A DNA stretch of 64,000 nt from a virus. Both the position numbers and the translations under genes were made by a program. The stretch lies in IMG/VR virus record IMGVR_UViG_3300025699_000004. The stretch is one strand, 5' to 3'. The notes beneath the pieces were generated by a model. It had not been told where the DNA came from. It saw only the letters and a list, made by a program, of their open reading frames with translations, and made no database searches. Positions 1 to 64,000 of the stretch are shown here, one piece after another (within the stretch, counting starts at the first letter, position 1; each line of letters begins with the position of its first letter).

Positions 1-555
1 ACGAGTTTCATCATCGTAGTATTCGGTGTAGTGTTTGTGTTTTGTTTTGTTATTGTGTGGAAGTTGTTGTTGTGGAATTCCAATTTTGTCGCAGATTACG
101 TTGAAGTCTTGTTGGAGGTTTTCAAATTTGCCTATAAAGTCACAACATTTTGTAGATTCGTATTGAAACCCATGAGCCCATATATTCTCGTAGTTTTGAA
201 TATATTGTTTAAAGTTGATGTCCGTTAAATCTCTTTTTTTATTTGTAAATTTTTTTTTCTCAAAACAATACCAAGACACAACTCTGTCCCAAGGATTTCT
301 TACAAATGCAAATTTAAAATAATTGCTATATGAATTGAGGAAGTTTCCAGAACGTTTACAATCACTGTGTTTGTATTTGTGTGGTTCAGTCGCATCAACT
401 CCACTTTTGCAATTTAAGTTTGTGCTATCATCACCAACTAATTTTCCAACAATTAAATTATCATCTTCAATCTTTTCAAGTACACCGTGGATTGAAGTTG
501 TACCCGTTTTCTCTGGTGCAATAAATACGAATTTATATTTTGGTGATATAATCAT
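1..555 (-). CDS. Sulfotransferase family 2-like protein (C-terminus runs off window edge; absent from ORF track)
   Basis: Manual translation from ATG 555: MIISPKYKFVFIAPEKTGTTS...FAFVRNPWDRVVSWY...DFIGKFENLQQDF...HYTEYYDDETR, open to base 1. Confidence 0.85.
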   Translation of the reverse strand, partial: MIISPKYKFVFIAPEKTGTTSIHGVLEKIEDDNLIVGKLVGDDSTNLNCKSGVDATEPHKYKHSDCKRSGNFLNSYSNYFKFAFVRNPWDRVVSWYCFEKKKFTNKKRDLTDINFKQYIQNYENIWAHGFQYESTKCCDFIGKFENLQQDFNVICDKIGIPQQQLPHNNKTKHKHYTEYYDDETR

Positions 556-561
556 TGTAAA

Positions 562-1422
562 TTATCCTTTAAATTTTAAAATTTCTGTTAAACTATCTGC
601 GCTTGCAGGTAAATTGTGAGTTTTGCATAATTTAATCGCAGTGTTAAATCCACTTGATTTCCAGTTTTCCCCAGACAAATTATTAATTTTAAATAAGTTT
701 CTTGTTTTCTTATTCTCAGTTTCATAATTTGCATTTTGGATTGTATCTTGCATAAAATTCTCAAGTTTTTTATTTAAAGTATTTTCCCAGTAGTCTTCAT
801 CTAAACAATCTTCGTAAAAAATAGTCAAACAATTTTTATGATACTTTTTCAGTGTGTTATAGTAAACTTCTTTTTCCCAATCGCATCTGATTGCATCTGC
901 TACAATTAAATTGTAGTTTAAATCTAAGGCTTTATCGGTATTATTAATTTGATTCTTATAGTGTTTATTGTTATGATACACTCCTGTTGTTTTAGCAATT
1001 TGATTGCTTGTTGCTTGTGCAATTGAATCTTTACGAACAAAGTGAATTGCTGGATATTTTAAAATTGAATTTATGCTACATTGATCGTACATTATATTTA
1101 CAAATTCATTGTCATTCAGTGAGTCGTGTGCATCATCGTAAAATTGTTCAGTTTTTTGAATAATTTTATTTGTGTCAAATACTTCAAATGCTTCGAGAGT
1201 AGATAACTTTCTCAAATAACCTTTTTCTGTAATAAATCTTGGTTTAGGTAAATAATAAGAATTCAGTTTTTTTCTTTCAATGAATGTTTTGCTTGAAATT
1301 TCTTCCCACCAATTCACATTATTTTCTTTAGATACGCGCCAACGACCAAACATTCCTGCCAGCTTTTCACAAAACCAAGTTGTTCCACTTCTTTGTGACG
1401 ATACTATAAAGAATTTTCTCAT
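562..1422 (-). CDS. Stf0-like sulfotransferase
   Basis: N-terminal PAPS-binding loop SSQRSGTTW; FVRKDSIAQATS...A.TTGVYH resembles Stf0 family. Confidence 0.7.
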   Translation of the reverse strand: MRKFFIVSSQRSGTTWFCEKLAGMFGRWRVSKENNVNWWEEISSKTFIERKKLNSYYLPKPRFITEKGYLRKLSTLEAFEVFDTNKIIQKTEQFYDDAHDSLNDNEFVNIMYDQCSINSILKYPAIHFVRKDSIAQATSNQIAKTTGVYHNNKHYKNQINNTDKALDLNYNLIVADAIRCDWEKEVYYNTLKKYHKNCLTIFYEDCLDEDYWENTLNKKLENFMQDTIQNANYETENKKTRNLFKINNLSGENWKSSGFNTAIKLCKTHNLPASADSLTEILKFKG

Positions 1423-1427
1423 TTTAT

Positions 1428-2048
1428 TTACTCTCCAAATTTATACCCAAAATATTCAATGTCTCGTGCATATTTTTCCGCAACAATTTGTTTTGTTTCT
1501 TCATCATAGTATTCGGTGTAGTGTTTATGTTTTGTTTTGTTTTTATGTGGAAGTTTTTGTCGTGGAATTCCTATTTTGTCGCATACGGTGTTGAAGTCTT
1601 CTTGGAAGTTTTCAAATCTTCCGATGAAATCAACAAGTAGCTTTCCATTATCATCGTAAAGAAACTTGTACTGATGATCCCATTGTACATGGAGTTTTGC
1701 CACGATCAAGAGGTTTATATAATCATTAAATGATGCAGATTCAGTAATACCAATGTGATCCATTAAATCAGGTCGTTTAGTTATATTGTAATTGTACTGA
1801 GAAACCATTTTTTCCCAAGGGTTTCTTACAAACGAAAATGTAAAATACTCGGAAAATATATCTCCACCAACCTCTTCTATAATGTGTGATGACATTAAAT
1901 GTTGAAGTCCTCCTGTTTGATATTTATTTGGAGACATCCAAAGGTCTTTTGTAGTACGTTTTTTCGGTTTAAATAATAAATCTTCTACACTTGTTCCACC
2001 TGTTTTCGGAATATGAATAAAAATAAATTTATGTTTGTGATTTATCAT
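1428..2048 (-). CDS. Sulfotransferase family 2-like protein
   Basis: FIHIPKTGGTS (5'-PSB) and FVRNPWEKMVSQY (3'-PB) motifs. Confidence 0.85.
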   Translation of the reverse strand: MINHKHKFIFIHIPKTGGTSVEDLLFKPKKRTTKDLWMSPNKYQTGGLQHLMSSHIIEEVGGDIFSEYFTFSFVRNPWEKMVSQYNYNITKRPDLMDHIGITESASFNDYINLLIVAKLHVQWDHQYKFLYDDNGKLLVDFIGRFENFQEDFNTVCDKIGIPRQKLPHKNKTKHKHYTEYYDEETKQIVAEKYARDIEYFGYKFGE

Positions 2049-2051
2049 TGC

Positions 2052-2624
2052 TTATACTCCAAATTTATACCCAAAATATTCAATGTCTCGTGCATATTTT
2101 TCCGCAACGATTTGCTTTGTTTCTTCATCGTAGTATTCGGTGTAATGCGGGCCTTTAATTTGATGTTCATGCTTTAATTTACACTTAGGCATTCCAGTTG
2201 AATGACATATTTTGCGAAAATCCTCCTCAATACTCTCAAATCTCCCAATAAAATCAAAGCTCTTAAAATCACCAATCATTTGTGAATATGAAAATGCATG
2301 AGGCGCATCATCAGGGTCGAACTTTTTCAAGAACTCCTTAAAAGTCATTTTTCTATAAAATTTCTTTTCACGCTTTCTGGGCCAACGAAATTTTTTATTG
2401 GTATACCATTTATACTCGGAAACATATTTATCCCAGGGATTTCTAACAAAAGTAAACTTAAAGTATTGATTGAATTTTTCAGGCCCCAACCTTTTCTCCA
2501 TTCTTTTGGCTGGTAAATGGTGATGCCCAACCCTGAAACAGTAAGGTTTTATGCATTTCTCAATAGACGTGCCTCCTGTTTTAGGAATGTGTAAAAAAAT
2601 AAATTTATAAATATCGCTGATCAT
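2052..2624 (-). CDS. Sulfotransferase family 2-like protein
   Basis: FLHIPKTGGTS, FVRNPWDKYVSEY, FIGRFE motifs. Confidence 0.85.
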   Translation of the reverse strand: MISDIYKFIFLHIPKTGGTSIEKCIKPYCFRVGHHHLPAKRMEKRLGPEKFNQYFKFTFVRNPWDKYVSEYKWYTNKKFRWPRKREKKFYRKMTFKEFLKKFDPDDAPHAFSYSQMIGDFKSFDFIGRFESIEEDFRKICHSTGMPKCKLKHEHQIKGPHYTEYYDEETKQIVAEKYARDIEYFGYKFGV

Positions 2625-2626
2625 TT

Positions 2627-3280
2627 TTACTTAATTGAAAATAATTCTGAATGCTTTTCGTTCATAAAACTTAAAACCAACTCTTCGTCATATATATTAA
2701 AAACTCGATCAACCTCTTTGAGGCATTCGATATATTTTTCTTCAAATTCCTTAATGATTTCAACGGGTAGCCTTAGCGCCCCTGCTTTTAATTTTATTTT
2801 GGGAAACTTAGCTTCCAATAACCCTCCATATGGATTTCCTGGTATTGAATGATATTTCTTTATTACCATTTTTTTTTCTAGTCCACCGTTTAGAATTTCT
2901 CCGAAACCTCTATTAAAAACACAATCTCTCCACACTATATCTTTAACTAAAGAAAGATCACTAACCCTTTTGAAAAGAAGAATCTTGCTTGTCCATATAG
3001 TAGCTAGTTTAAGATACGAAGAACTCTTTATACGCAACCCGTATTTAGTATATACATAATCCATAGATTCGCAGTATTTTGTTAAATTTTTTAAATAAGG
3101 TTTGCTTGGCAAATCTTTAAAATTTAATTTAATATTATTACTAAAATCTATTTTTTCTTCTGAGAAAAAATTATCTATATTCAACTTCTTTGCGCCTCGA
3201 AGGTGCCTGCCATTAGTTGGCTTGACGTTACCTTCTACCTTCCAGTATCCAGAGAACGTGGCTCTATTTAATATACTCAT
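2627..3280 (-). CDS. Hypothetical protein, possibly HtrL/YibB-like glycosyltransferase-related
   Basis: IWTSKILLF...VWRDC loosely matches the SK...W.D.G pattern; inside glyco operon. Confidence 0.35.
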   Translation of the reverse strand: MSILNRATFSGYWKVEGNVKPTNGRHLRGAKKLNIDNFFSEEKIDFSNNIKLNFKDLPSKPYLKNLTKYCESMDYVYTKYGLRIKSSSYLKLATIWTSKILLFKRVSDLSLVKDIVWRDCVFNRGFGEILNGGLEKKMVIKKYHSIPGNPYGGLLEAKFPKIKLKAGALRLPVEIIKEFEEKYIECLKEVDRVFNIYDEELVLSFMNEKHSELFSIK

Positions 3281-4088
3281 TAATTATGTAGTTTTTTTTA
3301 TTCAGTTGCAGATTCTTTAATATTTTCGGATTGATGTTAAAAGTTTCGTAGTCTCGTGTGCCGTGCCCTGTATCGTTCTGCCTGTAATGGTTCAGACCTA
3401 ACTCTTCTATTTTAGGATTGAACCATTTTCCGTAAGGAGCAGTTTGCGCCTTATGAGGCTGTAGTTTTGTGGTTATTGATGGCTTGTAAATATATTTTCT
3501 AAATTTATCACCTTTTGAATGAAGCATTGATTTTGATATTTCTGTAATTAATTTATCAGGGTTTAGATCTCTAGACTCAAATCTAATCTGCCTCATCCTG
3601 ACCAGTCCTACTGTATCACTCAATCCAGACAAGTATTCCTTGATATCATTTTTTCGCCCTTGATCTATTACTAGAAATTCATCCATATCTAGACTCGCAC
3701 ACCAATCGACGCCTTTTCCTCTTAATCTTGCTGCACAATGTCCGTGAGCTCGAGCTTGAGCATATTCGACTTTACCGTGTCGGTCTAATGGAGACCATTC
3801 CACAAAATGAACTCCTGGATATTTGTCTGAAATATCTTTTAAAATTGAATCAATCTGTTTTTCATTTAAAGGAACCTCCTGTTTAAAATCCCACCCGTGC
3901 TTATTTACTCTTCCAGGCTTAATATATTCATTCTTCATCCTTATCTCCCAGAAGGGTTTCGTTTGTACTTTTGAATTATCATACAGATAAAATTCATCAA
4001 AACCTAATTGCGAATGATAATCTATCCATTCTTCCAGCCATAAGATATTCTCTTTGGCGATAAAAACATTATGCATTGCCGTTTTCAT
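3264..4088 (-). CDS. Glycosyltransferase, GT92/GT2-like
   Basis: LEEWIDYH..LGFDEFYLYDN and LDMDEF (DxD) motifs. Confidence 0.75.
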   Translation of the reverse strand: MKTAMHNVFIAKENILWLEEWIDYHSQLGFDEFYLYDNSKVQTKPFWEIRMKNEYIKPGRVNKHGWDFKQEVPLNEKQIDSILKDISDKYPGVHFVEWSPLDRHGKVEYAQARAHGHCAARLRGKGVDWCASLDMDEFLVIDQGRKNDIKEYLSGLSDTVGLVRMRQIRFESRDLNPDKLITEISKSMLHSKGDKFRKYIYKPSITTKLQPHKAQTAPYGKWFNPKIEELGLNHYRQNDTGHGTRDYETFNINPKILKNLQLNKKNYIINEYIK

Positions 4089-4564
4089 TAATCTTCCTCC
4101 TGATTTACGGAAAGGGAAAATTGTTCTTCCTCTTCCTTAGATACTTTTTTCTTACTTTCAACTTTATGTATTCTCTTTCTAAGCCCAGTACTTGAAAAGT
4201 CGTGGTCTCTTGAATTATAATATATTTCTATGCTCTTTTTCAAACATATATCTTTTCCAGAAAAATCTACATCTTTGTAATCAGATCCTATAATTCTAAT
4301 GTTCACGTCGTAACACAATAAAATATCATGCAAATCTTTTTCTAAATTATATGGTATAATTTCGTCTACATATTTAACAGCAGAAAGCTGTATATAGCGC
4401 TCAACAATACTTTGAACTGGAGCATTTTTTTGAGGTCTTTCCACTTGCGGGTCAACATGCAGACCGCATACTAAATAGTCGCATTTACTTTTAGCTTCTT
4501 TTAGCATTGAAATGTGCCCAGAATGCAAAAGGTCAAAGGTTGAAAATGTTATTCCTGTTTTCAT
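4088..4564 (-). CDS. tagD: Glycerol-3-phosphate cytidylyltransferase-like (TagD family)
   Basis: TFDLLHSGH HxGH motif, ER...L.AVKYVDE, FSSTGLR. Confidence 0.8.
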   Translation of the reverse strand: MKTGITFSTFDLLHSGHISMLKEAKSKCDYLVCGLHVDPQVERPQKNAPVQSIVERYIQLSAVKYVDEIIPYNLEKDLHDILLCYDVNIRIIGSDYKDVDFSGKDICLKKSIEIYYNSRDHDFSSTGLRKRIHKVESKKKVSKEEEEQFSLSVNQEED

Positions 4565-4565
4565 G

Positions 4566-4799
4566 TTATACTATATTTTCTCCTAGGTTATTTTTAAATA
4601 ATTCCGAATCGTTCCATTTAGATTTCATCCTCATTTCGCTAATAATTTCGCAAATTATAAGTTTTTTTTCTTCGTCTAAAGTCTTAAATTTTTTCTTTGC
4701 AATTATGTATGCAGCAGAAACCTTTGAGTTGGTCGAGTCCTCTAAGTTTAACATCGCCTGAACTGTTAAAAAATCAATAATCTCGTTATCTGTACACAT
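4566..4799 (-). CDS. Hypothetical protein
   Basis: Tiles tightly in operon. Confidence 0.6.
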   Translation of the reverse strand: MCTDNEIIDFLTVQAMLNLEDSTNSKVSAAYIIAKKKFKTLDEEKKLIICEIISEMRMKSKWNDSELFKNNLGENIV

Positions 4800-4801
4800 T
4801 T

Positions 4802-5179
4802 TTAATACCCCATGTCTTCGTAATCATCCCAGTAAACAGAGCCCAATCCACAATCTCTTAACAAATTAACTCCAATGGCTCTATCTCCCCTTTTGCCTGG
4901 ATCCATATCGTTAATTAAAACTCTAGGTCCTCTTTCGATTTCCATGATTAATCTGCTATAAGGAAGGTCGTACATAGACAATTCTTTCTCGGTGTGCTCT
5001 CTTAAATACTCAGGCCTTGCTGTTGTCAGTATTACCATATGACCGTTACTTGACCAGCAGTCTAATTTTTCTTTTACTCCGTCCAGAAGTTCTGGTGTTG
5101 AAGTCTCATAAGTTTCGAACTTTCTATATTTAAATAAAGTTCCATCTATATCGCAAAATATTGTATTTTTCTTTTCCAT
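4802..5179 (-). CDS. HAD-superfamily phosphatase (EcbF/BcbF or PNKP-phosphatase-like)
   Basis: IFCDIDGTL motif I; ILTTARP motif II. Confidence 0.75.
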   Translation of the reverse strand: MEKKNTIFCDIDGTLFKYRKFETYETSTPELLDGVKEKLDCWSSNGHMVILTTARPEYLREHTEKELSMYDLPYSRLIMEIERGPRVLINDMDPGKRGDRAIGVNLLRDCGLGSVYWDDYEDMGY

Positions 5180-5228
5180 TTTAATTATTGGGTTGTTAGT
5201 GTTTGTCTCATTATTCCTTCTGTTATGC

Positions 5229-6437
5229 TCATTTTAATTTCATCTGTTCTTGAAATCTGGAATCCCAGTCTATTTCTTCTGGCGAGCTAAAATCTAAGAG
5301 AGAAAATACATAAAGTGCTAAAGCTGAAACAACGAAAACCCCTAAAACTACCCATGCTACATTTTTCCTTAGCCAACTCTCTGGCTTTTCTGGTTTAGGC
5401 TCTTCTGGTTTAGGCTCTTCTGGCAAGGGTTCTTCTGGTGTGGGCTCTTCGGGCTCAGGGTCTGGATAGGGATGTGGTATATCGGGCTCAGGTTTTTTTT
5501 CTTCTGGAAATTCTTCTTTCAGGAGTTTCTCTATATCTACAACTCCATGACCCCAGTTTTTATCTTTCCCCTTTTCCCCTTTGTCCGATGTATATCTTAA
5601 CAAATGACCTCTTATTTCTTCTACTGTCTTGCAATCATTAAGGCCTGTTTCTTTTTCTTTTTGTTTGTGCTTTGAAAGCATTAAAGCTATGATTCCAACT
5701 AAATACGGGCAAGCCATTGAAGTTCCGCTTAAAGATGCATATGCATTGTTTAAGAAGGTACTGAATATTCTATGTCCAGGAGCGGCCCAATCAACCTCTT
5801 TACCTCTAGATGAAAAATCTGCAATTTCCCCGTTCTTATCAAAAGCCGCCACCGATATTGTTTCTGGGTACGCAGCTGGATAACTAACTCCAGCGTGTCC
5901 AGAATTACCAGCCGAACAAACTATGGGTATGTTTTTCTCATAAGCTTTTATGACTGCTTCCTCTATATCTTTACTGGGCCTACTTGCCCCCAAAGACATC
6001 GAAATTATGTCTGGCTTAAAATCTATAGCCATTAATATGGCTTTAGCTACATTAGAGGAGCTACCAGAGCCGTTTCTATTAAGTGCTTTTATACAAATGC
6101 ACCTCGACTCTGGAGCTACCCCAACATATCCCTGATTATTGTCTTTTGCGCAAATAATGCCCACGCAATGAGTTTGGTGCCCGTTTAAATCTTCAATACC
6201 TTCTCCTGACACGAGATTGACTCCAGCAATCGCGTTATCTCCGATATCGTTATGATTGGGCTTACCTGTATCAATTACAACTATACTTATTCCCTTGCCT
6301 TTCGATATTTTCCAAGATTCTGGAATATTGCAATATTTCATCCCCCAGTCTAAAGACTGAGAGAGGGTCGCTGTCATTTCGTTAACTTGATAATTTGGTA
6401 TTGATACTTCTTCTTTTTCGCTTTTTTGTTTTGGCAT
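5229..6437 (-). CDS. Subtilisin-like S8 serine protease with Pro/Glu linker and C-terminal TM helix
   Basis: IDTG, NGHQTHCVGII, SAGN, GTSMACP catalytic motifs; PEEPKP repeats; hydrophobic VAWVVLGVFVVSALALYVF. Confidence 0.9.
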   Translation of the reverse strand: MPKQKSEKEEVSIPNYQVNEMTATLSQSLDWGMKYCNIPESWKISKGKGISIVVIDTGKPNHNDIGDNAIAGVNLVSGEGIEDLNGHQTHCVGIICAKDNNQGYVGVAPESRCICIKALNRNGSGSSSNVAKAILMAIDFKPDIISMSLGASRPSKDIEEAVIKAYEKNIPIVCSAGNSGHAGVSYPAAYPETISVAAFDKNGEIADFSSRGKEVDWAAPGHRIFSTFLNNAYASLSGTSMACPYLVGIIALMLSKHKQKEKETGLNDCKTVEEIRGHLLRYTSDKGEKGKDKNWGHGVVDIEKLLKEEFPEEKKPEPDIPHPYPDPEPEEPTPEEPLPEEPKPEEPKPEKPESWLRKNVAWVVLGVFVVSALALYVFSLLDFSSPEEIDWDSRFQEQMKLK

Positions 6438-6457
6438 TTTATTTTCGCAATTTTTTT

Positions 6458-7285
6458 TTACTCAGGCCTCTTCCCTAAAGGTTTTCCATCCTGACCTATT
6501 TCGCCCGCTCGTATTTTAGTAGCTGATACAGCTTGCAATTCCTTACTTAGCTCAAGTTGTTCGATATTATATCCAACTCCTCTGCCATAAAAAACGTCCA
6601 TTATGTTTGGAACTTCTATGATTTTCACTTTATCTCCGAAATCAACGCATGCAGCCATAATTTCAGCCTTGACTTTCTCAAAGCTGTAAGGGTTGCTGTC
6701 GTCCATTCCTCCTACATCTCTAAGAGCTATGCAGCACTGACCAGTTCTTTTAATTGCTTCTGCAACTAAAGTTTTATGGCCAACATGAAAAGGTTGATAT
6801 CTGCCTATTAGTAATGCGGTTGGAGCTTGGTTGTCCCATTTTTCCGTGGCATAAATATTCTCTAATGCAGTTTCGCACCATTCTTGAGGAGTGCCTTCGT
6901 TTAATATCAAATCCCTATCGTCCCACCTTTCATCTTTGGTCGGATCCTCAAAAATAGCATTCGTATCAGCATATCTACCTTCTTCGATTCTATTGACCCA
7001 AATTACATAATCGGGATTAAAAAGCTTTCTAGCATCTTCCGTGGGGCAACAAAAATCAGATACAACATATCCACCTCCTAGTGCGGACCAATCAGCCAGC
7101 TTGCCCATTCTCCTGGAATGCTCGTTTCTATCTTCTTCGGTAAACCCTAAGTCTTTATGAATTTCCTGTCTAACAGCATCAGCGTTAAACCAGACAGCGT
7201 TCAATTTAGGAACTAATAGTTCTGCCAGAGTAGTTTTACCAGACCCTGGAAGCCCCATTATTAATATTTTCCTTTTAGTTTTCAT
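6458..7285 (-). CDS. cysC: Adenylylsulfate kinase-like domain fused to HxGH nucleotidyltransferase domain
   Basis: GLPGSGKTT P-loop, NADAVR...DLGF..EDR.EH.RR; C-terminal GRYQPFHVGH and VSATKIR. Confidence 0.8.
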   Translation of the reverse strand: MKTKRKILIMGLPGSGKTTLAELLVPKLNAVWFNADAVRQEIHKDLGFTEEDRNEHSRRMGKLADWSALGGGYVVSDFCCPTEDARKLFNPDYVIWVNRIEEGRYADTNAIFEDPTKDERWDDRDLILNEGTPQEWCETALENIYATEKWDNQAPTALLIGRYQPFHVGHKTLVAEAIKRTGQCCIALRDVGGMDDSNPYSFEKVKAEIMAACVDFGDKVKIIEVPNIMDVFYGRGVGYNIEQLELSKELQAVSATKIRAGEIGQDGKPLGKRPE

Positions 7286-7397
7286 TTGTTTTTTTTATTT
7301 CCCTTTTTATTTTGTTATATTTTATCGGTTTATAATAGTATTCAATTACACCATAATATAGTGCAGCGAGAATGCCTATTATAATCAATCCGTCCAC
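7275..7397 (-). CDS. Small membrane protein (40 aa, below track cutoff)
   Basis: GTG start, MDGLIIIGILAALYYGVIEYYYKP...; overlaps cysC start by 11 nt; GTGTAA motif 8 nt upstream. Confidence 0.5.
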   Translation of the reverse strand: MDGLIIIGILAALYYGVIEYYYKPIKYNKIKREIKKTNEN

Positions 7398-7411
7398 ACT
7401 TACTATTACAC
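7398..7411 (-). promoter_or_regulatory. Class II promoter motif GTGTAA-N8-start heading the sulfation operon
   Basis: Same motif and spacing (N8-10) recur at six other gene starts. Confidence 0.55.
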
Positions 7412-7484
7412 TTTTTTTGAGTTTGTGAAAAAAAAATTTCCCATTTTATTTTTTTTCCTGTAGGGCCCCTGTATGAAATTTTTT

Positions 7485-7512
7485 TTGACTTTTAATCGCC
7501 ATGCGTTATAAT
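7485..7512 (+). promoter_or_regulatory. sigma70-type promoter for tRNA-Thr
   Basis: TTGACT-16-TATAAT, 7 nt before tRNA G1. Confidence 0.8.
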
Positions 7513-7519
7513 TACATAA

Positions 7520-7595
7520 GCCACCTTAGCTCAGTAGGTAGAGCACCTCACTTGTAATGAGGATGTCGTCGGTTCGACCCCGACAGGTGGCTCCA
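7520..7595 (+). tRNA. trnT: tRNA-Thr (UGU), CCA encoded
   Basis: Cloverleaf GCCACCT...AGGTGGC, TTCGA T-loop, anticodon TGT. Confidence 0.95.
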
Positions 7596-7600
7596 TTTAT

Positions 7601-7792
7601 ATGAAAAAACTTTATTTAATTTGGGCAAGGACTTTAGATCATCGAGTTGGTAAAAATGACGAAGATCAACCTGACGTGCCTATACTAACATTAAAAGAAG
7701 CGAGGTATAGCCTGCTAATAAGAAGTGCAATAGTAGTTCTTAATGTGGTCACATGCTTATTTATAATAGCTAATGCAATAAGACATTGGTAA
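7601..7792 (+). CDS. Small membrane protein
   Basis: ATG 6 nt after tRNA; C-terminal hydrophobic helix. Confidence 0.65.
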   Translation: MKKLYLIWARTLDHRVGKNDEDQPDVPILTLKEARYSLLIRSAIVVLNVVTCLFIIANAIRHW

Positions 7793-7819
7793 TGGCTGAA
7801 AACAAGAAAAAAATAATAC

Positions 7820-7848
7820 TTGACTTGATAACTTGAAAATGTTATAAT
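7820..7848 (+). promoter_or_regulatory. sigma70-type leaderless promoter
   Basis: TTGACT-17-TATAAT-6-ATG(7855). Confidence 0.8.
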
Positions 7849-7854
7849 GCATAA

Positions 7855-7995
7855 ATGATTATAAAATTAAAAATTATAATTTGCCTCGTGTTTCTCGGAG
7901 GATGCGCATATTCTTCAAATTCAACTTGTATTAAGGATCATTCCTGTCCCGTCTCTAAGGATCATGGCCCCTGCCCTTTTTGTGAAACAAAATGA
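7855..7995 (+). CDS. Small Cys/His-rich putative lipoprotein (46 aa, below track cutoff)
   Basis: MIIKLKIIICLVFLGGCAYSSNSTCIKDHSCPVSKDHGPCPFCETK; LGGC lipobox; ATGA overlap with next gene. Confidence 0.65.
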   Translation: MIIKLKIIICLVFLGGCAYSSNSTCIKDHSCPVSKDHGPCPFCETK

Positions 7996-8552
7996 AGAAG
8001 AAAAGAGAGTTGCAGATAGGTGATTATGTCAAGGAGACTTCTTTTGTTAGAGCGGGGCGAAGAAGAGTTGGTGAAATAGTTTCTATACGGACTGACAGCA
8101 AGTCGGACCCCATTATAGAATGTATAGAATTGTGTCCAAAAGAGCTTATCCCCTTAGAGATGGGTTTTGGTCAAATGAAGAATTTTACAAGTAAAAGAAG
8201 TAAGCTAAAACACTATATACCAAGAAAAAGTATTTTCATTAAAGAAACTTTTGAAATAGGAAAGTATGTTTCTTGCAAATCAGGAACTAATCTTAAATAT
8301 GGTAGAATATCAGCTTATAGAAATCAAGAAGAAGGGCTTTATCCTAACTCTTATAACAAAGGGGAGTATAACGGACATGACCTACTTGAGTGCATCGAAA
8401 TAAACCCGAAGGCAGGGTTGCACAGAGTTGTAAGTGATGACGGATCTCCTAAAATTTTTATTGGATATCCTGAAAGGTGCAAATTAGTAAAAGTTATAGA
8501 TACGGATCAGAACGGCAAGCCAAACTTATCACCTAAATTAGATATATCATAA
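7992..8552 (+). CDS. Hypothetical protein with internal two-fold repeat
   Basis: IGDYVK...GEIVSIR...IECIELCP and IGKYVS...GRISAYR...LECIEINP. Confidence 0.7.
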   Translation: MKKKRELQIGDYVKETSFVRAGRRRVGEIVSIRTDSKSDPIIECIELCPKELIPLEMGFGQMKNFTSKRSKLKHYIPRKSIFIKETFEIGKYVSCKSGTNLKYGRISAYRNQEEGLYPNSYNKGEYNGHDLLECIEINPKAGLHRVVSDDGSPKIFIGYPERCKLVKVIDTDQNGKPNLSPKLDIS

Positions 8553-8553
8553 A

Positions 8554-9123
8554 ATGATATCTCATTCTCATAAATTTATATTTATTCATATAAATCGCAC
8601 GGGAGGAACTAGTGTCGAGCATGCCTTATCCGCATTTGGGGGAGTTAATAAATGGGAGGATTTTAATAGGCATGATGGAGCGGGAAAAATTTCAGAAAAA
8701 CCTGAGTGGAATGATTATTTTAAATTTTCTATAGTTCGCAATCCGTGGGATAAAGAATTTTCAGACTATAAATGGCACAAAAAATTAAAACACAAAAAAG
8801 TCTCAGAATATTCAACATTTAAAGATTATCTTCTGCTCCCCGAACAAACAAAGGGCAAGGGTTTATTTAGGTGGCATTCTAATCAATATGACTGGCTTAT
8901 TTCTAAAAACGGAAAATTAGAAGTTGATTTTGTGGCTAGATTCGAAAATTTACAAGAAGATTTTTATAAAATTTGCCAAAATATAAATATAGATCCAATA
9001 AGTTTACCTCATAAAAATAAAACTAAAAAGTTAGATTATAGACAGTTCTATACAGATGAAACTTATAGTTGGGTAAAAGCAAACTACAAAAAAGACATCG
9101 ATCACTTCAATTATAAATTTTAG
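8554..9123 (+). CDS. Sulfotransferase family 2-like protein
   Basis: FIHINRTGGTS, IVRNPWDKEFSDY, FVARFENLQEDF. Confidence 0.85.
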   Translation: MISHSHKFIFIHINRTGGTSVEHALSAFGGVNKWEDFNRHDGAGKISEKPEWNDYFKFSIVRNPWDKEFSDYKWHKKLKHKKVSEYSTFKDYLLLPEQTKGKGLFRWHSNQYDWLISKNGKLEVDFVARFENLQEDFYKICQNINIDPISLPHKNKTKKLDYRQFYTDETYSWVKANYKKDIDHFNYKF

Positions 9124-9199
9124 CGAGAGTAGCTCAGTTGGATAGAGCATCTGCCTTCTAAGCAGAATGTCGTGAGTTCGAGTCTCACCTCTCGTGCCA
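9123..9199 (+). tRNA. trnR: tRNA-Arg (UCU), CCA encoded
   Basis: Cloverleaf GCGAGAG...CTCTCGT, anticodon TCT; G1 is last base of upstream TAG. Confidence 0.95.
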
Positions 9200-9205
9200 T
9201 ATATC

Positions 9206-11248
9206 ATGAAAAGAAAAAGTAAATTACAAACAAATAAACCAAAAGGGTTCTTTAAGTTTCGAGACCCTCATCCTAATCTTGAGGGTTATGAGTTCAGCTC
9301 TTATACAAATAACCCCCCTTACTTTACTGAAAATTGGGTGAAGACCAGTTCTCTTCCTTGTAAAAAGAAAGTTAATTTACAAACTGGTAGCGAGCGAGGT
9401 TTTTATAAGTATAGGGACCCTCACCCAAAAATCGAAGGCAGATTGTTTTATGGCTATCAACCTAAGAAAAATAAAAAAGGCACATATGGTGAAATTTGGC
9501 AACCCAAGGATAAATTTGGTAAAGTACAAATAGTTTCTCAAACTGGCCTACCTATAGGCACTTTTAGTCGTGGCGATCCGCACCCTTCGATGGATGGCCT
9601 TTTCTTTTTTAATTACGACAAGCGCAAACATTTACCCAGAGGTAAAGGGCGCGAAACATGGAGGCCTTATCCCCCCAAAAGACCTTTCCCAAAGAAATAC
9701 CCTAAATGGACGAAAGAAACGGTATTAGAGCATTACTCACAATTATGTAAGGAAAATGGAGATGTTGCGTTTTCACTCTCGAACCATAAATATTTAAATA
9801 AACCATTGAGAGAGTTTTTTGGAAGCAAGGAAAATCTAGATAAAGAGCTCGGATATAAACCCTTAGTGGTTAATTGGACAAAGGAAAGCTTTGCAAAAGC
9901 CTATCTTGATAAATGTAAAGAAAATGGAGATAAACCATGGAAAATTCCAAGGGGGCATGCGTGGAAAGGTATGGTTCGAAAACACTTTGGAAGTATACAC
10001 GACTTAGAAAAACATGTCGGTTATGAACCAACTCAATTACGCTTAAGCAGGGAAGAGTGGATAGAGGAATATAGTAAAGTCTGCAAGGCTAATGGAGATC
10101 AAGCCCTTGGAAACTTAATGCTAAAATCTCTGGGCAGAGGTGAAATTTTAGGTGCATTCTCTAGATTTAATATCAGCAAAACGAAAGTAGATAAAGATTT
10201 AGGTTATAAGAATTTCCATACCTATCGAACGCCCGAAGAGACTTTTGAGGAATATAAAAATCTTTGCTTGAAGCATGGTGACAAGTCGTTAACAGTCACA
10301 GAAATGGAAATCTTAGGAAAATCAGATCTAAAAGGTGCGATCACGAGGCATTTTGGCAAAAAAACAAAATTAGACATAGAACTTGGATATTGCCCATGTA
10401 ATCTCTATAAACTATCTGATGGCTCTATTGTTAGCAGTGTTCTTGAAGTTATATTTGGAAATTTTTGTTTACATAATAATGTACCTTTTAAAACAAATGA
10501 AATAATTGACGAAAAAGCGAGTCGAAAATTTGAATATGACTTTTTAGTTCAGGATACCCATGGACAAGATTGTTATGTAGAGATATGGGGCTATGATCTA
10601 AAGAGGGACAACCCTCCTTCTGTTCAGCAAGCTTATCGAGAAAAAAGGTTAATTAAAACTGAATTTTATAAAGAAAGAGGATTGAAACTAATTGACATAG
10701 ATCCTGATATATTTCACGCAGTAAATTCAAAAAGAATACAGAATTCTCTTAAAGAGATGTTTATAAACCATTCTATAAAAATAAATAATTTTAAAAAAAT
10801 AGAGTCGGAAGATTTGATTAAATCAAAAAATAACAAGGTGTGGGATAAAAATAAAGTTAAAGAAAAATATCATTCAATTTGCTTGAAAAATGGTGATAAA
10901 TCAGTAAGCACGATTAAACTTAACGAGATGGGGGAAAAAGGTTTGGTTACTGCTATATTTCTCCACTTTGGAAAAAAGGGGAAAACCAAGCTAGATGCAG
11001 AATTAGGTTATGAAAATATTCTTACATACTGGACAAAAGAATCTTCTGCAAAAGAATTTTTAAAACTTTGCCACTTAAACGGCAATAAGCCTGTGTCAAA
11101 AAGAAAGCTGGAAAAAATGGGCAAAGGTGCATTATCTGGTGCAATTGATAAGCATTGGAGGTACAGGGGTGATTTGTATGCCTATTTAGGATACACTCGT
11201 GACTGCCTTAGGCTTCGCTCAAGAAAAAAATATAATAGAAAAAATTAA
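9206..11248 (+). CDS. Repeat-rich putative homing endonuclease (PD-(D/E)XK-like core)
   Basis: 3x DPHP repeats, 6x ~58-aa W.KE..C..NGD..FG..LD.ELGY repeats, central YDFLV...YVEIWG...K..FY; ATG 9206 preferred over GTG inside tRNA. Confidence 0.6.
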   Translation: MKRKSKLQTNKPKGFFKFRDPHPNLEGYEFSSYTNNPPYFTENWVKTSSLPCKKKVNLQTGSERGFYKYRDPHPKIEGRLFYGYQPKKNKKGTYGEIWQPKDKFGKVQIVSQTGLPIGTFSRGDPHPSMDGLFFFNYDKRKHLPRGKGRETWRPYPPKRPFPKKYPKWTKETVLEHYSQLCKENGDVAFSLSNHKYLNKPLREFFGSKENLDKELGYKPLVVNWTKESFAKAYLDKCKENGDKPWKIPRGHAWKGMVRKHFGSIHDLEKHVGYEPTQLRLSREEWIEEYSKVCKANGDQALGNLMLKSLGRGEILGAFSRFNISKTKVDKDLGYKNFHTYRTPEETFEEYKNLCLKHGDKSLTVTEMEILGKSDLKGAITRHFGKKTKLDIELGYCPCNLYKLSDGSIVSSVLEVIFGNFCLHNNVPFKTNEIIDEKASRKFEYDFLVQDTHGQDCYVEIWGYDLKRDNPPSVQQAYREKRLIKTEFYKERGLKLIDIDPDIFHAVNSKRIQNSLKEMFINHSIKINNFKKIESEDLIKSKNNKVWDKNKVKEKYHSICLKNGDKSVSTIKLNEMGEKGLVTAIFLHFGKKGKTKLDAELGYENILTYWTKESSAKEFLKLCHLNGNKPVSKRKLEKMGKGALSGAIDKHWRYRGDLYAYLGYTRDCLRLRSRKKYNRKN

Positions 11249-12189
11249 TCAATATAATTCTCTTTAAAATAATCGGCATGGTATAATTTTCGTACTTTAT
11301 TCCAATCTACATTTTTAAAATTTTCTTCGTATTTTTTTTCTAATAAATCCTGGGTTACATCTTGCCATTTATCCACAATTAAGAATGGCAAGCCATAGGA
11401 AGATAAATCATGATATACTGGATGATTAGTTACCACGGGAATAATTCCCATTAAATGTGATTCTTGCAGTTTTGGAGTTTGTATCCCCGCTCCTAAAGGG
11501 CACAGAAAATATTTATAGTTAGATATTGTATTGTAATATTCTGTTGGTTTACAGTTTATTAAATCAACCACGTTTTGTTTTTTTAAAAAATTTAATAAAT
11601 CGCGCCTATCTTTTATAGATTTACTTAATTTTGGCCATTTACTGCCAAAGCCACTTACTGCTAATTTTTCTTTTGGGTTGTTTGGTTCATTTATATGTTT
11701 CAGTGTATTTTGCGCTCCATTTCTTATTAAATATGCATGTATGCATCCCATTGGTAAAGCTTTAACATAACTACAATTTATATCCTTAGCTTCGTAATAT
11801 ATTTCCTCAAAATTTTCTTTTAGTTTTTCGATCCATTTAATTTTTCCTGTTAAATTGAAATCGTCCCCAAAAACAAAAAGTTTTTTATATTTTTTTGTGA
11901 TTTTTTCTAGCAATAGCTCTAGACAATCAGGATTACATAAAACATTTCCTTTTAAATTTTTATTAAATTTAATTCCTGTTTTGTCAATTATTATTTCAAA
12001 TAAATTGTAGAATTGCGGGCGAGTTTCTAAAAGCTGGGATTTTTCTGATACGGCGCCTTCGGCTGTTATAAAATCTTGCCCCCATGCACTAGATTTTTTG
12101 TATTTTTTGGGATTGTACCTGTATCCAATTACATCATGGATCTTATCGAACTGAATGTAATTTTTTAATATTTCTTTTTCTTCTTCCAT
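11245..12189 (-). CDS. Exostosin-like (GT47) glycosyltransferase
   Basis: YKYFLCPLGAGIQTPKLQESHLMGIIPVV matches exostosin F.LCP.G.G....R..E.L..G.IPV; start moved to MEEEK. Confidence 0.7.
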   Translation of the reverse strand: MEEEKEILKNYIQFDKIHDVIGYRYNPKKYKKSSAWGQDFITAEGAVSEKSQLLETRPQFYNLFEIIIDKTGIKFNKNLKGNVLCNPDCLELLLEKITKKYKKLFVFGDDFNLTGKIKWIEKLKENFEEIYYEAKDINCSYVKALPMGCIHAYLIRNGAQNTLKHINEPNNPKEKLAVSGFGSKWPKLSKSIKDRRDLLNFLKKQNVVDLINCKPTEYYNTISNYKYFLCPLGAGIQTPKLQESHLMGIIPVVTNHPVYHDLSSYGLPFLIVDKWQDVTQDLLEKKYEENFKNVDWNKVRKLYHADYFKENYID

Positions 12190-12854
12190 GAGGATTCTGC
12201 GACTGGCACACATTTCCCATCCTTTTCTTCGTATCCTTTTTTGCAATTTGGCGGATAACCTGCGTCTTCTTCAGCTTCAGCTTTCTTCTTGGGTTTTTGA
12301 GCTTGCTTTATTTGTTTTTGTGTCGGAGCTCCCTTGTCTCCCTTTTTTCTCATTTTTTCGCCAGAGCCATTTTTTATTCTCTTCCTTTTTTTGTGGATAT
12401 TATCCCAAAGCCCTTGCCTAGCGGCGGTTTCATCTATTTCATCTAAAATGATTTCTTCTATTTCTTTATCGTTTAATTCAATTTCCGAACCTTGTACTTT
12501 AGTTCCAGCTCGCCATTGCTTGCAAGACCAGTATCTAGCTTTATATTTTGGACCTGGATTATCGCAATTATGTCTAGCTCTAAATGATTTTCTTCTTGCT
12601 GGATCGTCTCTTTTAATTTCCATGTTTGGATCTCCGAAGTTTACTTTCACAACATTGCCTTTATCGTTTTTTACATAAACTGAAAATTTCTTCGGTCCTC
12701 CCGAAGTCCTAAAAGGTTTGTTGAGTTTTTTTCCTTCGTTTTTTTCTTTTGCCCAAATTCTTGTGGGAATAAATTCTTCGACTCCTTCTTCGCAGTCACA
12801 AAGAACCTTGCTTGCTTTGATTTTATCACTAAAGTCAATTTCTATTTTCTTCAT
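12165..12854 (-). CDS. Basic hypothetical protein with recurrent phage ORFan motifs
   Basis: VKVNFGDPNMEIKRDDPARRKSFRARHNC...ARYWSCKQW and GLWDNIHKKRKRIKNGSGEKMRK. Confidence 0.75.
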   Translation of the reverse strand: MKKIEIDFSDKIKASKVLCDCEEGVEEFIPTRIWAKEKNEGKKLNKPFRTSGGPKKFSVYVKNDKGNVVKVNFGDPNMEIKRDDPARRKSFRARHNCDNPGPKYKARYWSCKQWRAGTKVQGSEIELNDKEIEEIILDEIDETAARQGLWDNIHKKRKRIKNGSGEKMRKKGDKGAPTQKQIKQAQKPKKKAEAEEDAGYPPNCKKGYEEKDGKCVPVAESSWKKKKKY

Positions 12855-12868
12855 GTATGATTTTACAC
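12855..12868 (-). promoter_or_regulatory. Class II promoter motif GTGTAA-N8-ATG
   Basis: GTGTAAAATCATAC ATG. Confidence 0.55.
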
Positions 12869-13210
12869 ATAATTAAATTTTTTTCCACTATAAATCGCGC
12901 GTTCTAATCTTTTCTCTTTTTTTCTTTTTTTGCACACACACACAACTAATATTATTTTTTATTATTTTTTATTATTTTTTTTAATTTCCTTTTTTGGAAA
13001 ATAGTGTCGGGTATTTTTTTACTTTTTATTATAGCTTTTTTCTTTCTTTTTTTGTCTCGTTTTCAAAAACCCCGTACCCCCCCGTATTTATTTTATTATA
13101 TTATAATTAATAATTTTGTTTCAATATTGAAGAAAGGGCCCTACGGGCAATCTGAGAAAGTTGGATCGGTCAATTTTTCTAGTTAATGGGGTAGGGTTAT
13201 GTCTAGGCAT

Positions 13211-13241
13211 AAAAAAAGCCACGGATCCTAGGATCCGTGAC
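13211..13241 (-). terminator. Intrinsic terminator with perfect 20-bp palindrome
   Basis: CACGGATCCTAGGATCCGTG (13220-13239) followed by T7 on minus strand. Confidence 0.8.
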
Positions 13242-13264
13242 TATGTTATTCTTTAGCCTACTAC

Positions 13265-13822
13265 TTAGCTAGAAAGCATTTCATCAACTGCCTTATGGCA
13301 AAGGTTAATTGCCATGTTGGAACAGGCGAGAGCCGCGCTCCTCTCGGATCCGTTATGCCTCAGGCAATACTCCTCAAGAGCTTGGAAACTCTCAGGAGTT
13401 GCGAACAGATTGTTTGGAAGTAAAGGGTTGGAGGGAACAGGTCTGCCTGTGAAGAAATCGAGCTCTGTGGCAGAAGGGTTGAGCTTGCGAGCTTGGCGCT
13501 TTCCTCTCAGTATTGTGATCGCCTCCTGTAGGCTAAGAATAAGCTGTTCATTGTCTCGGATCTCTTGAGCTCTCTCTGTGGCTTTCTGAGCTTTCCTGTG
13601 CATCTCTAAGACAGATGCGCCAAGTAGTGAAAGTTCTGCATACTGCTCAGGATATCCTGTGTTATCTGAGCTATCTGTATAGGTTTCGATCAGTTTAGCA
13701 TCTAGGCAGTACTGAAAACATTTTCCGTTCTGTGTATCCATGTTCTGAAAGTCATTTGTCCAAATGCCTCCATCCTGTTCGGATACCATGTTGAGAAAGA
13801 TAACGAGTGTTTTTATGTTCAT
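13265..13822 (-). CDS. Hypothetical protein
   Basis: 185-aa ORF between promoter-like element and terminator. Confidence 0.7.
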   Translation of the reverse strand: MNIKTLVIFLNMVSEQDGGIWTNDFQNMDTQNGKCFQYCLDAKLIETYTDSSDNTGYPEQYAELSLLGASVLEMHRKAQKATERAQEIRDNEQLILSLQEAITILRGKRQARKLNPSATELDFFTGRPVPSNPLLPNNLFATPESFQALEEYCLRHNGSERSAALACSNMAINLCHKAVDEMLSS

Positions 13823-13866
13823 AGTAGTAATGTAGTAGTAGGTTAATAATGTTCAGACTCAATCTC

Positions 13867-14013
13867 TCACAGATCTAGATCCGTGTCAAACTCTTTTTGC
13901 ATTTTGTAGATACAGAGAGCAGAAGCAATCCAAGGCAGTAGTAAACTAAGCCCATTAGTAAGACCTGCCAAGAGGAACGAGGCGGGAACGATAGAGATGA
14001 TAATAAGTTTCAT
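13867..14013 (-). CDS. Small membrane protein (48 aa, below track cutoff)
   Basis: MKLIIISIVPASFLLAGLTNGLSLLLPWIASALCIYKMQKEFDTDLDL; ATG 6 nt after TATAGT. Confidence 0.55.
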   Translation of the reverse strand: MKLIIISIVPASFLLAGLTNGLSLLLPWIASALCIYKMQKEFDTDLDL

Positions 14014-14019
14014 GCTACT

Positions 14020-14049
14020 ACTATAGACATAGATCTAGATCCGTGTCAA
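14020..14049 (-). promoter_or_regulatory. sigma70-type promoter with GATCTAGATC palindrome in spacer
   Basis: TTGACA-18-TATAGT-6-ATG; AGATCTAGATCCGTGTCAA also at 13871-13889. Confidence 0.7.
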
Positions 14050-14140
14050 CACTTCTTTCGTTTAGTTTGTTCTGTTCGGATCTGCACGGACAAAGACACT
14101 TCCAACCCTCTTGGAAGTTTACTTTTTAACTTCCATCCGT

Positions 14141-14248
14141 AGATCTGCCTCAGATCCGTAGATCCGTAGATCTGCCTCAGATCCGTAGATCCGTAGATCT
14201 GCCTCAGATCCGTAGATCCGTAGATCTGCCTCAGATCCGTAGATCCGT
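14141..14248. repeat. Perfect tandem repeat, 4 x 27 bp (AGATCTGCCTC AGATCCGT AGATCCGT)
   Basis: Directly readable; 12 GATC sites in 108 bp. Confidence 0.95.
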
Positions 14249-14381
14249 AGATGCTCACGTAGATCTGTTTAGTTTGTTTAGTCTCTCTCTTGTCTCTTGT
14301 CTCTCTTGTTATTTTTACCTATTTACTTTCTTTCCTATTTTGTTCTATTTAGGTTCTATTTCGTTTCTTTCTATTTAGCCC

Positions 14382-14406
14382 AAAAAAAAGCCCCCTTTCG
14401 GGGGCT
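14382..14406 (-). terminator. Intrinsic terminator downstream of DUF932 gene
   Basis: AGCCCCC-GAAA-GGGGGCT then T-run. Confidence 0.85.
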
Positions 14407-14464
14407 TAGTCTTATGGCATTTGGCAACTCATAAAGATTGCCAAGGCTAGTATTCCAAGCAAGA

Positions 14465-15406
14465 TCATATCGCTAATACTTGAGTTATAGCATTGCGAAC
14501 CTTAGTAGGAAAGGCGCTATCAGCTAATGAGCGAAAGCGATTTTCTTCTCTAGAGGTTTGCTTGGTTTCTCTAGTGATTCGATCATGAGTTTGATAAGCG
14601 GTGAAAGCATTGAATGCGTCCCATGCGGTTTCACCAAATGCACCAAGGCGCTCGTTAGAGAATTGAGCCTTAGTCGCTTCCCTTGCGGTTTCAGCTTGCT
14701 TGCTTTCGCCCTTGAAAACGATTTCATTGATAAGATCGAATTCGCTTGGAGTCACTTCCCTAAGTGACAAGTCAGTGACGTCAGCGGTTAGATTGTGAAT
14801 GATTTGCCTAACTCCCGTTGCCTGCTCTAGAGCGGTTGCCATGATCGCCCTTTGATTGCGAGTATGCTTCACCTTAGCGATGCGAGTGCCCTTGTCCCAT
14901 GCCGCCATGCCATTGTCGCACCATACTCTAAGGATTTCGATTTGAATGATAGTAGCAAGCGAGCCGTCAAAGCTTGTTCTTGCGGTGACTCTAATCTCTA
15001 GAATATCGCCCTTTTTCCTATCGCCCTTGCTAGGCACTTCGATAGTCATATCCATTTTACCGCTGATATAAAGCTGACGCCCTTGGTGAGTAAAGCCCGC
15101 TGTATCATATTCGAAACCTAACTCTTCTTTTAAAGCATCTAAGAATGCGAATGCTTCAGTAGGTTGGAGCAAGTCATAAGTAGATGAAACGATAGTTAAA
15201 GGCTCGCCACGATCATCTTTGATTAGTTTAAAACCATTGCAAACGTGGTTAAGTGATTCAGTTGAATAATCGCCAACGTCTAACTTAGTCAATACGTCAT
15301 TAACGTTCTCGCTATCGCTTACGTCTTCAATGTTGAATGATCTTGGTGACAGGCGATTGATGCATTCAGCTATGCTTGGCGGTGTTGAATTTAAGAAGTA
15401 ACTCAT
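14465..15406 (-). CDS. DUF932/DUF945-family protein
   Basis: Y.LLQP.EAF, SFDGS...RVWCDNG, K.KHT, GETAWDAFNAFTAY..H. Confidence 0.8.
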   Translation of the reverse strand: MSYFLNSTPPSIAECINRLSPRSFNIEDVSDSENVNDVLTKLDVGDYSTESLNHVCNGFKLIKDDRGEPLTIVSSTYDLLQPTEAFAFLDALKEELGFEYDTAGFTHQGRQLYISGKMDMTIEVPSKGDRKKGDILEIRVTARTSFDGSLATIIQIEILRVWCDNGMAAWDKGTRIAKVKHTRNQRAIMATALEQATGVRQIIHNLTADVTDLSLREVTPSEFDLINEIVFKGESKQAETAREATKAQFSNERLGAFGETAWDAFNAFTAYQTHDRITRETKQTSREENRFRSLADSAFPTKVRNAITQVLAI

Positions 15407-15799
15407 TTTTATATCCTTATGTTTAGATTAATAATTAATTGTGAAACCATAGATTCGCATAAGTAGATAGTAACGTCAAATCTTTTTTTAATTAGTTTAA
15501 AATTGTTTTAAATAGATAGTTTTACCTTTGTTCTAATTAGTTTGTTTTTACCTAGTAAAATGCTCTAATCAAATAAGGCTCTAGAAAGGGCTTGCTTAGT
15601 CGATACGATACAAGGCTCACGTCTTACCTTGAAAACGATTTGATAATGTTCTAATCAAAGCAATTCAATAATGTTCTAGTTAGTTTGTTTATATATCTTT
15701 CTTGTTCTCTATCTTTCTATCTATCTATTTTATTTATTAGTTATTTATTTCTTTCTTATTTTGTTCTATTTAGTTTATTATTGATTTCTATTTAAACAC

Positions 15800-15824
15800 A
15801 AAAAAACCACCTTTTGCAAGGTGG
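15800..15824 (-). terminator. Intrinsic terminator
   Basis: CCACCTT-GCAA-AAGGTGG then T-run. Confidence 0.8.
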
Positions 15825-15851
15825 AAAGAATGATTTCTTTTTTTGGATTGA

Positions 15852-16358
15852 TTAATCTACAAGAACGTTTTCGCCTTGAATTCTCATTGAAAGAATGTTT
15901 TCAAGTTTAACGTCTCGCAAGATTACCTTTTTGGTTAATTCTTCTTGAGTTGAACTTTCTCTCTTTTTTGGCAAGAATTCTTCGATTGCGCTTTTTTCAA
16001 TTGGCGCGCCGTTTTCTAAGAAATAATTTACTTCAAAAGTTTTTTCAACTTTGCATTCTAAGTAATGATTTCCTTTGTGTTCGACAAGCGCGCTTTTTGG
16101 CAAGCGAATTCCCCAACGGCGCGGTTGAACTTGAAAATCAATATTCTTGTTTTCGCGTTTCGCTTGGTTTTCTAAAGAATTAGAATAATGGAATCCAATG
16201 TTTGCCAATAATCTTGTTTTCTTTAAAACCTTTCCGTATGGGTTTCCTGTTTTCTTTAGCCGCGCATCAGTTAAGATAGTCAATCCAATTAGAGAATGCC
16301 CAACGTAGTTGAGAAAGAACGTTAATAATTTATTCGTGGTATATGTAGTTTTAATCAT
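15852..16358 (-). CDS. Hypothetical protein (start moved to MIKTTY)
   Basis: TTGACG-17-GATAAT-6-ATG at 16358. Confidence 0.75.
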   Translation of the reverse strand: MIKTTYTTNKLLTFFLNYVGHSLIGLTILTDARLKKTGNPYGKVLKKTRLLANIGFHYSNSLENQAKRENKNIDFQVQPRRWGIRLPKSALVEHKGNHYLECKVEKTFEVNYFLENGAPIEKSAIEEFLPKKRESSTQEELTKKVILRDVKLENILSMRIQGENVLVD

Positions 16359-16797
16359 AAGTACATTATCGCATAACAAGTTGATTACGTCAAATAAAAA
16401 TAAAACTTTTTTTTCAAGGTAATTGAAAAGCAAATAATCCGACAAGAAAGATTAATCCAATTAAAATCATTTGTTCGCCTTTGGTATGGAGTCAATAGCT
16501 TGTTTCCTTGTATAATTAAAACGTTTCATGATGTATAAAATCATTTGTTCGCCTTTTAATTGTTTTGTTTGTTCGCTCATTGTCTTTTAATTATATTGTT
16601 TTATTCTTCCATGCAAGATAAATCATTCTTTCTTGCCAATGTTTAAAATAGATTGTTTCAATTACTTTTCCGTTTTCTGTAATCTCTAATATGTATTTGT
16701 TATTATTCATTTTTATTTTTCGCTTGTTATTTTGTTCTATTTAAAAAATTTCCTGTTTGTATTTGACGGAAAACAGGGAAAAACGTTTTTATTCTAT

Positions 16798-17085
16798 TTA
16801 ATTACTTAACACGTGCCAATCGTACAAGTCAAGCACTTTAGCGCCGTTATAATATTGTTCGTGATCTTTTTGATAAACATCGACATTTAAAATTCCTCTT
16901 AAACGTTCTCTCGTTGTAGCAGATCCCCAACCCGCAAAGGTAAAAAGAATTACGCCGCTTGGATCTCTTTTAATTATCTCATTACCACGATAAAAAACTG
17001 ATGTGCCATCAGTGAAATCATGATTGATTTTCTTTGTTTGCCGTGCGAAGAATGCTTCTTTGATTTTTTCTGTTACTTTATTCAT
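16798..17085 (-). CDS. Hypothetical protein
   Basis: ORF track; early-region orientation. Confidence 0.7.
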   Translation of the reverse strand: MNKVTEKIKEAFFARQTKKINHDFTDGTSVFYRGNEIIKRDPSGVILFTFAGWGSATTRERLRGILNVDVYQKDHEQYYNGAKVLDLYDWHVLSN

Positions 17086-17101
17086 TTTGTTTTTTCTCCT
17101 T

Positions 17102-17341
17102 TTAGTTATTTGAATTTAATCTAATATTGCGCGCATTTAATCGATTGTCAAATTCTTTTTCTGTAATGAAAAGATCCTCATTAAAAGAATAATAACAATG
17201 AGATTGTTCTACTACGTTATAAACGTATATATACCACCGCCCGCTAATTTCAGACGGGATCTCGTCGCCACCGCACGCTATTCTGTAAGGGTGTTGCCAC
17301 CCGCTTTTCCAATCGTAAGGACATTGTATTGTTTTAATCAT
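17102..17341 (-). CDS. Hypothetical protein
   Basis: Leaderless promoter, -35 at 17371-17376. Confidence 0.75.
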   Translation of the reverse strand: MIKTIQCPYDWKSGWQHPYRIACGGDEIPSEISGRWYIYVYNVVEQSHCYYSFNEDLFITEKEFDNRLNARNIRLNSNN

Positions 17342-17383
17342 ATAAACAAATTGCCACGTCTTTAATCTTACGTCAAATAAATT

Positions 17384-17614
17384 TTAATCTTTTTTAAAGT
17401 TTTTCTTTCCCTGGTAATTCTCAGGAAAAAGTTTAACGTGCAAACACATAAAACAAAATAAACTAATTAAATAGAATATAATTGAAAAGAGAAAAAACCA
17501 ATTAGAATGGTGCGAGGTAAAGGCAAAGTATATAATAAAAGATCCAATAAAAAACGATAAAGCTTGAACAATACAAAGGAATGAATCTTGTAAACTAGAA
17601 ATTAATATTTTCAT
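17384..17614 (-). CDS. Small two-TM membrane protein
   Basis: Two hydrophobic segments. Confidence 0.6.
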   Translation of the reverse strand: MKILISSLQDSFLCIVQALSFFIGSFIIYFAFTSHHSNWFFLFSIIFYLISLFCFMCLHVKLFPENYQGKKNFKKD

Positions 17615-17666
17615 TTATTTATTTTATTTAGATTATTTTTCTTTTTATTTTATTTAGAATAAATTA

Positions 17667-17700
17667 GCTTTTATTTAAGGGAAAAGCTTAAAACCTTCTA
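17667..17700. repeat. Duplicated ~33-bp hairpin module (second copy 18174-18206)
   Basis: GCTTTTATT(T)AAGGGAAAAGC(T/C)TAAAACCTT(C/T)TA just after two gene stops. Confidence 0.75.
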
Positions 17701-17706
17701 TTTAAT

Positions 17707-17892
17707 TTAAATCGGCAATTTCTTTAATTGAATTATTTCTTTAACTTGTTCCTTCCCAAGTCTTTGTTTTGCATCTTTTGCATTATATCCCCATTGCTCA
17801 AATTGAGATCCATCTTTTAGAATAATGAGATATGTACCGATTTGCTTTTGTGCTTCGGAGCGCCGTTCGTAGTAATCTTGATTTTTGTCCAT
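17707..17892 (-). CDS. Hypothetical protein
   Basis: TTGACA-17-TAGTTT-5-ATG. Confidence 0.7.
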   Translation of the reverse strand: MDKNQDYYERRSEAQKQIGTYLIILKDGSQFEQWGYNAKDAKQRLGKEQVKEIIQLKKLPI

Positions 17893-17935
17893 ACCATAAA
17901 CTAGTTTAATTAATTTGTTTTGTCAAATCTTTTTT

Positions 17936-18118
17936 TTACATATCCCACTCGCCCGCTTTTACGTTGTCGATGTCTTGCATAGCTTTATCGTAGGCAGTAT
18001 ATTCGCTTGTATCGTTTTTCTCGTCATCATACAATTCAAGTATATCACTTGCATACTGAGCATTAAATGATTCCTCTTTAACTAATCTATTTAATTCCTT
18101 TTTTAATTGTTCCCTCAT
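17936..18118 (-). CDS. Hypothetical protein
   Basis: ORF track. Confidence 0.65.
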   Translation of the reverse strand: MREQLKKELNRLVKEESFNAQYASDILELYDDEKNDTSEYTAYDKAMQDIDNVKAGEWDM

Positions 18119-18211
18119 GATATTTTTTTCTATTTAGTTTATTTTTTGCTTGTTATTTAATATATAAAAAATGGCTTTTATTAAGGGAAAAGCCTAAAAC
18201 CTTTTAATCAA

Positions 18212-18433
18212 TTAAATGATTTGCCCGCCATTCTTATAAAAGTTTAATTCGAATTGATCCAAAACCTTTTGTTTGTTTCCTTTGTATCCGAATAACTTTT
18301 TAACTTGTGAGTAACAAGTCGGCGCTTTATTGGTTAATCTCATTCCGTTGCCTTTTGCTTCTAATCTTAATCCAATTAGAAGATGTTTCATTTTGTAGGC
18401 GTGGATGCTTTCTTTGGTGTCTAATATAATCAT
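18212..18433 (-). CDS. Hypothetical protein
   Basis: TCGACA-17-TACTCT-6-ATG. Confidence 0.7.
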   Translation of the reverse strand: MIILDTKESIHAYKMKHLLIGLRLEAKGNGMRLTNKAPTCYSQVKKLFGYKGNKQKVLDQFELNFYKNGGQII

Positions 18434-18585
18434 AAGTATAGAGTAGTCTATATAATTCTAAATGTCGAATCTTTTTTTAAGTTTTTTTCTATTGTATTTC
18501 TTTTTGTCTTTATGTGGGCGTGACTTAGTAAATAAAATCTTTAATCTTATCTTAATTACTTTATTCTTTTTCTTTTTCTTGCTCA

Positions 18586-18792
18586 TTAGAATTTGACTTG
18601 AATGCCTAACTCATTTTTTACCCATCTACGTACAGGATGAATTGCTCGCTCGCTAAAATGCATAAGATATTGAGTATTAGCTTTTGGATGTGTCAGAAAA
18701 GCGCCGTTCTTTGTTTCCCTCATTATTACGCCGTTCTTTCTTAATTGTTTAATGACTTTTTTCATTCCGTTGGATATATGTTTATTGTTCAT
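18586..18792 (-). CDS. Small basic protein, possible HicA/dsRBD-like fold
   Basis: KKVIKQLRKNG...GAFLTHP...LMH...VRRWVKNELG pattern; own leaderless promoter. Confidence 0.45.
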   Translation of the reverse strand: MNNKHISNGMKKVIKQLRKNGVIMRETKNGAFLTHPKANTQYLMHFSERAIHPVRRWVKNELGIQVKF

Positions 18793-18828
18793 AATATACT
18801 TTTCGCATAGTTTTCGCTTAATTGCAAA

Positions 18829-19092
18829 TCATTTTACAAATATTTGATTAATGTATTTTGTTGCTTGCTTATTGCTTCCAAGTGTTACCTTAGACTGAAG
18901 GCTGTTAGCAATCTTGTTTATCTTTGTTCTCGCTTCCTTTTTATCTTCGGCTTGTACTACAATTACATTATTCGTCATTACTGAATTGATAAATGTATTT
19001 GTATTTGTATTAAACAAAGGAAGTTTTGAATCATCATTACTGAAGATATGAACGTTGCCTGTGAAGGTTTTTTGCTTGTTACTCTTTATCAT
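18829..19092 (-). CDS. Hypothetical protein
   Basis: TTGCAA 30-35 nt upstream of ATG; VQAEDKKEA motif. Confidence 0.65.
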   Translation of the reverse strand: MIKSNKQKTFTGNVHIFSNDDSKLPLFNTNTNTFINSVMTNNVIVVQAEDKKEARTKINKIANSLQSKVTLGSNKQATKYINQIFVK

Positions 19093-19502
19093 TTCTACAT
19101 ATAACTATATAATTTAAACAATTGCAAATAAAAAATTAAAAAAAATTATTGGCATTAATATTGATATCGATAAACTAATTAAAACATTCATTTAATTAAT
19201 TTGGCATATTGTGACTTAGTAAAAAGGCTAAGAAAATAACTCCTATTAATATCATTATTCTTTTTCTAATTGAATTCTAATGTATGGCTCGGAATATTCA
19301 TCCACATCCATGTCGGCATAATTACAGTCTTTAAAGTCTCCAATATCATCCACACCGTTATTGTCGGCAAAAGTATTTACCTTAAAACTACATAAATCAT
19401 TACCATTATAATCTTCTATTACTATCTTCATATATTTCTTTCTATTTATTTTATTTTCGCTTATTTTTTGATCTATTTAAAACAATAGCAAAAGACTTGG
19501 CT

Positions 19503-20213
19503 CTAATGAGCCAAGTATGCTATAGGTTTTTTAAAGTCTTTGATAAAACAATTGTTGCAATTGTTTCCTGCGCAAGTGTGATCATCTTTGTTTGACGTTG
19601 CAGGACAAACGGAATGCCCGTCGGCAATAGCCTTTTTAGCGCAACTATAGACTGACGTTCCTGCATCTAATCCTGCTATACTTGGCGCTTTTTCATCTAT
19701 ATATAAAGCGCTTGGTTTAATTACAACGTTTGGCAAGCTTGCCAAATCTTTTAGCGCATCCATTTGGCTTTCTCTAATATACTCACGTGTTGGAAACCAA
19801 AATTTAATTTGAGGAAAATTTTCGCAAACTCTTTTCCATGCATTAATATACTTTACTGAGAATAAGTCTCCACTATCGTGAACACGAAAAAGACTTGTAT
19901 CGATATTCTTTAATTTTTTAGCAACTCCGTTTTTAAAGTACTTTTTTTCGATTTGCTTAGATATCTCGTTAACAAACGTGTCGCCATTGTCTTTTCTTAA
20001 TGAATCAATAACAAAATCAGCGCGCGCTTGCAAACTAGCTTTAACATTAGAAAAAGTATAAAAACCTTTACAAGCATAACAACTTGAACAAATTAATTTG
20101 TCGAGTTTTTCTTTTACTTTAAATAAAAGTTTCGCGGCAGGACAATACTTTAATGCAGGAATGTTAAAACCTACACAAGGCATTTTGGATGGGTTGGATA
20201 ATAAGTTAATCAT
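19503..20213 (-). CDS. GP88-like phage protein (Cys-rich)
   Basis: CPAA...CSSCYACKGFY, FRVHDSGDLF, FWFPTR, CPA...C..CNNC. Confidence 0.7.
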   Translation of the reverse strand: MINLLSNPSKMPCVGFNIPALKYCPAAKLLFKVKEKLDKLICSSCYACKGFYTFSNVKASLQARADFVIDSLRKDNGDTFVNEISKQIEKKYFKNGVAKKLKNIDTSLFRVHDSGDLFSVKYINAWKRVCENFPQIKFWFPTREYIRESQMDALKDLASLPNVVIKPSALYIDEKAPSIAGLDAGTSVYSCAKKAIADGHSVCPATSNKDDHTCAGNNCNNCFIKDFKKPIAYLAH

Positions 20214-20258
20214 ATAAATAGTATTCCATAGGTTTTTCTAGATTGCAAACTTTTTTTT

Positions 20259-20291
20259 AAAAAAAAATAGCCTAGGTTTTACCCTAGGCTA
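20259..20291 (-). terminator. Intrinsic terminator
   Basis: TAGCCTAGG-6-CCTAGGCTA then T-run. Confidence 0.75.
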
Positions 20292-20505
20292 AATTGATTT
20301 AATTAAACTATAACGCCCAACATCCACCAAGGTTTTGATTCACTTGGCTTCTTCCATTGAAACGTTCCATCTTTTAATCTATACAGAATAAATCCATTCT
20401 TCGTTGGCTGTTTAGATAGTTTTACTGCAATAATTTTCTTATTAATATTCATTTGATTATTTTCGTTTATTTATTTTCGCTTGTCAAATTTATTTTTTGA
20501 TTATT

Positions 20506-20535
20506 TAGGGTAAGGGGAGAAATCCCCTTACCCTA
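20506..20535. other. Perfect 13-bp inverted repeat with 4-nt loop and no U-tract
   Basis: TAGGGTAAGGGGA-GAAA-TCCCCTTACCCTA just after stop of 20541 ORF. Confidence 0.75.
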
Positions 20536-20540
20536 TCACA

Positions 20541-20759
20541 TTAACTATTACTATCCAAATAGTTTTGAATTGCCTTGGCATCTCTTACGAGAGCCTCCAT
20601 GCTTACCCAACTATACTTGCCATCTTCTTGATCCTTCTTTTCCTTCTCAATGATGATGTCGGCGTTCTTGACGATTTCGTCTAGGTAACGATTAAGTCCT
20701 TCTGCAAGGATAATGTTACCGAGTCCGAAGTGATTTCTTATATGTTCGATTTGATCCAT
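20541..20759 (-). CDS. Hypothetical protein
   Basis: TTGCAA-16-TAGTTT-6-ATG. Confidence 0.7.
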   Translation of the reverse strand: MDQIEHIRNHFGLGNIILAEGLNRYLDEIVKNADIIIEKEKKDQEDGKYSWVSMEALVRDAKAIQNYLDSNS

Positions 20760-20811
20760 ACCAATAAACTAACACGCCTTTGTTTGATTGCAAACTTTTT
20801 TTTAAAAAAAA

Positions 20812-21054
20812 TTAATCATACATTTGTCTAAGCATATCAACATCAACGCCGTCAATATGTCTTGGAACATGATTTGTATGGGCATCTTCAACTAATCCAT
20901 TAATTAAATCCCCTGCATTTTCTGCATCCATTGGCTCTAGTATATTTTTTGATTCAACTAGCATAATATCAAAACCTTCTTTAGTTATGATTATTTGCTC
21001 ATCATCACGAAGTTTGCCTTGAATATATTTGAGCGCGACGTGTAAATCTTTCAT
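20812..21054 (-). CDS. Hypothetical protein (start moved to MKDLH)
   Basis: ATGA overlap with an upstream 36-aa hydrophobic ORF. Confidence 0.6.
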   Translation of the reverse strand: MKDLHVALKYIQGKLRDDEQIIITKEGFDIMLVESKNILEPMDAENAGDLINGLVEDAHTNHVPRHIDGVDVDMLRQMYD

Positions 21055-21350
21055 TGATCTATTTGTTTTTGAAAATGCCATGCTACAATATACATAATAA
21101 TCCAAGGTAATACAATTAAAACGTCATCTATCTTATTTATAAAACTAATTATTTCGTTCATATTTATTTATTTAATTTATTTTAATATCCTAACCAATTT
21201 AATACATACTGAGCATTATATTCTTCTTTAACTCCATAGATTGAATAAAAATTATCTATATCATTAAAAGCATTATGCTCTTTAATTTCTTGTATTGCTC
21301 TTTGTTTAGATATAACTAAACCCTCTGCGCTATCGTAATAATCCATTTAA

Positions 21351-21662
21351 TTAATATGCTTGAATGATTATGCCTCCATTGGCTAATTCCAATACCATAG
21401 TTTGATCTCTTAAATAGTCAAGAGCATAGTCATCATCATCTTCATCTTCTTCTGCTTCATAACCATAGTCCTGCTTCCATTCTTCAAGACTAGCATACTC
21501 TGTATACTCGCAACAAACTGCAATAGGATCAAGCTCCATTTCGGGAGAAAGCTCCTCGAACATTTCAAATAAAGCCTTTCGACCTGCTACTGTGAAGTTA
21601 GTTGCTCTGTTTACGTCGTCAAAAGACTTAACGAAATCCCATTCTGTAATTGTTTGAATCAT
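21351..21662 (-). CDS. Acidic hypothetical protein
   Basis: ORF track. Confidence 0.75.
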   Translation of the reverse strand: MIQTITEWDFVKSFDDVNRATNFTVAGRKALFEMFEELSPEMELDPIAVCCEYTEYASLEEWKQDYGYEAEEDEDDDDYALDYLRDQTMVLELANGGIIIQAY

Positions 21663-21668
21663 AATAAT

Positions 21669-21884
21669 TTAATTAATTTTGAGTTGTTGGTAGTTGTATA
21701 ATATATATTCGCTCACATCTTCGATTTTGTCAAGAGCATCTTTGAGAATTCTTTCTGTATCGCTCTTGCGCATCATATTCTTTTGATTAAAATACTCTAA
21801 AGCTTTTAAATGCCCTTTGGCTTTAGATAAATCTAATAGTTTTTGATGCAATGGTTCTCTTTCTAATTCTTTAGTAACTTTCAT
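21669..21884 (-). CDS. Hypothetical protein (second ATG)
   Basis: TTGACG-17-TAAAGT-6-ATG at 21884. Confidence 0.7.
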   Translation of the reverse strand: MKVTKELEREPLHQKLLDLSKAKGHLKALEYFNQKNMMRKSDTERILKDALDKIEDVSEYILYNYQQLKIN

Positions 21885-21915
21885 AATCATACTTTAAAAC
21901 AGATTAGTTTAAACG

Positions 21916-22197
21916 TCAAACTTTTTCTTTCCTTAATTGTTTTGTTTCGGGCGGGTATACATGGCAGGGTTCATCTGCTCCATTCTGTTTAATATACCAA
22001 GCAGGTGGATCAAGGGGTTGGACAAGTAAACCAATATATCCATGCTCTACAAAGTATTTTAATACTTTTGACCTGCCGATATTATTCATTGGAACATCTA
22101 TTTCAGTTCCCACAGGTGGAATTGGTTTATCTGAAGACCATTGAAGTTCTTCAAACTCAGTATAAGACGATACGGGTTGTTTTACTAATTCGTGCAT
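21916..22197 (-). CDS. Hypothetical protein
   Basis: Leaderless promoter; TGA stop inside next -35. Confidence 0.75.
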   Translation of the reverse strand: MHELVKQPVSSYTEFEELQWSSDKPIPPVGTEIDVPMNNIGRSKVLKYFVEHGYIGLLVQPLDPPAWYIKQNGADEPCHVYPPETKQLRKEKV

Positions 22198-22210
22198 ATT
22201 TGGAAATTAT

Positions 22211-22242
22211 AATAGATTAATTTAAAAGTCAAATTTATTTTT
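22211..22242. repeat. 32-bp exact duplicate of promoter cassette (second copy 22509-22540)
   Basis: AATAGATTAATTTAAAAGTCAAATTTATTTTT twice. Confidence 0.9.
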
Positions 22243-22243
22243 A

Positions 22244-22495
22244 TTATTCTACGCCTAGAATTGTTTTTAATTGGCGATAATGTTCTGTTCTAATAAATAC
22301 TTCTCTAACATAGTCGTCAGATTCTGCTTCTACTTTTTCTATCCTGCTAGGAACAAATTGAGCGAAACACTCTTCTCTTTCTCTCATGCCCCATTTAATA
22401 ACTAACGGAGTATTAGGAAAGTATTTAATTAATTGTGGAAGTTGAACGGAGTCTACAAAACCCCAATTCTCGATAATATCTTTTATTAGTTGCAT
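22244..22495 (-). CDS. Hypothetical protein
   Basis: Leaderless promoter. Confidence 0.75.
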   Translation of the reverse strand: MQLIKDIIENWGFVDSVQLPQLIKYFPNTPLVIKWGMREREECFAQFVPSRIEKVEAESDDYVREVFIRTEHYRQLKTILGVE

Positions 22496-22786
22496 GATTT
22501 AAATTTAGAATAGATTAATTTAAAAGTCAAATTTATTTTTGTGTTTTTACCTCTTTCTCTCTCCCGAAGGTTGTAGGCGTGTGCTGACGCCTCGTTGTTC
22601 AATGCTTTCGCATCTACAGAAAGAGCAGTCCCATAGGAGACTCGAACTCCTTTCTTTATTCCCTCTACGATGATCAATCGTTTGCAGTCGTAACTAGTAT
22701 TCTGCTCGTGGAAATAATGCTTTACCGATTATAAGCTAATGGGACACATAAAATGTTAAAGAACTAAGAACAATTAATCACATTAT

Positions 22787-23023
22787 TTAATCTACGTCAA
22801 ATAATTTTTTATTTTTTTCTAAATATTCTTCTCTAGCTATTTTGCCAGTAGCTAAAGCTATTTCATAACCTAATCTATTTAATTCAATTTTGATCACTTT
22901 TATCTTTCCTTTGTGATCGGGGGAAGGATTTATTTTCTCCTTTTCTCTGATTAATTTAAATTCGTTATACCTGCTAATGAGATATTTCAATCTCTCCGTT
23001 GGTGTCATTGGTTTAATGTTCAT
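22787..23023 (-). CDS. Hypothetical basic protein
   Basis: ORF track. Confidence 0.6.
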   Translation of the reverse strand: MNIKPMTPTERLKYLISRYNEFKLIREKEKINPSPDHKGKIKVIKIELNRLGYEIALATGKIAREEYLEKNKKLFDVD

Positions 23024-23337
23024 ACCAATATAAAGGCAGGGACTTTTATTTTTTCCGCATTATTTTGAATTTTTCTTTATATTCTTTAATAACTAAATCG
23101 TTATTATTTAATCTTTTGTACATTGGCTTGTAGGTATCAAACGGAATGAATTCCTTTAATGTTCCCCAAGCTATTATTATTTCATTTAAGTTCATTAGCA
23201 ATTATTTACGCAATTATTATTTACCCCTGACCCACCCGATACTGACCTGTTATTTATATAATTATTATAACCAATTAAGAGTATCTATCTTATTTAAACT
23301 AAATTAATCAATTTGGGAACTTATTTATTACGGACAC

Positions 23338-23367
23338 AAAAAAACCTCCCCTATTTCTAGGGGAGGC
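23338..23367 (-). terminator. Intrinsic terminator downstream of second DUF932 gene
   Basis: CCTCCCCTA-GAAA-TAGGGGAGG then T-run. Confidence 0.85.
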
Positions 23368-23390
23368 ATCTTCTTTCTAATTAATTATTA

Positions 23391-24275
23391 TTAATTGAGT
23401 GCCATGCACTCGTCCCAAACTCTGTTCATCAAGGTTGCATCTGAACCAAGAGTGAGAGAAGTCAATCTATTCTCTGCGATACTTGAAGTTTCAGAAGAAC
23501 GATGAGCTTTGCCATGATTTTGATATTCAGTAATACCATTAACTAAATCCCAAGCAGTTTCGCCTCTGTTGCCCATACCCTTGCTAAAGCGACTGAAGAC
23601 CTCATCTCTGATGTTCTCCGCTCTTTTGGACTCTCCCTTGAACAAACGATTGATAACCTCCCTAGCATCAGTAGGAGTAACAGGAGTTTCTGCTAAAGAA
23701 TAAATAATCTGTTTAGTTTCTGCATAAGCAGATTTGATTTCTTCCATTTGAGTATCTACATACCCCTGCAACTTATCTTCCATCTGCGCAGAATGTTTTA
23801 CCTTAACTACCGATTGACTATCTCTAGCAACCATACCATTTGTGCAAACTAATCTCTCCAACATTTTGTTGATAGTATGCTGAAGTGAACCATCGAACGA
23901 AGTCCAAAAGTAAACCACTTCGTCCATAGTATCCCCTACTTTAGGGTCAATTTCTATTGCATTTTTCTTGCGAAGAGAAAGAAATAACCTGCGACCTCCC
24001 TTGGCAAAACCTGCGGTATCAAAGGTCATATCCAAACCTTCACGAAGTGAATCTACATAATTAAAAGCTTTTGCAGGTTGCATAAGCGGATAAGTTTTAT
24101 TCACGATAGCAACAGGATTATCATTACCATCGAAAACTCCACGATAAGTTGGGAATTCTGAAATCGGGCGAAGAGAGTAATCCTGCTCTGCTCCGATGGT
24201 TTTTAATACTTCTGATACTGAGTTACATTCTGATACGTTATTCATTTTGAATCCTTTTTTTGAGTTAATATTCAT
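23391..24275 (-). CDS. DUF932/DUF945-family protein (paralog 2)
   Basis: YPLMQP..AF, SFDGS...RLVCTNG, KVKHS, GETAWDLVNGITEY..H; TTGACA-17-TATAGT upstream. Confidence 0.8.
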   Translation of the reverse strand: MNINSKKGFKMNNVSECNSVSEVLKTIGAEQDYSLRPISEFPTYRGVFDGNDNPVAIVNKTYPLMQPAKAFNYVDSLREGLDMTFDTAGFAKGGRRLFLSLRKKNAIEIDPKVGDTMDEVVYFWTSFDGSLQHTINKMLERLVCTNGMVARDSQSVVKVKHSAQMEDKLQGYVDTQMEEIKSAYAETKQIIYSLAETPVTPTDAREVINRLFKGESKRAENIRDEVFSRFSKGMGNRGETAWDLVNGITEYQNHGKAHRSSETSSIAENRLTSLTLGSDATLMNRVWDECMALN

Positions 24276-24329
24276 AAGACTATAAACACTATACTAAATA
24301 GATTAATTAATGTCAAACTTTTTAATTAA

Positions 24330-24638
24330 TTAATTTATATCGGGATTTTGGTCAGATAGATAATCATTTAATACATCACCCCTTAACCGATCATTATCTT
24401 TTCTTAGTTCAAGCAAACTCCTAGACATTGCTCCCATAAATACCCCGCCTATTCCTAATAGTTTTGCATGAAGTGAATCGTCTTCAACTTGATCGATTAA
24501 ATCTAATACCTTGGTCATAGTGGTTCTTAAAAAGAAATCTACTTGCTCTACATCTTGTGAAAGCATTTTTTTTGCATTCTCATCTATAACAAGATTCCAC
24601 TCATCATCAAGATAATCTTCGGGTTTATTTAATTTCAT
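24330..24638 (-). CDS. Hypothetical protein
   Basis: ORF track. Confidence 0.7.
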   Translation of the reverse strand: MKLNKPEDYLDDEWNLVIDENAKKMLSQDVEQVDFFLRTTMTKVLDLIDQVEDDSLHAKLLGIGGVFMGAMSRSLLELRKDNDRLRGDVLNDYLSDQNPDIN

Positions 24639-24915
24639 TTATTTTATTTCCTAAATTTTCTAATATTTTTTGATATATTTCATCTATTCTTTCCGCGCCC
24701 TTCATTCCTTTTATTTTATCTAAACCCTTTTTTCTTTCAAGATAATCATCTAGTATTTGATTTATTTTGCCCGATTTAGTTACAGGTATATATTCTTCCT
24801 CTTCTATTTCTTCGGATTCTTCCTTCGGAGGCATTCCCCAGGCTGAAAAGTTTTCTTCGTGATAATTATCCATATTATTTAAGAGATGATTGTATTTGTT
24901 CTGATAATTCGTCAA
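24625..24915 (-). CDS. Hypothetical protein
   Basis: ORF track. Confidence 0.55.
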   Translation of the reverse strand: MTNYQNKYNHLLNNMDNYHEENFSAWGMPPKEESEEIEEEEYIPVTKSGKINQILDDYLERKKGLDKIKGMKGAERIDEIYQKILENLGNKINEIK

Positions 24916-25150
24916 TGTCTTCGCAATCCTCTGTATGAAAGGTATTTACGACATTATCCATATAATTTATTTCTTCCTGCATATCTTTAATTGAATAATC
25001 TATTACTTGATCTGCTTCATCATAACTAGATTCTTCTTCTACTGCATTTGAATTATTTAAATAAAATTCTACATAATCCATATCGGCAGGTGTTTTGCCG
25101 AAACGATTAACCCAATATGCCATTGCCTTGATTGATAAGATATTGTTCAT
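24875..25150 (-). CDS. Acidic hypothetical protein
   Basis: ORF track. Confidence 0.6.
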   Translation of the reverse strand: MNNILSIKAMAYWVNRFGKTPADMDYVEFYLNNSNAVEEESSYDEADQVIDYSIKDMQEEINYMDNVVNTFHTEDCEDIDELSEQIQSSLK

Positions 25151-25225
25151 AATTTTTCTCCTATTGTGATTGATAATAATAATACTAAAGCTAACATAAA
25201 TAATAATTCCATGATTGTCAAATTA

Positions 25226-25600
25226 TTAATTATAAAAAAGTTTTCCATTAATCGCTTTAACGAAATGAGCTTTATAAACTGAGCTACCATCCCCCTTATC
25301 ATAAAAACTATTTCTAGCATAAGGATTGTAAGATGCTTGTCTAATTAAATTAAGAGGGGTGTCCCATATATACCCCCTTACAAAGGCATGAACATTCTTT
25401 CTTTTCTCTTTAATTACTTTTAGTCTGTTCTTCTCATTAACTAGAAAAGAGCAATCATATAAATTAATTTCATCTGAATGTGCTTTAACTAATCCATTTT
25501 GTTTAACAGACCAACAACCTTTATGTAAGTTTCTATATACTTTAACAGGTTTAGAATAGTCTATGTAGTATCTTTTATCTGTTTGATTTAATAATTTCAT
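25226..25600 (-). CDS. Conserved-looking phage hypothetical protein
   Basis: VKVYRNLHKGCWSVK...KRKNVHAFVRG; leaderless promoter. Confidence 0.8.
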   Translation of the reverse strand: MKLLNQTDKRYYIDYSKPVKVYRNLHKGCWSVKQNGLVKAHSDEINLYDCSFLVNEKNRLKVIKEKRKNVHAFVRGYIWDTPLNLIRQASYNPYARNSFYDKGDGSSVYKAHFVKAINGKLFYN

Positions 25601-25642
25601 GTAATCAATATCACATAAGAATTACACCTTGTCAAATAAAAT

Positions 25643-25707
25643 AAAAAAACCTCCCCTCTCTGATTAACAACTAAGGTAATAAAGCTTAGTCTCAGAGAGA
25701 GAAGGAG
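25643..25707 (-). terminator. Long hairpin terminator closing the ncRNA unit
   Basis: CTCCTTCTCTCTCTGA...TCAGAGAGGGGAGG then T7. Confidence 0.7.
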
Positions 25708-25736
25708 AACGATGAGCTACGAACTCAAAATTAAAT

Positions 25737-26045
25737 TGGTGTGGGGGAGGACTACTGTATACCTCCGACTTTTCGGCATGAACATCAGTTCATAGAGTTC
25801 CTACTTTGTACTACAAATTAGACGTGGTATTAGTCTTTCGCTCATCCGATTGGACTCTGCGTCCCCACCACAGGGAATTTGCATACCTTAGCCCGCTCAT
25901 GACAGGCTTGCTCAGTCACCCACAGGAGAAGCATATCTACTTCTCCAAAGTGTCGGGGGGTAGAGTTTATTTGTTCACCTCGGCAAACAAAAGGATATAA
26001 CCAAAACCTTGCTCTACCGCAGGAATTTATCCTGCGTAACTCCCC
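25737..26045 (-). ncRNA. Candidate ~310-nt structured non-coding RNA of unknown class
   Basis: GC-rich, multiple perfect hairpins, complementary 5'/3' ends, own promoter and terminator, no credible ORF. Confidence 0.6.
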
Positions 26046-26113
26046 TTTATGAAAATGTTAAAGATCAAGTCTTATTTGATTTAATTGAGTTCGACTTTCT
26101 CAATGATTTATAT

Positions 26114-26142
26114 AGTATACTCTATTATTTGGAATAAGTCAA
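26114..26142 (-). promoter_or_regulatory. sigma70-type promoter of ncRNA unit
   Basis: TTGACT-17-TATACT. Confidence 0.8.
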
Positions 26143-26393
26143 GAAGTTTTTCTACTTATTTCTATTTTTTATTTTTATTTTATATTTTATTTGTGCTAAG
26201 TCTTTTCTTATCTGTTTAGTTATTTCGATTGTTTCTTCTTCCAATCCTCTAACTAATTTAATTAATGCTCCGTGTTTACTCATGTTATTACAATATAGAT
26301 CAGTATTTAGAATAAGTCAAAGAGTTTATTATTTATTATTATTATTTATAATTTTTTAAAACTTTTTAAAAATCGGCGTTATCTGATTAGAAT

Positions 26394-26567
26394 CTACAAG
26401 AATTTGTGCAATATATTTAATTGATTTAATCCTACATATTTAGCGAAGTAAGAACAGAATTCTGCGATCCTGTGCATTTCCCATCCTTCTTTCCTCATTA
26501 CATCTCCTACTTGAGTATAATCTCCTTTATTCCACATCTCTGTTAATTCGATATATTCTGTTTTCAT
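26394..26567 (-). CDS. Hypothetical protein (57 aa, below track cutoff)
   Basis: Manual translation MKTEYIELTEMWNKGDY... Confidence 0.55.
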   Translation of the reverse strand: MKTEYIELTEMWNKGDYTQVGDVMRKEGWEMHRIAEFCSYFAKYVGLNQLNILHKFL

Positions 26568-26637
26568 TATTTGTTTATTTATTTATTATTTAATTTATTA
26601 TTATTTATTATTTAATTTATTATTTATTCAATTTAAA

Positions 26638-26714
26638 TGGTGGGTTCTGTGAGGCTCGAACTCACGACCTGCCGATTATGAGTCGGATGCTCTAACCAAC
26701 TGAGCTAAGAACCC
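26638..26714 (-). tRNA. trnI: tRNA with CAU anticodon, probably Ile2 (lysidine) rather than Met
   Basis: Cloverleaf GGGTTCT...AGAACCC-ACCA; CCGACTCATAATCGG arm resembles bacterial Ile2 tRNAs. Confidence 0.85.
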
Positions 26715-27037
26715 ATTCTATATTCTTCTGTTTCTATATATTCTTCTATTGTTAAATTTAATTTATCTACTCTATTTTCAAACTCATCAAAAAAGAATAT
26801 TAATAAACTGCTTATTTTATTTTCTATTTTTTCTTTTTCCGCTTTATTTAATTTATTATTTAATTCTTTCTTACATTTTACTATCTGATCGACTAATCCT
26901 TCTATGAACTTTATTTCTTCTTCTATTTTCTGATTAATTAATTTATTATTATATTGTTTATTAAATAATTCTTTTGTTTTATTTAATTCTTTTATTAAAA
27001 ATATACTTTCTTGCTTGAGTTCGTCTTCGATCTCCAT
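26705..27037 (-). CDS. Low-complexity coiled-coil hypothetical protein
   Basis: Last 10 nt overlap tRNA 5' end. Confidence 0.45.
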   Translation of the reverse strand: MEIEDELKQESIFLIKELNKTKELFNKQYNNKLINQKIEEEIKFIEGLVDQIVKCKKELNNKLNKAEKEKIENKISSLLIFFFDEFENRVDKLNLTIEEYIETEEYRMGS

Positions 27038-27046
27038 TTTTTTTTC

Positions 27047-27075
27047 TTGACTTTATTAAAATAGTGCGATATAAT
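27047..27075 (+). promoter_or_regulatory. Near-consensus sigma70 promoter facing against the early region
   Basis: TTGACT-17-TATAAT on + strand. Confidence 0.6.
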
Positions 27076-27190
27076 TAATTATTTTATATATTTAAATTCG
27101 CCACACCACTCTCAAACAAATAATAATATAGTAATAAAGTTCTGAATAGTAACAATCTCTGTATAAAACATTATATATTCTCTCTCTATC

Positions 27191-27472
27191 TTATTGTTTA
27201 TTATCCTTATTGTTATTCTTAATAGGATGTTTATTGGAAGACTTGGGTTGATCGTCCCTAAGTTTGCTTTTAAGATGGGTGAAATCATAGAGAAGATGAT
27301 TCTTCTCTTTGTATCGTTTATCAGAGGGAACGATTCTCTCGAAAACCTTACCTCCAACGAGTTTCCCTGTTTGAATTGCCCATTGCTTGATGGTTTTTAA
27401 GGGAGTGTTAGGGAACTTATGCGAATAAGATGCTTGGTGAACTCCTCGTGAATCAAATACTGAATATCTCAT
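27191..27472 (-). CDS. Hypothetical protein
   Basis: TTGACA-17-TATATT promoter upstream. Confidence 0.6.
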   Translation of the reverse strand: MRYSVFDSRGVHQASYSHKFPNTPLKTIKQWAIQTGKLVGGKVFERIVPSDKRYKEKNHLLYDFTHLKSKLRDDQPKSSNKHPIKNNNKDNKQ

Positions 27473-27532
27473 AGTTTGTAATAATTGTTAATATACTTAT
27501 AATATACTTTATAATTTATGTTTTGTCAAGTT

Positions 27533-27886
27533 CTAATTTATACTTTCTTTACTCGCTCTTTCGAGTATACCTTTTAAGAATGAATCCCCTCCTTGACATA
27601 AAGCATTTGGATATAATGATCTTTGATGATCTGCCCAAGTTTGTCTTTTATCATCCCAATGTTTAATACTAGAAATTAAATCAACAACATCTTGCCATGA
27701 AAGATATGAGCCAACATCATAGTCGCTTAATGGTATGTTGCCAATATCGTCCCATAGAAGCACCTCAAAAGTGTTTGAAGACCTTGACCCTTGGCATCCA
27801 TTGCCTTGAACAATTGATATGCTTATATCGTTTACTTGATAACTTGCTTGCCAATGCAAATCGTCCATGTTGGTGATAATATTCAT
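27533..27886 (-). CDS. Hypothetical protein
   Basis: ORF track. Confidence 0.7.
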   Translation of the reverse strand: MNIITNMDDLHWQASYQVNDISISIVQGNGCQGSRSSNTFEVLLWDDIGNIPLSDYDVGSYLSWQDVVDLISSIKHWDDKRQTWADHQRSLYPNALCQGGDSFLKGILERASKESIN

Positions 27887-27887
27887 T

Positions 27888-28202
27888 TTACTTAAATTTT
27901 AATTTTTTAATTTGATAGTCGTGGAATAATGTTTTCCATTCACTTAATGATTTTGTTTGTCCTATTAGATTAGTTTTACCTTTTACTCCACATTCTACTA
28001 ATTCTGCGCGAAGTCTAAGAAATTCCATAAAATCAATTTCATTATTAATATGTTTATCTGCATTTGGATAATTAATATTAATTAAAGCTATTTCCTTCTT
28101 ACTTAAAAAAGACCTTCTCCACATTGGAGAATCCATTATAGATAGATAAGATTCTATTGTATTGCAAGAGTTAATTAAATCTGTTGTTTTTTGAGAAATC
28201 AT
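27888..28202 (-). CDS. Hypothetical protein
   Basis: ORF track. Confidence 0.65.
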   Translation of the reverse strand: MISQKTTDLINSCNTIESYLSIMDSPMWRRSFLSKKEIALININYPNADKHINNEIDFMEFLRLRAELVECGVKGKTNLIGQTKSLSEWKTLFHDYQIKKLKFK

Positions 28203-28636
28203 TTTACTTAATTAATTTAATTTTTTTAGCTTGTTGGATAATTGCCAACTTTTTAGCAAACTCTCTTTGTTGCGCGAAAATACCTTCAGTAGCTTCGTTG
28301 TAAGTTCTGAACCTTGCATTTCTAATATATGTGCCGTTCATAATATTGTTGGCGATAGTTGATCTAATAGCTTTACTCATTTCGCAATTTCCTTTTTTTA
28401 GATTAATAATTTTTCTTGATAATAACTAACAATAGCATAATTAAATTTATATGTCAATACTTATTCGTAAACTTTTTCATGTTTAATTATTGAGTCTATA
28501 TGATCTTTAAGCATATCGTGCATAAGTTCCTCATCATAAACTCTTTCACCATCATCTGTCAAGGAGAAAAGAACAGGGATTTGAATTTTGTCGTGACTTG
28601 GGTAGTCGTTATCTTGATGTATTTGAATTGTATGTC

Positions 28637-28831
28637 TCATTTGCTTTTGATTATTCTAATTATTCTTGAACAAACACCATCGTAATCACTTTCTAGTGAA
28701 TTAACAACACCTTCCCATGTATCACCTAATACATCTCTCAACCAATAAGCACTTGGTAATTCTACAACATCACCAATTTTAACATTTAAATCTGTTTCGT
28801 ATGTATAACCTTCAACTACAACTTTTTTCAT
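28637..28831 (-). CDS. Hypothetical protein
   Basis: GGAGG RBS and ATGA overlap. Confidence 0.7.
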   Translation of the reverse strand: MKKVVVEGYTYETDLNVKIGDVVELPSAYWLRDVLGDTWEGVVNSLESDYDGVCSRIIRIIKSK

Positions 28832-29013
28832 TTTGAACCTCCATTTATATTTTCATTCATTTCAAAATGGTCTACATTTGAATTAAATAATTCTTCATCT
28901 TTATCCATGATTGCACAAAGATCATCATAAACATAGGACATAAGATCGTCTAAGTCCATATCGTCAACAATTTTTTGTGCGACTACCATTACATTTTCAT
29001 CTGTATAATTCAT
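28828..29013 (-). CDS. Acidic hypothetical protein
   Basis: Coupled to neighbours. Confidence 0.7.
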   Translation of the reverse strand: MNYTDENVMVVAQKIVDDMDLDDLMSYVYDDLCAIMDKDEELFNSNVDHFEMNENINGGSK

Positions 29014-29294
29014 TATTTACTTCCCCCATTTATATTATCTAATTCGTTTTCTTTTTCTTGCCTTCTCATTGCATCGACAACTTCTTGATCTACTAAATTA
29101 TTAATTCTTTCTACATAATCAATCTTTGTATCGAAATAACAATCAATTAATTGTGCAATTTGCTCTACGCATTCATTAAATCTATAATTATATCCACCAT
29201 TTGATGGAACTTGAAAGGTAATTGATTCTGTTTCGTAATTCATGCTTTGCCCTATTGTTTGTTTGATAACTCCTTCAATTATTGAATAACTCAT
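29013..29294 (-). CDS. Hypothetical protein
   Basis: Coupled to neighbours. Confidence 0.65.
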   Translation of the reverse strand: MSYSIIEGVIKQTIGQSMNYETESITFQVPSNGGYNYRFNECVEQIAQLIDCYFDTKIDYVERINNLVDQEVVDAMRRQEKENELDNINGGSK

Positions 29295-29303
29295 ACAAAC
29301 ACA

Positions 29304-29630
29304 CTAGCATACAAGATTATGTGCGTCAACATTTTTTCTGATTTTTTCTTTAATTTCTTGAATAAAATTATAAGAATGCTTGTTTCCCCCTAAGTGCCAA
29401 CGAGTTACGAATTCGGGATCGTTTGTATCTGATTTATAATCATAAATAGTAGCGATTGATCCATTGTCGGATTCAAGAACCCATTCGCATAGAACTTTAT
29501 TGTCAGCGGATTTTCCATAAGTTGGTGATCCAAACGAATTAATTAAACTAAAATAACTTGTAGTTGTCCAATCTACATAATAAGTTCCATTTGCTTTCTC
29601 ATTTACTTCATCTGATCTTAATACTTTCAT
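29304..29630 (-). CDS. Conserved-looking phage hypothetical protein
   Basis: AAGGAG RBS; FGSP...KV..EW...TIYDYK...WHLGG. Confidence 0.75.
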   Translation of the reverse strand: MKVLRSDEVNEKANGTYYVDWTTTSYFSLINSFGSPTYGKSADNKVLCEWVLESDNGSIATIYDYKSDTNDPEFVTRWHLGGNKHSYNFIQEIKEKIRKNVDAHNLVC

Positions 29631-29701
29631 GTCGATTTTTTCTCCTTTTATAAACGTGTTTTAATAATATGTCGATACAATAAACTTTATTTTATCTTGT
29701 G

Positions 29702-29920
29702 TCAAGAGTTATTTTCATAACTATCTATTAAATCTTCTAAATCCCATTCGGTATATTCCCTAAGTAATTTAATATTCTGAAATGCTCCATCTATATAAGT
29801 TGCTCCACCCATACCATCATTACATATCTCTATGCCTTTAATGTTTGTTTTGCATTGATAACCAACACCTTTATTGGTCTTGAAGTATCTAACATTTGTT
29901 ACTTTCATTGTTGTATGCAA
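29702..29920 (-). CDS. Hypothetical protein
   Basis: TGA stop inside next -35. Confidence 0.7.
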   Translation of the reverse strand: MHTTMKVTNVRYFKTNKGVGYQCKTNIKGIEICNDGMGGATYIDGAFQNIKLLREYTEWDLEDLIDSYENNS

Positions 29921-30110
29921 TATTCGTTTAAATAAATACCTTCTTCTACTAATTCATCTTCTGTAAACTCCATTGGTTCTTCCCATTCCTCATCATGCAA
30001 GAAATAAGTGCCTGTGAAATTATCGTAGTAAAATTTTTCTTCGATAGTTCCATCTTCGTATATGTGATTTATATTCATGTTTTAAACTTTACTATATTTT
30101 TGTTTTCGCG

Positions 30111-30299
30111 TCAATCTTTTTTTAATATTTCTTTTAATTGTTCTCTTCTAGCAACTATCTTGTCTGTTAAGTTAAAAATTTGCTCATCACTTAGGACACA
30201 ATTTTCAGAACCGATTGCTTGGTCAATATCATATAAAAAACCACTAATGTCAAATTTTAATTTGTTTAAATAATCTAATTCGTTTTGTATTGAGTTCAT
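30111..30299 (-). CDS. Hypothetical protein
   Basis: Tiles operon. Confidence 0.65.
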   Translation of the reverse strand: MNSIQNELDYLNKLKFDISGFLYDIDQAIGSENCVLSDEQIFNLTDKIVARREQLKEILKKD

Positions 30300-30529
30300 T
30301 ACAATTCTAAATTTGCAGTTATTGTTACGTCTAATACTCCATGATTAACTGCACTTTCAACACCATAACCTTGGTCAGTTAATTTGTCCATGATAGAATG
30401 TCTATGTCTCCAAATATCTTTATCCCATCCACGATAGTCGCAAGTAGAAAATGATGATGACCCTGTTTTAGCTACTCTATCTATATGGTATTTAATATTT
30501 GTTTTTAATTTTTCTTTTAATTCATTCAT
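30299..30529 (-). CDS. Hypothetical protein
   Basis: Tiles operon. Confidence 0.7.
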   Translation of the reverse strand: MNELKEKLKTNIKYHIDRVAKTGSSSFSTCDYRGWDKDIWRHRHSIMDKLTDQGYGVESAVNHGVLDVTITANLEL

Positions 30530-30789
30530 TGTATGTATTCTCTTTCTTGTAGGTATTCTTTAAAATTAACTTTAAATTCTTTTAGCCAATGTGGGTCAAC
30601 TGCGCATTCCGCAAGTATCTCCCAAGGATCACCTAAATAGTTATCAATGTCAACATCAAAATAGAATTTTATTTGATCTGCTAATGACATATCTTTTATA
30701 TATTGTTCGTATGTTGGTAACTCCATGATTACATTATCATAATATTCGCACTCATCTTCATTTGTTCCATCATATATTGGTTGTTTCAT
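30526..30789 (-). CDS. Hypothetical protein
   Basis: Tiles operon. Confidence 0.7.
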   Translation of the reverse strand: MKQPIYDGTNEDECEYYDNVIMELPTYEQYIKDMSLADQIKFYFDVDIDNYLGDPWEILAECAVDPHWLKEFKVNFKEYLQEREYIQ

Positions 30790-31099
30790 GTGTATCTTGT
30801 TTTTATGGATTTTTTAATGATTTGGGATATTTTTTTAACGATAGCAGTTTTTATTTGCATAGGGATTATTTTTTTATCTAATTCAAATTAAAACTGAAAT
30901 TGCATGATATATCAAGCATTTTATTGTGTTATTGATAAAAAGTTAGTATTTATATAGTTAAACAATTATTTTGCATCTTTTATCATGCAATTTAGTTGGC
31001 GAATAGCTTGACTCAAATGAACAAATGGTTCATCCCATGCAACTCCATCGTTATCAACTATCCAATAACCACTACTTCTTTCTACTATTTCTAAATTCA

Positions 31100-31345
31100 T
31101 TATAATGCTTTTGCTTGTGTTCTACCCGCTCCATCCATTTGCATCCTAAGAATGCTTGATTGCCCCTTACGAGCAGTTGCTTGCTTGGCATACTCAAATG
31201 CACTTGGATCACTAAAAGTCTGCATGACCATAGTTGATTTATCTAAATAAATATTAAGACCCTTTTTGGGTATTGAATTTGCAATCTTTTCTGCACTTGC
31301 AATTGATTGTTTGATGCTATCTTTAAATGCTTCTGCCGTATTCAT
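31100..31345 (-). CDS. Hypothetical protein
   Basis: TTGACA-17-GAAGAT-6-ATG. Confidence 0.75.
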   Translation of the reverse strand: MNTAEAFKDSIKQSIASAEKIANSIPKKGLNIYLDKSTMVMQTFSDPSAFEYAKQATARKGQSSILRMQMDGAGRTQAKAL

Positions 31346-31416
31346 AATTATATCTTCGCATATTCCTTTCTCTTTGTCAATAAAAATTTTTAAAAACTTT
31401 TAATAATTTAATTAAA

Positions 31417-31824
31417 TTAATACCAAGACGAATAAAAGATTCTATGCTTCTTCTCAAGCATTTTTCTTGCATCTGTTACGAATTGCAAATCACTTTCTAA
31501 ATAGTAGTAACTATTTTCGGGGTAATCATTACCATCTTCGTCTGTCCAAAAGAAAGAATCACTACCCCAAAAGAAACCATTAGATTCGGGCATAGTCATT
31601 GTAAGAATGTCATCTTCAAGAGCATTAATATCTTCTTCGGTAAGTTGCAATTCAACACAATTGAAGTCACCATCTTCATTGGCATTTGGGCAACCTTTTG
31701 ATTCCCATAATTGTTGCATCCAACCTTGCAAGCGATTGTGTTTGCGCCATTCTCCAATTTGCACATCGTCATCACTATTTCTCTTGCGAGGTGGACGAGC
31801 ATAAGCATACATATCTAATCCCAT
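31417..31824 (-). CDS. Conserved-looking phage hypothetical protein
   Basis: MGLDMY...WRKHNRLQGW...GFFWG...YSSWY; AAGGAG RBS. Confidence 0.8.
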   Translation of the reverse strand: MGLDMYAYARPPRKRNSDDDVQIGEWRKHNRLQGWMQQLWESKGCPNANEDGDFNCVELQLTEEDINALEDDILTMTMPESNGFFWGSDSFFWTDEDGNDYPENSYYYLESDLQFVTDARKMLEKKHRIFYSSWY

Positions 31825-31857
31825 AATATTTTTCTCCTTATAATAATTTAATTAATA

Positions 31858-32295
31858 TTAAACGTAATCCGCTTTTGTTGGCAATGATTCAATTACTGAT
31901 TCACACTCATCTTCTTGATCTTGAAGCATTTGCATAATTTCTTCTCTATAATCTGATTCAAATCTTTTTATAAATGCTCTATCTCTTTTGTGCTTCCAAA
32001 TGAATTTTCTCTCCGATTCAAACCATGCTCCTATTTCTCTATCATAAATTTCAAAATATACATGAACTTCATCTAAAGAAAAATCATCAATGGTTGCATA
32101 GTCGGGCAAATGATGCGTTCCACTTTGACCCCAAGTACAATGTGTTCCTGCATAGTCAAATGAATCGTTTTCTATACTCCATTGAGCTTCCCCTTGCAAA
32201 CTAGCATAATACTTTCTAACAGGTACGACGCCCATGTATTTATGCTTGCTATCAAATTCAAACTCATCTAATTCAAACTCTTTTTCAATTTCCAT
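31858..32295 (-). CDS. Acidic hypothetical protein
   Basis: TTGACA-17-TAAGGT-6-ATG. Confidence 0.75.
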   Translation of the reverse strand: MEIEKEFELDEFEFDSKHKYMGVVPVRKYYASLQGEAQWSIENDSFDYAGTHCTWGQSGTHHLPDYATIDDFSLDEVHVYFEIYDREIGAWFESERKFIWKHKRDRAFIKRFESDYREEIMQMLQDQEDECESVIESLPTKADYV

Positions 32296-32326
32296 TTCGC
32301 AACCTTAATTTAATTTGTTTAACTTG

Positions 32327-32833
32327 TCAAGAACTTAATATTTCATCTAATAATTCTTGTGTAGCACGATCTGCTCTTTTTGCTCCCTCTCCTCTATATA
32401 AACTAACTCCACATTTTGGGCAAGAGTATCTAGCATTCTTTCTTAATCTATGTCTTTTATACTCTGTTCCGCAACACTTGTCAACATATTTATGATGATT
32501 TTTTGGTTTGTTTAATTTATCTTTACTGCACCTTTCGGGCTTTGCTCCTATTTCTCTGCAAACAGACTTCCATACTCTACCATGCCCACGACCTGCGCTT
32601 CCATGACGATGATAAGCTAGAGCATGAGCAATCTCATGTAAAATGGTATCCATGACTTCATCTTTGTCATTAAGCTTAACATACCATTCTGCTAGATAAA
32701 TCAATTTCCTATTGTAACTGCAAGTTCCTAGAGCAACTTTTTTATTGTGCCATCTGAATTTCCACCCATGTTCAAGTAATCCATGTTTAGATAAATTACT
32801 AATAACTAAGAATCCTGCATAATTTTTGTCCAT
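32327..32833 (-). CDS. SprT-like zinc metalloprotease
   Basis: LGTC, TILHEIAHA, GHGRVWK..C..IGA, C-terminal CPKC. Confidence 0.85.
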   Translation of the reverse strand: MDKNYAGFLVISNLSKHGLLEHGWKFRWHNKKVALGTCSYNRKLIYLAEWYVKLNDKDEVMDTILHEIAHALAYHRHGSAGRGHGRVWKSVCREIGAKPERCSKDKLNKPKNHHKYVDKCCGTEYKRHRLRKNARYSCPKCGVSLYRGEGAKRADRATQELLDEILSS

Positions 32834-32952
32834 AAAACAACCTTACCAATTTTTTTTTCGCTTGTCAACTATTTTTTAAAATTTTTTTAAATATTTCTAA
32901 ACATCGTGATTGATAAAAGAAGCACCAAGAATAAATAAAATAAAAGTTCCAT

Positions 32953-33168
32953 TTAATCTGAAAGCAAATCCACTAAAAACATTGCAATTTGATCGCTTTC
33001 GTATATTGCCCTATTATATTCTTTTTGGTCTAAGAAAAAGGCTAAACTCGCTTTCATTAAACCTATTTGATTAAATAAATCTTTATCATCAAAGGTTGAT
33101 TGGAATTCTGTTTCTAAATTCGCTAAAGCAAGTAAATTATCTGTTAGTATTTTTTTTGTTTTTTCCAT
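32953..33168 (-). CDS. Hypothetical protein
   Basis: ORF track. Confidence 0.65.
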   Translation of the reverse strand: MEKTKKILTDNLLALANLETEFQSTFDDKDLFNQIGLMKASLAFFLDQKEYNRAIYESDQIAMFLVDLLSD

Positions 33169-33169
33169 T

Positions 33170-33436
33170 TTAAGAAATCCTTCTAATTAAAGCATCGTGT
33201 ATCATTGCTCTTGTTGGTTTGTCGAGAAATCGTCCATTTTCATCTTGTGGAATTTCGGGTAAAATTTCATCTGAATTTAATTTTAAAAGATTACATATAC
33301 ATAAAACCTTTCTAAGAATTCCTATTTCTCTATATTTTAATATTGCCCACAAACAATCTACATCAACTTCTGAACATTTTTGAATTTGACTTTCTAACTT
33401 TGTGGTTGTTTTTGTATTATATTTTGTAGTTTTCAT
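33170..33436 (-). CDS. Hypothetical protein (start moved to MKTTKY)
   Basis: Removes overlap with rIIB. Confidence 0.65.
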   Translation of the reverse strand: MKTTKYNTKTTTKLESQIQKCSEVDVDCLWAILKYREIGILRKVLCICNLLKLNSDEILPEIPQDENGRFLDKPTRAMIHDALIRRIS

Positions 33437-33440
33437 TTTA

Positions 33441-34694
33441 TTAAAAAGGTGAATCGAATACAACTGAGTTACTATCCCCATTACCATCTTTTACCCAATA
33501 ATTCCAACCATCATTGCACATCTCTTTAAATCTTTCGACTATTTCAGAACATTTAATTCCACGATTCTTGCAAAATCTGCAACCCGCAATCGAAGAAACT
33601 TTAGGATAAAAGCCTGTTGAATGTTTTGCATCAACATAATTACGAAGATATTCATCTACTTCATCACCTTCAGATTGAACACCTCTCATGTTGAATTTGT
33701 CATCATCATAACCTTTGGGAAGAGTAACTTCGGGTTCATCGTCTTCATCAGACCATTCTTCTAAAGTTTGAGTATCAACTTTCTCCCAATTACTAGATTG
33801 ATTATTTAAATCCAATTCATCTTGCGCGAGATCAGATTCCTCTGCATCATCTACATAATCATCATAATCATCATAATCATAATCATCTTCGGCTTCATCG
33901 TAGATAGGCTTATTAGCCTCATAGACAGGCTTATCGTACTCTTTGCGAGTGTCAGTAATATCACCGACTACATTGTACTTTGAAACCCTTAATTTCTGAA
34001 AGTCGCAATCAGTTGGAACTGAAACTGCATCTTCGGGATCAAACTCTACAACCAACAAACGACCATCTTGTCCTGCCCAACTATTTGCATAATCGTATGA
34101 ACCGACATGAAGACCATAAGAACAATGATTATCCTTGTTGTCATCTACACAACGACGTGCAACTTCAATCGTTGCCCCAACCTCGTTGAGAATTTGATGC
34201 GAATCGTTGACCTCGCCTTGAACGACAATAGTATCAGCATTACCTGTGCTAGAATAAAAATCATCCTTAACACCTTTGTAACCCAATACTTTACCTTCGG
34301 GAGTAGTTGGCAATGATTTGTAACTCAAGAAACTATATAATTCGTTTACAGAGTTAGCAGATGGGTTGGATTGCAACCTAGTAATAAAATTTACTAGAGG
34401 GGCAGAATCTTTCATTCCTGCTCTCAACATCCCCAACAACTTGTCAACAACAACACCATGAAGACGATGATTCTTGTAGTAAACTACTTCATCACGAACT
34501 TCGATGTCACCTTCAACAAAATCTTCAACTGACTTTGCAATATCAACATACTCTCCAAGAGATTCATAATCACCTTCAAGAATTGCATTCTTTGCATTCT
34601 GAAAGTTGGGATGATCTTTACGAAGACTATAAGGCTTGCCTTCCCAAAAAATGGTTATTACATCTTCGCTATACATATATGGAACTTTATTCAT
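33441..34694 (-). CDS. rIIB: rIIB-like protein
   Basis: LPTTPEG..LGYKGV, RRCVDDNKDNHCSYGLHVG, DAVSVP.D...KLRV; follows rIIA; track start spans the promoter TTGACG-17-TATAGT. Confidence 0.85.
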   Translation of the reverse strand: MNKVPYMYSEDVITIFWEGKPYSLRKDHPNFQNAKNAILEGDYESLGEYVDIAKSVEDFVEGDIEVRDEVVYYKNHRLHGVVVDKLLGMLRAGMKDSAPLVNFITRLQSNPSANSVNELYSFLSYKSLPTTPEGKVLGYKGVKDDFYSSTGNADTIVVQGEVNDSHQILNEVGATIEVARRCVDDNKDNHCSYGLHVGSYDYANSWAGQDGRLLVVEFDPEDAVSVPTDCDFQKLRVSKYNVVGDITDTRKEYDKPVYEANKPIYDEAEDDYDYDDYDDYVDDAEESDLAQDELDLNNQSSNWEKVDTQTLEEWSDEDDEPEVTLPKGYDDDKFNMRGVQSEGDEVDEYLRNYVDAKHSTGFYPKVSSIAGCRFCKNRGIKCSEIVERFKEMCNDGWNYWVKDGNGDSNSVVFDSPF

Positions 34695-34805
34695 AATTTT
34701 TTGCTTTCTATTTTTCGTTTTCTGCTTTTTTTGATTTAATATAACTATAACAGGATTAATTGTTTTCGTCAAGTATTATTTTTATAAAATTTAGAGTTGG
34801 GGTTA

Positions 34806-37133
34806 TCACTCCCCAACTCTTTGATTATCAACTAATTGGACATATCTTTCGACTTCATCCAAGAGTACAAGTTCATTTTCCATTGCTTTTAAACTTCCCC
34901 ATGAGTTGCATGATTGAGAGATGTAAATCATAAGAGGATATTTCTCTACAAGAGATTGTACATTATTAGTAAAGGCTTTTGCGCTAGACTTTGCGATGGG
35001 AAAAGTTTTCTCTACCCATTGCTTTTCCTTTTTGTACAAGTGCATCATTGCAACTCTAATGTGATCTGTTCCACCTTCTTCAAGAGTCATCCAATCAGTT
35101 GCAACTTTATTTACCAAGTGATCTGAATCTAAATTATCTAATTTAAAACTAGAATTAGTAAACAATCTATTTAAAGTATATCCGTAATTGGATAATTTAC
35201 TTGAAACATTCTCTGATTGAAAAACAAACATTTGATGTGCAAGAGTTGCATTTTTTACATCTGCTAAAACTTTATCCTTGCAATGTTTAGTGTAGAAATC
35301 GTTGTAAGAAATCCAAAGATCATTATCTAATTTCTTTACATCTCCGACTCTAACACCAAACAACATAACATTTTTCTTTTCAGTATCGTCTTCTGCTTGT
35401 ATGCGAATCTGACCCATTTTGCGATACAAAGCATCTAATTCAATATCATAATCATCTCCCGATACATTATAATTTTTAATTGGAATGTAAACTAATTTAC
35501 CATTGACAGAACCATCAATTTCTGATACGTCATCAACATCATTGATTTGCTCTTCAAAGTTGTTCCAATAGTCTGCTAAACGACTAGCATAACCTTTATC
35601 AGTCTTTAATACGAACAAGGGAATGTTAGCGCGACTATTGCCATTTGATTGACGAATGCCTCTCTTGATTGGCTTTTGCTTTTCTACTTCTGATGTATGA
35701 ACGATATGACTAGCATCAACTTGATCGAAATGCCATTCGTCTTTAATGTACTCTTCAGCGCCTTCAGTAATTGGATTAATAAAATAGATGGTATTGAGAG
35801 TATCATCTTTGTCGAACAATGTTCTAGCGCGAAGATTATTTCCATGAGCAGATTCAATATCTTGAATTGCAAATAAAGCACCTTTGTCACAATGCACTCT
35901 GTTTACTTTGCAAGAACGAACTTTGTACCCATCTCTTGCACCACTATCGTGATCTCTGTCAGTTTGAGTAATAATCAAACTATCATTGTAATCATGCTTG
36001 CGATGAAAATAAAATGAAGTAATTTTAATTCCATTCCATTCAAATGAATTTTCAAAGATGTTTCTCATATTATACGGCATAGCATTTACAACTTTTGCAT
36101 AATTAGCTTTCGCATCAAACAAGTCAGTTGAATCTGCGAGTTTTCTCTTGGCGATTTCTTGAACACCTTTAGATGCAACAACTAAATACTTTGCAATAGT
36201 TTTCTGAGTGGATTTGTTATACTCCAATGACTCTCTACTATGATGCAATTTTACTGCACCCAATGGAACTCTAAGATAGAAATTATCTTGTTGTAAAAGA
36301 TTTCTGCAAATTTCTCTGAGTTGTTCGTCTTGAACGAAATTAGTTAAATTAATAGCATCTGTATCAACAGGATATTTTACTCTACCCATGAGAACATGGG
36401 AACGATTGCTACTATGTCTGTAACCATACTTGGAACTATCATTCTCTTTAACGAAGAACCAATCATCATTATCGCTTTCTAAGATTCTTTCTCTCTTAGC
36501 AATGAAATCATCTTCAACACCAATAAATTTTGGCATTTCTTCATCAGAAAAGAACTCAAAAAACTTCTGTACAATTTCTTTAAACTCTGATACATCTGAA
36601 TCAGATACGGCAACTTCGATAGACAAACCTGTTGGTTCGTTAGTTGGTTCTGCTTCACCAATCATTGCAATCTTGGTATCGTCATCATCATTGACGAAAA
36701 CATTGTAAGTCTTTTTTACTCCACCATGATAAGAGACACAAGTAAAGTTTTCACCATAAGACAATGGAGCAAACTTACCGATACCAAAAGCACCGATATA
36801 ATTGTTTGACTCTCTCTTGGTTGACTTGCCATACTTAGAGTAAAGACCAAATACATCTTCTTGGCTAAGACCCCCACCGAAATCACGAACTGCAAAAGTT
36901 GGATTCATGTTGGTTGGCAACTTTACTTCGATAGGACGAGAAGCATTTGCTTCTGCATTTGCATCAAGCGCATTTGCAGTAATCTCTCTAACAACTGCAA
37001 GACGAGTGTTGGAATAGTTGTTGCGAAGAAGAGACGCAACATATCTCATATCTTCCGCATCTATCGTGCAATTTACAGATTCAAAATCGTGACTCTGTAC
37101 TACTTCTTTATTTTTTTCTTGTGTGATAATCAT
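34806..37133 (-). CDS. rIIA: rIIA-like protein (N-terminal GHKL ATPase)
   Basis: VVREITANALDA, VRDFGGGL, YGKSTKR...IGAFGIGK; adjacent to rIIB. Confidence 0.9.
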   Translation of the reverse strand: MIITQEKNKEVVQSHDFESVNCTIDAEDMRYVASLLRNNYSNTRLAVVREITANALDANAEANASRPIEVKLPTNMNPTFAVRDFGGGLSQEDVFGLYSKYGKSTKRESNNYIGAFGIGKFAPLSYGENFTCVSYHGGVKKTYNVFVNDDDDTKIAMIGEAEPTNEPTGLSIEVAVSDSDVSEFKEIVQKFFEFFSDEEMPKFIGVEDDFIAKRERILESDNDDWFFVKENDSSKYGYRHSSNRSHVLMGRVKYPVDTDAINLTNFVQDEQLREICRNLLQQDNFYLRVPLGAVKLHHSRESLEYNKSTQKTIAKYLVVASKGVQEIAKRKLADSTDLFDAKANYAKVVNAMPYNMRNIFENSFEWNGIKITSFYFHRKHDYNDSLIITQTDRDHDSGARDGYKVRSCKVNRVHCDKGALFAIQDIESAHGNNLRARTLFDKDDTLNTIYFINPITEGAEEYIKDEWHFDQVDASHIVHTSEVEKQKPIKRGIRQSNGNSRANIPLFVLKTDKGYASRLADYWNNFEEQINDVDDVSEIDGSVNGKLVYIPIKNYNVSGDDYDIELDALYRKMGQIRIQAEDDTEKKNVMLFGVRVGDVKKLDNDLWISYNDFYTKHCKDKVLADVKNATLAHQMFVFQSENVSSKLSNYGYTLNRLFTNSSFKLDNLDSDHLVNKVATDWMTLEEGGTDHIRVAMMHLYKKEKQWVEKTFPIAKSSAKAFTNNVQSLVEKYPLMIYISQSCNSWGSLKAMENELVLLDEVERYVQLVDNQRVGE

Positions 37134-37217
37134 TTTTTCGCTTTCTTTTTTTTATGTGATAAGATTTAAACTATGCCAATATCCTACTATAACTAATTTT
37201 GTTTGTCAATCTTTTTT

Positions 37218-37403
37218 TTATTTTTTTATTCTCCATGATGATGAACTTAATGAAATTTTAATTTGATCGAAATGGAGATAAACATTTTCAAGTTTGTTTA
37301 ATTTACTCTTGTTCTCATTTAAATACTCTAACATTTTTAATTTAGATGTAAAGACTATAAATCTTTCGTTTCCATTTTTCTTATGAGCAATATGATATTT
37401 CAC
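37218..37403 (-). CDS. Hypothetical protein
   Basis: Tiles operon. Confidence 0.6.
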   Translation of the reverse strand: MKYHIAHKKNGNERFIVFTSKLKMLEYLNENKSKLNKLENVYLHFDQIKISLSSSSWRIKK

Positions 37404-37750
37404 AAAGCATTTCCATGCTCATCATCGCAATAAACTCTATCAGTCATTACAGGGTAATGTCCACATTCAATGTTAGTTGGAGAAAAACTTGATGCAAGCC
37501 TTTGTTGGATGTCTAGTAAAACATTATCTGCATAAACTAAATCTTGCATATCTTTCTCTTCGATATTAGCACCTTCCTCAAGATCGTCAAGTATATTTTC
37601 GCAAGAACTAATAATTCCTTTTAATGTAGTTTCTTCTAGCGAATCATCTTCTTTATTTATTTCTTTCATTTTTTTATCTATTGCATATTTAATACTACTC
37701 TCATCACTAGCACATAGTAATGAATATTTATCTATAAAGCATCGAATCAT
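37400..37750 (-). CDS. Hypothetical protein
   Basis: Tiles operon. Confidence 0.7.
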   Translation of the reverse strand: MIRCFIDKYSLLCASDESSIKYAIDKKMKEINKEDDSLEETTLKGIISSCENILDDLEEGANIEEKDMQDLVYADNVLLDIQQRLASSFSPTNIECGHYPVMTDRVYCDDEHGNAL

Positions 37751-38412
37751 GCTACCATTAATTCTTCTAATTGATCGTAATCAAATTCACCTTTTTTTGC
37801 GGGAACTATAACTTCATATAGAAACATTCTGATTGCTTTGCATATATCAAGATACTCATCCCAATCATTCATACTTAACATATTTCCTTCACCTTGTCCA
37901 CCATACGCCATGCGATAACCTTCTTCAAGAGGAGCAGGTTTTGAATTAGGGTCTTTTACCCATTGTTGAGTTTTTGAGCAGTAATGATGACTACGAGGAT
38001 TGTGCATACTATTTATATAAGTAAGAATATTGACGCGACCTAATTGGTTTCCACAACTATCGACATTCATTTCTAATCTCGCATCAATGAAGTCAACATT
38101 AGCACCTACGTAATCCTTCTTCATATCTTTAAGTTGAACGTGAACTGCTCTATATTTGTCTTGAGCAAGATGTGTATGAGGTGTACCATTATAGGTTTTT
38201 CGAGAAAGAATTGTGCAATCTAACTTCTCGCAAGTCTTGAAGTCACGATCACATTTACTTTTATAACTAAGAATATTATCTTCGGGCATAACTTTCTTAA
38301 CTAATCTATTACTCTTGAATATGATTGATTCGGGACTCCAACGATTCCATCTAATTGGATAATGACCTATACCTTTATGCTCTACTTTTACATCTGTGAA
38401 ATAATTTTTCAT
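37747..38412 (-). CDS. Hypothetical protein
   Basis: Tiles operon. Confidence 0.75.
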   Translation of the reverse strand: MKNYFTDVKVEHKGIGHYPIRWNRWSPESIIFKSNRLVKKVMPEDNILSYKSKCDRDFKTCEKLDCTILSRKTYNGTPHTHLAQDKYRAVHVQLKDMKKDYVGANVDFIDARLEMNVDSCGNQLGRVNILTYINSMHNPRSHHYCSKTQQWVKDPNSKPAPLEEGYRMAYGGQGEGNMLSMNDWDEYLDICKAIRMFLYEVIVPAKKGEFDYDQLEELMVA

Positions 38413-38425
38413 AACTTTTCGCTTT

Positions 38426-38626
38426 TTATATTTTGTTTATTTTTGTTTTCTCTAATGAATCTGAATGTAATTCGCTTATACTATCTAACAATTCGGGGAA
38501 AGAGTCAAGCCAATTCTGAACTTTTTTGCAAGCCTCTAAAACTCTTTTATTTTCATCTGTGCTTTCTCCGATAGCAGAGACTTCTGCTTCGTCAATAATT
38601 ATTTGCAACTCTTCCGTGACTTTCAT
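38426..38626 (-). CDS. Hypothetical protein
   Basis: Tiles operon. Confidence 0.65.
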   Translation of the reverse strand: MKVTEELQIIIDEAEVSAIGESTDENKRVLEACKKVQNWLDSFPELLDSISELHSDSLEKTKINKI

Positions 38627-38630
38627 AATC

Positions 38631-38858
38631 TTATGCTATCTCCAATCTATAGTATCCATTCTCTATTTGCTCTACTTCGGTAAGACTATCAAGACCCAAA
38701 TATTGCTCATAAACTTCACGAATGTAGTCTACATTCTTACCAATGTAAAATGTGGGCTTATATTGTTCGCTAGGATCATCATGGCATTGCTTATCTATTG
38801 CAATAATCTCATCTAGCATTTTTTGTGGCTCAATATTCCAAATTTTATTTACTTTCAT
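38631..38858 (-). CDS. Hypothetical protein
   Basis: TTGACA-17-TAAGAT-6-ATG. Confidence 0.75.
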   Translation of the reverse strand: MKVNKIWNIEPQKMLDEIIAIDKQCHDDPSEQYKPTFYIGKNVDYIREVYEQYLGLDSLTEVEQIENGYYRLEIA

Positions 38859-38889
38859 AATCGTATCTTAGTCAATATATTTTTATATG

Positions 38890-39195
38890 TCAAGAATTTT
38901 TTAATTTAATTCTAGTTAAGTTATATTCCGTTTCGCTTATGTAAGAATAAGAATTCAAGAATTCATCTTTTGATAAAACATTAAAATCCGACATCTTCTC
39001 TTCATCATCGCAAAAATCACGAAGATTTTTTTGACTTTCTTCTACTTGTATTGAGTTGTTAAATGAACCAATGGGAATATGATTTAAAAAACCACGAACT
39101 ATATCGCAGGATTTTTTCACATTTTTATCTGCGATCATAGTTTTATTTAATTCTATTTCATTTAATAGAAATTCTATTGATTCTCTAAAATTCAT
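38890..39195 (-). CDS. Hypothetical protein (start moved to MNFRES)
   Basis: ATGA overlap with upstream gene; stop inside next -35. Confidence 0.65.
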   Translation of the reverse strand: MNFRESIEFLLNEIELNKTMIADKNVKKSCDIVRGFLNHIPIGSFNNSIQVEESQKNLRDFCDDEEKMSDFNVLSKDEFLNSYSYISETEYNLTRIKLKNS

Positions 39196-39410
39196 TTGCT
39201 TGCATCCCAATTTTTTAATTCTCCAAACACTTGTTCCCATTCTTCTCTTATTTCAATATCGGGAATTTCATCTAAACCTTCAAATCCCTCTATTAACATC
39301 CTCATCATCTCGCTTGTACTCATGTTCATTGCCTCTGCTTCAGCGAGATCACGTCTCATCTCGTCAATCGTAGGATTGCCTTCTCTTAATTCTCTTTCTG
39401 TTGTTCTCAT
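39192..39410 (-). CDS. Hypothetical protein
   Basis: Tiles operon. Confidence 0.7.
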   Translation of the reverse strand: MRTTERELREGNPTIDEMRRDLAEAEAMNMSTSEMMRMLIEGFEGLDEIPDIEIREEWEQVFGELKNWDASK

Positions 39411-39415
39411 ATTTA

Positions 39416-39619
39416 TTATCCTTCGTTTTGTGTTCCAACTACGAGTAACTTAACATCTTTTCCTGTGTCTGTCAAGTTAAAAACATCAAGTGCAACTTGG
39501 TAGACTTCCCCATCTTCGGGTTGAATAGCAATCCAAGAGGTATTCCCCCCATCTTTAGATTGGACTACATCCCATTCATGCTCAAGTAGTCTAGCTTTTT
39601 GATATTTTGTTAGTTTCAT
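39416..39619 (-). CDS. Hypothetical protein
   Basis: Tiles operon. Confidence 0.7.
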   Translation of the reverse strand: MKLTKYQKARLLEHEWDVVQSKDGGNTSWIAIQPEDGEVYQVALDVFNLTDTGKDVKLLVVGTQNEG

Positions 39620-39812
39620 ATAAATTATCTAATTTAATATATTGCTCATCTATTTGTGCTTCTAGCGATTTTATGTATTTATAATTATTTCCTCTTCGAG
39701 AATCTTCATAATCTAACTCAATTTCGAGATGTCTAATAGACTTCTTTATATCGTATATTTCGTTTTTAATTTCTTCTTCTTGCTTTAAACCTTCCATAGC
39801 TTTTTTATTCAT
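39591..39812 (-). CDS. Coiled-coil hypothetical protein
   Basis: Tiles operon. Confidence 0.55.
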   Translation of the reverse strand: MNKKAMEGLKQEEEIKNEIYDIKKSIRHLEIELDYEDSRRGNNYKYIKSLEAQIDEQYIKLDNLYETNKISKS

Positions 39813-40050
39813 TTAATTTATTTTTAATGTGAATTGAGTAATCCCCTTCCTTGACATATAAATCATCTTCTGTTAATCTCCATGTAATTTCTCCATTTGT
39901 AGGATCAGCATATTCGATATTAAAATCACAATCGTCAAGAGTCTTGTATGGGTCATACTCTCTAACTATTTGTTCCGCCTCGTCTCTATTTTCCGCATTA
40001 ACGTAAAAACAATTAATTATTTTTATTCCAACACAATATTCTTTTTTCAT
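39805..40050 (-). CDS. Small protein with V.A.N.DEA motif (DpnD/PcfM-like)
   Basis: FYVNAENRDEAEQIV. Confidence 0.6.
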   Translation of the reverse strand: MKKEYCVGIKIINCFYVNAENRDEAEQIVREYDPYKTLDDCDFNIEYADPTNGEITWRLTEDDLYVKEGDYSIHIKNKLNE

Positions 40051-40068
40051 TTTTTTTTAAATTTTTAA

Positions 40069-40404
40069 TTAATATGCAGATTCACTTTCTCTTTCTTTAT
40101 ATAAATCATTTTGCCATTCTTCTGCTTTATTGTCAACCATTTTTTGTTCAGTTTTATTTGAATGATTTTCTTTAAAAGAATCCATAAAAGGGCTTGAATT
40201 TTTTAAGTGACCTTGCCTATTATTATCTATCTCTTCTTGCGTGAACCATCTGTATTCTGTGTTGAATAGTTCATCTACATTGCTTGGATGATACCCCATA
40301 TTTACCATTAGTCCCTTAAACATATCCGCTAAATTTTCCGCGTCTACATCTTCATCAGTCTCAGCGCTATAAGTCTTATTATGATTAGTTATTGTTATTT
40401 TCAT
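40069..40404 (-). CDS. Hypothetical protein
   Basis: Tiles operon. Confidence 0.7.
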   Translation of the reverse strand: MKITITNHNKTYSAETDEDVDAENLADMFKGLMVNMGYHPSNVDELFNTEYRWFTQEEIDNNRQGHLKNSSPFMDSFKENHSNKTEQKMVDNKAEEWQNDLYKERESESAY

Positions 40405-40570
40405 TTTTCTTATAATAATTTTTGTCTAACAAGTCATCTAGTAAATGTATAATTCCCCAACCCATTTCTTCGTCAAGTAGTCCATGAACACCTTCACCCT
40501 TATCATCATGCCACAAAATTGATAGCAAATGATCCCTTTGTTTTTCTAGTAATTTGTAATCAATGTTCAT
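40385..40570 (-). CDS. Hypothetical protein
   Basis: Tiles operon. Confidence 0.6.
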   Translation of the reverse strand: MNIDYKLLEKQRDHLLSILWHDDKGEGVHGLLDEEMGWGIIHLLDDLLDKNYYKKNENNNN

Positions 40571-41043
40571 TTTTTTGCTATATATTTATCTAGATAATCG
40601 CCTGAAGCTTCCATGTTTTTTAAGTGACCTTCAAAAACAGGGTCATCATCTCCCATTAATTTTTGTCTATATTCTTCTGCCATATCAGAACCCCATTCAT
40701 CGACTGATTCATCAGATAAATCGCAAGCAATTTCTATATTAGTAATGTTGTGCCATGCTTCTTCAGCAAAGACACTACCATCCTTATTGCGACTTGGTCT
40801 TTTAAACCTTTTATTGCAATTCTTTTTGATATGCCTATCTATAATTTCAATATCATCTTTGACGCAAGCCAAGCGATGTTTAAGTTGAGCATTTTCTAAT
40901 AGCAATCTTTCTAAATTATCTTTAGTTATCTGCTGTTCTATTTCTTTCATGTAAGTATAATTTGGTTTATTTTTTTGTTCAGCTAAAGTCATGTTGACTG
41001 AATCTTCGTAAGTTGGGTAATCGTCTCCTATTATTTCTTTCAT
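40567..41043 (-). CDS. Hypothetical protein
   Basis: TTGACA-17-TAGACT-6-ATG. Confidence 0.75.
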   Translation of the reverse strand: MKEIIGDDYPTYEDSVNMTLAEQKNKPNYTYMKEIEQQITKDNLERLLLENAQLKHRLACVKDDIEIIDRHIKKNCNKRFKRPSRNKDGSVFAEEAWHNITNIEIACDLSDESVDEWGSDMAEEYRQKLMGDDDPVFEGHLKNMEASGDYLDKYIAKK

Positions 41044-41111
41044 GTTATTAGTCTATGTTGTTTTTATTATAATGTCAAGCATTATCGTTAATATTAAGTG
41101 TAATCATTATT

Positions 41112-41444
41112 ATGAGCAAGTATAAACCGAAATCTTTTACCAAAGAAATTTACGAAGAAATTAAAATCAAAATGGATTCTCCATTTGACGAGAAAAGAAC
41201 CCTGTGTAATGTTTTAAAATTAGCATACAAATGCTCGAAAGAAGAAAGTTTTAATTTAAAAGCAACAAGAGCTTTGATATTAGAAGCTTTATGGATGGGG
41301 CAAAGAATGTCAGATGCTTTAACAAAGAAAAGAAAAGAAAACTTTCATTTTGAATTAAGTCAGCAAGACGAAGAAGAAGACCCATTCTCTGTAGATTGGT
41401 CTAATTTAGATGGTAGGAATGTTGCTCAAGGAAATTGGGATTAA
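41112..41444 (+). CDS. Hypothetical protein, isolated + strand gene
   Basis: GTGTAA-N8-ATG motif upstream (41098-41103). Confidence 0.75.
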   Translation: MSKYKPKSFTKEIYEEIKIKMDSPFDEKRTLCNVLKLAYKCSKEESFNLKATRALILEALWMGQRMSDALTKKRKENFHFELSQQDEEEDPFSVDWSNLDGRNVAQGNWD

Positions 41445-41657
41445 TTAATCGACCAAATCAAAAGTATTTGGATTTTCCATCTCCTCTTCAATTATTTCCA
41501 TATCAACTTCAAGGGAAGCGTCTACATAATTGGGGTCTGTTGGTAATGGAACACTATTACTTTCGACTTTAGTAATTGCTTCTTCCCAAGATTCTGCTTC
41601 AACTTCTACTTGGGCATAAACTTGCCATGAACATGGTACTCTATATGTTTTTTTCAT
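41445..41657 (-). CDS. Small DpnD/PcfM-like motif protein
   Basis: VEVEAESWEEAI. Confidence 0.65.
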   Translation of the reverse strand: MKKTYRVPCSWQVYAQVEVEAESWEEAITKVESNSVPLPTDPNYVDASLEVDMEIIEEEMENPNTFDLVD

Positions 41658-41661
41658 AATT

Positions 41662-41955
41662 TTATCTCCCTTTTTGTTCTACTTCTTCTTTTGTCATATC
41701 GCCTCTGATAAATGCTCCGAAGTCATCATTATTTAAATGAGATGTATCGGGTGGAATAACACCAAATTCTCCACCTATGCCTAAAAGTTTTGCTCTGTCA
41801 TTGAGTCTCTTGTTCATCTTCTCTTTTAATTGAAACATTTCTTCTACAATGTCTTCGATGAGAGAATAACCTGCCAACTCGAAAAGACGAGTATCTAATC
41901 CACTTTCAACTTCAAACAAATTATCTATTTTATTTGCTTCTTCTATTTTATTCAT
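41662..41955 (-). CDS. Hypothetical protein
   Basis: Tiles operon. Confidence 0.7.
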   Translation of the reverse strand: MNKIEEANKIDNLFEVESGLDTRLFELAGYSLIEDIVEEMFQLKEKMNKRLNDRAKLLGIGGEFGVIPPDTSHLNNDDFGAFIRGDMTKEEVEQKGR

Positions 41956-42247
41956 TTTCTTTTAGTTTTTCTTTTACTGCTTCCTCGCAGAGTTCATTGA
42001 ATGTAATATTTTTTTCATGTGCGAACATCATATACTTTAACAAATCATCGCTACTAAAGTCAAGCTCAATTTTCTCATATTTTCGTAAATCAATTTTAAC
42101 TTTTCTGATAATAAATGCTTCGTCTTGTGGGATAAATTCTAATTCATCACCGACTTCCCATCCTAATCTTTTTAATAGATCATCGGGTAAGCGAAAATAT
42201 AATTCACCATCAAAACTTTCTTTTACTTCTAACTCTGTAACTTTCAT
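41948..42247 (-). CDS. AbrB/MazE/SpoVT-family DNA-binding protein
   Basis: GELYFRLPDDLLKRLGWEVGDELEF. Confidence 0.75.
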   Translation of the reverse strand: MKVTELEVKESFDGELYFRLPDDLLKRLGWEVGDELEFIPQDEAFIIRKVKIDLRKYEKIELDFSSDDLLKYMMFAHEKNITFNELCEEAVKEKLKENE

Positions 42248-42256
42248 ATCTTTATC

Positions 42257-42496
42257 TTATAGGTCTTGGTTTAACTTGTCAAGCTCTGAATCGCCCAACT
42301 CCATCGAATCTTCTTCTGATTCTTTTTCTTTTTCTTCCACCAAACTAACTTCAGCATTTTGTTTCCATGCTTTGCTTATCTCCCAATCTGCTTCCATTTC
42401 ATCAAAAGCCCTACTGACTGCATCATCTTTCGATTCTGAATCAATAAAGTAAGTGCGATAAGTTGTGCTTGCTATTTCTATTTCAAATGTTTTCAT
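42257..42496 (-). CDS. Small DpnD/PcfM-like motif protein (start MKTFE)
   Basis: YFIDSESKDDAV; ATGA overlap. Confidence 0.6.
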   Translation of the reverse strand: MKTFEIEIASTTYRTYFIDSESKDDAVSRAFDEMEADWEISKAWKQNAEVSLVEEKEKESEEDSMELGDSELDKLNQDL

Positions 42497-42702
42497 TTTA
42501 TTTCCTCGCAACTAAAAACTCCTCTATCTCTATGAGTGTGATCGCCATGATATTTAGTTAAGTTATGATTGTAAAAAAGTTCTTCACAACCATGTTCGTC
42601 AAGTAATTCTTCTGCAATTTCTTCTGCTTCATCTACATTCTTAGCTTCAACTACAATGTATCCACCAATTTCTTCTGTTACTGATAATCTATACTTCTTC
42701 AT
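42493..42702 (-). CDS. Small DpnD/PcfM-like motif protein
   Basis: IVVEAKNVDEAEEIA. Confidence 0.65.
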   Translation of the reverse strand: MKKYRLSVTEEIGGYIVVEAKNVDEAEEIAEELLDEHGCEELFYNHNLTKYHGDHTHRDRGVFSCEEIK

Positions 42703-42973
42703 TATTTTTAATCTCCATTATTTTTTTAGCATCCATTAAAGCATGACAGAACTCTTCAATCTTGTCAACAGGAATCTGAAAATATTTATTATGACTTCTG
42801 CCTTGACTTGTAATTGCAGTACAACCAACATGAGTGTTAAAGTGCCATGCTTTTATTTCAAGACCACTTAGACCACTCCAATCTTTTGAACTAGACCAAG
42901 AGGTTTGCTTTCTTAATTCCGCTTTGGTTCTACCCTTTGACCAAACTATTTGTGTTTCTATATTTTTTGTCAT
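42689..42973 (-). CDS. Hypothetical protein
   Basis: TTGACA-17-GAAAGT-6-ATG. Confidence 0.75.
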   Translation of the reverse strand: MTKNIETQIVWSKGRTKAELRKQTSWSSSKDWSGLSGLEIKAWHFNTHVGCTAITSQGRSHNKYFQIPVDKIEEFCHALMDAKKIMEIKNNEEV

Positions 42974-43028
42974 ACCCTTACTTTCGCATATTTTTTAGGC
43001 ATTGTCAAGGATTTTTTTTAAAATTTTT

Positions 43029-43328
43029 TTAATTTATTTGCTTCGCGCTAATTCTCTTTCTGCACTCCACATTTGATTTGTACATTTCTTTTTGGCGTTT
43101 TAATTCCGTAACATCTTGTTGTAGTAAATTAATTGCCTTATTTTCTGTCATCTTGCCATTAAGAACTTCTCTTACAAAGAGTGATATGTTGTAAGTTGTA
43201 AGACGATAAGGATGAGTTCTACAAATAAATTTATAAAACTTACCACTTATTTTGCCATATTTTAGTTTTCTGTACAAGAATTTTCTATAATTGCAATTTT
43301 TAGTGTTATGTAATGTTTTCATTATCAT
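43029..43328 (-). CDS. Basic hypothetical protein
   Basis: Tiles operon. Confidence 0.55.
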   Translation of the reverse strand: MIMKTLHNTKNCNYRKFLYRKLKYGKISGKFYKFICRTHPYRLTTYNISLFVREVLNGKMTENKAINLLQQDVTELKRQKEMYKSNVECRKRISAKQIN

Positions 43329-43696
43329 TCTTCATACATATAGATAGGAGTGTATTCTCCTAAATAAGCACATTCAATATTAAAATTAAAATACTCTATT
43401 GATTCATCAGGAGTCATACCATCTCTTTCAACAAGAGTTTCCACAATCTGATTAACAGAATAAATAACTCTACCATCACTAGAGTATCCCATGATTGCAT
43501 CGTCATGCCCATCGGCAAATAATGCTTTAGGATTGTGTTCTCCAATAGTTTCTTTTAAGTCTGCCAAGCGGTTGGCTCGATTTCCTCTTATTTCTTTTAT
43601 AATATCTTTTTCTTTATTCATATCTTCTAACGTAATCGCTCTTAAATTTTTTAATTCTTCTAGTAGTGGTAATCCTTTTGAATTTAAACAGATCAT
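43325..43696 (-). CDS. Conserved-looking phage hypothetical protein (true start may be 43621)
   Basis: ADGHDDAIMG...EA/SIEYFNFNI..AYLG..TPI; annotated ATG overlaps a -10 box. Confidence 0.7.
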   Translation of the reverse strand: MICLNSKGLPLLEELKNLRAITLEDMNKEKDIIKEIRGNRANRLADLKETIGEHNPKALFADGHDDAIMGYSSDGRVIYSVNQIVETLVERDGMTPDESIEYFNFNIECAYLGEYTPIYMYEE

Positions 43697-43716
43697 AACA
43701 AGTTTATTTTATTTTG

Positions 43717-43983
43717 TCAAGAGATTTCTATCGCTTGTTCTTTTTGTATTGCTTTGTATATTTTATATAATAAATCTTTTTGTGCATTGTATTTTATAAA
43801 GTCTGATTCATGCGATACCATTTGCGGATATTCCATTTCTTTATCAACCCTTCTAACTGCACGCAATGCCATTTCAAATCCATAGCATATTCCTCTTGAA
43901 TTCTCATTTCTGAATACTTTTGATTCTTCAGCTAAATCATCATATTCTTTATTTGTCATAGTTATATATTTTTCATTTTTCAT
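43717..43983 (-). CDS. Hypothetical protein
   Basis: Stop inside next -35. Confidence 0.7.
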   Translation of the reverse strand: MKNEKYITMTNKEYDDLAEESKVFRNENSRGICYGFEMALRAVRRVDKEMEYPQMVSHESDFIKYNAQKDLLYKIYKAIQKEQAIEIS

Positions 43984-44233
43984 ATTTATTTAATGTCCCG
44001 CTTTTTATATGCAACTCACTCTCGACTTCCTTGGCAACTTTATCTCCAATTGATATTTCGTGATCTTTTGATAGAGAATCTAATAATTGAACTAAACTTC
44101 TTCCTGTCTTAGTTCTATATTCTTGCCCACTTAAAAATAAATTCTCAGTATTCATAAGCATGAGGTCATCTATTTTAACAATGACATGGTTGAACGCATC
44201 TGCGCTCCCTCGTAATCCTAATTGTATTTTCAT
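43973..44233 (-). CDS. Hypothetical protein
   Basis: Tiles operon. Confidence 0.6.
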   Translation of the reverse strand: MKIQLGLRGSADAFNHVIVKIDDLMLMNTENLFLSGQEYRTKTGRSLVQLLDSLSKDHEISIGDKVAKEVESELHIKSGTLNKYEK

Positions 44234-44236
44234 TAT

Positions 44237-44446
44237 TTATTTATCGTGTAATTTTCTTTTCTTAACTATTTTTTCCATCGGTGGGAATCTTCCGTAATTA
44301 CCCATGCCATCATAATCTGCATCGTCTCCAATGCGAAGTGACGTATCTTTATTTAATTCAATTAATTCATCTATTTGTGCAACAGATAATTTAGGAGTTC
44401 TTTCTTTGCGAAGCAAGCGAGTTAATCTTTTTATAAAATTTATCAT
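44237..44446 (-). CDS. Hypothetical protein
   Basis: TTGACA-17-TAATCT-6-ATG. Confidence 0.7.
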   Translation of the reverse strand: MINFIKRLTRLLRKERTPKLSVAQIDELIELNKDTSLRIGDDADYDGMGNYGRFPPMEKIVKKRKLHDK

Positions 44447-44487
44447 TTTTATAGATTAACAAAAAAAGCCCTTTTTGTCAAGAAGAA

Positions 44488-44727
44488 TTAAAATTTAGAC
44501 TCAACTTTGTTGAATAACCATTGAAGCAATTCTTTTAAACTTTGATCGTATCTTGTTATGTTACCCCTCTCCTTCCAAAAGATTAGCTCCGAAAGACAAA
44601 AACTAATTTTATTCAAAAGTTCAACTTGATCTTCTTTACTTGGATAATATTCGATAAATTGGTCAGATAATTCCTTTATGAGCGAGACTATTTGGTCTTC
44701 GTCCCTCGATTCATTTAAGAAAAACAT
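44488..44727 (-). CDS. Hypothetical protein
   Basis: ORF track. Confidence 0.55.
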   Translation of the reverse strand: MFFLNESRDEDQIVSLIKELSDQFIEYYPSKEDQVELLNKISFCLSELIFWKERGNITRYDQSLKELLQWLFNKVESKF

Positions 44728-44777
44728 CTAAAACAAAAATAACAAATAAGAAAACGCAAAAGGAAATGCAAAAATAC

Positions 44778-45035
44778 TCAATCAGCATTGTTGTAAGGTT
44801 CTACATCTCCATTTAAGAGTATCTTTTTGTCTTCATAAGGCGAGACAAGCCTTCTATATAGTTCCATTTTGGCGCAATCCATAGCCCCCACTATGTCATT
44901 ATATGTTTGATAACTGACTCCATTCTGCTCGATATATTTATCCATGAGTTGATGGATTAAAAAATTAAAAGAACCCGCGTCTTTTATTTCTCCTTCTAGT
45001 GATTTTTCTTTTTGTGATCTGGGTATATATGGCAT
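44778..45035 (-). CDS. Conserved phage protein (DUF6899-like)
   Basis: MPYI...G.FNF.I...Y.TYNDIVGA.DCAK.E.YRR.V.PYED.K...NGDV. Confidence 0.75.
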   Translation of the reverse strand: MPYIPRSQKEKSLEGEIKDAGSFNFLIHQLMDKYIEQNGVSYQTYNDIVGAMDCAKMELYRRLVSPYEDKKILLNGDVEPYNNAD

Positions 45036-45165
45036 ATATCTTACCCCTTACTCTCTGTATATTTTTTGATTATAGCGTTTGCTATATCCTCTCTCGCAGA
45101 TTGAGATTGTAAATTAATTTGAAGTTCGCTTAACTCCCCTAAAACACTTAATATTATTTCTTTCA

Positions 45166-45477
45166 TTATTTAGTTTGTTCGTGATCTAGTGGGTTTATAT
45201 GATATTGTACAGAACCTTCCGAGTCTCTTACTATACCATTTTCTTTGTCACTTTTTTTTTGAATTTCTTTACCAAGGTAACTCTCAGTAACTTTCAACCT
45301 GTCTTCTCCGTCACAAAGTAAAGATAATGCTTCTTCGGCATTTTTATAAAAATCTTCGGTAGAATGATCTCCGATTCCTATCGCTTTTTCGCTCAATAAA
45401 TAAAGCGACATTTTAGCTTTCTCTATATCTGCTTGGGCTGATGATTTCAACATATTGTATAATTTTTCTAAACTCAC
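45166..45477 (-). CDS. Hypothetical protein
   Basis: GTGTAT-N8-GTG motif upstream. Confidence 0.75.
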   Translation of the reverse strand: MSLEKLYNMLKSSAQADIEKAKMSLYLLSEKAIGIGDHSTEDFYKNAEEALSLLCDGEDRLKVTESYLGKEIQKKSDKENGIVRDSEGSVQYHINPLDHEQTK

Positions 45478-45679
45478 AATGTATTATACACATTTTTTAA
45501 AAAAATTAAATTTTATCTTTGTTTTTTGAGTCCCAAACCTCGCCTTCTTCATCTAGATCAGAACTAAGCACCATAACTTTTTTATACAAAGGATAAAGGA
45601 AACAAAAGGCATCCCAATAAAGCAAGACGCTAACAAAGTCTCCGATATAATACAAGAGTTTACTTAAAAAAATTTTCAT

Positions 45680-45961
45680 TTATTCCAAATCACTCATGAA
45701 TTTATTGAAATCAATTTCGTGGGAATCTTCTTTTTCGTCTTCGGATATAGGAGCGAATTTTATCCCCCCAATCTCTAACACATCCTCTTTTGATTTAATA
45801 GCATCAGATAACATCATTTCCAAATATTTAATTAAATTATCGACACTATCGGATGATAGCTCTGCTTTTTCAGTATGTGCGCAAATTTCCTTTGCATCAT
45901 TATATATTACCTCATATAATCCATAAGAATTTTTATCTTTGATTATTCTATAATTCCACAT
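45680..45961 (-). CDS. Conserved-looking phage hypothetical protein
   Basis: MWNYRII...YGLYEV.Y. Confidence 0.75.
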   Translation of the reverse strand: MWNYRIIKDKNSYGLYEVIYNDAKEICAHTEKAELSSDSVDNLIKYLEMMLSDAIKSKEDVLEIGGIKFAPISEDEKEDSHEIDFNKFMSDLE

Positions 45962-45968
45962 TTTATAT

Positions 45969-46157
45969 TTATTTCTTCATTGAGTATATTATGGACTGAA
46001 CCCCTTCGGCATTTTTAGTATGAAGTTGCTCCCCGTTTGTAAAAAGTATTTTCCACCAACGCTCTTTTTTTACGGGATCAGTTCTCTCTTTTACATAAAC
46101 AACATTGCTTGGGTTTATGTAATACCTTTCATTATTTGAGTCTTCTACTTGAATCAT
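45969..46157 (-). CDS. Hypothetical protein
   Basis: Tiles operon. Confidence 0.65.
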   Translation of the reverse strand: MIQVEDSNNERYYINPSNVVYVKERTDPVKKERWWKILFTNGEQLHTKNAEGVQSIIYSMKK

Positions 46158-46268
46158 TTTTTTTCCAAACTATTTTGTCGTAATTCTCTTTAAATTTATC
46201 AGATACATTACGGGGAGAATCACCCTTTCCGTTTTTATTTATTTTTTCTTTCTTTTTTTTTGCCCTTT

Positions 46269-46508
46269 TCATTCTTGAAAATCTTCTTCAAAGACGAAGC
46301 CTTTTTTGTTTAACAAATCGTTGTCCTCGCAAGAAGCCTCGACAAACCATTGTCCCTCATCTCCATCTTTATTATCTTTTGATAATAATATGAATTTAGG
46401 TTCAGAGATAGGCATTATTTGAATCGTATCCTTGCTATCAATAGGTCTAAACGATACTAAAATATTCTCTTCGTATAACTTGGGCGATATTTTTAATTCA
46501 TTAGTCAT
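46269..46508 (-). CDS. Hypothetical protein
   Basis: TTGATT-16-TATAAT-5-ATG. Confidence 0.65.
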   Translation of the reverse strand: MTNELKISPKLYEENILVSFRPIDSKDTIQIMPISEPKFILLSKDNKDGDEGQWFVEASCEDNDLLNKKGFVFEEDFQE

Positions 46509-46537
46509 CTATTATTATAAATTTTTTTAAAAAAAAA

Positions 46538-47011
46538 TCAATATATATAAAACGCTCCTTCTCTTAAAAAAGCTATAAATTCTTTAAGGTAGTCTTTGTT
46601 TGCCTTTCCCGAAAAACGAACAACAAGACTAGCTTTTTCTTGATTCCAAATTTTAGCCCTTTCCTTGAAGAACTCATCGTCAATAGGTATGCTTTCTCTT
46701 TTTTCCAACTTCTCATCGGGTATATCGTCCAAAGAAGACTCCAAGGCATTACTGAATGCTTTTGCATCATCAGCTAAAACCTTTTGACCGCTATTGCCAA
46801 AATATTCTCCACCATAATTTTCTATATAGTCTTCGTAATCTTGATAAGATTCAAATCTATCTTTGTCTATTTGAGTTCCTTTGGGTTGCCAATCGTATGC
46901 TAAAGCTAAATTAATAACTTCTGCCCAACCCCATATATTCCATCTGAAACCCTTGCCTTCTTCGTTTGCTAAATCGTAACCCATATCTATAATCTTTCTA
47001 TCTAGTTCCAA
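46538..47011 (-). CDS. Hypothetical protein
   Basis: Stop inside next -35. Confidence 0.75.
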   Translation of the reverse strand: MELDRKIIDMGYDLANEEGKGFRWNIWGWAEVINLALAYDWQPKGTQIDKDRFESYQDYEDYIENYGGEYFGNSGQKVLADDAKAFSNALESSLDDIPDEKLEKRESIPIDDEFFKERAKIWNQEKASLVVRFSGKANKDYLKEFIAFLREGAFYIY

Positions 47012-47280
47012 TCAAAATCTACTGACATAGCAAAAGCTAATCTATCTTTCCAAGGATTACCATATTTATCAACTTGACTAGGGTCGGTGATTTTTACTAT
47101 AATATTTGCCCCCCAAGGATTTAATTCTTCTCCATCGGTGGAGTAATCACAATCAATATTCAATGTAGGACTATCTTCTACATGAGTATCTTCTTTGTAA
47201 TCAAGAAACCAAACAGGTACAGACACACTCTCTTCGATTAAATCTTCTCTAATTGTTAAATGACTATCTTTCGCGCTCAT
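47002..47280 (-). CDS. Hypothetical protein
   Basis: Tiles operon. Confidence 0.7.
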   Translation of the reverse strand: MSAKDSHLTIREDLIEESVSVPVWFLDYKEDTHVEDSPTLNIDCDYSTDGEELNPWGANIIVKITDPSQVDKYGNPWKDRLAFAMSVDFDWN

Positions 47281-47281
47281 A

Positions 47282-47467
47282 TTATTTTTTATTTGTATTG
47301 TTTAAACTTAAACCTAGTTCTTCTCTGATATATCTTTTCTTTTCGCCATTTAAAAGCAATTGTTTATTTAATTTAAATGCTTCTGTCTTCGTCATTAGAA
47401 TTGGTCTTTGTGGTAAAATTGGGCTTGCTTTATTCCAATCAACTGCAATGTAAGATATAAAGCTCAT
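47282..47467 (-). CDS. Hypothetical protein
   Basis: Tiles operon. Confidence 0.6.
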   Translation of the reverse strand: MSFISYIAVDWNKASPILPQRPILMTKTEAFKLNKQLLLNGEKKRYIREELGLSLNNTNKK

Positions 47468-47673
47468 TTAGCGACGTATAAGGCTTCGATTTCTTCAAGC
47501 TCATCTCCATAAGGGTAAACCCTTACTCTTAACTCATCAGCATCGTCTACGATCTGAAGGGAGAAATCTCCGACTTTAAGCCAAGCAATATGGCTAGTCA
47601 TTTCAAAATCTTCCCCTTTATCGTTACTAGGTACAATATTGTACATTTTACTATCTTGCGTATTCACATTCAT
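47464..47673 (-). CDS. Hypothetical protein
   Basis: Tiles operon. Confidence 0.6.
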   Translation of the reverse strand: MNVNTQDSKMYNIVPSNDKGEDFEMTSHIAWLKVGDFSLQIVDDADELRVRVYPYGDELEEIEALYVAK

Positions 47674-47848
47674 ATCTATTCCCCATTAATTGTTTGATCT
47701 TATCTTTAACTTGATGCCAAAGCTCTGTTGTCTCACCATCTTTTAACTTTTGTATTCCATAATCATACCAAACTTCGCAAATTCTGTCAATGTTTTTATC
47801 ATCGGATTTTACATTATAATGATTCCAAGTGTGTCCTTCTCCGCTCAT
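47651..47848 (-). CDS. Hypothetical protein
   Basis: Tiles operon. Confidence 0.6.
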   Translation of the reverse strand: MSGEGHTWNHYNVKSDDKNIDRICEVWYDYGIQKLKDGETTELWHQVKDKIKQLMGNRYECEYAR

Positions 47849-48114
47849 AATATAACTACCTTATCAAGGTCTTCGCACTCTGTCAACCCAAAATCTGATA
47901 ATTTTGCAAAAACCTTTTCGTTTTTCCAAGCGAAACCTTTGTAATCTAAGCGAGATTGGTCTGAGAGAGATAATATGCAATCAGCATCCCAATCAATTTT
48001 TTTTGATTTTAATAATGCTAACACCTTTGCCTTTAAATTTTTTGTGTGATCTATAATAAAATAGTCGTCTTCATTAATAAATTGCACTTTAGATAATTTG
48101 TTTTTTGTTTTCAT
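47845..48114 (-). CDS. Hypothetical protein
   Basis: Tiles operon. Confidence 0.65.
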   Translation of the reverse strand: MKTKNKLSKVQFINEDDYFIIDHTKNLKAKVLALLKSKKIDWDADCILSLSDQSRLDYKGFAWKNEKVFAKLSDFGLTECEDLDKVVIL

Positions 48115-48707
48115 TTTGATATTTTATGTGTTGATATAGCTATTCCATCTTTGTATTCATGTAAAGAAACTTCTGTGAAATCTACTTTATTTTGTAATTT
48201 TAAATAATTCTTGCCGACCTTTATCCATACATATTTTTTTTGTAATTGGTAGATGTCTCCATGACTTCCCATTTCGATTAAATGCGGAACTTTAGACCTC
48301 GGAGTAAAACCTCTTGATGGGGAATATTTAAATTTAGGCTTCAAACTATTTACCGCATCTTCATATTTCGGGTGAAATGGATTTGGCTTTACGCTTATTC
48401 CATGTTTAGAATCAGTATCTACCATGAAACCCTTATTAATTAGATTCTCTATCGTTCCATTTTTTGGAACTATCCACTTTCCGTTTGATCTGTATGCCGT
48501 TGGAGTTTTCTCAGTTATTGTTATTCCTCTTACTGATTTTTTGAAACTTTCAAATTTCAATTTTTGCTCATCAGTCTCTAACTTAGACTCTATTTTTTTA
48601 AGTTTTGAGTCCAACAATAAATCATTAATATCATGATTATTGTTGGCAAGGGATGTCAAAGAAGATAAAGATACAAAAATAAATATTGTTTTAAAGTTCA
48701 TCTTCAA
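48111..48707 (-). CDS. Putative secreted protein
   Basis: Signal-peptide-like N-terminus FKTIFIFVSLSSLTSLA. Confidence 0.65.
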   Translation of the reverse strand: MKMNFKTIFIFVSLSSLTSLANNNHDINDLLLDSKLKKIESKLETDEQKLKFESFKKSVRGITITEKTPTAYRSNGKWIVPKNGTIENLINKGFMVDTDSKHGISVKPNPFHPKYEDAVNSLKPKFKYSPSRGFTPRSKVPHLIEMGSHGDIYQLQKKYVWIKVGKNYLKLQNKVDFTEVSLHEYKDGIAISTHKISK

Positions 48708-49089
48708 CTTCCACCTCTCTATTTCCGTAACTCTTATTGTAACTAAATAAATATTGTTCCCTACCTGTATCTATTTGATGATATTCTCTTTCTTCATTAG
48801 GTGGATCGACTGCATAGCAAGCGACATCCCATGACCATGTACTAGGGTCAGTATATTCGTACTCTCCCGAACCATCTTGTTTGAGTCTAGTCCATTCGTC
48901 ACCACAATGGATATTATAATCTACATAAGTGCCGTCTTCTAGTTCGTAACTATTCCAATAGTCAAAATTATCACCTTCAGTTTTTACTTCGGGATTAACT
49001 TCTACTTTTTTAATATGCTCTAAAGCTAAGTCGATTATTTTTAACGCAACTTCTTTAGGAGCTTTCCATCTTTCGTATGTCTCAATCAT
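48691..49089 (-). CDS. Acidic hypothetical protein
   Basis: Tiles operon. Confidence 0.7.
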   Translation of the reverse strand: MIETYERWKAPKEVALKIIDLALEHIKKVEVNPEVKTEGDNFDYWNSYELEDGTYVDYNIHCGDEWTRLKQDGSGEYEYTDPSTWSWDVACYAVDPPNEEREYHQIDTGREQYLFSYNKSYGNREVEVEDEL

Positions 49090-49301
49090 GATATTTTCTT
49101 TTCTTTAATTAATTGTTCAAAAACACTCCACATTCTTTGATAGCGAGTGTCATGCAATTGTTTAATCCCGATCAACATATTTAATAGTTGATCTTCTGTA
49201 TGCTTAATTGGAGAATCTCCGATTGCATATATTATTGTATCTATATCTTCCCCTATTTGGTGGAGATTACTCATTGCATCTTCTAGTTCAAATCTATTCA
49301 T
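49086..49301 (-). CDS. Hypothetical protein
   Basis: TTGACA-17-TAAGGT-6-ATG. Confidence 0.75.
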   Translation of the reverse strand: MNRFELEDAMSNLHQIGEDIDTIIYAIGDSPIKHTEDQLLNMLIGIKQLHDTRYQRMWSVFEQLIKEKKIS

Positions 49302-49341
49302 GGCTTTACCTTATCATTATGTTTTTTATTTGTCAATAAAA

Positions 49342-50412
49342 TTAATCGCATTCTGAGATTAATTTCTTAATCGCCAAGTCTTTGGCTTTTACTTCGCACT
49401 CCCATTTCGCCTCTTGATCGGGATTTATAGCTATAGTTGGAGGTAGGTTCTTGTAGCTGAAATAATCACCATGAGCGCGAGGATTGGGGTCGCCGTCATT
49501 CTTGCCTTCAGACCAATGAAAGACAGGAGCGATGAAATCTCCTTCTTCTAAAATCTTAGCTTTACTTTTTTGATTTACCCAAGTATAAGCACATCTTTCT
49601 GCTTGCCATGCAACGTTTAAAACTTCAGATGGATTACAAGTATCATGTAAATTATCGTAACAAACAGGTAAATTGAATTTAAATTGTTGAAAGATATAAT
49701 CACTAAACTTAATTATATTATCGACATTCCATGCTCCACGATCTTCATTTTCTATTGTCAATCTATTATAAACCCCACTATCACATTTCATTAAATTGTC
49801 ATAGAAATTCTCTGCGACTTCAGAAATCTGATAATTTAAAAAAGATTCAGAATCAACGCCCTCTTTAACGTCTTCATGTTCCGCTCTAGGTAATGGAGCA
49901 TTGATATGTATATTCATTGGCGCGGTATGATCTTGTGGTAAACCTAGCATATCAAGAACACTAGCTTGAAAATTTAATTCTGTTATGGTTCTATCTACCG
50001 CGTCTAAGTTTTTAGATGCAAGAACATTAAATTGATCGGGGTGAGAGCCTATTGATATATTGAATTGCCTCGCAATCTTACCTGCAAAGCATAACTCTTC
50101 CTTTATTTGGGTGCAATCGGGCAAATCTTCGATAGAAACCTCTGTAGCATCATCAGTAATAAGAGGAAACAAAGCGGAGCTAAGGCGATAATGTAAAATA
50201 TTATTTTCAGAGCAATGGCGAATAATGTAACGAGTAGTGCGAGCATTATGTAAAATCCTTTCTGATAATCTTTCAACAGCTTCATCCTTACCATCTTTTA
50301 CACAGATATTATTAAATCCCCTACGAGTCATTGTTCTAAAAGAATATTTAACTTTATCTTTTTCTTTTAGTATCTCACTTATACACGTTAATCCCAATAT
50401 TTTAGTTGTCAT
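49342..50412 (-). CDS. uvsE: UV DNA damage endonuclease
   Basis: LGLTCIS, YRLSSALFP, HPDQFNVLAS, RLTIENED, D.LH, HWSE, CEVKAKD. Confidence 0.9.
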   Translation of the reverse strand: MTTKILGLTCISEILKEKDKVKYSFRTMTRRGFNNICVKDGKDEAVERLSERILHNARTTRYIIRHCSENNILHYRLSSALFPLITDDATEVSIEDLPDCTQIKEELCFAGKIARQFNISIGSHPDQFNVLASKNLDAVDRTITELNFQASVLDMLGLPQDHTAPMNIHINAPLPRAEHEDVKEGVDSESFLNYQISEVAENFYDNLMKCDSGVYNRLTIENEDRGAWNVDNIIKFSDYIFQQFKFNLPVCYDNLHDTCNPSEVLNVAWQAERCAYTWVNQKSKAKILEEGDFIAPVFHWSEGKNDGDPNPRAHGDYFSYKNLPPTIAINPDQEAKWECEVKAKDLAIKKLISECD

Positions 50413-50501
50413 TCTGTTATGTTAGCTTATTTTTTAAAAAATGTCAATTAAAAAGTGTAATTGCATTTTATGTAAGAATAATAATATTAATTGCGAAAAA
50501 A

Positions 50502-50696
50502 ATGAAAAATGAAAAAATATTTAAATATTTATTCAATCAAATCAAAAAGTCAATGACTTTTTATTGGGTAAATGGGAATGAAGAAAAAAGAAAAATGAGG
50601 ATAGCCGAATACTGCTCAAATAAGATTGATAATCTTACTGAGGAAGAATACCTCGAAATTAAAAAAAAAGCTGATGAAGATTCACCAAATTCTTAA
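50502..50696 (+). CDS. Hypothetical protein (start moved to MKNEK)
   Basis: Fills gap between uvsE promoter and convergent gene; GTGTAA at 50455. Confidence 0.5.
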   Translation: MKNEKIFKYLFNQIKKSMTFYWVNGNEEKRKMRIAEYCSNKIDNLTEEEYLEIKKKADEDSPNS

Positions 50697-51014
50697 TTTA
50701 AGCATTAAAATATCGAAAAACATTCTAATGTCACATATTTTCGCCTTGATGGTTGTTTTTCCACCATCCTTATAGCCATCCCAAGCTAAAGGATTATTCT
50801 TTTCAAATAAGAAATGACCCGACCATGCGAAAGGGTATACTACAAATGGAATAATTGGAATTAATATCCAAAATGAATTTTTTATTACAAAACAAATGAA
50901 AAAAATTGTAGCTATCTGACCTAAGAAGTGAAAAAGTCTACATTTTGGATTCTGATGTAAACTTAAATAATACTGATAATACTCATTATTTGGAAAATAT
51001 TTTTTAAAAATCAT
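50682..51014 (-). CDS. DUF962/Mpo1-like membrane protein
   Basis: YLSLHQNPKCRLFHFLG...YPFAWSGHFLFEKN.P; GTGTAA-N10-ATG. Confidence 0.8.
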   Translation of the reverse strand: MIFKKYFPNNEYYQYYLSLHQNPKCRLFHFLGQIATIFFICFVIKNSFWILIPIIPFVVYPFAWSGHFLFEKNNPLAWDGYKDGGKTTIKAKICDIRMFFDILMLKLRIW

Positions 51015-51024
51015 AATTTATTTA

Positions 51025-51510
51025 TTACACTTGGTTTTTATATCTTACCATTAATAAGTCAATGGGACTATTTGTAAAAATATCATGTATCATAGTATTT
51101 ATTATTCTTATACTGCCCCCCGCTAAACCACAAGATATTCCGTAAGGTAAACCAAAAATTATTTCATCTCCACTATTTTTTTTAAAAACTAAATCTTTTT
51201 CTACTTGTGATAGCGATAAGTAAAATGCTTCGTAATTAACTTCTCTGCCGTTCCCTACTTTTTCTTGTGTGTAAAGGTTATATATGCCTTTTTGACATTC
51301 TCCATTGTCAGCCCAACCAAAAGACCAACTGCCTAAGATATTTTCCCCTCTTTTATTTGCTATGCAGTCGGCTTTCCAAGCCAACGGGTAACGATCTTTT
51401 ATCTGTTTAGCGATTCCTGCTCCCATCATGTTTAATGTATTACAAGAATGGGCGATTGTGTTGATTCTATTTGGGAAATCAAGAAGATTGCCATCTATCA
51501 TGTTTATCAT
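51025..51510 (-). CDS. Macro domain (ADP-ribose processing) protein
   Basis: GNLLD, IAHSCN..NMMGAGIAKQIK.RYP, IYNLYTQ, PYGISCGLAGG. Confidence 0.85.
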   Translation of the reverse strand: MINMIDGNLLDFPNRINTIAHSCNTLNMMGAGIAKQIKDRYPLAWKADCIANKRGENILGSWSFGWADNGECQKGIYNLYTQEKVGNGREVNYEAFYLSLSQVEKDLVFKKNSGDEIIFGLPYGISCGLAGGSIRIINTMIHDIFTNSPIDLLMVRYKNQV

Positions 51511-51541
51511 AAAAATATATTAGAGAAAAAATGCATAAGAG

Positions 51542-52615
51542 TCAAGAAGATTCTTCCTTCATCTTTGATGTCTTTTTCAAAATCCCTTTTTTATATAAAT
51601 GAGTTTCCTTAGCTCTTATAGAACTAATAGGCTTTCTTAATTTTTTAGCTATTTCTTTACCTGGAACACCTTTATTTGAAAGATTTATTAATAATTCTTC
51701 ATCTTTTTTAGAGAAGGGGAATTTTTGTTTTGGAGGCTTTTTCTTCAAAAGAAATCCTAGCTTTAACCAACGGGATTGATTGATTATTTGATACTCTGTG
51801 AATTTTCCTTTAAAAAATTTTTTACTAACATATTCAGCCGTAAAAGATAAAGGGTTGCTTATTAATAACAAAGTTAATTCGGTTTTATCTTTGTTATTAA
51901 AATAAATGTGACCACTTGGTTCAAAGAAATCATTTATAGCTTTATTGCCTTCCGATATTTTTTCAAAAAAATCATCATTTAATATTTTACTATTCATGCC
52001 ATCTTTTAAAGAACCTATAGATTTAGTTTTTGCGACTATTTTTTGAAAACTTAAATCAATAGCTTGTCTTGTAACCCCAAATTCTTTAGCTATATTTTTT
52101 TGCTTTTCTCCTGACTGAAGCTTTAAGAAAATTTTTAACTCGTTTTTAGTTAATTTAGACTTTATTTCGTTTAAAATATATTCATACTTATTTCCAATAT
52201 TTATACTTTCAACACTAGGTTCAACCCCGCTTTGCTCAAGAGCTAAATCTAAAGAAGTCTTCTCTCCGTCCTCAGTAAAGTATACATTATCAGACCTCTT
52301 TGAAACCCATTTTCCAGATTTTTTTTCCGAGCAAGTTAAGCTTGAATATTTCCATTTAATTAAATTCCTACAATAAATAAAAGCAGTATGCTTAAACGAA
52401 TCATATTTAAAATCTTTACCTATATAGTTAATTATTTTCTCTTTGCTTTTGATTAAATACAAATTAACTTCAGATAATAATTCGTCAGAATCTAAAGGGT
52501 GAGACTTGCCTTTATATTTTCCTATTATCTTCACCAAGTCTCCTTGGAAAGACTCTAAGAAATTATCAAATAATTTTAATCTTTTGCGGTCTACTATATT
52601 TTGTTGGATATTCAT
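51542..52615 (-). CDS. Divergent sigma70-like factor with extra C-terminal HTH
   Basis: Region-2-like DELLSEVNLYL...FKHTAFIYCRN; region-4 KLT..E..IF...KQKNIAKEFGVTRQAI. Confidence 0.65.
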   Translation of the reverse strand: MNIQQNIVDRKRLKLFDNFLESFQGDLVKIIGKYKGKSHPLDSDELLSEVNLYLIKSKEKIINYIGKDFKYDSFKHTAFIYCRNLIKWKYSSLTCSEKKSGKWVSKRSDNVYFTEDGEKTSLDLALEQSGVEPSVESINIGNKYEYILNEIKSKLTKNELKIFLKLQSGEKQKNIAKEFGVTRQAIDLSFQKIVAKTKSIGSLKDGMNSKILNDDFFEKISEGNKAINDFFEPSGHIYFNNKDKTELTLLLISNPLSFTAEYVSKKFFKGKFTEYQIINQSRWLKLGFLLKKKPPKQKFPFSKKDEELLINLSNKGVPGKEIAKKLRKPISSIRAKETHLYKKGILKKTSKMKEESS

Positions 52616-53609
52616 TAGTCCAATTTATTTTATAAAGTTTTTTGCTTGTTACTAGAATTTTACAAAGATGAGAATAGGTTAAACCTAAATATTTAGCTGT
52701 TTTTATTCTGCTATTATTAAACTTAGGAAGGGCGTTTTTTATTTTTGGTATTATTTCATTATAAAAAAAATCTCTTTTTTTTGCTTTTGTTTTTTTTGAA
52801 TTTTCAATTTTTCTTTTTTCTTGCTCTTTAGTTAAATTAGAAAAAGGTATATGCCCATTACTCATTAATTTTTTCATTGTTTTTTTTTGGATTGAAGATC
52901 TGATTTTTGTAGGCAAAATAGGAGGTTTTTGCTTTGGGAAAGGATATTCTTTATTCCAATCGACAGTGTATATTCTTTTCATATATGAATAAAATAAATT
53001 TCTAGAAATACCCATCTCTTTTGAAGCTTTTAGTCTGACATTATTATTATTTGTTAAAGCCTCTATCATTTTCTCCTTTACCGCATTCATCTCTTCCTTG
53101 TCCCATTTGACCCAATGACCTTTGTAGATCATACCTTTCCTATCCTCTAAGGCTCTCGTCTTTCCTTTTCTGTTTATATGTGACCAATTTTCTTTACCCG
53201 ATTTGAAGCCTATGGATAAAATATGATCAAGATCAGTTTTATTAAATCGATTTGTGTACCCTTCTTTTCTGATTATTTCTTTTTTAAATAGAACATTGTT
53301 ATAATTAGGGAATGAAGCTTTTTTTATTTGCTCCCAATTCTCAAAACTTAACTTTCTATTTGCCTGGATTTTATAATTACCATGAAACATGAATCCCTGA
53401 ATAGCTTTTACCTTTATAAGGGGATCGTCTTTCTTTAATTTCTTAATTAATGTTTTTTTTGCAGAATCATACGATTTCGCTCTTATAAAAGTCTTAAAAT
53501 CTTTTTCGACACCATCAGAATATTTTTCTGTATAATTTATATTCCAATATTGATCGAAAGGGAAAGTTTTTGATCGGAATTTTTTTTGACAACTACTTCT
53601 TTTTTTCAT
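52566..53609 (-). CDS. Unknown domain X plus two Fis-like HTH repeats
   Basis: DQYWNI...FIRAKSYD.A...MFH...W..I...FPN.NN.LFK; EALT.NNNV..KASKEMGISR and NAL.KFNNS..KTAKYLGLT. Confidence 0.65.
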   Translation of the reverse strand: MKKRSSCQKKFRSKTFPFDQYWNINYTEKYSDGVEKDFKTFIRAKSYDSAKKTLIKKLKKDDPLIKVKAIQGFMFHGNYKIQANRKLSFENWEQIKKASFPNYNNVLFKKEIIRKEGYTNRFNKTDLDHILSIGFKSGKENWSHINRKGKTRALEDRKGMIYKGHWVKWDKEEMNAVKEKMIEALTNNNNVRLKASKEMGISRNLFYSYMKRIYTVDWNKEYPFPKQKPPILPTKIRSSIQKKTMKKLMSNGHIPFSNLTKEQEKRKIENSKKTKAKKRDFFYNEIIPKIKNALPKFNNSRIKTAKYLGLTYSHLCKILVTSKKLYKINWTNEYPTKYSRPQKIKII

Positions 53610-54087
53610 TTAATAAAATTTTAAGTTTTCTAATCATTTCTGATTTTGATCTAGACACTAAATTGACAGGAGTTTTTGTTTTTTGGGAAATTTCTTTAAC
53701 ATTATAACCTTTATTTAAATAATAATATATATTATATTGCTTTTCGGACAAATAAGCTTTCACCCTTTTATCTAAAGCCTTTTTTTCATCCGAAACTAAA
53801 TCGTGAAAAGGGTCTGATATAATAGGAAAATCTTGATGTTCGAAATTAATATATCTTCTACCCCATCTCTTTTTGTTTTGTAAGTATTTTTTTATTTGAA
53901 AACGACAAATTGTAATAGCCCAATTTAAAAGTTTTTTTGAGCGATCAAATTCAAGCCTTTTTTTTATTAAAATTAAATTTACATTTTGAATAATATCTTT
54001 AGCATCATTATTGCAATAAACCACACTATTTACATATTTTTCAATATTTGGTTGTATTATTTCTATCTGTTGATCAGAAAACGTCAT
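53593..54087 (-). CDS. ECF-type sigma70 factor
   Basis: DAKDIIQNVNL.L.KK..EFD.SK.LLNWA.TI.RFQ; region-4 HTH GYNVKEISQ. Confidence 0.75.
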   Translation of the reverse strand: MTFSDQQIEIIQPNIEKYVNSVVYCNNDAKDIIQNVNLILIKKRLEFDRSKKLLNWAITICRFQIKKYLQNKKRWGRRYINFEHQDFPIISDPFHDLVSDEKKALDKRVKAYLSEKQYNIYYYLNKGYNVKEISQKTKTPVNLVSRSKSEMIRKLKILLNEKKK

Positions 54088-54091
54088 AGAA

Positions 54092-54946
54092 TTAGTATTT
54101 CGTCTTTAGCCATCCCTTATACTTCTTTTTGTTAAAAATCCCCATAACTTGATGTTGGTGATACCTGCCCTTAAAAAGATCGCAGATTTCTTGAGCTGTA
54201 AAATGCTTGGGTTTTTTAGAAACCATTTTGAATATTTTTTCAAAATCTTTTTGTCTTTGGCTATTAATTTTTCCTAAATCTTTTTCCGAGGAAAATAAAT
54301 CACTCATAGCTTTCATTCCTATTTCTATGTTTTCCCAAGAAGAATCTTCATTTAATTTTATTTTTATCCTAGCTCTAAGTTTATTTTTTAAATTTATGAA
54401 GCTTGCCGATATTGCTTGATGGGTTACGCCCATTTGATTAGATATATTAAATTGATTCTCGCCTTTCATTAAGGATTCTAATATTTTGACCTCTATTTCT
54501 GTAAACCAATTAGTGTAGTCCTTTATTATTTCAAAATAATATTCAATTTTTTGCTTGGAGTCAAAATCCAAATCGGCGTTTTCCCCGCAAGTTTCGCAAG
54601 CGATCTCAAAAGAAGTTTTTGAACCTTCTTCCGTATGGATTACAGAGTTGTTGCGCCGAGAAACATACTTAGAGCCTAGTTCTCGATAGTGATCCCATGA
54701 GGGGGCTTTTCTGGAATAAATACATACGATATATCTAAAACTCTCAAAAGAAAATTCATTAAACCCTTTTTCCGAATCTCTAAAAGAGATAATTGAGTCC
54801 ATCTTTTTCATCAAGGTTAAATTTAAATTGCTAGCTATTTCCTCTACAGACAATACATTAAATGCTTTTCTGCCTTTGGAAACTAAACGGTGTAAATCAT
54901 CTTGAAATTCCGATAGATATTTTAAAAATTTTTCTTGATCAGTCAT
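54092..54946 (-). CDS. Divergent sigma70-like factor (paralog of 51542)
   Basis: Shares SK.VS.R....TE.G.KTS and HTH GE.Q.NI...GVT.QAI with 51542 protein. Confidence 0.65.
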   Translation of the reverse strand: MTDQEKFLKYLSEFQDDLHRLVSKGRKAFNVLSVEEIASNLNLTLMKKMDSIISFRDSEKGFNEFSFESFRYIVCIYSRKAPSWDHYRELGSKYVSRRNNSVIHTEEGSKTSFEIACETCGENADLDFDSKQKIEYYFEIIKDYTNWFTEIEVKILESLMKGENQFNISNQMGVTHQAISASFINLKNKLRARIKIKLNEDSSWENIEIGMKAMSDLFSSEKDLGKINSQRQKDFEKIFKMVSKKPKHFTAQEICDLFKGRYHQHQVMGIFNKKKYKGWLKTKY

Positions 54947-54950
54947 TTTT

Positions 54951-55376
54951 TTAAACCTCTTCTTTTATTTTTTCTGAGACAAGGAATTTGAATAAAAAAT
55001 TATTTTCATTGGGGAACGCACAATTTCTAATATCTTCCCAATCTTTAATAGTTATTAACTTTGATTTTGTAGTTCCGCCCTTTTTTACAAATTGATAATT
55101 TTTATGAAACATGTGACCCTTGAAGTTTTTGAAAGAAGTATTAACTTTATCTTTTGATAGTTTTTTCTTTAATATAGATATGGCATAGTCAAAAGACCTA
55201 GCTTTCACGATTGTTATATATTCTTTTTCCCAAGAAAAATGATCGCATTCCGTAAAATAAATTTTCCAAAACTGATCAATGGAGAATTTTTTATTTTTAA
55301 AAGAATTCTGTTTTAATTTATTATTCATCATCGAAATTACTGTCAACTTCCTGTTTGAAATTTGGGTTGTTTTCAT
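54951..55376 (-). CDS. Stand-alone unknown domain X protein
   Basis: DQFWKI...IVKARSFD.A...MFH...DW..I...FPNENN.LFK. Confidence 0.7.
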   Translation of the reverse strand: MKTTQISNRKLTVISMMNNKLKQNSFKNKKFSIDQFWKIYFTECDHFSWEKEYITIVKARSFDYAISILKKKLSKDKVNTSFKNFKGHMFHKNYQFVKKGGTTKSKLITIKDWEDIRNCAFPNENNFLFKFLVSEKIKEEV

Positions 55377-55557
55377 ACTCTCCTACAGACCTTCCTATTT
55401 TAAATGCATATTTATCTATAAAAAATACACAAATAGATATGCACCAAGGAGTTAATTCTGTTAATTCAAAGTTTGTAAATAATAGCACGAAAATTATCAA
55501 ATAAGGACAATATTTATTTGCGATATAATCAATAGCTGCGTAATCTGTTTCTTTCAT
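55321..55557 (-). CDS. Small membrane protein
   Basis: Two short hydrophobic segments. Confidence 0.6.
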   Translation of the reverse strand: MKETDYAAIDYIANKYCPYLIIFVLLFTNFELTELTPWCISICVFFIDKYAFKIGRSVGEYENNPNFKQEVDSNFDDE

Positions 55558-55871
55558 TATTTTGTGTTGTTGTAGTCGAATTGATCTATTGCGGCGTGAT
55601 AACCGTCTGAGTAACTAAGGAGGGAGTCTTTGTTCATACTTAATATAAGGGCATGCCTATTGCCGTCTCTGAAACCTCGATCATATTCTAATTTTAATTT
55701 ATTAGTCTCTGTTCTGACCATATGGGATATTTCGTCTTGTTGTAACTTGAAGGAGAAGTTGTAATTATCTCTTAATATTTTATATTCATTTAAATTTTTA
55801 ATAATAGTATTTATATAAAAAGCTAAAAAAATTAAACAAGTGAACCAAATTATTCTTTCTTTATTGTTCAT
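55557..55871 (-). CDS. Membrane-anchored hypothetical protein
   Basis: N-terminal TM; YDRGFRDG and YSDGYHAA. Confidence 0.65.
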   Translation of the reverse strand: MNNKERIIWFTCLIFLAFYINTIIKNLNEYKILRDNYNFSFKLQQDEISHMVRTETNKLKLEYDRGFRDGNRHALILSMNKDSLLSYSDGYHAAIDQFDYNNTK

Positions 55872-55887
55872 GGTGTATGTTTTTATT

Positions 55888-56055
55888 ATGGAAAAGGTTG
55901 AAATAAAAAATAAAATTACGAGCGATTATATTATAGAGTTGTACGAAAAAGCAAAAACCATCAAAGATCCCACGAAAAAAAGCAAGGCGATGAAAAATAT
56001 TAAAATTATGTCCGAGCATTTAGGCGAATATTTAGTTAGGAAAATTAAAAAATAA
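55888..56055 (+). CDS. Small basic protein (start moved to MEKVE)
   Basis: GTGTAT-N9-ATG at 55873-55890. Confidence 0.6.
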   Translation: MEKVEIKNKITSDYIIELYEKAKTIKDPTKKSKAMKNIKIMSEHLGEYLVRKIKK

Positions 56056-56413
56056 AATCATCATCTTTCTCTTCTTCTCGTTTTTCTTCGTATGGAGGAC
56101 TCCAATAAACATCTTTAAATAAAACTAGGTCAATTTTTGTTGGAGCTATCCAATCATTAATTAAAGCTTCGAATTCTTGATTCGCATTGTATCTCCACTT
56201 GTCGGCATCTCTGCTACGATCATTTTGATCATCATCATATTGCAAATGATCGAAATCATAGACAGGAACTTCTATGCCCACTGGCTCTCCGAAAGGCACT
56301 GGTTCATTTGTGCTTTCGTAAAAGAATTCATTGTCTTCGCCAGCATAAACAACTTCTTTTGAACTTAGCGAAGCGAACTTATCATCATCTAATATTAGTT
56401 TTATTTTATTCAT
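56045..56413 (-). CDS. Acidic hypothetical protein (start moved to MNKIK)
   Basis: TTGACT-17-TATAAT-7-ATG. Confidence 0.7.
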   Translation of the reverse strand: MNKIKLILDDDKFASLSSKEVVYAGEDNEFFYESTNEPVPFGEPVGIEVPVYDFDHLQYDDDQNDRSRDADKWRYNANQEFEALINDWIAPTKIDLVLFKDVYWSPPYEEKREEEKDDDFIF

Positions 56414-56432
56414 AATTTGAATTATAGCATAT

Positions 56433-56654
56433 TTATTTTTTAGAGTCAAGCTTTTTTTGAAAATATATTCTAACTATAGCTTTTCTAACTACTGCAAAAC
56501 TAAAAAGTATAGAAGAACTCCAAAGTGTAATTTGTAAAGCATTGAAATTTAAATTTAAGCAGAGTGCGATAACGATGTAATTAAGCGGAACCATTATTAC
56601 AGTACCTAGTATAGTGTCTACAGTAGCCTCTTTAAATGCGTCAAGTTTTTTCAC
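56433..56654 (-). CDS. Small two-TM membrane protein
   Basis: Hydrophobic pattern; coupled to MTase. Confidence 0.7.
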   Translation of the reverse strand: MKKLDAFKEATVDTILGTVIMVPLNYIVIALCLNLNFNALQITLWSSSILFSFAVVRKAIVRIYFQKKLDSKK

Positions 56655-57709
56655 TTCGTAATTGTTTTAACTATCTCAGCACACATCGTAGGAGGAAAGC
56701 ACTCCCCCAATACTTTTCTAATAAAGCCTTCTGAATATTTATTTTTAAATTTATTTAAAAATTCAGGTGGCAAACCGCATAAAATAGATAATTCCTCAAC
56801 CGACATAACTCTAGCATCAGAATAAGTTCCGTCTATTAGTTTTTTGCCTGGATGAACATTATTTTGACTAGATATAGCTCCATTGCACATTGTGACAGTA
56901 GGAGAAGGTTTATCCCAATCTATTCTTTTATATGTAGTCATAAACCCTTTTATTCTTCTGCCATCTTTTTTGGGGTAATGAATTTTATTATTAAATGCAG
57001 TTTGACCTGTCGGAGTGTTTTTCATCCAAATTATATGGTTAGAATTATGTTTTTTTGCATAATGCCAAGGTAAGTTGGATTTTCTTTTAGATTCTAAAGA
57101 AGGTAGGTGCCCTATAGCATCTCTAACTGTAATCAATTCTTGTTGAGGCTCAGGATGCTTCCATTTTCCATTTCTAGATATTAAACCTATAAACCTTTTT
57201 CTAGATTGAGGGGTGTTATAATCTTGAGCATTCAAAACCTTATGATTTAATTTGAAATCAGAAGGTAATCTTGATTTAATATAATGAATCATATTTATAA
57301 TTTTTCCGTCAATATTTAAATATGTTTCAGACATAGCTGGAACATTTTCAATCAACATGTAATCTGGAGAAAGATGATTAAATACATCTAAAGCATGAGA
57401 TATTAATGAATTTCTAGGGTCTTTGGGGTGCCTTTTCGCATTAGCGACACTCATCCCTTGGCATGGAGGTGTGGCTATAATTAAATTTATGCCTTTATCG
57501 TCTATACCGCTCGAACAAAGATTGTAAATGCTTTGTTTGGTAGAATCTTCGGTTATATCTCCACAAACCACTTCGGCTTCGGGATGAAGGTCTTTATACA
57601 TCAAACATCTATCGTTATGTAGCTCATTTGCCACACAGACATCAATGCCAATATTCTTTAAGTAAACATCGCCAAAACCTACATTTGAAAATAAAGAAAG
57701 AGCTTTCAT
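56651..57709 (-). CDS. dcm: C5-cytosine DNA methyltransferase
   Basis: Motifs I (SLFSNVG), IV (PPCQGMS), VI (ENV), VIII (QSRKR), X (GECFPP). Confidence 0.9.
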   Translation of the reverse strand: MKALSLFSNVGFGDVYLKNIGIDVCVANELHNDRCLMYKDLHPEAEVVCGDITEDSTKQSIYNLCSSGIDDKGINLIIATPPCQGMSVANAKRHPKDPRNSLISHALDVFNHLSPDYMLIENVPAMSETYLNIDGKIINMIHYIKSRLPSDFKLNHKVLNAQDYNTPQSRKRFIGLISRNGKWKHPEPQQELITVRDAIGHLPSLESKRKSNLPWHYAKKHNSNHIIWMKNTPTGQTAFNNKIHYPKKDGRRIKGFMTTYKRIDWDKPSPTVTMCNGAISSQNNVHPGKKLIDGTYSDARVMSVEELSILCGLPPEFLNKFKNKYSEGFIRKVLGECFPPTMCAEIVKTITK

Positions 57710-57717
57710 TAGCTCTT

Positions 57718-57746
57718 ATTATAGCAAAATAAGAATTACATGTCAA
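57718..57746 (-). promoter_or_regulatory. Consensus sigma70 promoter of MTase, -35 embedded in HNH gene end
   Basis: TTGACA-17-TATAAT-8-ATG. Confidence 0.8.
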
Positions 57747-58323
57747 GACTATTTATCGTCTTAATGTATTTTTTCCATTTCAAAACTTGCTCGCATAACT
57801 CGTGAAATTCTTTTATGCTTAAATCATTCTTTGCATAGTTAGCTGATCGAGTACAGATCCCTAAGTTGGACAAGTCATTAGTCCCCCCTTTTGAGGTTGG
57901 GATGATATGATCAAATTGGTATGTTTCAGGCTCATTTAAGTTTATAGGAGTTCCCGTTAAATAGCAAACAGGATTATCTCCGAATTTTTCCAAAACATCT
58001 TTTACGGTGAAGTTTTCAGAAATATTATTTACATAAGCATGAGTTCTTCTGTCTCTTTTTCTTTTTTTAAAAGTCTTTATTTTTCCTCTAAATGTGTTTC
58101 TCGTAATTCTACTTTTGAAAGCACTAACTTTTCTACTCAATTTATGCCCGTTAGTTTTGTTTCTTTTTTTTACTCTTTCTTTTTCTGTCTTGTTTTCTCC
58201 ACAATGATAAGATATCGTTGACTTACTACATCCTAACTCCTCTTGTATTTCGGAGTAAGTTTTACCTTGGCTCCGTAATTTTAATATATCTTCTTTTCTC
58301 TTTGTGTTATTTTTTTTTCGCAC
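57736..58323 (-). CDS. HNH endonuclease with N-terminal HTH
   Basis: CYLTG...DHIIP.SKGG.N...NL.IC...AN.AK. Confidence 0.85.
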   Translation of the reverse strand: MRKKNNTKRKEDILKLRSQGKTYSEIQEELGCSKSTISYHCGENKTEKERVKKRNKTNGHKLSRKVSAFKSRITRNTFRGKIKTFKKRKRDRRTHAYVNNISENFTVKDVLEKFGDNPVCYLTGTPINLNEPETYQFDHIIPTSKGGTNDLSNLGICTRSANYAKNDLSIKEFHELCEQVLKWKKYIKTINSLDM

Positions 58324-58807
58324 AATTATTTATAATGTCATAAGCCGATTCCTTACTTAACCATTTCTTCGCCACAACCTTTTTGCCTTCCAAGTCTTTA
58401 TAGTGAGCAAAAAAGTTTTTATAAATTTTCAAAAGAGTTTCTGGGGCATCTTTTAAGCTAGAGAAAAGACCTATATGATTAAGGGGTATTGCTAATATTT
58501 TGTAATCTTTTTCCCCTTCGTCTTCCATATCCAAAACTCCGAGAACTTTAGATTCCACCACAGTCCCTCTTTCTATCGGGTTTTGGTTATATAATATTAC
58601 ATCTAAAGCGTCTCCATCTTCAGCTAATGTGTTGGGGATAAACCCGTAATTTGCTGGGTAAACCATTGCCGTGTTTAAACTGCGATCATATTCAAAGTAG
58701 CCCTTTGTGTTGTACTCGTACTTTTGAGCGCACCCTTTGGGTATCTCAACAACAGAATTGATTATCATCGGGGATTTTTTATGAATGGGTAATCTATACA
58801 AGTTCAC
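58307..58807 (-). CDS. ppa: Family I inorganic pyrophosphatase
   Basis: VVEIPKG..KYE, YP.NYGFIP.TL.EDGDALDV, DEGEKD.KI, FF.HYK.LE; GTGTAT-N9-GTG upstream. Confidence 0.92.
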   Translation of the reverse strand: MNLYRLPIHKKSPMIINSVVEIPKGCAQKYEYNTKGYFEYDRSLNTAMVYPANYGFIPNTLAEDGDALDVILYNQNPIERGTVVESKVLGVLDMEDEGEKDYKILAIPLNHIGLFSSLKDAPETLLKIYKNFFAHYKDLEGKKVVAKKWLSKESAYDIINNCAKKK

Positions 58808-58838
58808 TTATATAGTATACACTTTAGAAGCTTTTTTT

Positions 58839-59219
58839 CTACCTATTTTCTACAGACATAATATCCCAGAGTAAATGAGAAAACAATTCTTCGTCAGATA
58901 TGTTAATACTATTATCTATTTCAATAAGACAGAGGTTGTCAAGAGAGCTGAAATTCAATGTGTAATAATTTTTACTGATAGTTTCGTATATATAAATATC
59001 AATAACATTAGAATCTATACGTCTAACTTTTATGAGTTTACCTTCGATTTCTTTTGAATTGTTTTCTTTTTTAAAATTAGAGTGAAGTTGACGAAAATAA
59101 AGATCCAATTTAATTATTGAGTCTTTGTCGTATTGACGATTTCCTTTTATGTAGTTTTTATAAATGCAATTGAAAACTTTTTTGTAATCAGTCGATTGAG
59201 CTAAAATCTTAATGTTCAT
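58839..59219 (-). CDS. Hypothetical protein
   Basis: ORF track. Confidence 0.6.
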   Translation of the reverse strand: MNIKILAQSTDYKKVFNCIYKNYIKGNRQYDKDSIIKLDLYFRQLHSNFKKENNSKEIEGKLIKVRRIDSNVIDIYIYETISKNYYTLNFSSLDNLCLIEIDNSINISDEELFSHLLWDIMSVENR

Positions 59220-59221
59220 TG

Positions 59222-59698
59222 TTAAATTTTCGAACCTATCACGTTAGGCTTTACCCCTTTTTTGAATTTACCATCTGAAGATCTAGGGGTGTCAAACTTC
59301 CCAGACTCATCCTTTTTTGTCATTTGTAATTTTAAATTTTTGTTCCAAGGCGAGAATCCTTTTTTGAAAGTCCCATTTTTATTTCTTTTAGAATAATTTT
59401 TGATTCCGAATTCATCATTAACTTTGAATTTAAAAAGCTTTCCTTTGTGGTTTGGGTAAGAAAGTTTTAATAAAATATCCCATTCTTTATCTGAGAATCT
59501 TTTGCCCTTGTAATTACTTTTATACAATTCATAAATTCTTATATTTTTTAATTCGTAAATAGGGAATTCCTTATTTATTTTTATCAACAGGGTCTCTTTT
59601 GCTCTGTTTTTTTCGTTGGATTTTATTAAAGTTTTGTATTTTTCCCAACGAAATACCTTTAATTTAAAATAGATTATAAAAATTGAATCGCTTTCCAT
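59222..59698 (-). CDS. Divergent domain X protein with C-terminal R...G.F repeats
   Basis: KYKTLIKS...A...EW..L...YPN....LFK; RNKNGTFKKGFSPWNK, DESGKF, RSSDGKFKKG. Confidence 0.55.
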   Translation of the reverse strand: MESDSIFIIYFKLKVFRWEKYKTLIKSNEKNRAKETLLIKINKEFPIYELKNIRIYELYKSNYKGKRFSDKEWDILLKLSYPNHKGKLFKFKVNDEFGIKNYSKRNKNGTFKKGFSPWNKNLKLQMTKKDESGKFDTPRSSDGKFKKGVKPNVIGSKI

Positions 59699-59731
59699 AT
59701 ATAATATATACGAAGCCAATCTAATTAAAGC

Positions 59732-59762
59732 AAAAAAAAACCCTCTTTCGAGGGCTTTTTTT
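59732..59762. terminator. Bidirectional-looking intrinsic terminator
   Basis: A9-CCCTC-TTTC-GAGGG-C-T7. Confidence 0.8.
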
Positions 59763-59781
59763 GTGAGAAGTAAAATTTACT

Positions 59782-60039
59782 TTACTTCTTCGTAGAGCAT
59801 GATCCCGAACTAGAACCGCTACTAAGAAGGGCAACGATTAGAACTAGGGTTATTACTCCTGCTAGGCTAGCTCCTGGGCCGACAAACCCGTTTACTATGC
59901 CTTGTAGGTTTGAGATTACATCGATGGATGCATTTTCTCCAAACACTACTTGGGAGAGTACGAGCAATCCAATTACGGAAAGAAGTACGGCGCTAATGCC
60001 ACAAATGGCACATTTGATTTTACTTGTTATATCATTCAT
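59782..60039 (-). CDS. Small two-TM membrane protein
   Basis: Two Gly/Ala-rich hydrophobic helices. Confidence 0.75.
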   Translation of the reverse strand: MNDITSKIKCAICGISAVLLSVIGLLVLSQVVFGENASIDVISNLQGIVNGFVGPGASLAGVITLVLIVALLSSGSSSGSCSTKK

Positions 60040-60059
60040 TTTTTTTATTTGTTGATGAA

Positions 60060-60704
60060 TTAGAAGTTTACAGACAAAGAAAGACCTACTACAGACTCTC
60101 CATCAGAAATTAAATCTGAGTCAAAATAATCATACGACAATCCGAGCGTGGAATTTTCCGACACAGACTTGGAGGCAATAACTCCTAGTCCGTAATAATC
60201 TTCATTAATTGAAGATGTCACGTCCGTATTTCCATATAATGCATGAAAACAAAGATCCGCAATTTCATTATCCACTCCATGTTTTACAGATAATTCGAAT
60301 GTATACAAATCATCACTTGTATTCCTATATACAGTAAGTGTTGGAGAAAGAACAGAACTCAACCCTAACGATACTCTCGCATCTAAATTAGAATCTCCAG
60401 CCACTTCTTCAAAGTGCTCCAATCCAATGTACACATTAAGTAGATCAGATAACTGCTTAGATGCTCCAGCTTCCATTAGGTAAGAGTCAGACCCCCCTGC
60501 TGTTGGTTGGTTCGTTGAGACTCCTGCGGAAGCTCTCAAGCCAGCCAAATCCGAACCTACAGATAGAGACGACTGAACTGACTCCGAAGAAATTACAGCC
60601 CCCCTTCTGAAATAATCAGATGCATACCCTACAGATAAAGAACCTGCAATGGCGACGTTAGAAATTAGACACAAAAGTGCCGTAATATATGTTTTTGTTT
60701 TCAT
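60060..60704 (-). CDS. Outer-membrane beta-barrel (TorF/Gcw_chp-like)
   Basis: Signal peptide, SDYFRRG motif, alternating strands, C-terminal Phe (SLSVNF). Confidence 0.7.
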   Translation of the reverse strand: MKTKTYITALLCLISNVAIAGSLSVGYASDYFRRGAVISSESVQSSLSVGSDLAGLRASAGVSTNQPTAGGSDSYLMEAGASKQLSDLLNVYIGLEHFEEVAGDSNLDARVSLGLSSVLSPTLTVYRNTSDDLYTFELSVKHGVDNEIADLCFHALYGNTDVTSSINEDYYGLGVIASKSVSENSTLGLSYDYFDSDLISDGESVVGLSLSVNF

Positions 60705-60728
60705 AGTTTACTTATTTATGTAAAAAAA

Positions 60729-60950
60729 TTAATCGTCAAAGAATCCTTCTTCTGGCTCAAATTCTATGTCCTCGCCTAATAATTCAATAACTTTGTCATC
60801 TATAATACTTTTAATTTTTGAAAATTCAAGTTTTTTTTCCTCAAGTGCTCCAATTAAAGTAAAAGTATTAATGTCAAACTCTTCTAAGTACCTTTCGCAA
60901 AGGTCATCTAAGTCAAATCTAAATGCATCAGTTTGTTCGTTAAAATCCAT
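60729..60950 (-). CDS. Acidic hypothetical protein
   Basis: ORF track. Confidence 0.7.
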   Translation of the reverse strand: MDFNEQTDAFRFDLDDLCERYLEEFDINTFTLIGALEEKKLEFSKIKSIIDDKVIELLGEDIEFEPEEGFFDD

Positions 60951-60975
60951 ATGATATAAATTATGTTACAATAAT

Positions 60976-61488
60976 TTAGTTTTTTTTCCAAATAGTTTTT
61001 CTTTTTATTTTTTTAATGTCAGAAGTTTTTATTAAGGCTATCTCTTCTTGATCTCTCCTTTGATATATTCTATATTTTGCTTCTGCACATGTTTTTACAA
61101 ACTCTTTTTTTCTATCTATCGCTTTTTCGCACAAGTTTTTTAAAGATATCCTGTCAACGATCAAGAAGTAATCTTTCTTTTCAAATGCTATGTAATCACA
61201 ATCGCCATAAAGCCATCCATGAAAGCCGTCTGCTGTTTTAAACTCAACCCAAGTCCATGTATCTGAATACGATTTATCGTAAGCACATATTTTTTTTCTA
61301 GCTTTTACATCTACGCCTTTTACAGAATCTTCTTTTTTTAGAAAATAATCTATTCTATTTTTTTTATTTTGATCTACAGTAGAACTTTTTATTTTAAAAC
61401 CATTCTGGACAGCTAGAGCAACAAAAATTCTTTCAGCTTTATTGCCTATTTCTGCCGCGTTTCTTTTGTCGTATTTATTTTTATACAT
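60976..61488 (-). CDS. PD-(D/E)XK-type nuclease-like protein
   Basis: G..AE helix, IDYFL, VDVKARK, W.EF. Confidence 0.6.
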   Translation of the reverse strand: MYKNKYDKRNAAEIGNKAERIFVALAVQNGFKIKSSTVDQNKKNRIDYFLKKEDSVKGVDVKARKKICAYDKSYSDTWTWVEFKTADGFHGWLYGDCDYIAFEKKDYFLIVDRISLKNLCEKAIDRKKEFVKTCAEAKYRIYQRRDQEEIALIKTSDIKKIKRKTIWKKN

Positions 61489-61497
61489 AGAGTTCTA

Positions 61498-62442
61498 TTA
61501 ATTAATTGACTTTATTAATTTTCTGCCTTTAGGGGTTATTTTCCTTTTTACGTCTATCTCCATTAGATTTTGCTTTAATAAATATTTTTCATGGTCACTT
61601 CTTAGAGAAGTCGAGCTTAACCCTGTTTTAGCCGCCAACATCGATAATGTGCATTCACCTTTCTCTTGTAATACTTCTAAGATTTGTTTTTCGGTACATG
61701 TGATACCATAAGGTAATACACCCAAAGTGTCACAAAAACTCAAATAATCCTTCTTTGTGAAATTATTCAAATTCTCGGAATCAGCAAAGAGATTGATGTC
61801 TTTTGCTTTCATGACCGCATTTCTTGCATTCCCCCTAACAACGTCACTGAGGTCTTTCAAAACATTTTTATCGACTTTACATTCTAGAGAATTGGATAGG
61901 ATGTCGCCTAATTCAACATTATTATAAGACTCGAAATCAACAGAGGTTAATCGATCTTTTAGCGGTGGAAAAAGTTTATCACTTTCCGTTGTGGCAAACA
62001 TGAAAGTTTGTTTCTTGAAATTGAAAGGAAATCGAGTTTCTTTCCAAGTAACTTCTCTAACATGAGAAGAGCTCGTGTCCAATATAGTGAGAAGAGCCAT
62101 AGTTAAATCTCTAGGCAACTCATGAGCTTCATCAAATAATATAGTGATCTCATTATCTAATATCAAAGGAATGAAAATTTGATCAAAAAAGTGATCGTTG
62201 TTTTTTATTGTAGAGCAATTTAACTCCAAAACAGGTCTGCGGCTTCCATCTTGATTCCTTAAATTGGCGGCGAATGAATTAGCGAATGCTGTTTTCCCCA
62301 AACCTTTCGCTCCAAAAAATCCCAAAAACGGACAAATGCTAGTTTTGTTAAAAGCTTTTAAATAAAAATTAAGTTTCTTCTTTACGTTTTTTTGCCCTAC
62401 TAAATGATCAAATGCATTTTTCTTCATAATTTTACTCCTCAT
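61498..62442 (-). CDS. ruvB: RuvB-like AAA+ branch-migration ATPase
   Basis: FD.LVGQ..VK..L, G.KGLGKT, LFDEAH.L, ATT...L..PL.DR, G.AR.A, LG....G.T..E, E.YL.K. Confidence 0.8.
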   Translation of the reverse strand: MRSKIMKKNAFDHLVGQKNVKKKLNFYLKAFNKTSICPFLGFFGAKGLGKTAFANSFAANLRNQDGSRRPVLELNCSTIKNNDHFFDQIFIPLILDNEITILFDEAHELPRDLTMALLTILDTSSSHVREVTWKETRFPFNFKKQTFMFATTESDKLFPPLKDRLTSVDFESYNNVELGDILSNSLECKVDKNVLKDLSDVVRGNARNAVMKAKDINLFADSENLNNFTKKDYLSFCDTLGVLPYGITCTEKQILEVLQEKGECTLSMLAAKTGLSSTSLRSDHEKYLLKQNLMEIDVKRKITPKGRKLIKSIN

Positions 62443-62698
62443 CGAATTTTGTTAATTTATATTGAATCGAATTAGCTTCAGAATCTTCTGTTTTGCTTAA
62501 TTCAATTGACGTGTCGTTAGTGTGAATGCCTAAACTTTCCAACCAAACCCTGCTGACAGGAATGGGCGTTTTTTCCCCTATATAATCTTTAAGATCTAAG
62601 AAGGGAACCTTCACAAAGGAAGTTGCTCCTTTTTTTCTTCCGCTTCCCGATTTTCTAGAGGAACCATCTTTGTTTAATGTTCTATTTTTCTTACTCAT
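62432..62698 (-). CDS. Small basic hypothetical protein
   Basis: TTGACA-17-GATAAT-6-ATG; GSGRKKG. Confidence 0.75.
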   Translation of the reverse strand: MSKKNRTLNKDGSSRKSGSGRKKGATSFVKVPFLDLKDYIGEKTPIPVSRVWLESLGIHTNDTSIELSKTEDSEANSIQYKLTKFDEE

Positions 62699-62758
62699 GG
62701 ATACATTATCTCATAGAAGTTAAGTTTTGTCAAGTTTTTTTAAATTTTTTAAAAAAAA

Positions 62759-63997
62759 TTACAAATGAATAGTGATGCCGTCCACAGCTCCGTTAAGGTT
62801 ATCTGTTCCGCTGGACAAATAAACATTTTGAGACTTTCCATTATACAAACTTACAGTGTGTAAAATAAATTCCTCAAGAGTTCCTTCGAAGTCAAAAGAG
62901 ATTCTGTATGGGTAACCGCTTTCTCTATCCTTTATTAAGTCTTTTATTCTTCCCTGTCTAACTTCTGCACCTAGACTAGTTCCTTCCCAAACTTCAAAGA
63001 TCAAAATCCATTTAATATTCCACATAATATAGTTCCACCTAGTCGCCCATGACTGAGGGTCAGAATTTTCATAATATGGTTTTGCTACATTATCTTTATA
63101 CCATGAAAATTCCTTCATCTGATGTCTTACTTGTTGGCTTGACTTCTGTTCTTTGCTTTTTGCATGAGCATAGTAAGATAATTTCTTGAAAGGACCTGTT
63201 CTAGAATCAGATAAAAACTTTAAATGCTGTGGGGTTAAGTGAAACCAAAACGGTTGACCAAATTCCTCGAAGCAGTATCCAGAATATTCATCTACAATAT
63301 AGGAGTCTAATGTTTTAAATCCTTTTTCTTTGGCTTTTTTGCTCATTTTAGCCCAAAACATATCCCAATCATCAAAAAACCTCTCAATGAGATAATTCTT
63401 TTTTGAATTTAGAAGCTTTGGGTCATCAGGCCCATTAAACGAAACAAAACCTTTTGATTCAAACATTGTTTTTGAAGAGTAAACTTCCCACGGATCTCTA
63501 CAAACTATACCAGCCCACTGCCCTTCAGTAGCTTTCAACCCTTTTATTTTATGATTTGAAGTTATTTTTCTCCATTTCTCGTCGTTAGTTAGACCCGTTT
63601 CAGCAAAGACCTTCTCTCTAGACTTAAATTCCACCCAAAGAGGTCTTTCTTTCAAGCAAACCGATAGATTTATCGGCCAGCCTGTTGGCCAGCTATAACG
63701 ACCTCCGACTAAATCTTGTAAAAAAATATGAGCACTTTTATTATGAATGCTAACTTTGATTTTTTTGGTTTTAAGATAAGCGACTACCGCTCTTTGGTGA
63801 TCGTATCTTGTTATAACCTTTTTGGGATCTATCCCTATGGATTTAAAGTTAGGGTTTCGGGAGTAACCAGAGACCTTAACGTTTTCAAGTTCTGTGCCTT
63901 TAACCCAATTTACTATGAGCTCCCCCCCCATTGAGGGGAGAGCCATGGTAAAAAGTAGAATTATATTAAGTGATAAAGCTGTCGGGTAATTCGTCAT
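62759..63997 (-). CDS. Putative secreted protein (start at window edge)
   Basis: Signal-peptide-like N-terminus; no family recognised. Confidence 0.65.
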   Translation of the reverse strand: MTNYPTALSLNIILLFTMALPSMGGELIVNWVKGTELENVKVSGYSRNPNFKSIGIDPKKVITRYDHQRAVVAYLKTKKIKVSIHNKSAHIFLQDLVGGRYSWPTGWPINLSVCLKERPLWVEFKSREKVFAETGLTNDEKWRKITSNHKIKGLKATEGQWAGIVCRDPWEVYSSKTMFESKGFVSFNGPDDPKLLNSKKNYLIERFFDDWDMFWAKMSKKAKEKGFKTLDSYIVDEYSGYCFEEFGQPFWFHLTPQHLKFLSDSRTGPFKKLSYYAHAKSKEQKSSQQVRHQMKEFSWYKDNVAKPYYENSDPQSWATRWNYIMWNIKWILIFEVWEGTSLGAEVRQGRIKDLIKDRESGYPYRISFDFEGTLEEFILHTVSLYNGKSQNVYLSSGTDNLNGAVDGITIHL

Positions 63998-64000
63998 GAT

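Follow-up and report, generated by a model that had tools for sequence, protein, structure and literature searches.

What does a marine phage do with five sulfotransferase genes set among genes for glycan synthesis? The question is raised by the first 12.2 kb of a virus contig (IMG/VR IMGVR_UViG_3300025699_000004), analysed here as a stretch of 64,000 nt (the window). The contig is that of a phage: it encodes rIIA (E 1.6e-91), rIIB (E 2.9e-63), a clamp loader and 3 tRNAs, and its relatives in IMG/VR measure 150-222 kb, which agrees with the phage-like context seen in the initial annotation. No structural gene was found in the window. The source is an abundant, uncultured marine phage; the exact sequence of the island was found again in marine metagenomes of at least seven studies (2014-2022), as well as in metatranscriptome contigs, a presence which alone does not prove transcription. 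Most of the island is an operon of 11 same-strand genes, running from 7285 down to 1 with intergenic gaps of at most 49 nt.

The five genes annotated as carrying sulfotransferase motifs are all found where they had been placed, with profile matches and intact PAPS-binding motifs, and are predicted to encode four Sulfotransfer_2 enzymes and one Stf0/NodH-like enzyme. The former score 49-69 bits against PF03567 (cut-off 22) and comprise paralogue a (1-555, minus strand, E 1.2e-14), whose C-terminus is cut by the window start, paralogue b (1428-2048, minus strand, E 9.9e-19; phrog_3347 E 4.6e-33), paralogue c (2052-2624, minus strand, E 8.2e-17) and paralogue d (8554-9123, plus strand, E 8.6e-13), the last being coupled to the upstream ORF 7992-8552. 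The 3′ ends of paralogues b and c are 94% identical over 96 nt. The 5′-PSB, of the PKxGxTS type, reads PKTGGTS, PEKTGTTS (in paralogue a, together with RNPWDRVVS) or NRTGGTS (in paralogue d). In a 16-sequence alignment, the R-N-P and S of the 3′-PB motif (RxPxxRxxS type) are invariant, and a His column (H50), a candidate for the catalytic base between the two motifs, is conserved at 90% or more, although within a gappy region. The Stf0/NodH-like gene (562-1422, minus strand) lies just above threshold (PF09037 E 8.7e-5, 22.6 bits vs. a cut-off of 22) and its translation contains QRSGTT and RKD...Q..S; PF09037 is matched by 6 of its 28 homologues, four homologues are named "LPS sulfotransferase NodH" by JGI, and a comparison with PDB sequences gave no match at E≤10. 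Since the donor site is shared while the central regions diverge, the five enzymes probably act on different positions or sugars. In a set of 50,697 phage genomes, the sulfotransferase was matched by only five records.

Profile searches with the families expected from the initial annotation placed Sulfotransfer_2 (four genes), Stf0, GT92 and CTP_transf_like above cut-off, and Exostosin below it. The GT92-family glycosyltransferase (3264-4088, minus strand, GT-A) is unambiguous (PF01697 E 2.2e-16, 60.6 bits vs. 23) and its translation has a DMDE motif. On the other hand, the gene at 11245-12189 (minus strand; the ATG at 12189 is a likelier start than the TTG at 12246), which had been read as GT47/exostosin-like, scores 18.4 bits against PF03016 (cut-off 33.4, E 1.4e-3), a family matched by 2 of its 48 homologues, and we have abandoned that assignment. 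Both profile and fold identify it instead as an A075L-like GT-B glycosyltransferase of CAZy GT114 (formerly filed under GT47/exostosin). Indeed, a 30-sequence profile of its family matches chlorovirus A075L (PDB 8Q8I/8AVQ/8ASA) with E 6e-17 across the PxGNGI(D/Q)T..(R/K)..ES segment, and its AF2 model (pLDDT 85) matches 8ASA in Foldseek with E 6e-11 and TM 0.57/0.63. With A075L it shares about 17-19% identity, and sequence conservation does not extend to the acceptor domain; furthermore, the window protein has GAG for the family consensus GNG, and an A075L Arg aligns with an invariant Lys. A075L is a cytosolic xylosyltransferase of the chlorovirus capsid glycan (PMC11571054). The analogy with glycosaminoglycan synthesis is thereby weakened, the supposed exostosin resembling a single-sugar transferase and not an EXT polymerase.

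Three further operon genes may contribute to the glycan. The product of 2627-3280 (minus strand) has no Pfam match; its structural neighbours in the Atlas are of the PF09642-type HtrL_YibB (PF09612), with TM 0.74-0.79, and in viruses frequently occur as fusions with GT2 or Sulfotransfer_2, a lead that makes it a putative HtrL/YibB-like glycan-modifying enzyme. The gene at 4088-4564 (minus strand) encodes a nucleotidyltransferase of the TagD/RfaE-II type (PF01467, CTP_transf_like, E 1.2e-12), predicted to activate an alditol- or sugar-phosphate. Its place in the cytidylyl/adenylyl-transferase superfamily is secure (TIGR00125 55.1 vs. 27.7; HSGH and SSTGLR motifs), but the narrower TagD-like label does not hold at equivalog level (TIGR01518 66.4 bits vs. 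165.4), and RfaE domain II (TIGR02199, 62 bits) is also far below. The HAD-superfamily phosphatase (4802-5179, minus strand) is small and its profile match weak (Hydrolase_3 23.1 bits vs. 20.9, 7.2e-5; HAD_PNKP E 1.2e-4; phrog_1238, 415, 505), but the DxDGT motif is there, as DIDGT, and the annotation stands. No membrane segment was found in any island enzyme; they would thus all be soluble, which places the glycan work in the cytoplasm.

Two other operon genes have no recognisable role in glycan synthesis, namely a 77-aa ORF (4566-4799, minus strand) with no family match, and a mycosin-like subtilase (5229-6437, minus strand; Peptidase_S8 E 8.9e-46, TIGR03921 E 2.2e-55 but under cut-off) with a Pro/Glu-rich linker and a C-terminal membrane anchor (hydrophobic segment at residues 363-381). 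Likewise, no link to glycan synthesis was seen for ORFs 7992-8552, 9194-11248 and 12165-12854 of the originally flagged span.

Is a glycan what these sulfotransferases modify? Both in the window and in a relative, G001, their genes are interleaved and translationally coupled with glycosyltransferase genes. Those Sulfotransfer_2 members known to have been characterised are carbohydrate sulfotransferases, and HtrL_YibB::Sulfotransfer_2 fusions occur in giant viruses. These observations argue against sulfation of small metabolites, lipids or proteins (for instance on Ser/Thr/Tyr of phage or host proteins) by enzymes unrelated to the neighbouring glycosyltransferases. Such targets would fit the lack of an established acceptor specificity for viral Sulfotransfer_2, the variation in sulfotransferase number among relatives (1 to 10) independently of glycosyltransferases, and the mosaic nature of the islands, whose genome position shifts from one relative to another; however, we consider them improbable.

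The sulfate donor is the next element of the problem. The operon is headed by a gene (6458-7285, minus strand) joining an APS-kinase-like domain (residues 1-150) to an NMNAT-like HxGH nucleotidyltransferase domain (residues 156-275), which we propose as the likely PAPS supplier. Its annotation as an APS-kinase fusion is borne out by the profile (PF01583 E 2e-12, covering just positions 5-90 of 152) and by the fold, for which all top ranks in Foldseek are APS kinases (VIA Z 17-18.5; best rmsd 2.1 Å over 140 residues), nicotinamide riboside kinase reaching 10.6. The match to TIGR00455 (CysC) is of 43.8 bits vs. an equivalog cut-off of 138.7. The P-loop GLPGSGKT is present, and R39, F48 and R53 align with R66, F75 and R80 of P. 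chrysogenum APS kinase, part of the APS-binding R..LGF..DRxE..RR. The catalytic/Mg loop, DGDN, here reads N-A-D-A, lacking the first Asp, with the Asn invariant in 16 homologues; in human APS kinase (PAPSS1), D87A or D89A abolishes activity (PMC8528679). The C-terminal domain, of about 115 aa, is closest to NMNAT models (NF003786 E 2.5e-9 on residues 158-237), and the fusion protein has no match to the ATP-sulfurylase domain PF01747.

The non-canonical loop and the NMNAT-like domain would suit an enzyme that activates some other compound, as HldE and NadR do, leaving the sulfotransferases to draw on host PAPS only. Salvo-like phages, which have no sulfotransferases (Xylella phage Salvo matches 0 of four sulfotransferase Pfam families), encode the fusion too, and it is missing from two complete relatives which bear sulfotransferases. 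Nevertheless, the retained APS-binding Arg, Phe and Arg, a fold that resembles APS kinase far more than NR kinase and the position at the head of a sulfotransferase operon all point to sulfate. So does a census of cellular genomes that encode the fusion: Sat is absent from all 16, and 4 lack a PAPS_reduct-family gene. Among these 4, one carries two strong sulfotransferases, and in another a weak sulfotransferase-like gene follows the fusion at a distance of 19 nt. The census is compatible with the fusion being a "mini PAPS synthase", without proving it. Overall, we regard a role unconnected with sulfate as possible, if on the unlikely side.

The comparison with relatives shows that the cluster belongs to a whole clade of marine phages. 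All 13 near-complete relatives in IMG/VR (completeness of at least 90%) have Sulfotransfer_2 matches, from 1 to 10 each, so that these enzymes are a hallmark of the clade, and 11 of the 13 have the fusion. Genes of the CysQ type, for PAP phosphatase, are found in seven relatives of varying completeness, namely G001 and six with Inositol_P/CysQ-like genes, but not within the 64-kb window. The G001 gene (TIGR01331 228.7 bits vs. a cut-off of 228.8), the sole CysQ locus annotated, is in an operon with eight sulfotransferase matches, GT25, GT2 and an RmlD-like gene. Searches of five complete relatives yielded no ATP sulfurylase (Sat, including PF01747, or CysD), which suggests that APS comes from the host or, through a putative activity, from the fused domain. 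Priming transferases and flippases (Bac_transf PF02397, Glycos_transf_4 PF00953, Wzx PF01943) are missing both from nine relatives at least 90% complete and from the island ORFs of the window. Therefore, what is real and conserved across the clade is a co-directional phage gene cluster that combines sulfotransferases of the PAPS type with glycosyltransferases and an APS-kinase-like enzyme; to call it a near-complete pathway, as was first done, overstates a set that lacks ATP sulfurylase, priming transferase and flippase, and whose kinase is without the first Asp of DGDN.

Which molecule, then, receives the glycan? The absence of genes for lipid-carrier priming or export in the relatives, together with the fact that the nearest glycosyltransferase of solved structure acts on a viral capsid protein, makes virion proteins the most likely acceptor. 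We therefore interpret the island as a phage module that builds and sulfates a glycan in the cytoplasm, most likely on virion proteins, with a probability of roughly 0.5. The soluble glycosyltransferases (GT92, A075L-like GT114 and the HtrL/YibB-like enzyme) would extend the glycan, the TagD/RfaE-type nucleotidyltransferase and the HAD phosphatase would provide one activated building block, and the five soluble PAPS-dependent sulfotransferases would sulfate the chain, probably at different positions or sugars. During infection the APS-kinase-like::nucleotidyltransferase fusion would boost PAPS, and in related phages CysQ would clear the inhibitory by-product PAP, completing the cycle. We infer that the product is a negatively charged, sulfated glycan coat on the phage's own virion proteins.

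The main rival is remodelling of the host envelope. At the cytoplasmic face, the phage enzymes would modify LPS, capsule or EPS intermediates that the host has primed on a lipid carrier, and leave export to the host, altering the cell surface in infection (receptor masking, superinfection exclusion, changed adhesion to particles). Missing priming and export genes are also expected if the host supplies both functions, and Stf0/NodH-like, GT25, HtrL/YibB and RmlD-like enzymes belong to the usual repertoire of LPS and capsule loci. Furthermore, in some Alphaproteobacteria the fusion adjoins envelope genes (DegT/GFO/MurJ or PMT_2/NTP_transferase), and a sigma-70-like promoter (7820-7848; TTGACT-17-TATAAT with TG), of the type expected of early, not late, genes, precedes paralogue d. 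However, the known seroconverting phage enzymes (Gtr, Oac) are membrane-bound, unlike the soluble enzymes of the island; some 20 genes for serotype conversion would be an investment without a known case in lytic T4-like phages; and A075L targets a capsid protein. Enzyme solubility and the giant-virus-like enzyme set thus favour the virion over the host surface: we prefer a sulfated virion glycan, at slightly less than even odds, and consider envelope remodelling unlikely.

The acceptor could also be modified bases of the phage DNA, bearing possibly sulfated sugars which evade restriction. In Ralstonia phage phiRSL1 (ORF232/238), a gene of the thymidylate-synthase family is clustered with APS kinase, a sulfotransferase, three glycosyltransferases and NDP-sugar enzymes, and phage glycosyltransferases that put glycans on DNA are mentioned in PMC12619734 (citing Pyle et al. 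2024). Yet no gene of the thymidylate-synthase/hydroxymethylase family was found in nine complete relatives, GT92, GT114 and HtrL are outside the families known for DNA glycosylation, and ten paralogous sulfotransferases are hard to square with a nucleobase acceptor. Hence this alternative is highly improbable.

Virion glycosylation by virus-encoded enzymes is established in chloroviruses, mimiviruses and a few mycobacteriophages. In chlorovirus PBCV-1 the Vp54 glycan is built by soluble cytoplasmic glycosyltransferases without host ER/Golgi or lipid-carrier export, as proposed here for the phage virion; unlike our phage, PBCV-1 infects a eukaryotic alga and its glycans come without reported sulfotransferases or PAPS genes. 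The fibril glycosylation clusters of Megavirinae (Moumouvirus australiensis, Cotonvirus, Tupanvirus SAT/APS kinase) combine many glycosyltransferase genes with sugar-nucleotide and sulfate-activation genes in a clade-specific manner and are predicted to yield sulfated virion glycans (PMC9614988), the product being putative in both cases; but these are giant viruses of amoebae with canonical SAT/APS kinase, while the phage clade has no canonical sulfurylase and up to ten sulfotransferase paralogues. A phage precedent is offered by mycobacteriophages, which are reported to glycosylate their capsid and tail-tube proteins with enzymes of their own while inside the bacterial cytoplasm (Freeman et al. 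2023, Cell Host Microbe, cited in PMC12619734); these differ in having one or two glycosyltransferases, no sulfation and an actinobacterial host. Phages phiRSL1 and Stenotrophomonas DLP_6 have homologous Sulfotransfer_2 and kinase genes (phrog_3347, phrog_10255), but one sulfotransferase per genome.

Bacterial sulfation cassettes with their own PAPS supply (NodPQ + NodH, RaxPQ + RaxST, mycobacterial CysDNC + Stf0) also set a PAPS-making enzyme, as proposed here, beside a sulfotransferase, which in the case of 562-1422 is itself Stf0/NodH-like; they differ in being cellular, with a CysD/CysN-type ATP sulfurylase and one sulfotransferase each. As in metazoan PAPSS1/2 (1X6V) and the Aquifex Sat-APS kinase (2GKS), the APS-kinase domain of the fusion is joined to a nucleotidyltransferase of the HxxH/HxGH superfamily; the kinase fold matches and the order, kinase then transferase, is that of PAPSS. 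Unlike PAPS synthases, the fusion has an NMNAT-like C-domain without a PF01747 match or PUA-like domain, and NADA for DGDN. A bolder reading, which we offer tentatively and hold to be rather unlikely, is that virions of the clade bear a sulfated heteroglycan made wholly by soluble phage enzymes, with the fusion as a hitherto unrecognised, compact PAPS synthase and CysQ closing the cycle. The NMNAT-like domain of the fusion, of about 115 residues, would perform the ATP-sulfurylase step, and the non-canonical APS kinase joined to it would take over the APS. If true, this mini-synthase would be the missing sulfate-activating enzyme in sulfotransferase-bearing bacteria without Sat or CysDN, and a self-sufficient PAPS synthase of this kind would represent a novel enzymatic route to activated sulfate, useful for in-vitro sulfation chemistry.

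We know of no demonstration that any phage product is sulfated, and in the literature searched viral sulfotransferases appear just as items in gene lists. For these phages, a polyanionic coat of the fucoidan or GAG type could alter their adhesion to particles, mucus and non-host cells in the ocean, and could also affect their protease resistance and decay. Finally, making such a sulfated coat would draw on the sulfate and ATP of infected cells, an additional viral sink for both.

Two gene groups occupy the window's first 12.2 kb and diverge from a short spacer that bears tRNA. Eleven ORFs, with gaps of at most 49 nt and several overlaps, form the minus-strand group, which extends from 7285 to the window start. 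In order of reading, these are a fusion of an APS-kinase-like and a nucleotidyltransferase domain (6458–7285), a subtilase with a C-terminal membrane anchor (5229–6437), a small HAD phosphatase (4802–5179), a 77-aa ORF (4566–4799), a TagD/RfaE-type nucleotidyltransferase (4088–4564), a GT92 glycosyltransferase (3264–4088), a 217-aa protein (2627–3280), two Sulfotransfer_2 genes (2052–2624 and 1428–2048), a Stf0/NodH-like sulfotransferase (562–1422) and a Sulfotransfer_2 gene running past the window start (1–555). Apart from the 77-aa ORF and the 217-aa protein, all were assigned by family profile matches. On the plus strand, a 186-aa ORF (7992–8552), for which an Atlas search returned no family, is coupled to the fifth sulfotransferase (8554–9123, Sulfotransfer_2 by profile match), and a 684-aa repeat protein (9194–11248) directly follows tRNA-Arg. 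A further glycosyltransferase lies on the minus strand at 11245–12189. Since the window also carries rIIA, rIIB, clamp loader and sigma factor genes and three tRNAs, it derives from a large tailed phage. Thus profiles, motifs and phage hallmark genes confirm the initial annotation of five sulfotransferases, glycosyltransferases and an APS-kinase-like gene within phage sequence.

The four Sulfotransfer_2 proteins score 49–69 bits, where the cut-off is 22. In an alignment with twelve relatives from other viral contigs, they retain the 5′-phosphosulfate loop (PKTGGTS) and the 3′-phosphate motif (invariant R-N-P...S), so that the PAPS sites appear intact, and a His column shows at least 90% conservation. 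Between paralogues, the central third cannot be aligned; together with the conserved donor motifs, this is the pattern expected for enzymes sharing one donor and modifying different acceptors. The score of the Stf0-like protein (22.6 bits, cut-off 22) is marginal alone, and the assignment is supported by its homologues, since 6 of 28 carry PF09037 and four are named NodH by JGI. PDB sequence searches with this protein and with the sulfotransferase at 1428–2048 gave nothing useful. The proteins encoded at 1428–2048 and 2052–2624 are 46% identical, yet the 96-nt 3′ ends of their genes (1428–1523 and 2052–2147) are 94% identical in DNA; the C-terminal tail encoded there is conserved across the clade, which points to gene conversion or else to a shared function under constraint. 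A second such stretch (5–142 and 1495–1632; 138 nt, 86%) joins paralogues whose proteins are less than 50% identical. These similarities suggest recombination or gene conversion among the tandem copies.

With regard to the glycosyltransferases, the GT92 assignment is solid. The gene at 11245–12189, previously taken for a GT47/exostosin, fails the Pfam cut-off (18.4 vs. 33.4), and that label was abandoned in favor of a relative of A075L from chlorovirus PBCV-1: a profile built from 30 homologues retrieves A075L (E = 6e-17), and A075L is the only strong structural match of the AlphaFold model (pLDDT 85), human EXT1/2 being far behind. A075L, on which the CAZy family GT114 is now founded, is a cytosolic β-xylosyltransferase responsible for the core of the N-glycan on the chlorovirus capsid protein (PMC11571054). 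Pfam gives no match for the 217-aa protein; its Atlas model resembles HtrL/YibB domains (TM 0.74–0.79), which among the Atlas structural neighbors from viruses frequently occur in fusions with GT2, methyltransferase or Sulfotransfer_2 domains. We consider this resemblance a lead only.

At the sequence level, Pfam, NCBIfam and PDB searches all match residues 1–150 of the fusion to APS kinases. The fold searches used the whole fusion model, and their matches are filled by the kinase domain; the top Foldseek ranks are all APS kinases, and the VIA comparison gives Z = 17–18.5 at about 2 Å rmsd for APS kinases, with lower values for gluconate kinases (16), shikimate kinases (12) and nicotinamide riboside kinase (10.6). 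Both the P-loop and the Arg/Phe/Arg residues that contact APS are conserved. The DGDN loop, on the other hand, reads N-A-D-A, its Asn being invariant in 16 homologues; in human PAPSS1, replacing either loop Asp with Ala abolishes kinase activity (PMC8528679). In view of this loop and of a score far under the CysC equivalog cut-off, we name the domain APS-kinase-like rather than CysC. Residues 156–275, almost invariant among relatives, contain GRYQPFHVGH and SATKIR motifs and match NadM-type NMN adenylyltransferases (E = 2.5e-9).

The fusion architecture (phrog_10255) is present in 4,236 metagenomic protein clusters and in phages of Xylella, Xanthomonas and Stenotrophomonas, whose 56-kb siphophages have the fusion and lack sulfotransferases. 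It is also encoded, at about 50% identity, by numerous Alphaproteobacteria (Bradyrhizobium, Chelatococcus, Enterovirga), and in several of these Sat, CysD and CysH have no match; across 80 alphaproteobacterial loci, no neighbor is common to more than nine. In the IMG/VR relative G001, the fusion and a DUF1501 protein (L179:2110–3390; E = 1.7e-111) are arranged head to head. We take DUF1501 to belong to the sulfatase/alkaline-phosphatase superfamily, which would make it a curious partner for a sulfation system.

The APS could come either from the host or from the fused NMNAT-like domain. Among 16 cellular genomes carrying the fusion, Sat was found in none and CysD exceeded its cut-off in only six. 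A PAPS_reduct-family protein is absent from four; one of these has two strong sulfotransferases, and in another, an Enterovirga isolate, the fusion is followed after 19 nt by a weak Sulfotransfer_3-like gene. This census fits a fusion acting as a self-sufficient PAPS synthase. That reading is weakened by the unspecified completeness of the MAGs, by the NADA loop, and by Xylella phage Salvo, which carries the fusion and in which none of four sulfotransferase families was found.

No isolated phage is close to the window (best rIIA identity about 35%), while IMG/VR holds many relatives; Moraphages (PMC12619734) were considered as the clade and set aside, as nothing links that lineage to the contig. 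As for synteny, Sulfotransfer_2 matches are present in all 13 relatives at 90% or more completeness by CheckV (1 to 10 each), whether these were found via sulfotransferase, fusion or rIIA, and the fusion in 11 of them. Island content and position vary even among relatives with common core genes, and we therefore regard the islands as hyperplastic. In G012, whose fusion is 89% identical, the core genes are common and the island is rearranged, so this relative could not stand in for the region upstream of the window start. Sat and a PAPS_reduct/CysD-family gene were found in none of five relatives tested. An Inositol_P/CysQ-like protein, not found in the 64-kb window, occurs in seven relatives, which vary in completeness. 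The G001 copy reaches 228.7 bits on the CysQ equivalog model (cut-off 228.8), and its operon also contains eight sulfotransferase matches, two GT25, a GT2, a methyltransferase and an RmlD-like reductase. CysQ clears PAP, which PAPS-dependent sulfotransfer leaves behind and which is inhibitory. That relatives have recruited it is the best indirect evidence obtained for sulfotransferases that are active and use PAPS.

Near-consensus sigma-70 promoters lie at 7485–7512, before tRNA-Thr, and at 7820–7848, preceding the plus-strand 186-aa ORF; one sulfotransferase (8554–9123) is thus behind a host-type promoter. The late-promoter motif GTGTAAT is not enriched (11 found, 7.2 expected), and little weight attaches to the two that lie upstream of the operon. 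The stretch 7485–7994 also contains a 63-aa ORF with a membrane segment (7601–7792, plus strand) and, from 7855 on the plus strand, an ORF of about 45 aa whose signal is lipoprotein-like (MIIKLKIIICLVFLGGC).

Of the 31-mers sampled from the island, at least 98% recur in marine metagenome assemblies of seven or more studies (2014–2022), and about half or more in two metatranscriptome libraries of one study; aligned contigs contain identical pieces across the island. The RNA-library contigs cover it at depths like those of DNA runs, and contigs cannot prove transcription. In each of the four sequencing runs, 12174 is linked to 12871, with CC between, by contigs whose depth is about tenfold that of the island; most of ORF 12165–12854 seems to be absent from more abundant relatives.

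Several neighboring genes deserve mention. The subtilase (5229–6437, minus strand), encoded within the sulfation operon, is similar to the mycosins of type VII secretion (TIGR03921, E = 2.2e-55, under the cut-off); it has a Pro/Glu-rich linker and no obvious signal peptide, and it adjoins the HAD gene, as in relatives L002 and L014. The 684-aa protein contains three DPHP repeats, at least four NGD...LGY repeats of about 56 aa and a central EYDFLV...YVEIWGY segment; nothing in PDB, the phage database or the related loci matches it, and it may be a mobile insertion. A DUF932 protein (14465–15406, minus strand; E = 4.8e-33) lies just beyond the island.

Every island enzyme lacks a hydrophobic segment, such segments being seen only in the subtilase and two tiny ORFs; hence the chemistry is cytoplasmic. 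Priming transferases (Bac_transf, Glycos_transf_4) and a Wzx flippase were found in none of nine relatives, and the phage seems to encode no means to prime or export a lipid-linked glycan. A serious rival is sulfation of envelope intermediates primed by the host. Less probable acceptors are small molecules, proteins or DNA; a thymidylate-synthase-family hydroxymethylase was found in none of the nine relatives. Phage virion glycosylation reportedly has a precedent in mycobacteriophages. Giant viruses that glycosylate capsids or fibrils have an enzyme set resembling the GT92, GT114 and HtrL-like proteins of the island, with GT25 and GT2 in its relatives, and some of their glycosylation clusters also hold sulfate-metabolism genes (PMC9614988). 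Given the soluble enzymes, the missing priming and export genes, the giant-virus-like set and the mycobacteriophage precedent, we infer that virion proteins are the most economical acceptor. Of the near-complete pathway initially proposed for a sulfated glycan on the virion or host surface, what stands is a real phage sulfation-plus-glycosylation module, which known enzymes do not complete. In our literature searches, phage sulfotransferases occur only as list entries. The island is a variant of virus-encoded glycan decoration, in which the new part is sulfation on a large scale.

Follow-up and report, generated by a model that had tools for sequence, protein, structure and literature searches.

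A phage protein joining an APS-kinase-like domain to a minimal HxGH nucleotidyltransferase, a candidate PAPS synthase with relatives beside APS reductase in SAR11

Here, we describe a 275-aa phage protein (P0001) in which a trimmed APS-kinase-like domain is followed by a minimal nucleotidyltransferase (NT), and we found that the NT family tracks APS reductase across 121 Pelagibacteraceae (SAR11) genomes, a relationship that is new in this analysis. On the strength of gene context, and without any assay, we consider it reasonably probable that P0001 acts as a minimal PAPS synthase, working in two steps, and that its NT is an ATP sulfurylase that also serves SAR11 beside APS reductase. To our knowledge, two enzyme types are known for sulfate activation, Sat and CysDN; with slightly less assurance, a little above an even chance, we suggest that NT constitutes a third class of ATP sulfurylase, at work in phage PAPS synthase and in SAR11 sulfite oxidation, and maybe in SAR86. 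Domain identities, folds, conservation, gene neighbourhoods and co-occurrence were observed directly and are laid out below.

Domain organization of the phage protein

The gene of P0001 lies in the window, that is, the whole stretch of 64,000 nucleotides that was analyzed. The 275-aa reading frame at 6458..7285 was assigned to the minus strand because the plus-strand frame of the same segment contains stop codons throughout, and the latter was rejected as coding. It is the first gene of a minus-strand sulfation/glycan operon, and a scan of its flanks returned no promoter or terminator signal above chance. Its features are as follows.

6458..7285, minus strand: whole P0001 gene, APS-kinase-like domain plus minimal HxGH nucleotidyltransferase (AF2 pLDDT 91.6)
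6836..7285, minus strand: trimmed APS-kinase-fold P-loop domain, residues 1-150 (Pfam, family profile, Foldseek)
7232..7255, minus strand: Walker A/P-loop GLPGSGKT, residues 11-18 (no variation at G11, G16 or K17 among 48 family members)
7109..7186, minus strand: 'NADAVRQEIHKDLGFTEEDRNEHSRR', residues 34-59, counterpart of the DGDxxR ... LGF ... DRxENxRR substrate-binding stretch (alignment to 2yvu, 1d6j and 2pey)
6461..6835, minus strand: minimal HxGH nucleotidyltransferase, candidate sulfate adenylyltransferase, residues 151-275 (AF2 pLDDT 92.8)
6776..6805, minus strand: GRYQPFHVGH, NadM-type HxGH catalytic motif, residues 161-170 (G161, R162, Q164, H167 and H170 invariant)
6569..6589, minus strand: YGRGVGY, family-specific loop YGR[DG]VGY, residues 233-239 (Y233, G234, R235, G238 and Y239 invariant or nearly so)
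6509..6526, minus strand: SATKIR, second nucleotidyltransferase motif (ISxTxxR type), residues 254-259 (R259 invariant)

The N-terminal half is a relative of APS kinase by sequence, profile and fold, as the CysC motifs named in a preliminary description of this DNA had indicated; 3'-phosphorylation of APS by this domain is itself inferred. Residues 1-150 matched Pfam APS_kinase (PF01583) at E 2e-12 with 47.8 bits (cut-off 21.1), but the match was confined to positions 5-90 of the 152 in the profile; with the equivalog model TIGR00455 the score was 43.8 bits, far under its cut-off of 138.7. PDB APS kinases were matched by plain sequence and, at E 1e-18, by the family profile of the domain; they also made up the majority of the top Foldseek matches of the P0001 model (E 3e-8, TMt 0.6-0.78), 1xjq ranking first when the full model was compared with the PDB. 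The APS-kinase signature stretch reads 'NADAVRQEIHKDLGFTEEDRNEHSRRMG...DFCCP'. Within the domain, D36, R39, F48 and R53 are conserved in 48 family members, and the conserved F..CP strand aligns with the F.SP of 2yvu, 1d6j and 2pey. Compared with CysC (PF01583; 1m7g, 2ofx, 3uie, 2yvu), the P-loop, the D..R/LGF/DR..RR stretch, the F..P strand and the fold are shared, whereas only the first 90/152 Pfam positions are matched, and the family has its lid shortened to R[YF].DTN..FE.P and lacks a conserved first Asp of the DGD motif. In P0001 this motif is N34-A-D36, the first Asp being replaced by Asn34; across the family its first position is variable and D36 is more than 90% conserved. The Asn of the APS-kinase 'EN' is His in P0001 and Gln in most family members. 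Both Asp residues of the DGD(N) motif are needed by human PAPSS1 (PMC8528679).

The C-terminal half belongs to the HxGH nucleotidyltransferases but is no canonical Sat. A compact domain of about 120 aa carrying GRYQPFHVGH and VSATKIR had been described, and both motifs were found, at residues 161-170 and 253-259, respectively. In 48-56 diverse sequences, the two His of HxGH and the Arg residues of GRxQ and SATxIR never vary, and the family has invariant residues of its own, namely R189 and YGR.VGY. The view that the domain is not a canonical ATP sulfurylase was upheld: P0001 gave no match to PF01747 at E<=1, NT has no QxRN motif, its position reading GRYQPFHVGH, and no PUA-like N-terminal domain is present, the ~120-aa NT following directly on the kinase. 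NT belongs to the same HUP/HxxH nucleotidyltransferase superfamily as Sat (PF01747; 1v47, Allochromatium vinosum 4dnx) but is about one third of its size, carries GR[FYW]QP before HxGH and shows no detectable membership by sequence.

By both sequence and fold, the nearest relatives of NT are NadM-type NMNATs and PPAT, and Sat ranks lower. CTP_transf_like gave a weak match to the C-terminal ~120 aa, the only ESM Atlas label for the domain was 'cytidyltransferase', and the NT family profile matched MjNMNAT at E 2e-11. The kinship with ATP sulfurylase raised in the preliminary description stood in part on structure comparison. VIA-align with the NT model did find Sat, with Z 8.9 for the Thermus thermophilus enzyme 1v47, 6.9 for 1r6x and 1j70, and 6.7 for 1x6v, and the alignment with 1v47 (116 residues, rmsd 2.9) was joint-longest among the ten best structural matches; however, MjNMNAT (Z 10.9; 110 of 164 residues aligned) and PPAT (Z 10.4) are closer, and Foldseek with the C-terminal domain returned NMNAT and PPAT, with no Sat among the matches listed.

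As a whole, P0001 resembles PAPSS1/2 (1x6v, 1xjq) in joining, on one chain, an N-terminal APS kinase to a C-terminal adenylyltransferase of the HxxH superfamily, the two-step chemistry being only proposed for P0001. PAPSS1/2 have ~620 aa and a canonical Sat domain with a PUA-like domain, QxRN and a GRD loop, whereas the second domain of P0001 is a ~120-aa one of the NadM/PPAT type and its kinase lid is trimmed. The fusion is neither a chance product nor an assembly artefact: phrog_10255 covers P0001 end to end (E 8e-50) and more than 4000 metagenome proteins match it at E<=0.001; the best 120 of these are near-full-length, with 69-88% identity. Kinase and NT occur in fused, split and single-domain forms. 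The contigs of metagenomic representatives were too short for their gene contexts to be informative. No literature was found on the kinase-NT fusion or on any phage PAPS synthase.

Gene neighbourhoods in phages and other bacteria

The window comes from a large marine phage with several sulfate-adding enzymes. Its rIIA gene marks it as T4-like and nothing more specific; a megablast of 25 kb of it against phages gave tRNA matches only, a 352-aa protein is a DNA methyltransferase, and a 412-aa protein had no tblastn match, neither of them pointing to a host. The genes around P0001 that bear on its function are listed below.

1-555, minus strand: sulfotransferase gene, downstream, cut by the window edge
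562-1422, minus strand: Stf0-like sulfotransferase (weak), downstream (Pfam)
1428-2048, minus strand: Sulfotransfer_2 gene, downstream (Pfam and our own Sulfotransfer_2 HMM)
2052-2624, minus strand: Sulfotransfer_2 gene, downstream (Pfam and our own Sulfotransfer_2 HMM)
3264-4088, minus strand: GT92/GT2-like glycosyltransferase, same operon (Pfam)
4088-4564, minus strand: TagD-like cytidylyltransferase, a separate gene of the same operon (Pfam)
4802-5179, minus strand: small HAD phosphatase, same operon (Pfam)
8554..9123, plus strand: fifth sulfotransferase gene, Sulfotransfer_2, flanking P0001 opposite the other four (Pfam and our own HMM)

The presence of sulfotransferases beside the gene, already pointed out from the letters, thus extends to five in the window by Pfam and our own HMM, the latter matching the downstream genes (1..2624) at E 1e-50 to 1e-66. 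Each of four related phage genomes (rated 100% complete in three cases and 90% in one) carries 5-10 Sulfotransfer_2 genes; PF01747 (Sat) and PF01507 (CysD) were absent from these four and from a more distant fifth genome (86% complete). Among viral loci of the family, Sulfotransfer_2 or Sulfotransfer_3 lies within 10 kb of the NT gene in 25/80 (26/81 with the window), and several of these genes directly adjoin it; about two thirds of the loci have no sulfotransferase within 10 kb by these two HMMs. The recurrent sulfotransferase partners of kinase-NT genes match their families at E values down to 3e-40. Additionally, neighbours of the NT family in Alphaproteobacteria include Sulfotransfer_3, ASST-like and Sulfotransfer_2-like genes (loci L100, L092 and L088, respectively). 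The linkage thus recurs across unrelated contexts, phages and Alphaproteobacteria, which supports sulfate as the substrate. SAR86 has a split kinase/NT pair, and neither Sat nor CysD was found in the one SAR86 genome searched.

NT and APS reductase in Pelagibacteraceae

SAR11 bacteria are reportedly incapable of sulfate assimilation. We searched 121 Pelagibacteraceae genomes, 60 with and 61 without aprA, and NT was present in 59/60 of the former and 12/61 of the latter (Fisher p 4e-21, not corrected for the tree); the association concerns one bacterial family, whose shared ancestry is uncorrected. In 24 genomes, NT and aprA share a contig, and the NT gene begins 1.8-5.8 kb away from aprA. The order in locus L166 is TenA-like gene, NT, aprM-like gene, aprB, aprA, an unknown 116-aa gene and the TauE sulfite exporter, so that NT stands directly upstream of aprM-aprB-aprA, in the place of sat in the canonical sat-aprMBA operon. 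The SAR11 orthologues hold the operon position by aprMBA that is held by sat in A. vinosum, in which sat is co-transcribed with aprMBA (PMC3779200). No homologues of aprA, aprB or TauE were detected in 80 viral loci, the 80 top genome loci or the window, and the apr linkage has thus so far been seen within Pelagibacteraceae only.

Canonical Sat was detected in 5/121 genomes, including 3/60 of those with aprA, and CysD in 7/121, none of which carries aprA or NT; both were undetected in 57/60 aprA-bearing genomes. The majority of SAR11 are reported to be without ATP sulfurylase (PMC10356861). A mutually exclusive distribution of Sat and NT was considered and rejected, four of the five Sat-bearing genomes also having NT; CysD and NT do not overlap, but the CysD genomes number only 7. 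Identity of the phage NT is 49-53% with four SAR11 NTs from aprA-adjacent loci and with the unlinked NT of HIMB1495; the phage and SAR11 proteins also have the invariant residues in common, the loop in its YGRGVGY variant among them.

The arrangement of the genes varies within the family. SAR11 kinase and NT genes include split and overlapping ones, and in ~30 genomes, HIMB1495 among them, 47-970 kb separate the split pair from aprA. In HIMB1495-type loci the pair sits within a one-carbon/osmolyte catabolic operon with no sulfotransferase, near enoyl-CoA hydratase and CoA_binding genes.

Proposed function and competing explanations

We propose the following mechanism; its inferred elements are sulfate as acceptor, APS as kinase substrate and which way the flux runs in either setting. 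NT may derive from a NadM-type NMN adenylyltransferase that lost the part holding nicotinamide riboside, and it would move AMP from ATP onto sulfate, with APS and PPi as products. The trimmed kinase fused to it would then phosphorylate the 3'-OH of APS to PAPS, pulling the unfavourable first step; that fusion or adjacency is kept in thousands of proteins suggests consecutive steps. PAPS would feed the phage's own sulfotransferases, which presumably decorate a glycan made by the neighbouring glycosyltransferases. In SAR11, NT, alone or by the kinase, might run in reverse, APS reductase forming APS from sulfite and AMP and NT converting APS and PPi to ATP and sulfate, and it would supply the ATP sulfurylase step missing from most SAR11. 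No member of the NT family has a known enzyme activity, and the case for function is one of gene context. Within that limit, the earlier idea of a sulfate adenylyltransferase in a 275-aa PAPS synthase is supported by the aprA co-occurrence and the sulfotransferase linkage. The sulfate reading gains independent support from SAR11, since the orthologues there track aprA, adjoin aprMBA and mostly occur without Sat or CysD; for SAR11 PAPS, however, missing Sat need not imply a new sulfurylase, because AprBA can supply APS. Evidence against the PAPS-synthase reading comprises the closeness of NT to NMNAT and PPAT, its want of QxRN and of a PF01747 match, the altered DGD motif, the shortened kinase lid with its low TIGR00455 score, the unlinked SAR11 pairs, the many viral loci without a nearby sulfotransferase, a NADAR neighbour in Salvovirus phages, the restriction of the aprA association to one family and the coexistence of Sat and NT.

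The first of these points is also the main ground for an alternative that we regard as unlikely, namely that the kinase half alone serves sulfation, using host APS, and that NT keeps NMN/NaMN adenylylation for NAD+ top-up or for NAD salvage in SAR11, the fusion being a convenience or a NadR-like pairing. The best matches of NT are NadM-type NMNATs (1f9a; the Francisella and Synechocystis NadM-Nudix proteins 2qjt and 2qjo), and the motifs GRFQPFHxGH, NP[FY]S..E and S.T.IR are common to both; phage NAD+ reconstitution with kinase and NMNAT enzymes exists (NARP3; PMC13464706), and a NADAR protein gene neighbours a family member, in Salvovirus phages only, which hints at NAD/ADP-ribose chemistry. 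However, NT has ~120 aa against the ~165-170 of NMNATs, lacking about one third, ~45-50 residues that include the segment past the third strand, and its second half is unaligned: the NadM alignment ends near domain residue 85, short of the YGRGVGY loop. After strand 2 it carries VR(D) in place of (I)GS, and it also has a PNI...YGR[DG]VGY loop, its invariant R189 and YGR.VGY being the family's own. NadM-type NCBIfam models match NT at E 2.5e-9, far under their curated cut-offs (NF003786, 36.8 vs 397 bits; TIGR01527, 21.3 vs 181 bits), a shortfall of 10-20 times. The kinase, for its part, resembles APS kinase, and the NadR ribosylnicotinamide kinase 9x6f was matched at the P-loop only (E 0.47). 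Furthermore, nadD is present in 112/121 Pelagibacteraceae genomes, including most of the ~25 that have NT only, so that NT is dispensable for NAD synthesis and is not the sole NMN/NaMN adenylyltransferase; an absence of nadD from NT-only genomes, suggested by 2/2, was rejected by the 121-genome search. The gene contexts of NT are those of sulfur, not NAD, and NMN adenylylation leaves unexplained the aprMBA/TauE linkage, the co-occurrence with aprA and the sulfotransferase neighbours.

We hold it quite improbable that the pair makes another 3'-phospho-nucleoside-5'-diphospho-X donor, with a phosphate ester, phosphonate or amidate as X. The pair would then follow the scheme of either CoA synthase (PPAT plus dephospho-CoA kinase) or the phosphoramidate (MeOPN) pathway of Campylobacter, Cj1416 then Cj1415, in which NMP-X is made and a P-loop kinase then phosphorylates its 3'-OH; these systems differ in their acceptors, and Cj1416 also has another nucleotidyltransferase fold. 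PPAT is the second-best structural match of NT, the DGD motif is altered, and Cj1415 is reportedly an APS-kinase homologue with a non-sulfate substrate. In addition, the full-length APS-kinase gene of SAR11 lies in a cluster of this type, with PEP-utilizer, C26 amidotransferase and NTP_transf_3 genes, and some genes near the pair in HIMB1495-type loci are CoA-related. Such a donor would sit poorly with partners that are bona fide sulfotransferases, APS reductase and a sulfite exporter, all of which handle sulfate or APS, and no phosphoramidate or pantetheine pathway genes adjoin the phage gene.

That NT is idle, or an APS/PAPS-binding regulatory or scaffold module with APS coming wholly from host Sat, CysDN or AprBA, appears very improbable: the pathway offers a precedent for allosteric domain recruitment, an APS-kinase-like domain serving allostery in fungal ATP sulfurylase (1i2d and 1m8p are among the fold matches), and some hosts of the fused gene, such as Inquilinus, also carry CysDN, but the catalytic signature residues are invariant across the family and ~25 of the SAR11 genomes searched have NT but lack a kinase match at E<=1e-10.

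If the PAPS-synthase reading is true, a one-chain PAPS generator of 275 aa would be of use as a biocatalyst in enzymatic sulfation. A third, miniature type of sulfate-activating enzyme would alter the inference of sulfur pathways from genome sequences, and those most affected would be SAR11, the most abundant marine bacteria, with their APS reductase. There it would close the AprBA route of sulfite oxidation for organosulfur compounds such as taurine, with a gain of ATP, and large marine phages would carry a self-contained sulfation toolkit made up of a PAPS synthase and 5-10 sulfotransferases.

The fused gene and its operon

The gene for P0001, a protein fusing an APS-kinase-like domain to a minimal HxGH nucleotidyltransferase (NT) domain, lies on the minus strand; a plus-strand reading of 6458-7285 was ruled out, its frame being closed by many stops. 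The features are as follows:

7285 down to 6458, minus strand: P0001 gene, a single open reading frame of 275 aa
P0001 residues 1-150, minus strand: P-loop kinase domain (Pfam, PDB sequence, family profile and fold)
P0001 residues 151-275, minus strand: HxGH NT domain with GRYQPFHVGH and SATKIR motifs

The window has a low GC content (~32%) and contains rIIA, three tRNAs and long same-strand runs of small genes; it is a T4-like phage, whose host is not established. P0001 opens a minus-strand operon. Its downstream genes encode a subtilase, a small HAD phosphatase, a separate TagD-like cytidylyltransferase, a GT92/GT2-like glycosyltransferase and four sulfotransferases, and a fifth sulfotransferase gene lies on the other side of P0001. 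Both the 275-aa frame and the neighboring sulfotransferases noted in the preliminary description were therefore confirmed. The S8 subtilase gene (5229-6437, minus strand), directly downstream and with a proline-rich PARP-like repeat tail, is an odd member for a glycan/sulfation operon. The HAD phosphatase (4802-5179, minus strand, 125 aa) showed weak similarity to the polynucleotide kinase 3'-phosphatase domain (HAD_PNKP). PAP is an inhibitory by-product of sulfotransferases, and it is a matter of speculation that this phosphatase could strip its 3'-phosphate in a CysQ-like role.

The two domains and their relatives

The best matches of the kinase half by Pfam, PDB sequence, family profile (E 1e-18) and fold were APS kinases, as its earlier reading as CysC-like had implied. 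In the stretch aligned to the APS-binding part of CysC, D36, R39, F48, R53 and the F..CP strand are kept in the family. The Pfam match covers the first 90 of 152 positions only, the lid is shortened, and P0001 has Asn34 in place of the first DGD Asp, a position variable across the family. Human PAPSS1 requires both Asp residues of this motif (PMC8528679), and kinase activity is formally open because the motif is altered.

The compact HxGH domain of ~120 aa was also borne out, and AlphaFold modelled it with confidence (pLDDT 91.6 for full-length P0001, 92.8 for NT by itself). NadM-type NMN adenylyltransferases were nearest (profile E 2e-11 to 1f9a, Z 10.9; 27-28% identity over the first ~80 residues) and PPAT was second by structure (Z 10.4). 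Thermus thermophilus ATP sulfurylase ranked below them at Z 8.9 over 116 aligned residues, the joint-longest alignment among the ten best. NT is ~45-50 residues shorter than NMNAT, the sequence alignment stops after the third strand, and the family has its own invariants, namely VR(D) after strand 2, PNI and YGR[DG]VGY. As had been anticipated, NT is unlike canonical ATP sulfurylases: it has no PF01747 match, QxRN motif or PUA-like domain, and it is not a Sat family member.

The fusion is real and widespread; a literature search found no publication on the family. phrog_10255 matches P0001 end to end, and more than 4000 metagenome proteins match at E≤0.001, many from 150-220 kb contigs; the best 120 listed of those are near-full-length with 69-88% identity. 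The fused gene also occurs in cultured Xylella, Xanthomonas, Stenotrophomonas and Clavibacter phages, and a genome scan found the NT/kinase family frequently in Pelagibacteraceae (SAR11), SAR86 and other Alphaproteobacteria. Representatives at 50% identity included fused, kinase-only and NT-only forms as well as kinases fused to DUF4118. In the latter (P0122, P0190, P0196, P0199, P0204, P0225 and P0265), a trimmed APS kinase with or without NT repeatedly carries at either end DUF4118, a four-helix membrane domain found in KdpD, which suggests that some organisms tether the pathway to the membrane.

Sulfotransferase and APS reductase contexts

Using two self-built HMMs, we found Sulfotransfer_2 or Sulfotransfer_3 within 10 kb of the gene in 26 of 81 loci (25 of 80 IMG/VR viral loci plus the window), and in several lineages a sulfotransferase gene directly adjoins the fused gene. 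Four close relative phage genomes (by CheckV, three 100% and one 90% complete) each contain 5-10 Sulfotransfer_2 genes. Neither Sat (PF01747) nor CysD/PAPS_reduct (PF01507) occurs in these four, nor in L052, a less closely related fifth phage record (86% complete) that likewise lacks Sulfotransfer_2. Among Alphaproteobacteria, the fused gene adjoins a TPR-Sulfotransfer_3 protein (L100, E 3e-40) and a Sulfotransfer_2-like protein (L088), and in Inquilinus limosus (L092) an ASST-like protein. The linkage thus recurs with different sulfotransferase families, which is an argument for PAPS as the product. In addition, a ~70-aa DUF2061 predicted membrane protein of unknown function is among the first genes downstream, usually the very next, in 26 of 80 viral loci (e.g., L051:7836-8048); a role as membrane partner is conceivable, perhaps in handling sulfate or PAPS.

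We surveyed 121 Pelagibacteraceae genomes, including G060, which is flagged unpublished, nadD-positive, and NT- and aprA-negative, and on which no claim rests. NT was present in 71 (~11 as a fusion, ~40 with kinase and NT genes side by side and mostly overlapping, ~25 alone). It occurred in 59 of the 60 genomes with aprA, the exception having aprA on a short contig, and in only 12 of the 61 without (Fisher p 4e-21, no phylogeny correction); in 24 genomes a single contig carries both, with the NT start 1.8-5.8 kb away from aprA. Four such loci (L166-L169) were retrieved. The genes of L166 and two from L169 were searched against Pfam, and tblastn against L166 served for the others. L166 comprises, in order, a Cys/Met PLP enzyme, an MFS transporter, an opposite-strand ORF of 242 aa, a TenA/PQQC-like gene, NT, a 263-aa protein without a Pfam match (presumably AprM), AprB, AprA, a 116-aa unknown and a TauE/SafE sulfite exporter. 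The cluster (L166:3895-9720; L167, L168, L169) retains the TenA/THI-4/PQQC-like (Haem_oxygenas_2) gene and the 116-aa unknown; the exporter is in three loci, with none found in L169. NT follows the TenA-like gene in two loci and precedes it in two, as a split kinase and NT in L168 and a fused kinase-NT in L169.

Canonical Sat was found in 5 of 121 genomes (3 of the 60 with aprA), and CysD in 7, none with aprA or NT. Allochromatium vinosum transcribes sat together with aprMBA (PMC3779200), and most SAR11 are reported to lack ATP sulfurylase though using AprAB (PMC10356861). This precedent, the rarity of Sat and its reported absence make NT the obvious candidate for the SAR11 ATP sulfurylase step. 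The lack of Sat does not itself prove that SAR11 needs a new sulfurylase for PAPS, because AprBA itself can make APS. The apr genes were not found in the viral loci or the other genome loci searched, so that the apr link is to date restricted to a single bacterial family. Phage NT is 49-53% identical to SAR11 NTs and has every family-invariant residue in common with them, including the rarer YGRGVGY variant; P0001 as a whole shares 49% identity with the SAR11 fusion.

Several arrangements accompany these genes. Separate SAR11 kinase (~136 aa) and NT (~124 aa) genes overlap by 4 nt where inspected (L125:9992-10773), that of L168 being longer; an autotransporter gene is inserted between them in 7 loci, and the split pair lies 47-970 kb from aprA in ~30 genomes. 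One of the five Sat genomes (G012:C1:311365-312698) has canonical Sat within ~0.6 kb of a short APS-kinase-like ORF, and this conventional Sat-CysC pair coexists with an NT-kinase pair that lies beside aprMBA in that genome. In HIMB1495-type loci, where no sulfotransferase was seen, the pair belongs to an operon for one-carbon/osmolyte catabolism that encodes a DMGDH-like protein, a methyltransferase, an M24 hydrolase, a HalD-like oxygenase and an enoyl-CoA hydratase.

Competing readings and proposed function

A serious formal possibility is that the kinase-NT pair makes another 3'-phospho-NDP-X donor. Nucleotidyltransferase-kinase pairs of this kind exist, such as CoA synthase and Campylobacter Cj1416/Cj1415, and two SAR11 isolates, Pelagibacter sp. 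HIMB1587 (L165:5150-10958) and HIMB1495 (L164:4865-9050), have a full-length APS_kinase gene with a PPDK_N/PEP-utilizer protein in a phosphoramidate-like cluster. L165 adds a C26 glutamine amidotransferase, NTP_transf_3, a CMP-sugar synthetase-like gene and a PseB-like dehydratase, a set resembling the Campylobacter O-methyl phosphoramidate capsule pathway (Cj1415-1418), and L164 has Formyl_trans_N instead; in that case the full-length kinase of L165 probably acts on a CDP-amidate and is not a CysC that forms PAPS. NT, however, has sulfotransferases, APS reductase and a sulfite exporter as its partners.

NT might also still be an NMNAT, as its closest homologues are, and phage NadR-like enzymes that rebuild NAD+ exist (PMC13464706). 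A neighbouring NADAR-domain gene in Salvovirus phages, whose end overlaps the fused gene (L001:5559-6735, Xylella phage Bacata), also favours this reading, although the meaning of the link has no explanation; an ORF two genes upstream there has a sub-threshold Sulfotransfer_4 match (E 9e-4). Yet NT lacks the distal third of NMNAT and scores 10-20 fold below curated NMNAT cut-offs, its kinase resembles CysC rather than that of NadR, 112 of the 121 SAR11 genomes have nadD, among them most of those with NT alone, and the sulfur contexts would all be left without explanation. The invariance of the catalytic residues and the existence of free-standing NT genes make a silent regulatory domain unlikely.

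The proposal of a minimal PAPS synthase beside sulfotransferases is supported by convergent gene-context evidence, with no activity assayed for any member, and we lean towards NT being a sulfate adenylyltransferase and P0001 a self-sufficient PAPS synthase. P0001 would work like PAPSS1/2, yet it is not a Sat family member; NT would be an NMNAT-derived, non-orthologous replacement for Sat.

Follow-up and report, generated by a model that had tools for sequence, protein, structure and literature searches.

Sigma70-type promoters joined to start codons in an uncultured marine phage: a candidate programme of leaderless early genes

The cI mRNA of phage lambda is transcribed from the sigma70 promoter PRM and begins at the AUG of the gene. 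The units described here are comparable in that phage genes follow sigma70 promoters placed so that the mRNA would begin at AUG; cI, however, is one regulatory gene of a temperate phage, whereas a programme of about 30 units is concerned here. In bacteria of group C (Actinobacteria, Deinococcus-Thermus), first genes are described as leaderless, with a -10 box adjoining the ORF (Lomsadze et al. 2018, PMC6028130; PMC12340547). As far as these accounts describe them, group C genes share with the phage units a Pribnow-type box 6-8 nt before the first start codon of the operon, the lack of a Shine-Dalgarno (SD) sequence, a spacing from the start codon that is of importance and, 17 bp further upstream, a -35 box that raises expression (PMC6028130, PMC12340547). 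The units found here differ in being phage-borne and in having a complete -35 TTGACA that is strongly conserved, preceded by A/T-rich sequence; also, internal genes of group C use RBS sites in these accounts, whereas those of the phage are mostly SD-less. Leaderless middle and late transcripts were reported for the Thermus phage phiYS40 (Sevostyanova et al. 2007, as described in PMC3594737 and PMC4842269). In these descriptions phiYS40 is likewise a large phage in which most mRNAs of one temporal class are leaderless and promoters are of the extended -10 TGnTA type, but the genes are middle and late ones and the host phylum has leaderless mRNAs as the norm, whereas the class concerned here is presumed to be early and its promoters carry a full -35. 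Moreover, phiYS40 reportedly shifts the IF2/IF3 levels of its host, whereas no translation-factor gene was found in the relatives searched here.

Promoter-early stem-loop (PeSL) cassettes of T4-type phages, which combine a promoter and a terminator stem-loop (Arbiol et al. 2010, PMC2839356), are described as many strong sigma70-like promoters dispersed among small non-essential early genes. Both this dispersal and the occurrence of at least one cassette common to non-orthologous genes of relatives are reminiscent of the phage units. The pairing of promoter and terminator was, however, not found here, a terminator-like hairpin being located at most ~150 nt upstream in only three of the 26 units listed by the first-pass annotation (14013, 20213 and 22495). 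In Bradyrhizobium japonicum, 192 genes are described with a transcription start site (TSS) exactly on the start codon and a TGnTA extended -10 motif upstream (PMC4842269). This motif matches the TRTGn-TAnnnT arrangement of the phage, but the B. japonicum sites are mapped TSSs of a cellular genome and those of the phage units are predicted. Among the papers searched, no report of such an early leaderless programme in marine phages was found.

The window, i.e. the whole stretch of 64,000 nt analysed here (IMG/VR record IMGVR_UViG_3300025699_000004), comes from a marine tailed phage that has not been cultured; the genomes of its relatives measure ~180-214 kb. Contigs with this sequence are also present in marine metatranscriptomes. 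A first-pass annotation had proposed that 22 genes of the window share a fixed spacing between the -35 hexamer and the ATG and that four further starts deviate from it by 1 nt. A regex scan of both strands confirmed both proposals: the hexamer (TTGACN, TTGCAA or TCGACA) began exactly 35 nt upstream of all 22 ATGs, and at 36 or 34 nt (two each) in the near-misses (Table 1). The gap between -10 box and ATG was 6 nt in 22/22 listed sites and 5, 7 or 8 nt in near-misses and additional sites. Beyond the earlier list, six further sites were detected (20452, 29294 and 42247 at 35 nt, 30078 at 36 nt, 26283 and 57709 at 37 nt), together with one at 35 nt whose -10 box is weak (60704). Weak -10 boxes were also present at 18433, 18792 and 19092.

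Table 1. Promoter-ATG units of the window and the sigma-factor-like genes. d, distance in nt from the start of the -35 hexamer to the ATG.
Feature	Start	Coordinates	Strand	Characteristics
Promoter-ATG unit	7855	7820..7857	+	TTGACT-17-TATAAT (TGt)-6-ATG; 46-codon ORF heading plus-strand operon; least certain ORF in set
Promoter-ATG unit	16358	16356..16393	-	TTGACG-17-GATAAT (TGc)-6-ATG; upstream in-frame TTG codons in ORF
Promoter-ATG unit	17341	17339..17376	-	d=35
Promoter-ATG unit	18433	18431..18468	-	TCGACA; weak -10 TACTCT
Promoter-ATG unit	18792	18790..18827	-	TTGCAA; TGc + GAAAAG (weak -10)
Promoter-ATG unit	19092	19090..19127	-	TTGCAA; weak -10 TATATG
Promoter-ATG unit	20213	20211..20248	-	GP88-family protein, 236 aa; terminator-like hairpin 20291-20268 just upstream
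Promoter-ATG unit	21884	21882..21919	-	second ATG 6 nt upstream, abutting -10 box
Promoter-ATG unit	22197	22195..22232	-	d=35
Promoter-ATG unit	22495	22493..22530	-	promoter almost identical to that of 22197
Promoter-ATG unit	25600	25598..25635	-	L5 gp82-family protein; TTGAC at d=35 kept in 4/9 orthologues
Promoter-ATG unit	31345	31343..31380	-	-35 box at d=35/36 in 8/9 orthologues, spacers diverged
Promoter-ATG unit	32295	32293..32330	-	d=35; orthologues compared
Promoter-ATG unit	32833	32831..32868	-	SprT-like protein; orthologues compared
Promoter-ATG unit	38858	38856..38893	-	d=35; orthologues compared
Promoter-ATG unit	41043	41041..41078	-	d=35 kept in 7/10 orthologues
Promoter-ATG unit	42973	42971..43008	-	d=35; orthologues compared
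Promoter-ATG unit	44446	44444..44481	-	promoter kept in 0/4 aligned orthologues
Promoter-ATG unit	49301	49299..49336	-	d=35
Promoter-ATG unit	50412	50410..50447	-	UvdE-family endonuclease, 356 aa
Promoter-ATG unit	51510	51508..51545	-	d=35
Promoter-ATG unit	62698	62696..62733	-	TTGACA-17-GATAAT (TGa); in-frame GTG with SD-like match 28 codons downstream
Near-miss unit	14013	14011..14049	-	d=36; 18-nt spacer, TATAGT
Near-miss unit	17892	17890..17926	-	d=34
Near-miss unit	20759	20757..20793	-	d=34, TTGCAA
Near-miss unit	56413	56411..56449	-	d=36; TTGACT-17-TATAAT; upstream of sigma-factor genes
Additional unit	20452	20450..20487	-	d=35; 49-codon ORF
Additional unit	29294	29292..29329	-	d=35; orthologues have shorter N-termini and own promoter-ATG unit
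Additional unit	42247	42245..42282	-	d=35, TTGACA-17-TAAGAT
Additional unit	30078	30076..30114	-	d=36; d=35/36 in 7/7 orthologues with aligned N-terminus
Additional unit	26283	26281..26320	-	d=37; 43-codon ORF
Additional unit	57709	57707..57746	-	d=37; perfect TTGACA-17-TATAAT with TG; C5 DNA methylase
Weak additional candidate	60704	60702..60739	-	d=35; -10 AATAAG
Sigma-factor-like genes		51542..55376	-	Sigma70_r2, GerE and HTH_8 matches

The positional enrichment of TTGAC that had been suggested as a check was pronounced. Among the 105 TTGAC of the minus strand, 22 were followed by an ATG at distance 35, while the other distances from 6 to 119 yielded a mean of 2.39 (sd 1.7, max 7; Poisson P = 2e-14 for distance 35). 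Nearly all of these ATGs (21 of 22) begin an ORF of 45 aa or more, and 19 of the 22 were the first possible start codon of such an ORF, compared with 0.25 per distance as background (P = 3e-29). The plus strand contained five TTGAC-ATG pairs at distance 35, of which a single one (7855) leads into an ORF of 45 aa or more. Starts 16358 and 21884 are preceded by other in-frame start codons. ATG was the exclusive start codon at d=35 in the window (19 ATG, no GTG, no TTG), and relatives showed nearly the same picture, with 15 ATG, no GTG and one TTG in the complete relative G004 and 62 ATG, no GTG and no TTG in the loci L005-L014.

When the A of the ATG was set as +1, the 22-site logo read T-35, T-34, G-33, A-32, C-31 and A-30, with A-11 and T-7 each in 21/22 sites; this is the canonical sigma70 numbering. 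The 22 sites and 54 non-redundant sites of relatives thus show the features of a housekeeping sigma70-type promoter (TTGACA, a spacer of 17±1 bp, TAnnnT with A-11 and T-7), and many of the units were also recovered by an independent consensus promoter scan. As the first-pass annotation had stated, all eight boxes without T-12 carry a TGn extended -10, compared with 4/14 boxes with T-12 (Fisher p = 0.0017); the trend was weaker in the non-redundant sites of relatives (8/16 vs 9/38, p = 0.11). Position -1 was a pyrimidine in 20/25 sites of the window vs 32/87 other ATG genes (p = 1.9e-4), and in 52/54 non-redundant sites of relatives, with A at +1. The 5′ ends were unstructured (mean MFE -1.3 kcal/mol over +1..+40; AUG unpaired in 23/25), although no more so than those of the other genes (p = 0.57). 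The region upstream of the listed ATGs is taken up by the promoter and contains no SD.

Transcription from sigma70 promoters starts ~7 nt past the -10 box, a rule established for E. coli-type polymerases, which may not be that of the host. From the geometry we infer that early genes of the phage are quite likely expressed as leaderless mRNAs from promoters fused to the ATG. This reading is preferred because of the spacing peak, the sigma70 numbering, the pyrimidine at -1, the ATG-only starts, the conservation in the clade and the near-background use of SD. About 30 housekeeping-type promoters are each fused to the start codon of the leading gene in a short operon, in the order A/T-rich upstream tract, -35 TTGACA, 17-bp spacer often with TRTGn, and -10 TAnnnT; the ATG follows the -10 box after exactly 6 nt or, in rare cases, after 5, 7 or 8. 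Host RNA polymerase would initiate on the A of the ATG, yielding an mRNA with neither 5′ UTR nor SD, and ribosomes would bind the 5′-terminal AUG directly by the known leaderless route (70S or 30S-IF2-fMet-tRNA). The genes that follow within a unit either adjoin or overlap the one before them or carry A-rich, SD-less leaders.

Alternatively, the promoters might be real but have a TSS a few bases off the A, or translation might begin at a downstream codon, so that the mRNAs would have very short or ordinary leaders. TSS choice shifts by 1-2 nt from polymerase to polymerase, spacings of 5, 7 and 8 nt do exist (14013, 17892, 20759, 56413, 26283 and 57709), L005-L014 contain 17 long-ORF sites at d=36 alongside 62 at d=35, and downstream of start 62698 there is a GTG with an SD-like match. 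However, the peak at a single spacing is sharp, and the pyrimidine at -1 before A at +1, the position of the ATG as first start codon of the ORF and the alignment of orthologous proteins from residue 1 across relatives all argue for the ATG itself; SD-led alternative starts downstream were no more common than background. This alternative is thus considered quite unlikely.

The d=35 peak was present in 14/14 related phage loci, with diverging spacers. Among 60 orthologues with N-termini aligned from residues 1-6, 38 kept the -35 box at d=35/36, again with diverged spacers. The other 22 had no box under the regex used, indicating that the promoter-ATG layout is not obligatory; in some of them the same ATG was used behind an SD-like or coupled context, e.g. 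in the ninth orthologue of the gene starting at 31345, where it is AAGGA-led. No d=35 enrichment was seen in P-SSM2, Syn9, phi38:1 and PA5oct, nor in the 97 kb examined of HTVC008M (147 kb), showing that the pattern is not generic.

Fixed geometry could also be a by-product of copying or recombining one mobile promoter cassette, comparable to the PeSLs of T4-type phages, instead of being selected for leaderless expression. Promoters 22197/22495 and 20213/20759 are near-duplicates, and one cassette, identical in 46/50 nt, fronts non-orthologous genes in L011 and L006. Most other spacers and discriminators differ, however, between sites and between orthologues while the spacing is kept, the preferences at -11, -7 and -1 are retained in the 54 non-redundant sites of relatives, and terminator-like hairpins are scarce near the units. 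As the sole cause of the layout, cassette copying therefore appears most improbable, but cassette shuffling need not exclude selection for leaderless starts.

The units are termed early because of their position. In G004 (180 kb), all 15 gene-strand sites were located in 0-20 kb and 160-180 kb and no such site was found on the gene strand between 20 and 160 kb, i.e. the pattern was restricted to one ~40-kb block of small genes. A Sigma70_r2 match was found in 5/5 relatives, and the phage itself encodes sigma-like proteins, so the boxes might be read by a phage sigma factor in place of the housekeeping sigma of the host; in that case the units would belong to the middle genes, and they could still be leaderless. 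This possibility is judged unlikely, as the motif matches the textbook housekeeping consensus, including a UP-like A/T tract and extended -10, and one such unit (56449-56411) precedes the sigma genes themselves, which need a host-read promoter. The motif is also absent from the remainder of the relative's genome, where a different box of the TGTGTAtAAT type precedes some genes. If the units are indeed leaderless early genes read by host polymerase, the phage sigma factors encoded among them would then redirect transcription to the remaining genome, and the sigma-like genes probably take over after the host-promoter phase.

SD use is near background across the phage: an SD preceded 19% of the 107 ORFs of the window and 17% of the 212 ORFs of G004, compared with 8-11% at random positions, 50% in the pelagiphage HTVC008M and 89% in the control, Bacillus phage Basilisk. 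Twelve promoter-proximal genes had ordinary leaders of 22-51 nt, five of them with SD, indicating that the phage also employs the standard route. A search of five relatives detected no phage gene for IF3, bS21 or a MazF-type protein. The first-pass proposal that the layout could sabotage SD-led initiation of the host gained no support, and owing to the scarcity of SD throughout the phage and the lack of such genes in these relatives, the layout looks more like an adaptation to SD-independent initiation in the host. It is very unlikely that the clade has abandoned SD-led initiation wholesale and pairs this with a putative factor disabling SD-led initiation of the host, the layout being a host shut-off device; first cistrons would then start at a 5′-terminal AUG and later cistrons via coupling or A-rich leaders. 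The SD use near background, lower than in HTVC008M, and the conflicting signals as to the host would be compatible with this. The parallel suggestion that the layout constrains host identity is fair in principle.

Every sequence-level test run agreed with the earlier proposal that many genes of this class may be leaderless, and the promoter-ATG programme would be a well-supported new example of a known mode of gene expression. If true, compact and self-contained promoter-ATG cassettes could serve as expression parts, and gene callers that seek an RBS would misplace such starts. The host would have to translate 5′-AUG mRNAs well and without reliance on SD, which would be of use in host prediction. 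In a widespread clade of marine phages, about 30 early genes would be expressed without a ribosome-binding leader, which would bear on ideas of how environmental phages organise the early take-over of their hosts.

Upstream sequences and a scan of both strands bore out the spacing claimed in the first-pass annotation. A hexamer TTGACN, TTGCAA or TCGACA was located exactly 35 nt before the ATG (from its first base to the A of the ATG) at all 22 starts to which this distance had been assigned, and 34 or 36 nt before it at the four near-miss starts 14013, 17892, 20759 and 56413. Positional enrichment of TTGAC relative to starts, which had been proposed as a check, was likewise found. An ATG followed at distance 35 for 22 of the 105 minus-strand TTGAC, as against a mean of 2.39 and a maximum of 7 pairs at the other distances between 6 and 119 (Poisson P = 2e-14 for distance 35). 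All but one of these 22 ATGs opened an ORF of 45 aa or more, and for 19 of them the ORF had, in addition, no earlier possible start codon (expected 0.25 per distance). A small second peak at distance 19 was due to ATGs within the TATGn of an extended -10. Seven further units of promoter and ATG were detected at 20452, 29294, 42247, 30078, 26283, 57709 and 60704, the last of which is weak. With an automatic rule, a leader of 0 nt was predicted for 22 of the 138 minus-strand ORFs.

A search of IMG/VR with rIIA yielded 14 related loci (43-98% identity, contigs up to 214 kb), and the distance-35 peak was present in every one of them; in locus L011, for example, 14 pairs stood against a background of 1.39. 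In the closest complete relative, G004 (179,985 bp, whole record), TTGAC-N30-ATG gave 22 forward matches vs 4 for the reversed control, and 15 long-ORF sites with this distance were located on the gene strand vs 0.40 expected. All of the gene-strand sites fell within 0-20 kb and 160-180 kb, and none between 20 and 160 kb, the region of the terminase, tail, replication and sugar-synthesis genes. The peak, which according to the first-pass annotation should not vanish genome-wide, is thus present in this genome and limited to a single block, the pattern that a single temporal class should give. Among cultured phages, Prochlorococcus phage P-SSM2 (5 and 4; controls 12 and 4), Pseudomonas phage PA5oct (3 and 0; controls 4 and 7), Synechococcus phage Syn9 (2 and 4) and Cellulophaga phage phi38:1 (1 and 3) showed no enrichment of the same pattern, and no peak was observed in Pelagibacter phage HTVC008M, of which 97 kb out of 147 kb were scanned. 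A few well-formed single examples were present in P-SSM2 and PA5oct. The spacing is a real feature: it is very far from random, is conserved, and is restricted to one region.

For 12 units of the window, 60 orthologues with an N-terminus aligned from residues 1-6 were compared. The -35 box was found at 35 or 36 nt in 38 of them, despite diverged spacers and discriminators. In the remaining 22 no box was detected by regular expression; some showed a degenerate TTGCAG, TTGCTA or TTGTGC at that place, and others had the same ATG in a Shine-Dalgarno (SD)-like or coupled context, which suggests that the ATG is the true start in both settings. One such example, the L011 orthologue of the gene starting at 31345, reads aaggaaaaacATG. 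A near-identical promoter cassette (46/50 nt) was also observed ahead of non-orthologous genes in L011 and in a second related locus, L006, in the comparisons for the genes starting at 38858 and 41043, respectively. The sequences join at the ATG, which suggests recombination at promoter units.

When positions are counted from the A of the ATG (+1), conserved bases among the 22 sites were T-35 (22), T-34 (21), G-33 (22), A-32 (19), C-31 (19), A-30 (15), A-11 (21) and T-7 (21), just as a housekeeping promoter is numbered in textbooks. The sites also share a T-A-T-G run (-17 to -14) and, further upstream, a tract rich in A/T (about -53 to -38). The Bacteroidetes-type promoter, with the consensus TTTG/TAnnTTTG, was ruled out: A-32, C-31 and A-30 are conserved, while T-8, T-6 and G-5 are not.

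Three signatures are independent of how the sites were found, namely position -1, the start codon and TGn compensation. Polymerases favour a pyrimidine at -1 and a purine at +1, and a pyrimidine preceded the ATG at 20 of the 25 distance-35 sites of the window vs 32 of 87 other ATG genes (p = 1.9e-4). In the relatives it was found at 52 of 54 non-redundant sites, C alone accounting for 31 on a strand with only 14% C. AUG is required for leaderless initiation, and the start codons ATG, GTG and TTG were used at this distance 19, 0 and 0 times in the window, 15, 0 and 1 times in G004, and 62, 0 and 0 times in the related loci L005-L014. An extended -10 (TGn) may offset a missing T-12: in the window, TGn was present in 8 of 8 boxes without this T vs 4 of 14 with it (p = 0.0017), and in the relatives there was a trend only (8/16 vs 9/38, p = 0.11). 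The predicted 5′ ends were nearly unstructured, with the AUG unpaired in 23 of 25. Because other genes were equally unstructured, this is compatible with leaderless mRNAs and not diagnostic of them.

By a single metric applied to all genomes, an ORF was scored as having an SD if the best of its starts within 90 nt reached a duplex energy of at most -6 kcal/mol with an anti-SD decamer. This was the case for 32 of 36 ORFs (89%) in Bacillus phage Basilisk and 35 of 70 (50%) in HTVC008M, vs 37 of 212 (17%) in the whole record of G004, 20 of 107 (19%) between 11.3 and 64 kb of the window and 8-11% of random positions. The clade barely uses SD, since its rates are near the random-position background. 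Internal genes often adjoin the gene before them, overlap it, or are A-rich upstream. Twelve promoter-proximal genes had ordinary leaders of 22-51 nt, with an SD in five, and those with leaders of 30-42 nt (Table) tended to carry one. It seems that the phage either is leaderless or uses a standard leader with an SD, and the host ribosome is presumably able to use the SD. A further motif, (A/T)GCGAAA, recurred up to about 30 nt upstream of, or overlapping, some 12 start codons, including those of leadered genes such as rIIA; overall, 19 matches per 7-mer were counted vs about 11 expected.

The window has a G+C content of about 32%, and between 11.2 kb and 64 kb almost every gene is carried by the minus strand. 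Besides the products in the Table it holds numerous small ORFs without any family and three tRNA genes. The predicted start site of a promoter ahead of tRNA-Thr would coincide with the mature 5′ end of this tRNA. The pyrophosphatase ORF opens with GTG at 58807, and its protein atlas entry begins at residue 14, read as M; the start has therefore been called differently by others.

Table. Features of the window and of the relative G004
Feature	Position	Strand	Remark
rIIA	34806-37133		family match
rIIB-sized ORF	33441-34772		adjoins rIIA; without family match, named by position
DUF932 proteins (two)			family matches
GP88-family protein			family match
UvdE endonuclease			family match
C5 methylase			family match
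Inorganic pyrophosphatase	58307-58807	-	family match
Sigma-factor-like proteins			family matches
tRNA-Thr	7520-7595		
TTGACT-16-TATAAT promoter	7485-7520	+	ends 7 nt before first base of tRNA-Thr
Promoter-proximal starts with leaders	29630, 28380, 25150, 17085, 39410, 42702	-	leaders 30-42 nt
(A/T)GCGAAA, examples	37136-37142, 38417-38423, 28380-28386, 32295-32301, 6443-6449, 19455-19461	-	
TGTGTA(t/a)AAT, window	45477, 12854	-	5-7 nt before start codon
TGTGTA(t/a)AAT, G004	24606, 26089, 42599		5-7 nt before start codon

The phage is marine, since four metatranscriptome runs of one marine study contained 60-90% of the sampled words of 16001-26000; that the sequence occurs in RNA libraries does not prove it to be expressed. 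Signals as to its host conflict. At the DNA level, megablast gave no relative of the window among cultured phages. For rIIA, DUF932, the AAA protein, TerL and Pol III alpha only distant matches (23-35% identity) to phages of many hosts were obtained; those of TerL were almost all Firmicutes phages, and the distant relatives of TerL and Pol III alpha were mainly phages of Firmicutes and actinobacteria. Pfam matches included families named from actinophages or mycobacteriophages (L5 gp82, GP88), and WhiB was absent from five relatives. Protein atlas taxa for the pyrophosphatase and the ClpC-like protein were mixed or Bacillota-leaning, and two scans of genome contigs gave no useful host signal. 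G004 has a lambda-like tail tip (M, L, JAB, J-like) and encodes a ClpC-like ATPase, a DnaE-type polymerase, RNR, RecA, DnaB, PhoH, AdoMet decarboxylase, a SET-domain protein, an arginyl-tRNA-protein-transferase-like protein and a large set of sugar and sulfate genes.

A -10 box beside the ORF distinguishes the 'group C' genomes of GeneMarkS-2, to which 90% of Actinobacteria, 97% of Deinococcus-Thermus, 5.6% of Proteobacteria and 3.4% of Firmicutes belong (PMC6028130). Other papers describe a dissection of this architecture in Deinococcus (PMC12340547), 192 Bradyrhizobium TSSs exactly on start codons with an upstream TGnTA motif (PMC4842269), and Thermus phage phiYS40, in which most middle and late mRNAs were reported to be leaderless and IF2/IF3 shifted (PMC3594737). 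In phiKZ no leaderless transcript was detected by dRNA-seq (PMC8244752), and the UTRs of AR9 measure 26-491 nt (PMC5312081). Like the T4-type PeSL cassettes (PMC2839356), the units are strong promoters dispersed among small early genes; unlike those cassettes, which combine promoter and stem-loop, they showed a stem-loop at only 3 of 26 starts. A literature search found no paper reporting a marine phage whose early programme is leaderless, and in cyanophage papers 'leaderless' matched only citations of GeneMarkS-2.

Leaderless early mRNAs are the best explanation of the promoter-ATG arrangement, and a probable one, as judged from sequence. Some 30 strong promoters would be read by host polymerase with its housekeeping sigma factor, each transcript beginning with the A of an ATG. 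Translation of the first cistron would be leaderless, and that of later cistrons would rely on coupling or on initiation independent of SD. Genes for sigma-like proteins occur among the units, downstream of unit 56449-56411, and are kept in five of five relatives; these phage proteins would then probably redirect the polymerase. The suggestion that the phage sabotages SD-led host initiation was not upheld: nothing points to it, the take-over genes bS21, IF3_C and PemK/MazF (MazF-type) were not found in the five relatives searched, and the phage's own late genes are also without SD. A second, rarer box, TGTGTA(t/a)AAT, occurs without a -35 box; one start led by it is GTG, and it also precedes large G004 genes outside the early block. 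This box may mark a class of middle or late promoters likewise placed right beside start codons. Because it abuts some starts outside the early block, the leaderless design may extend beyond the early class.
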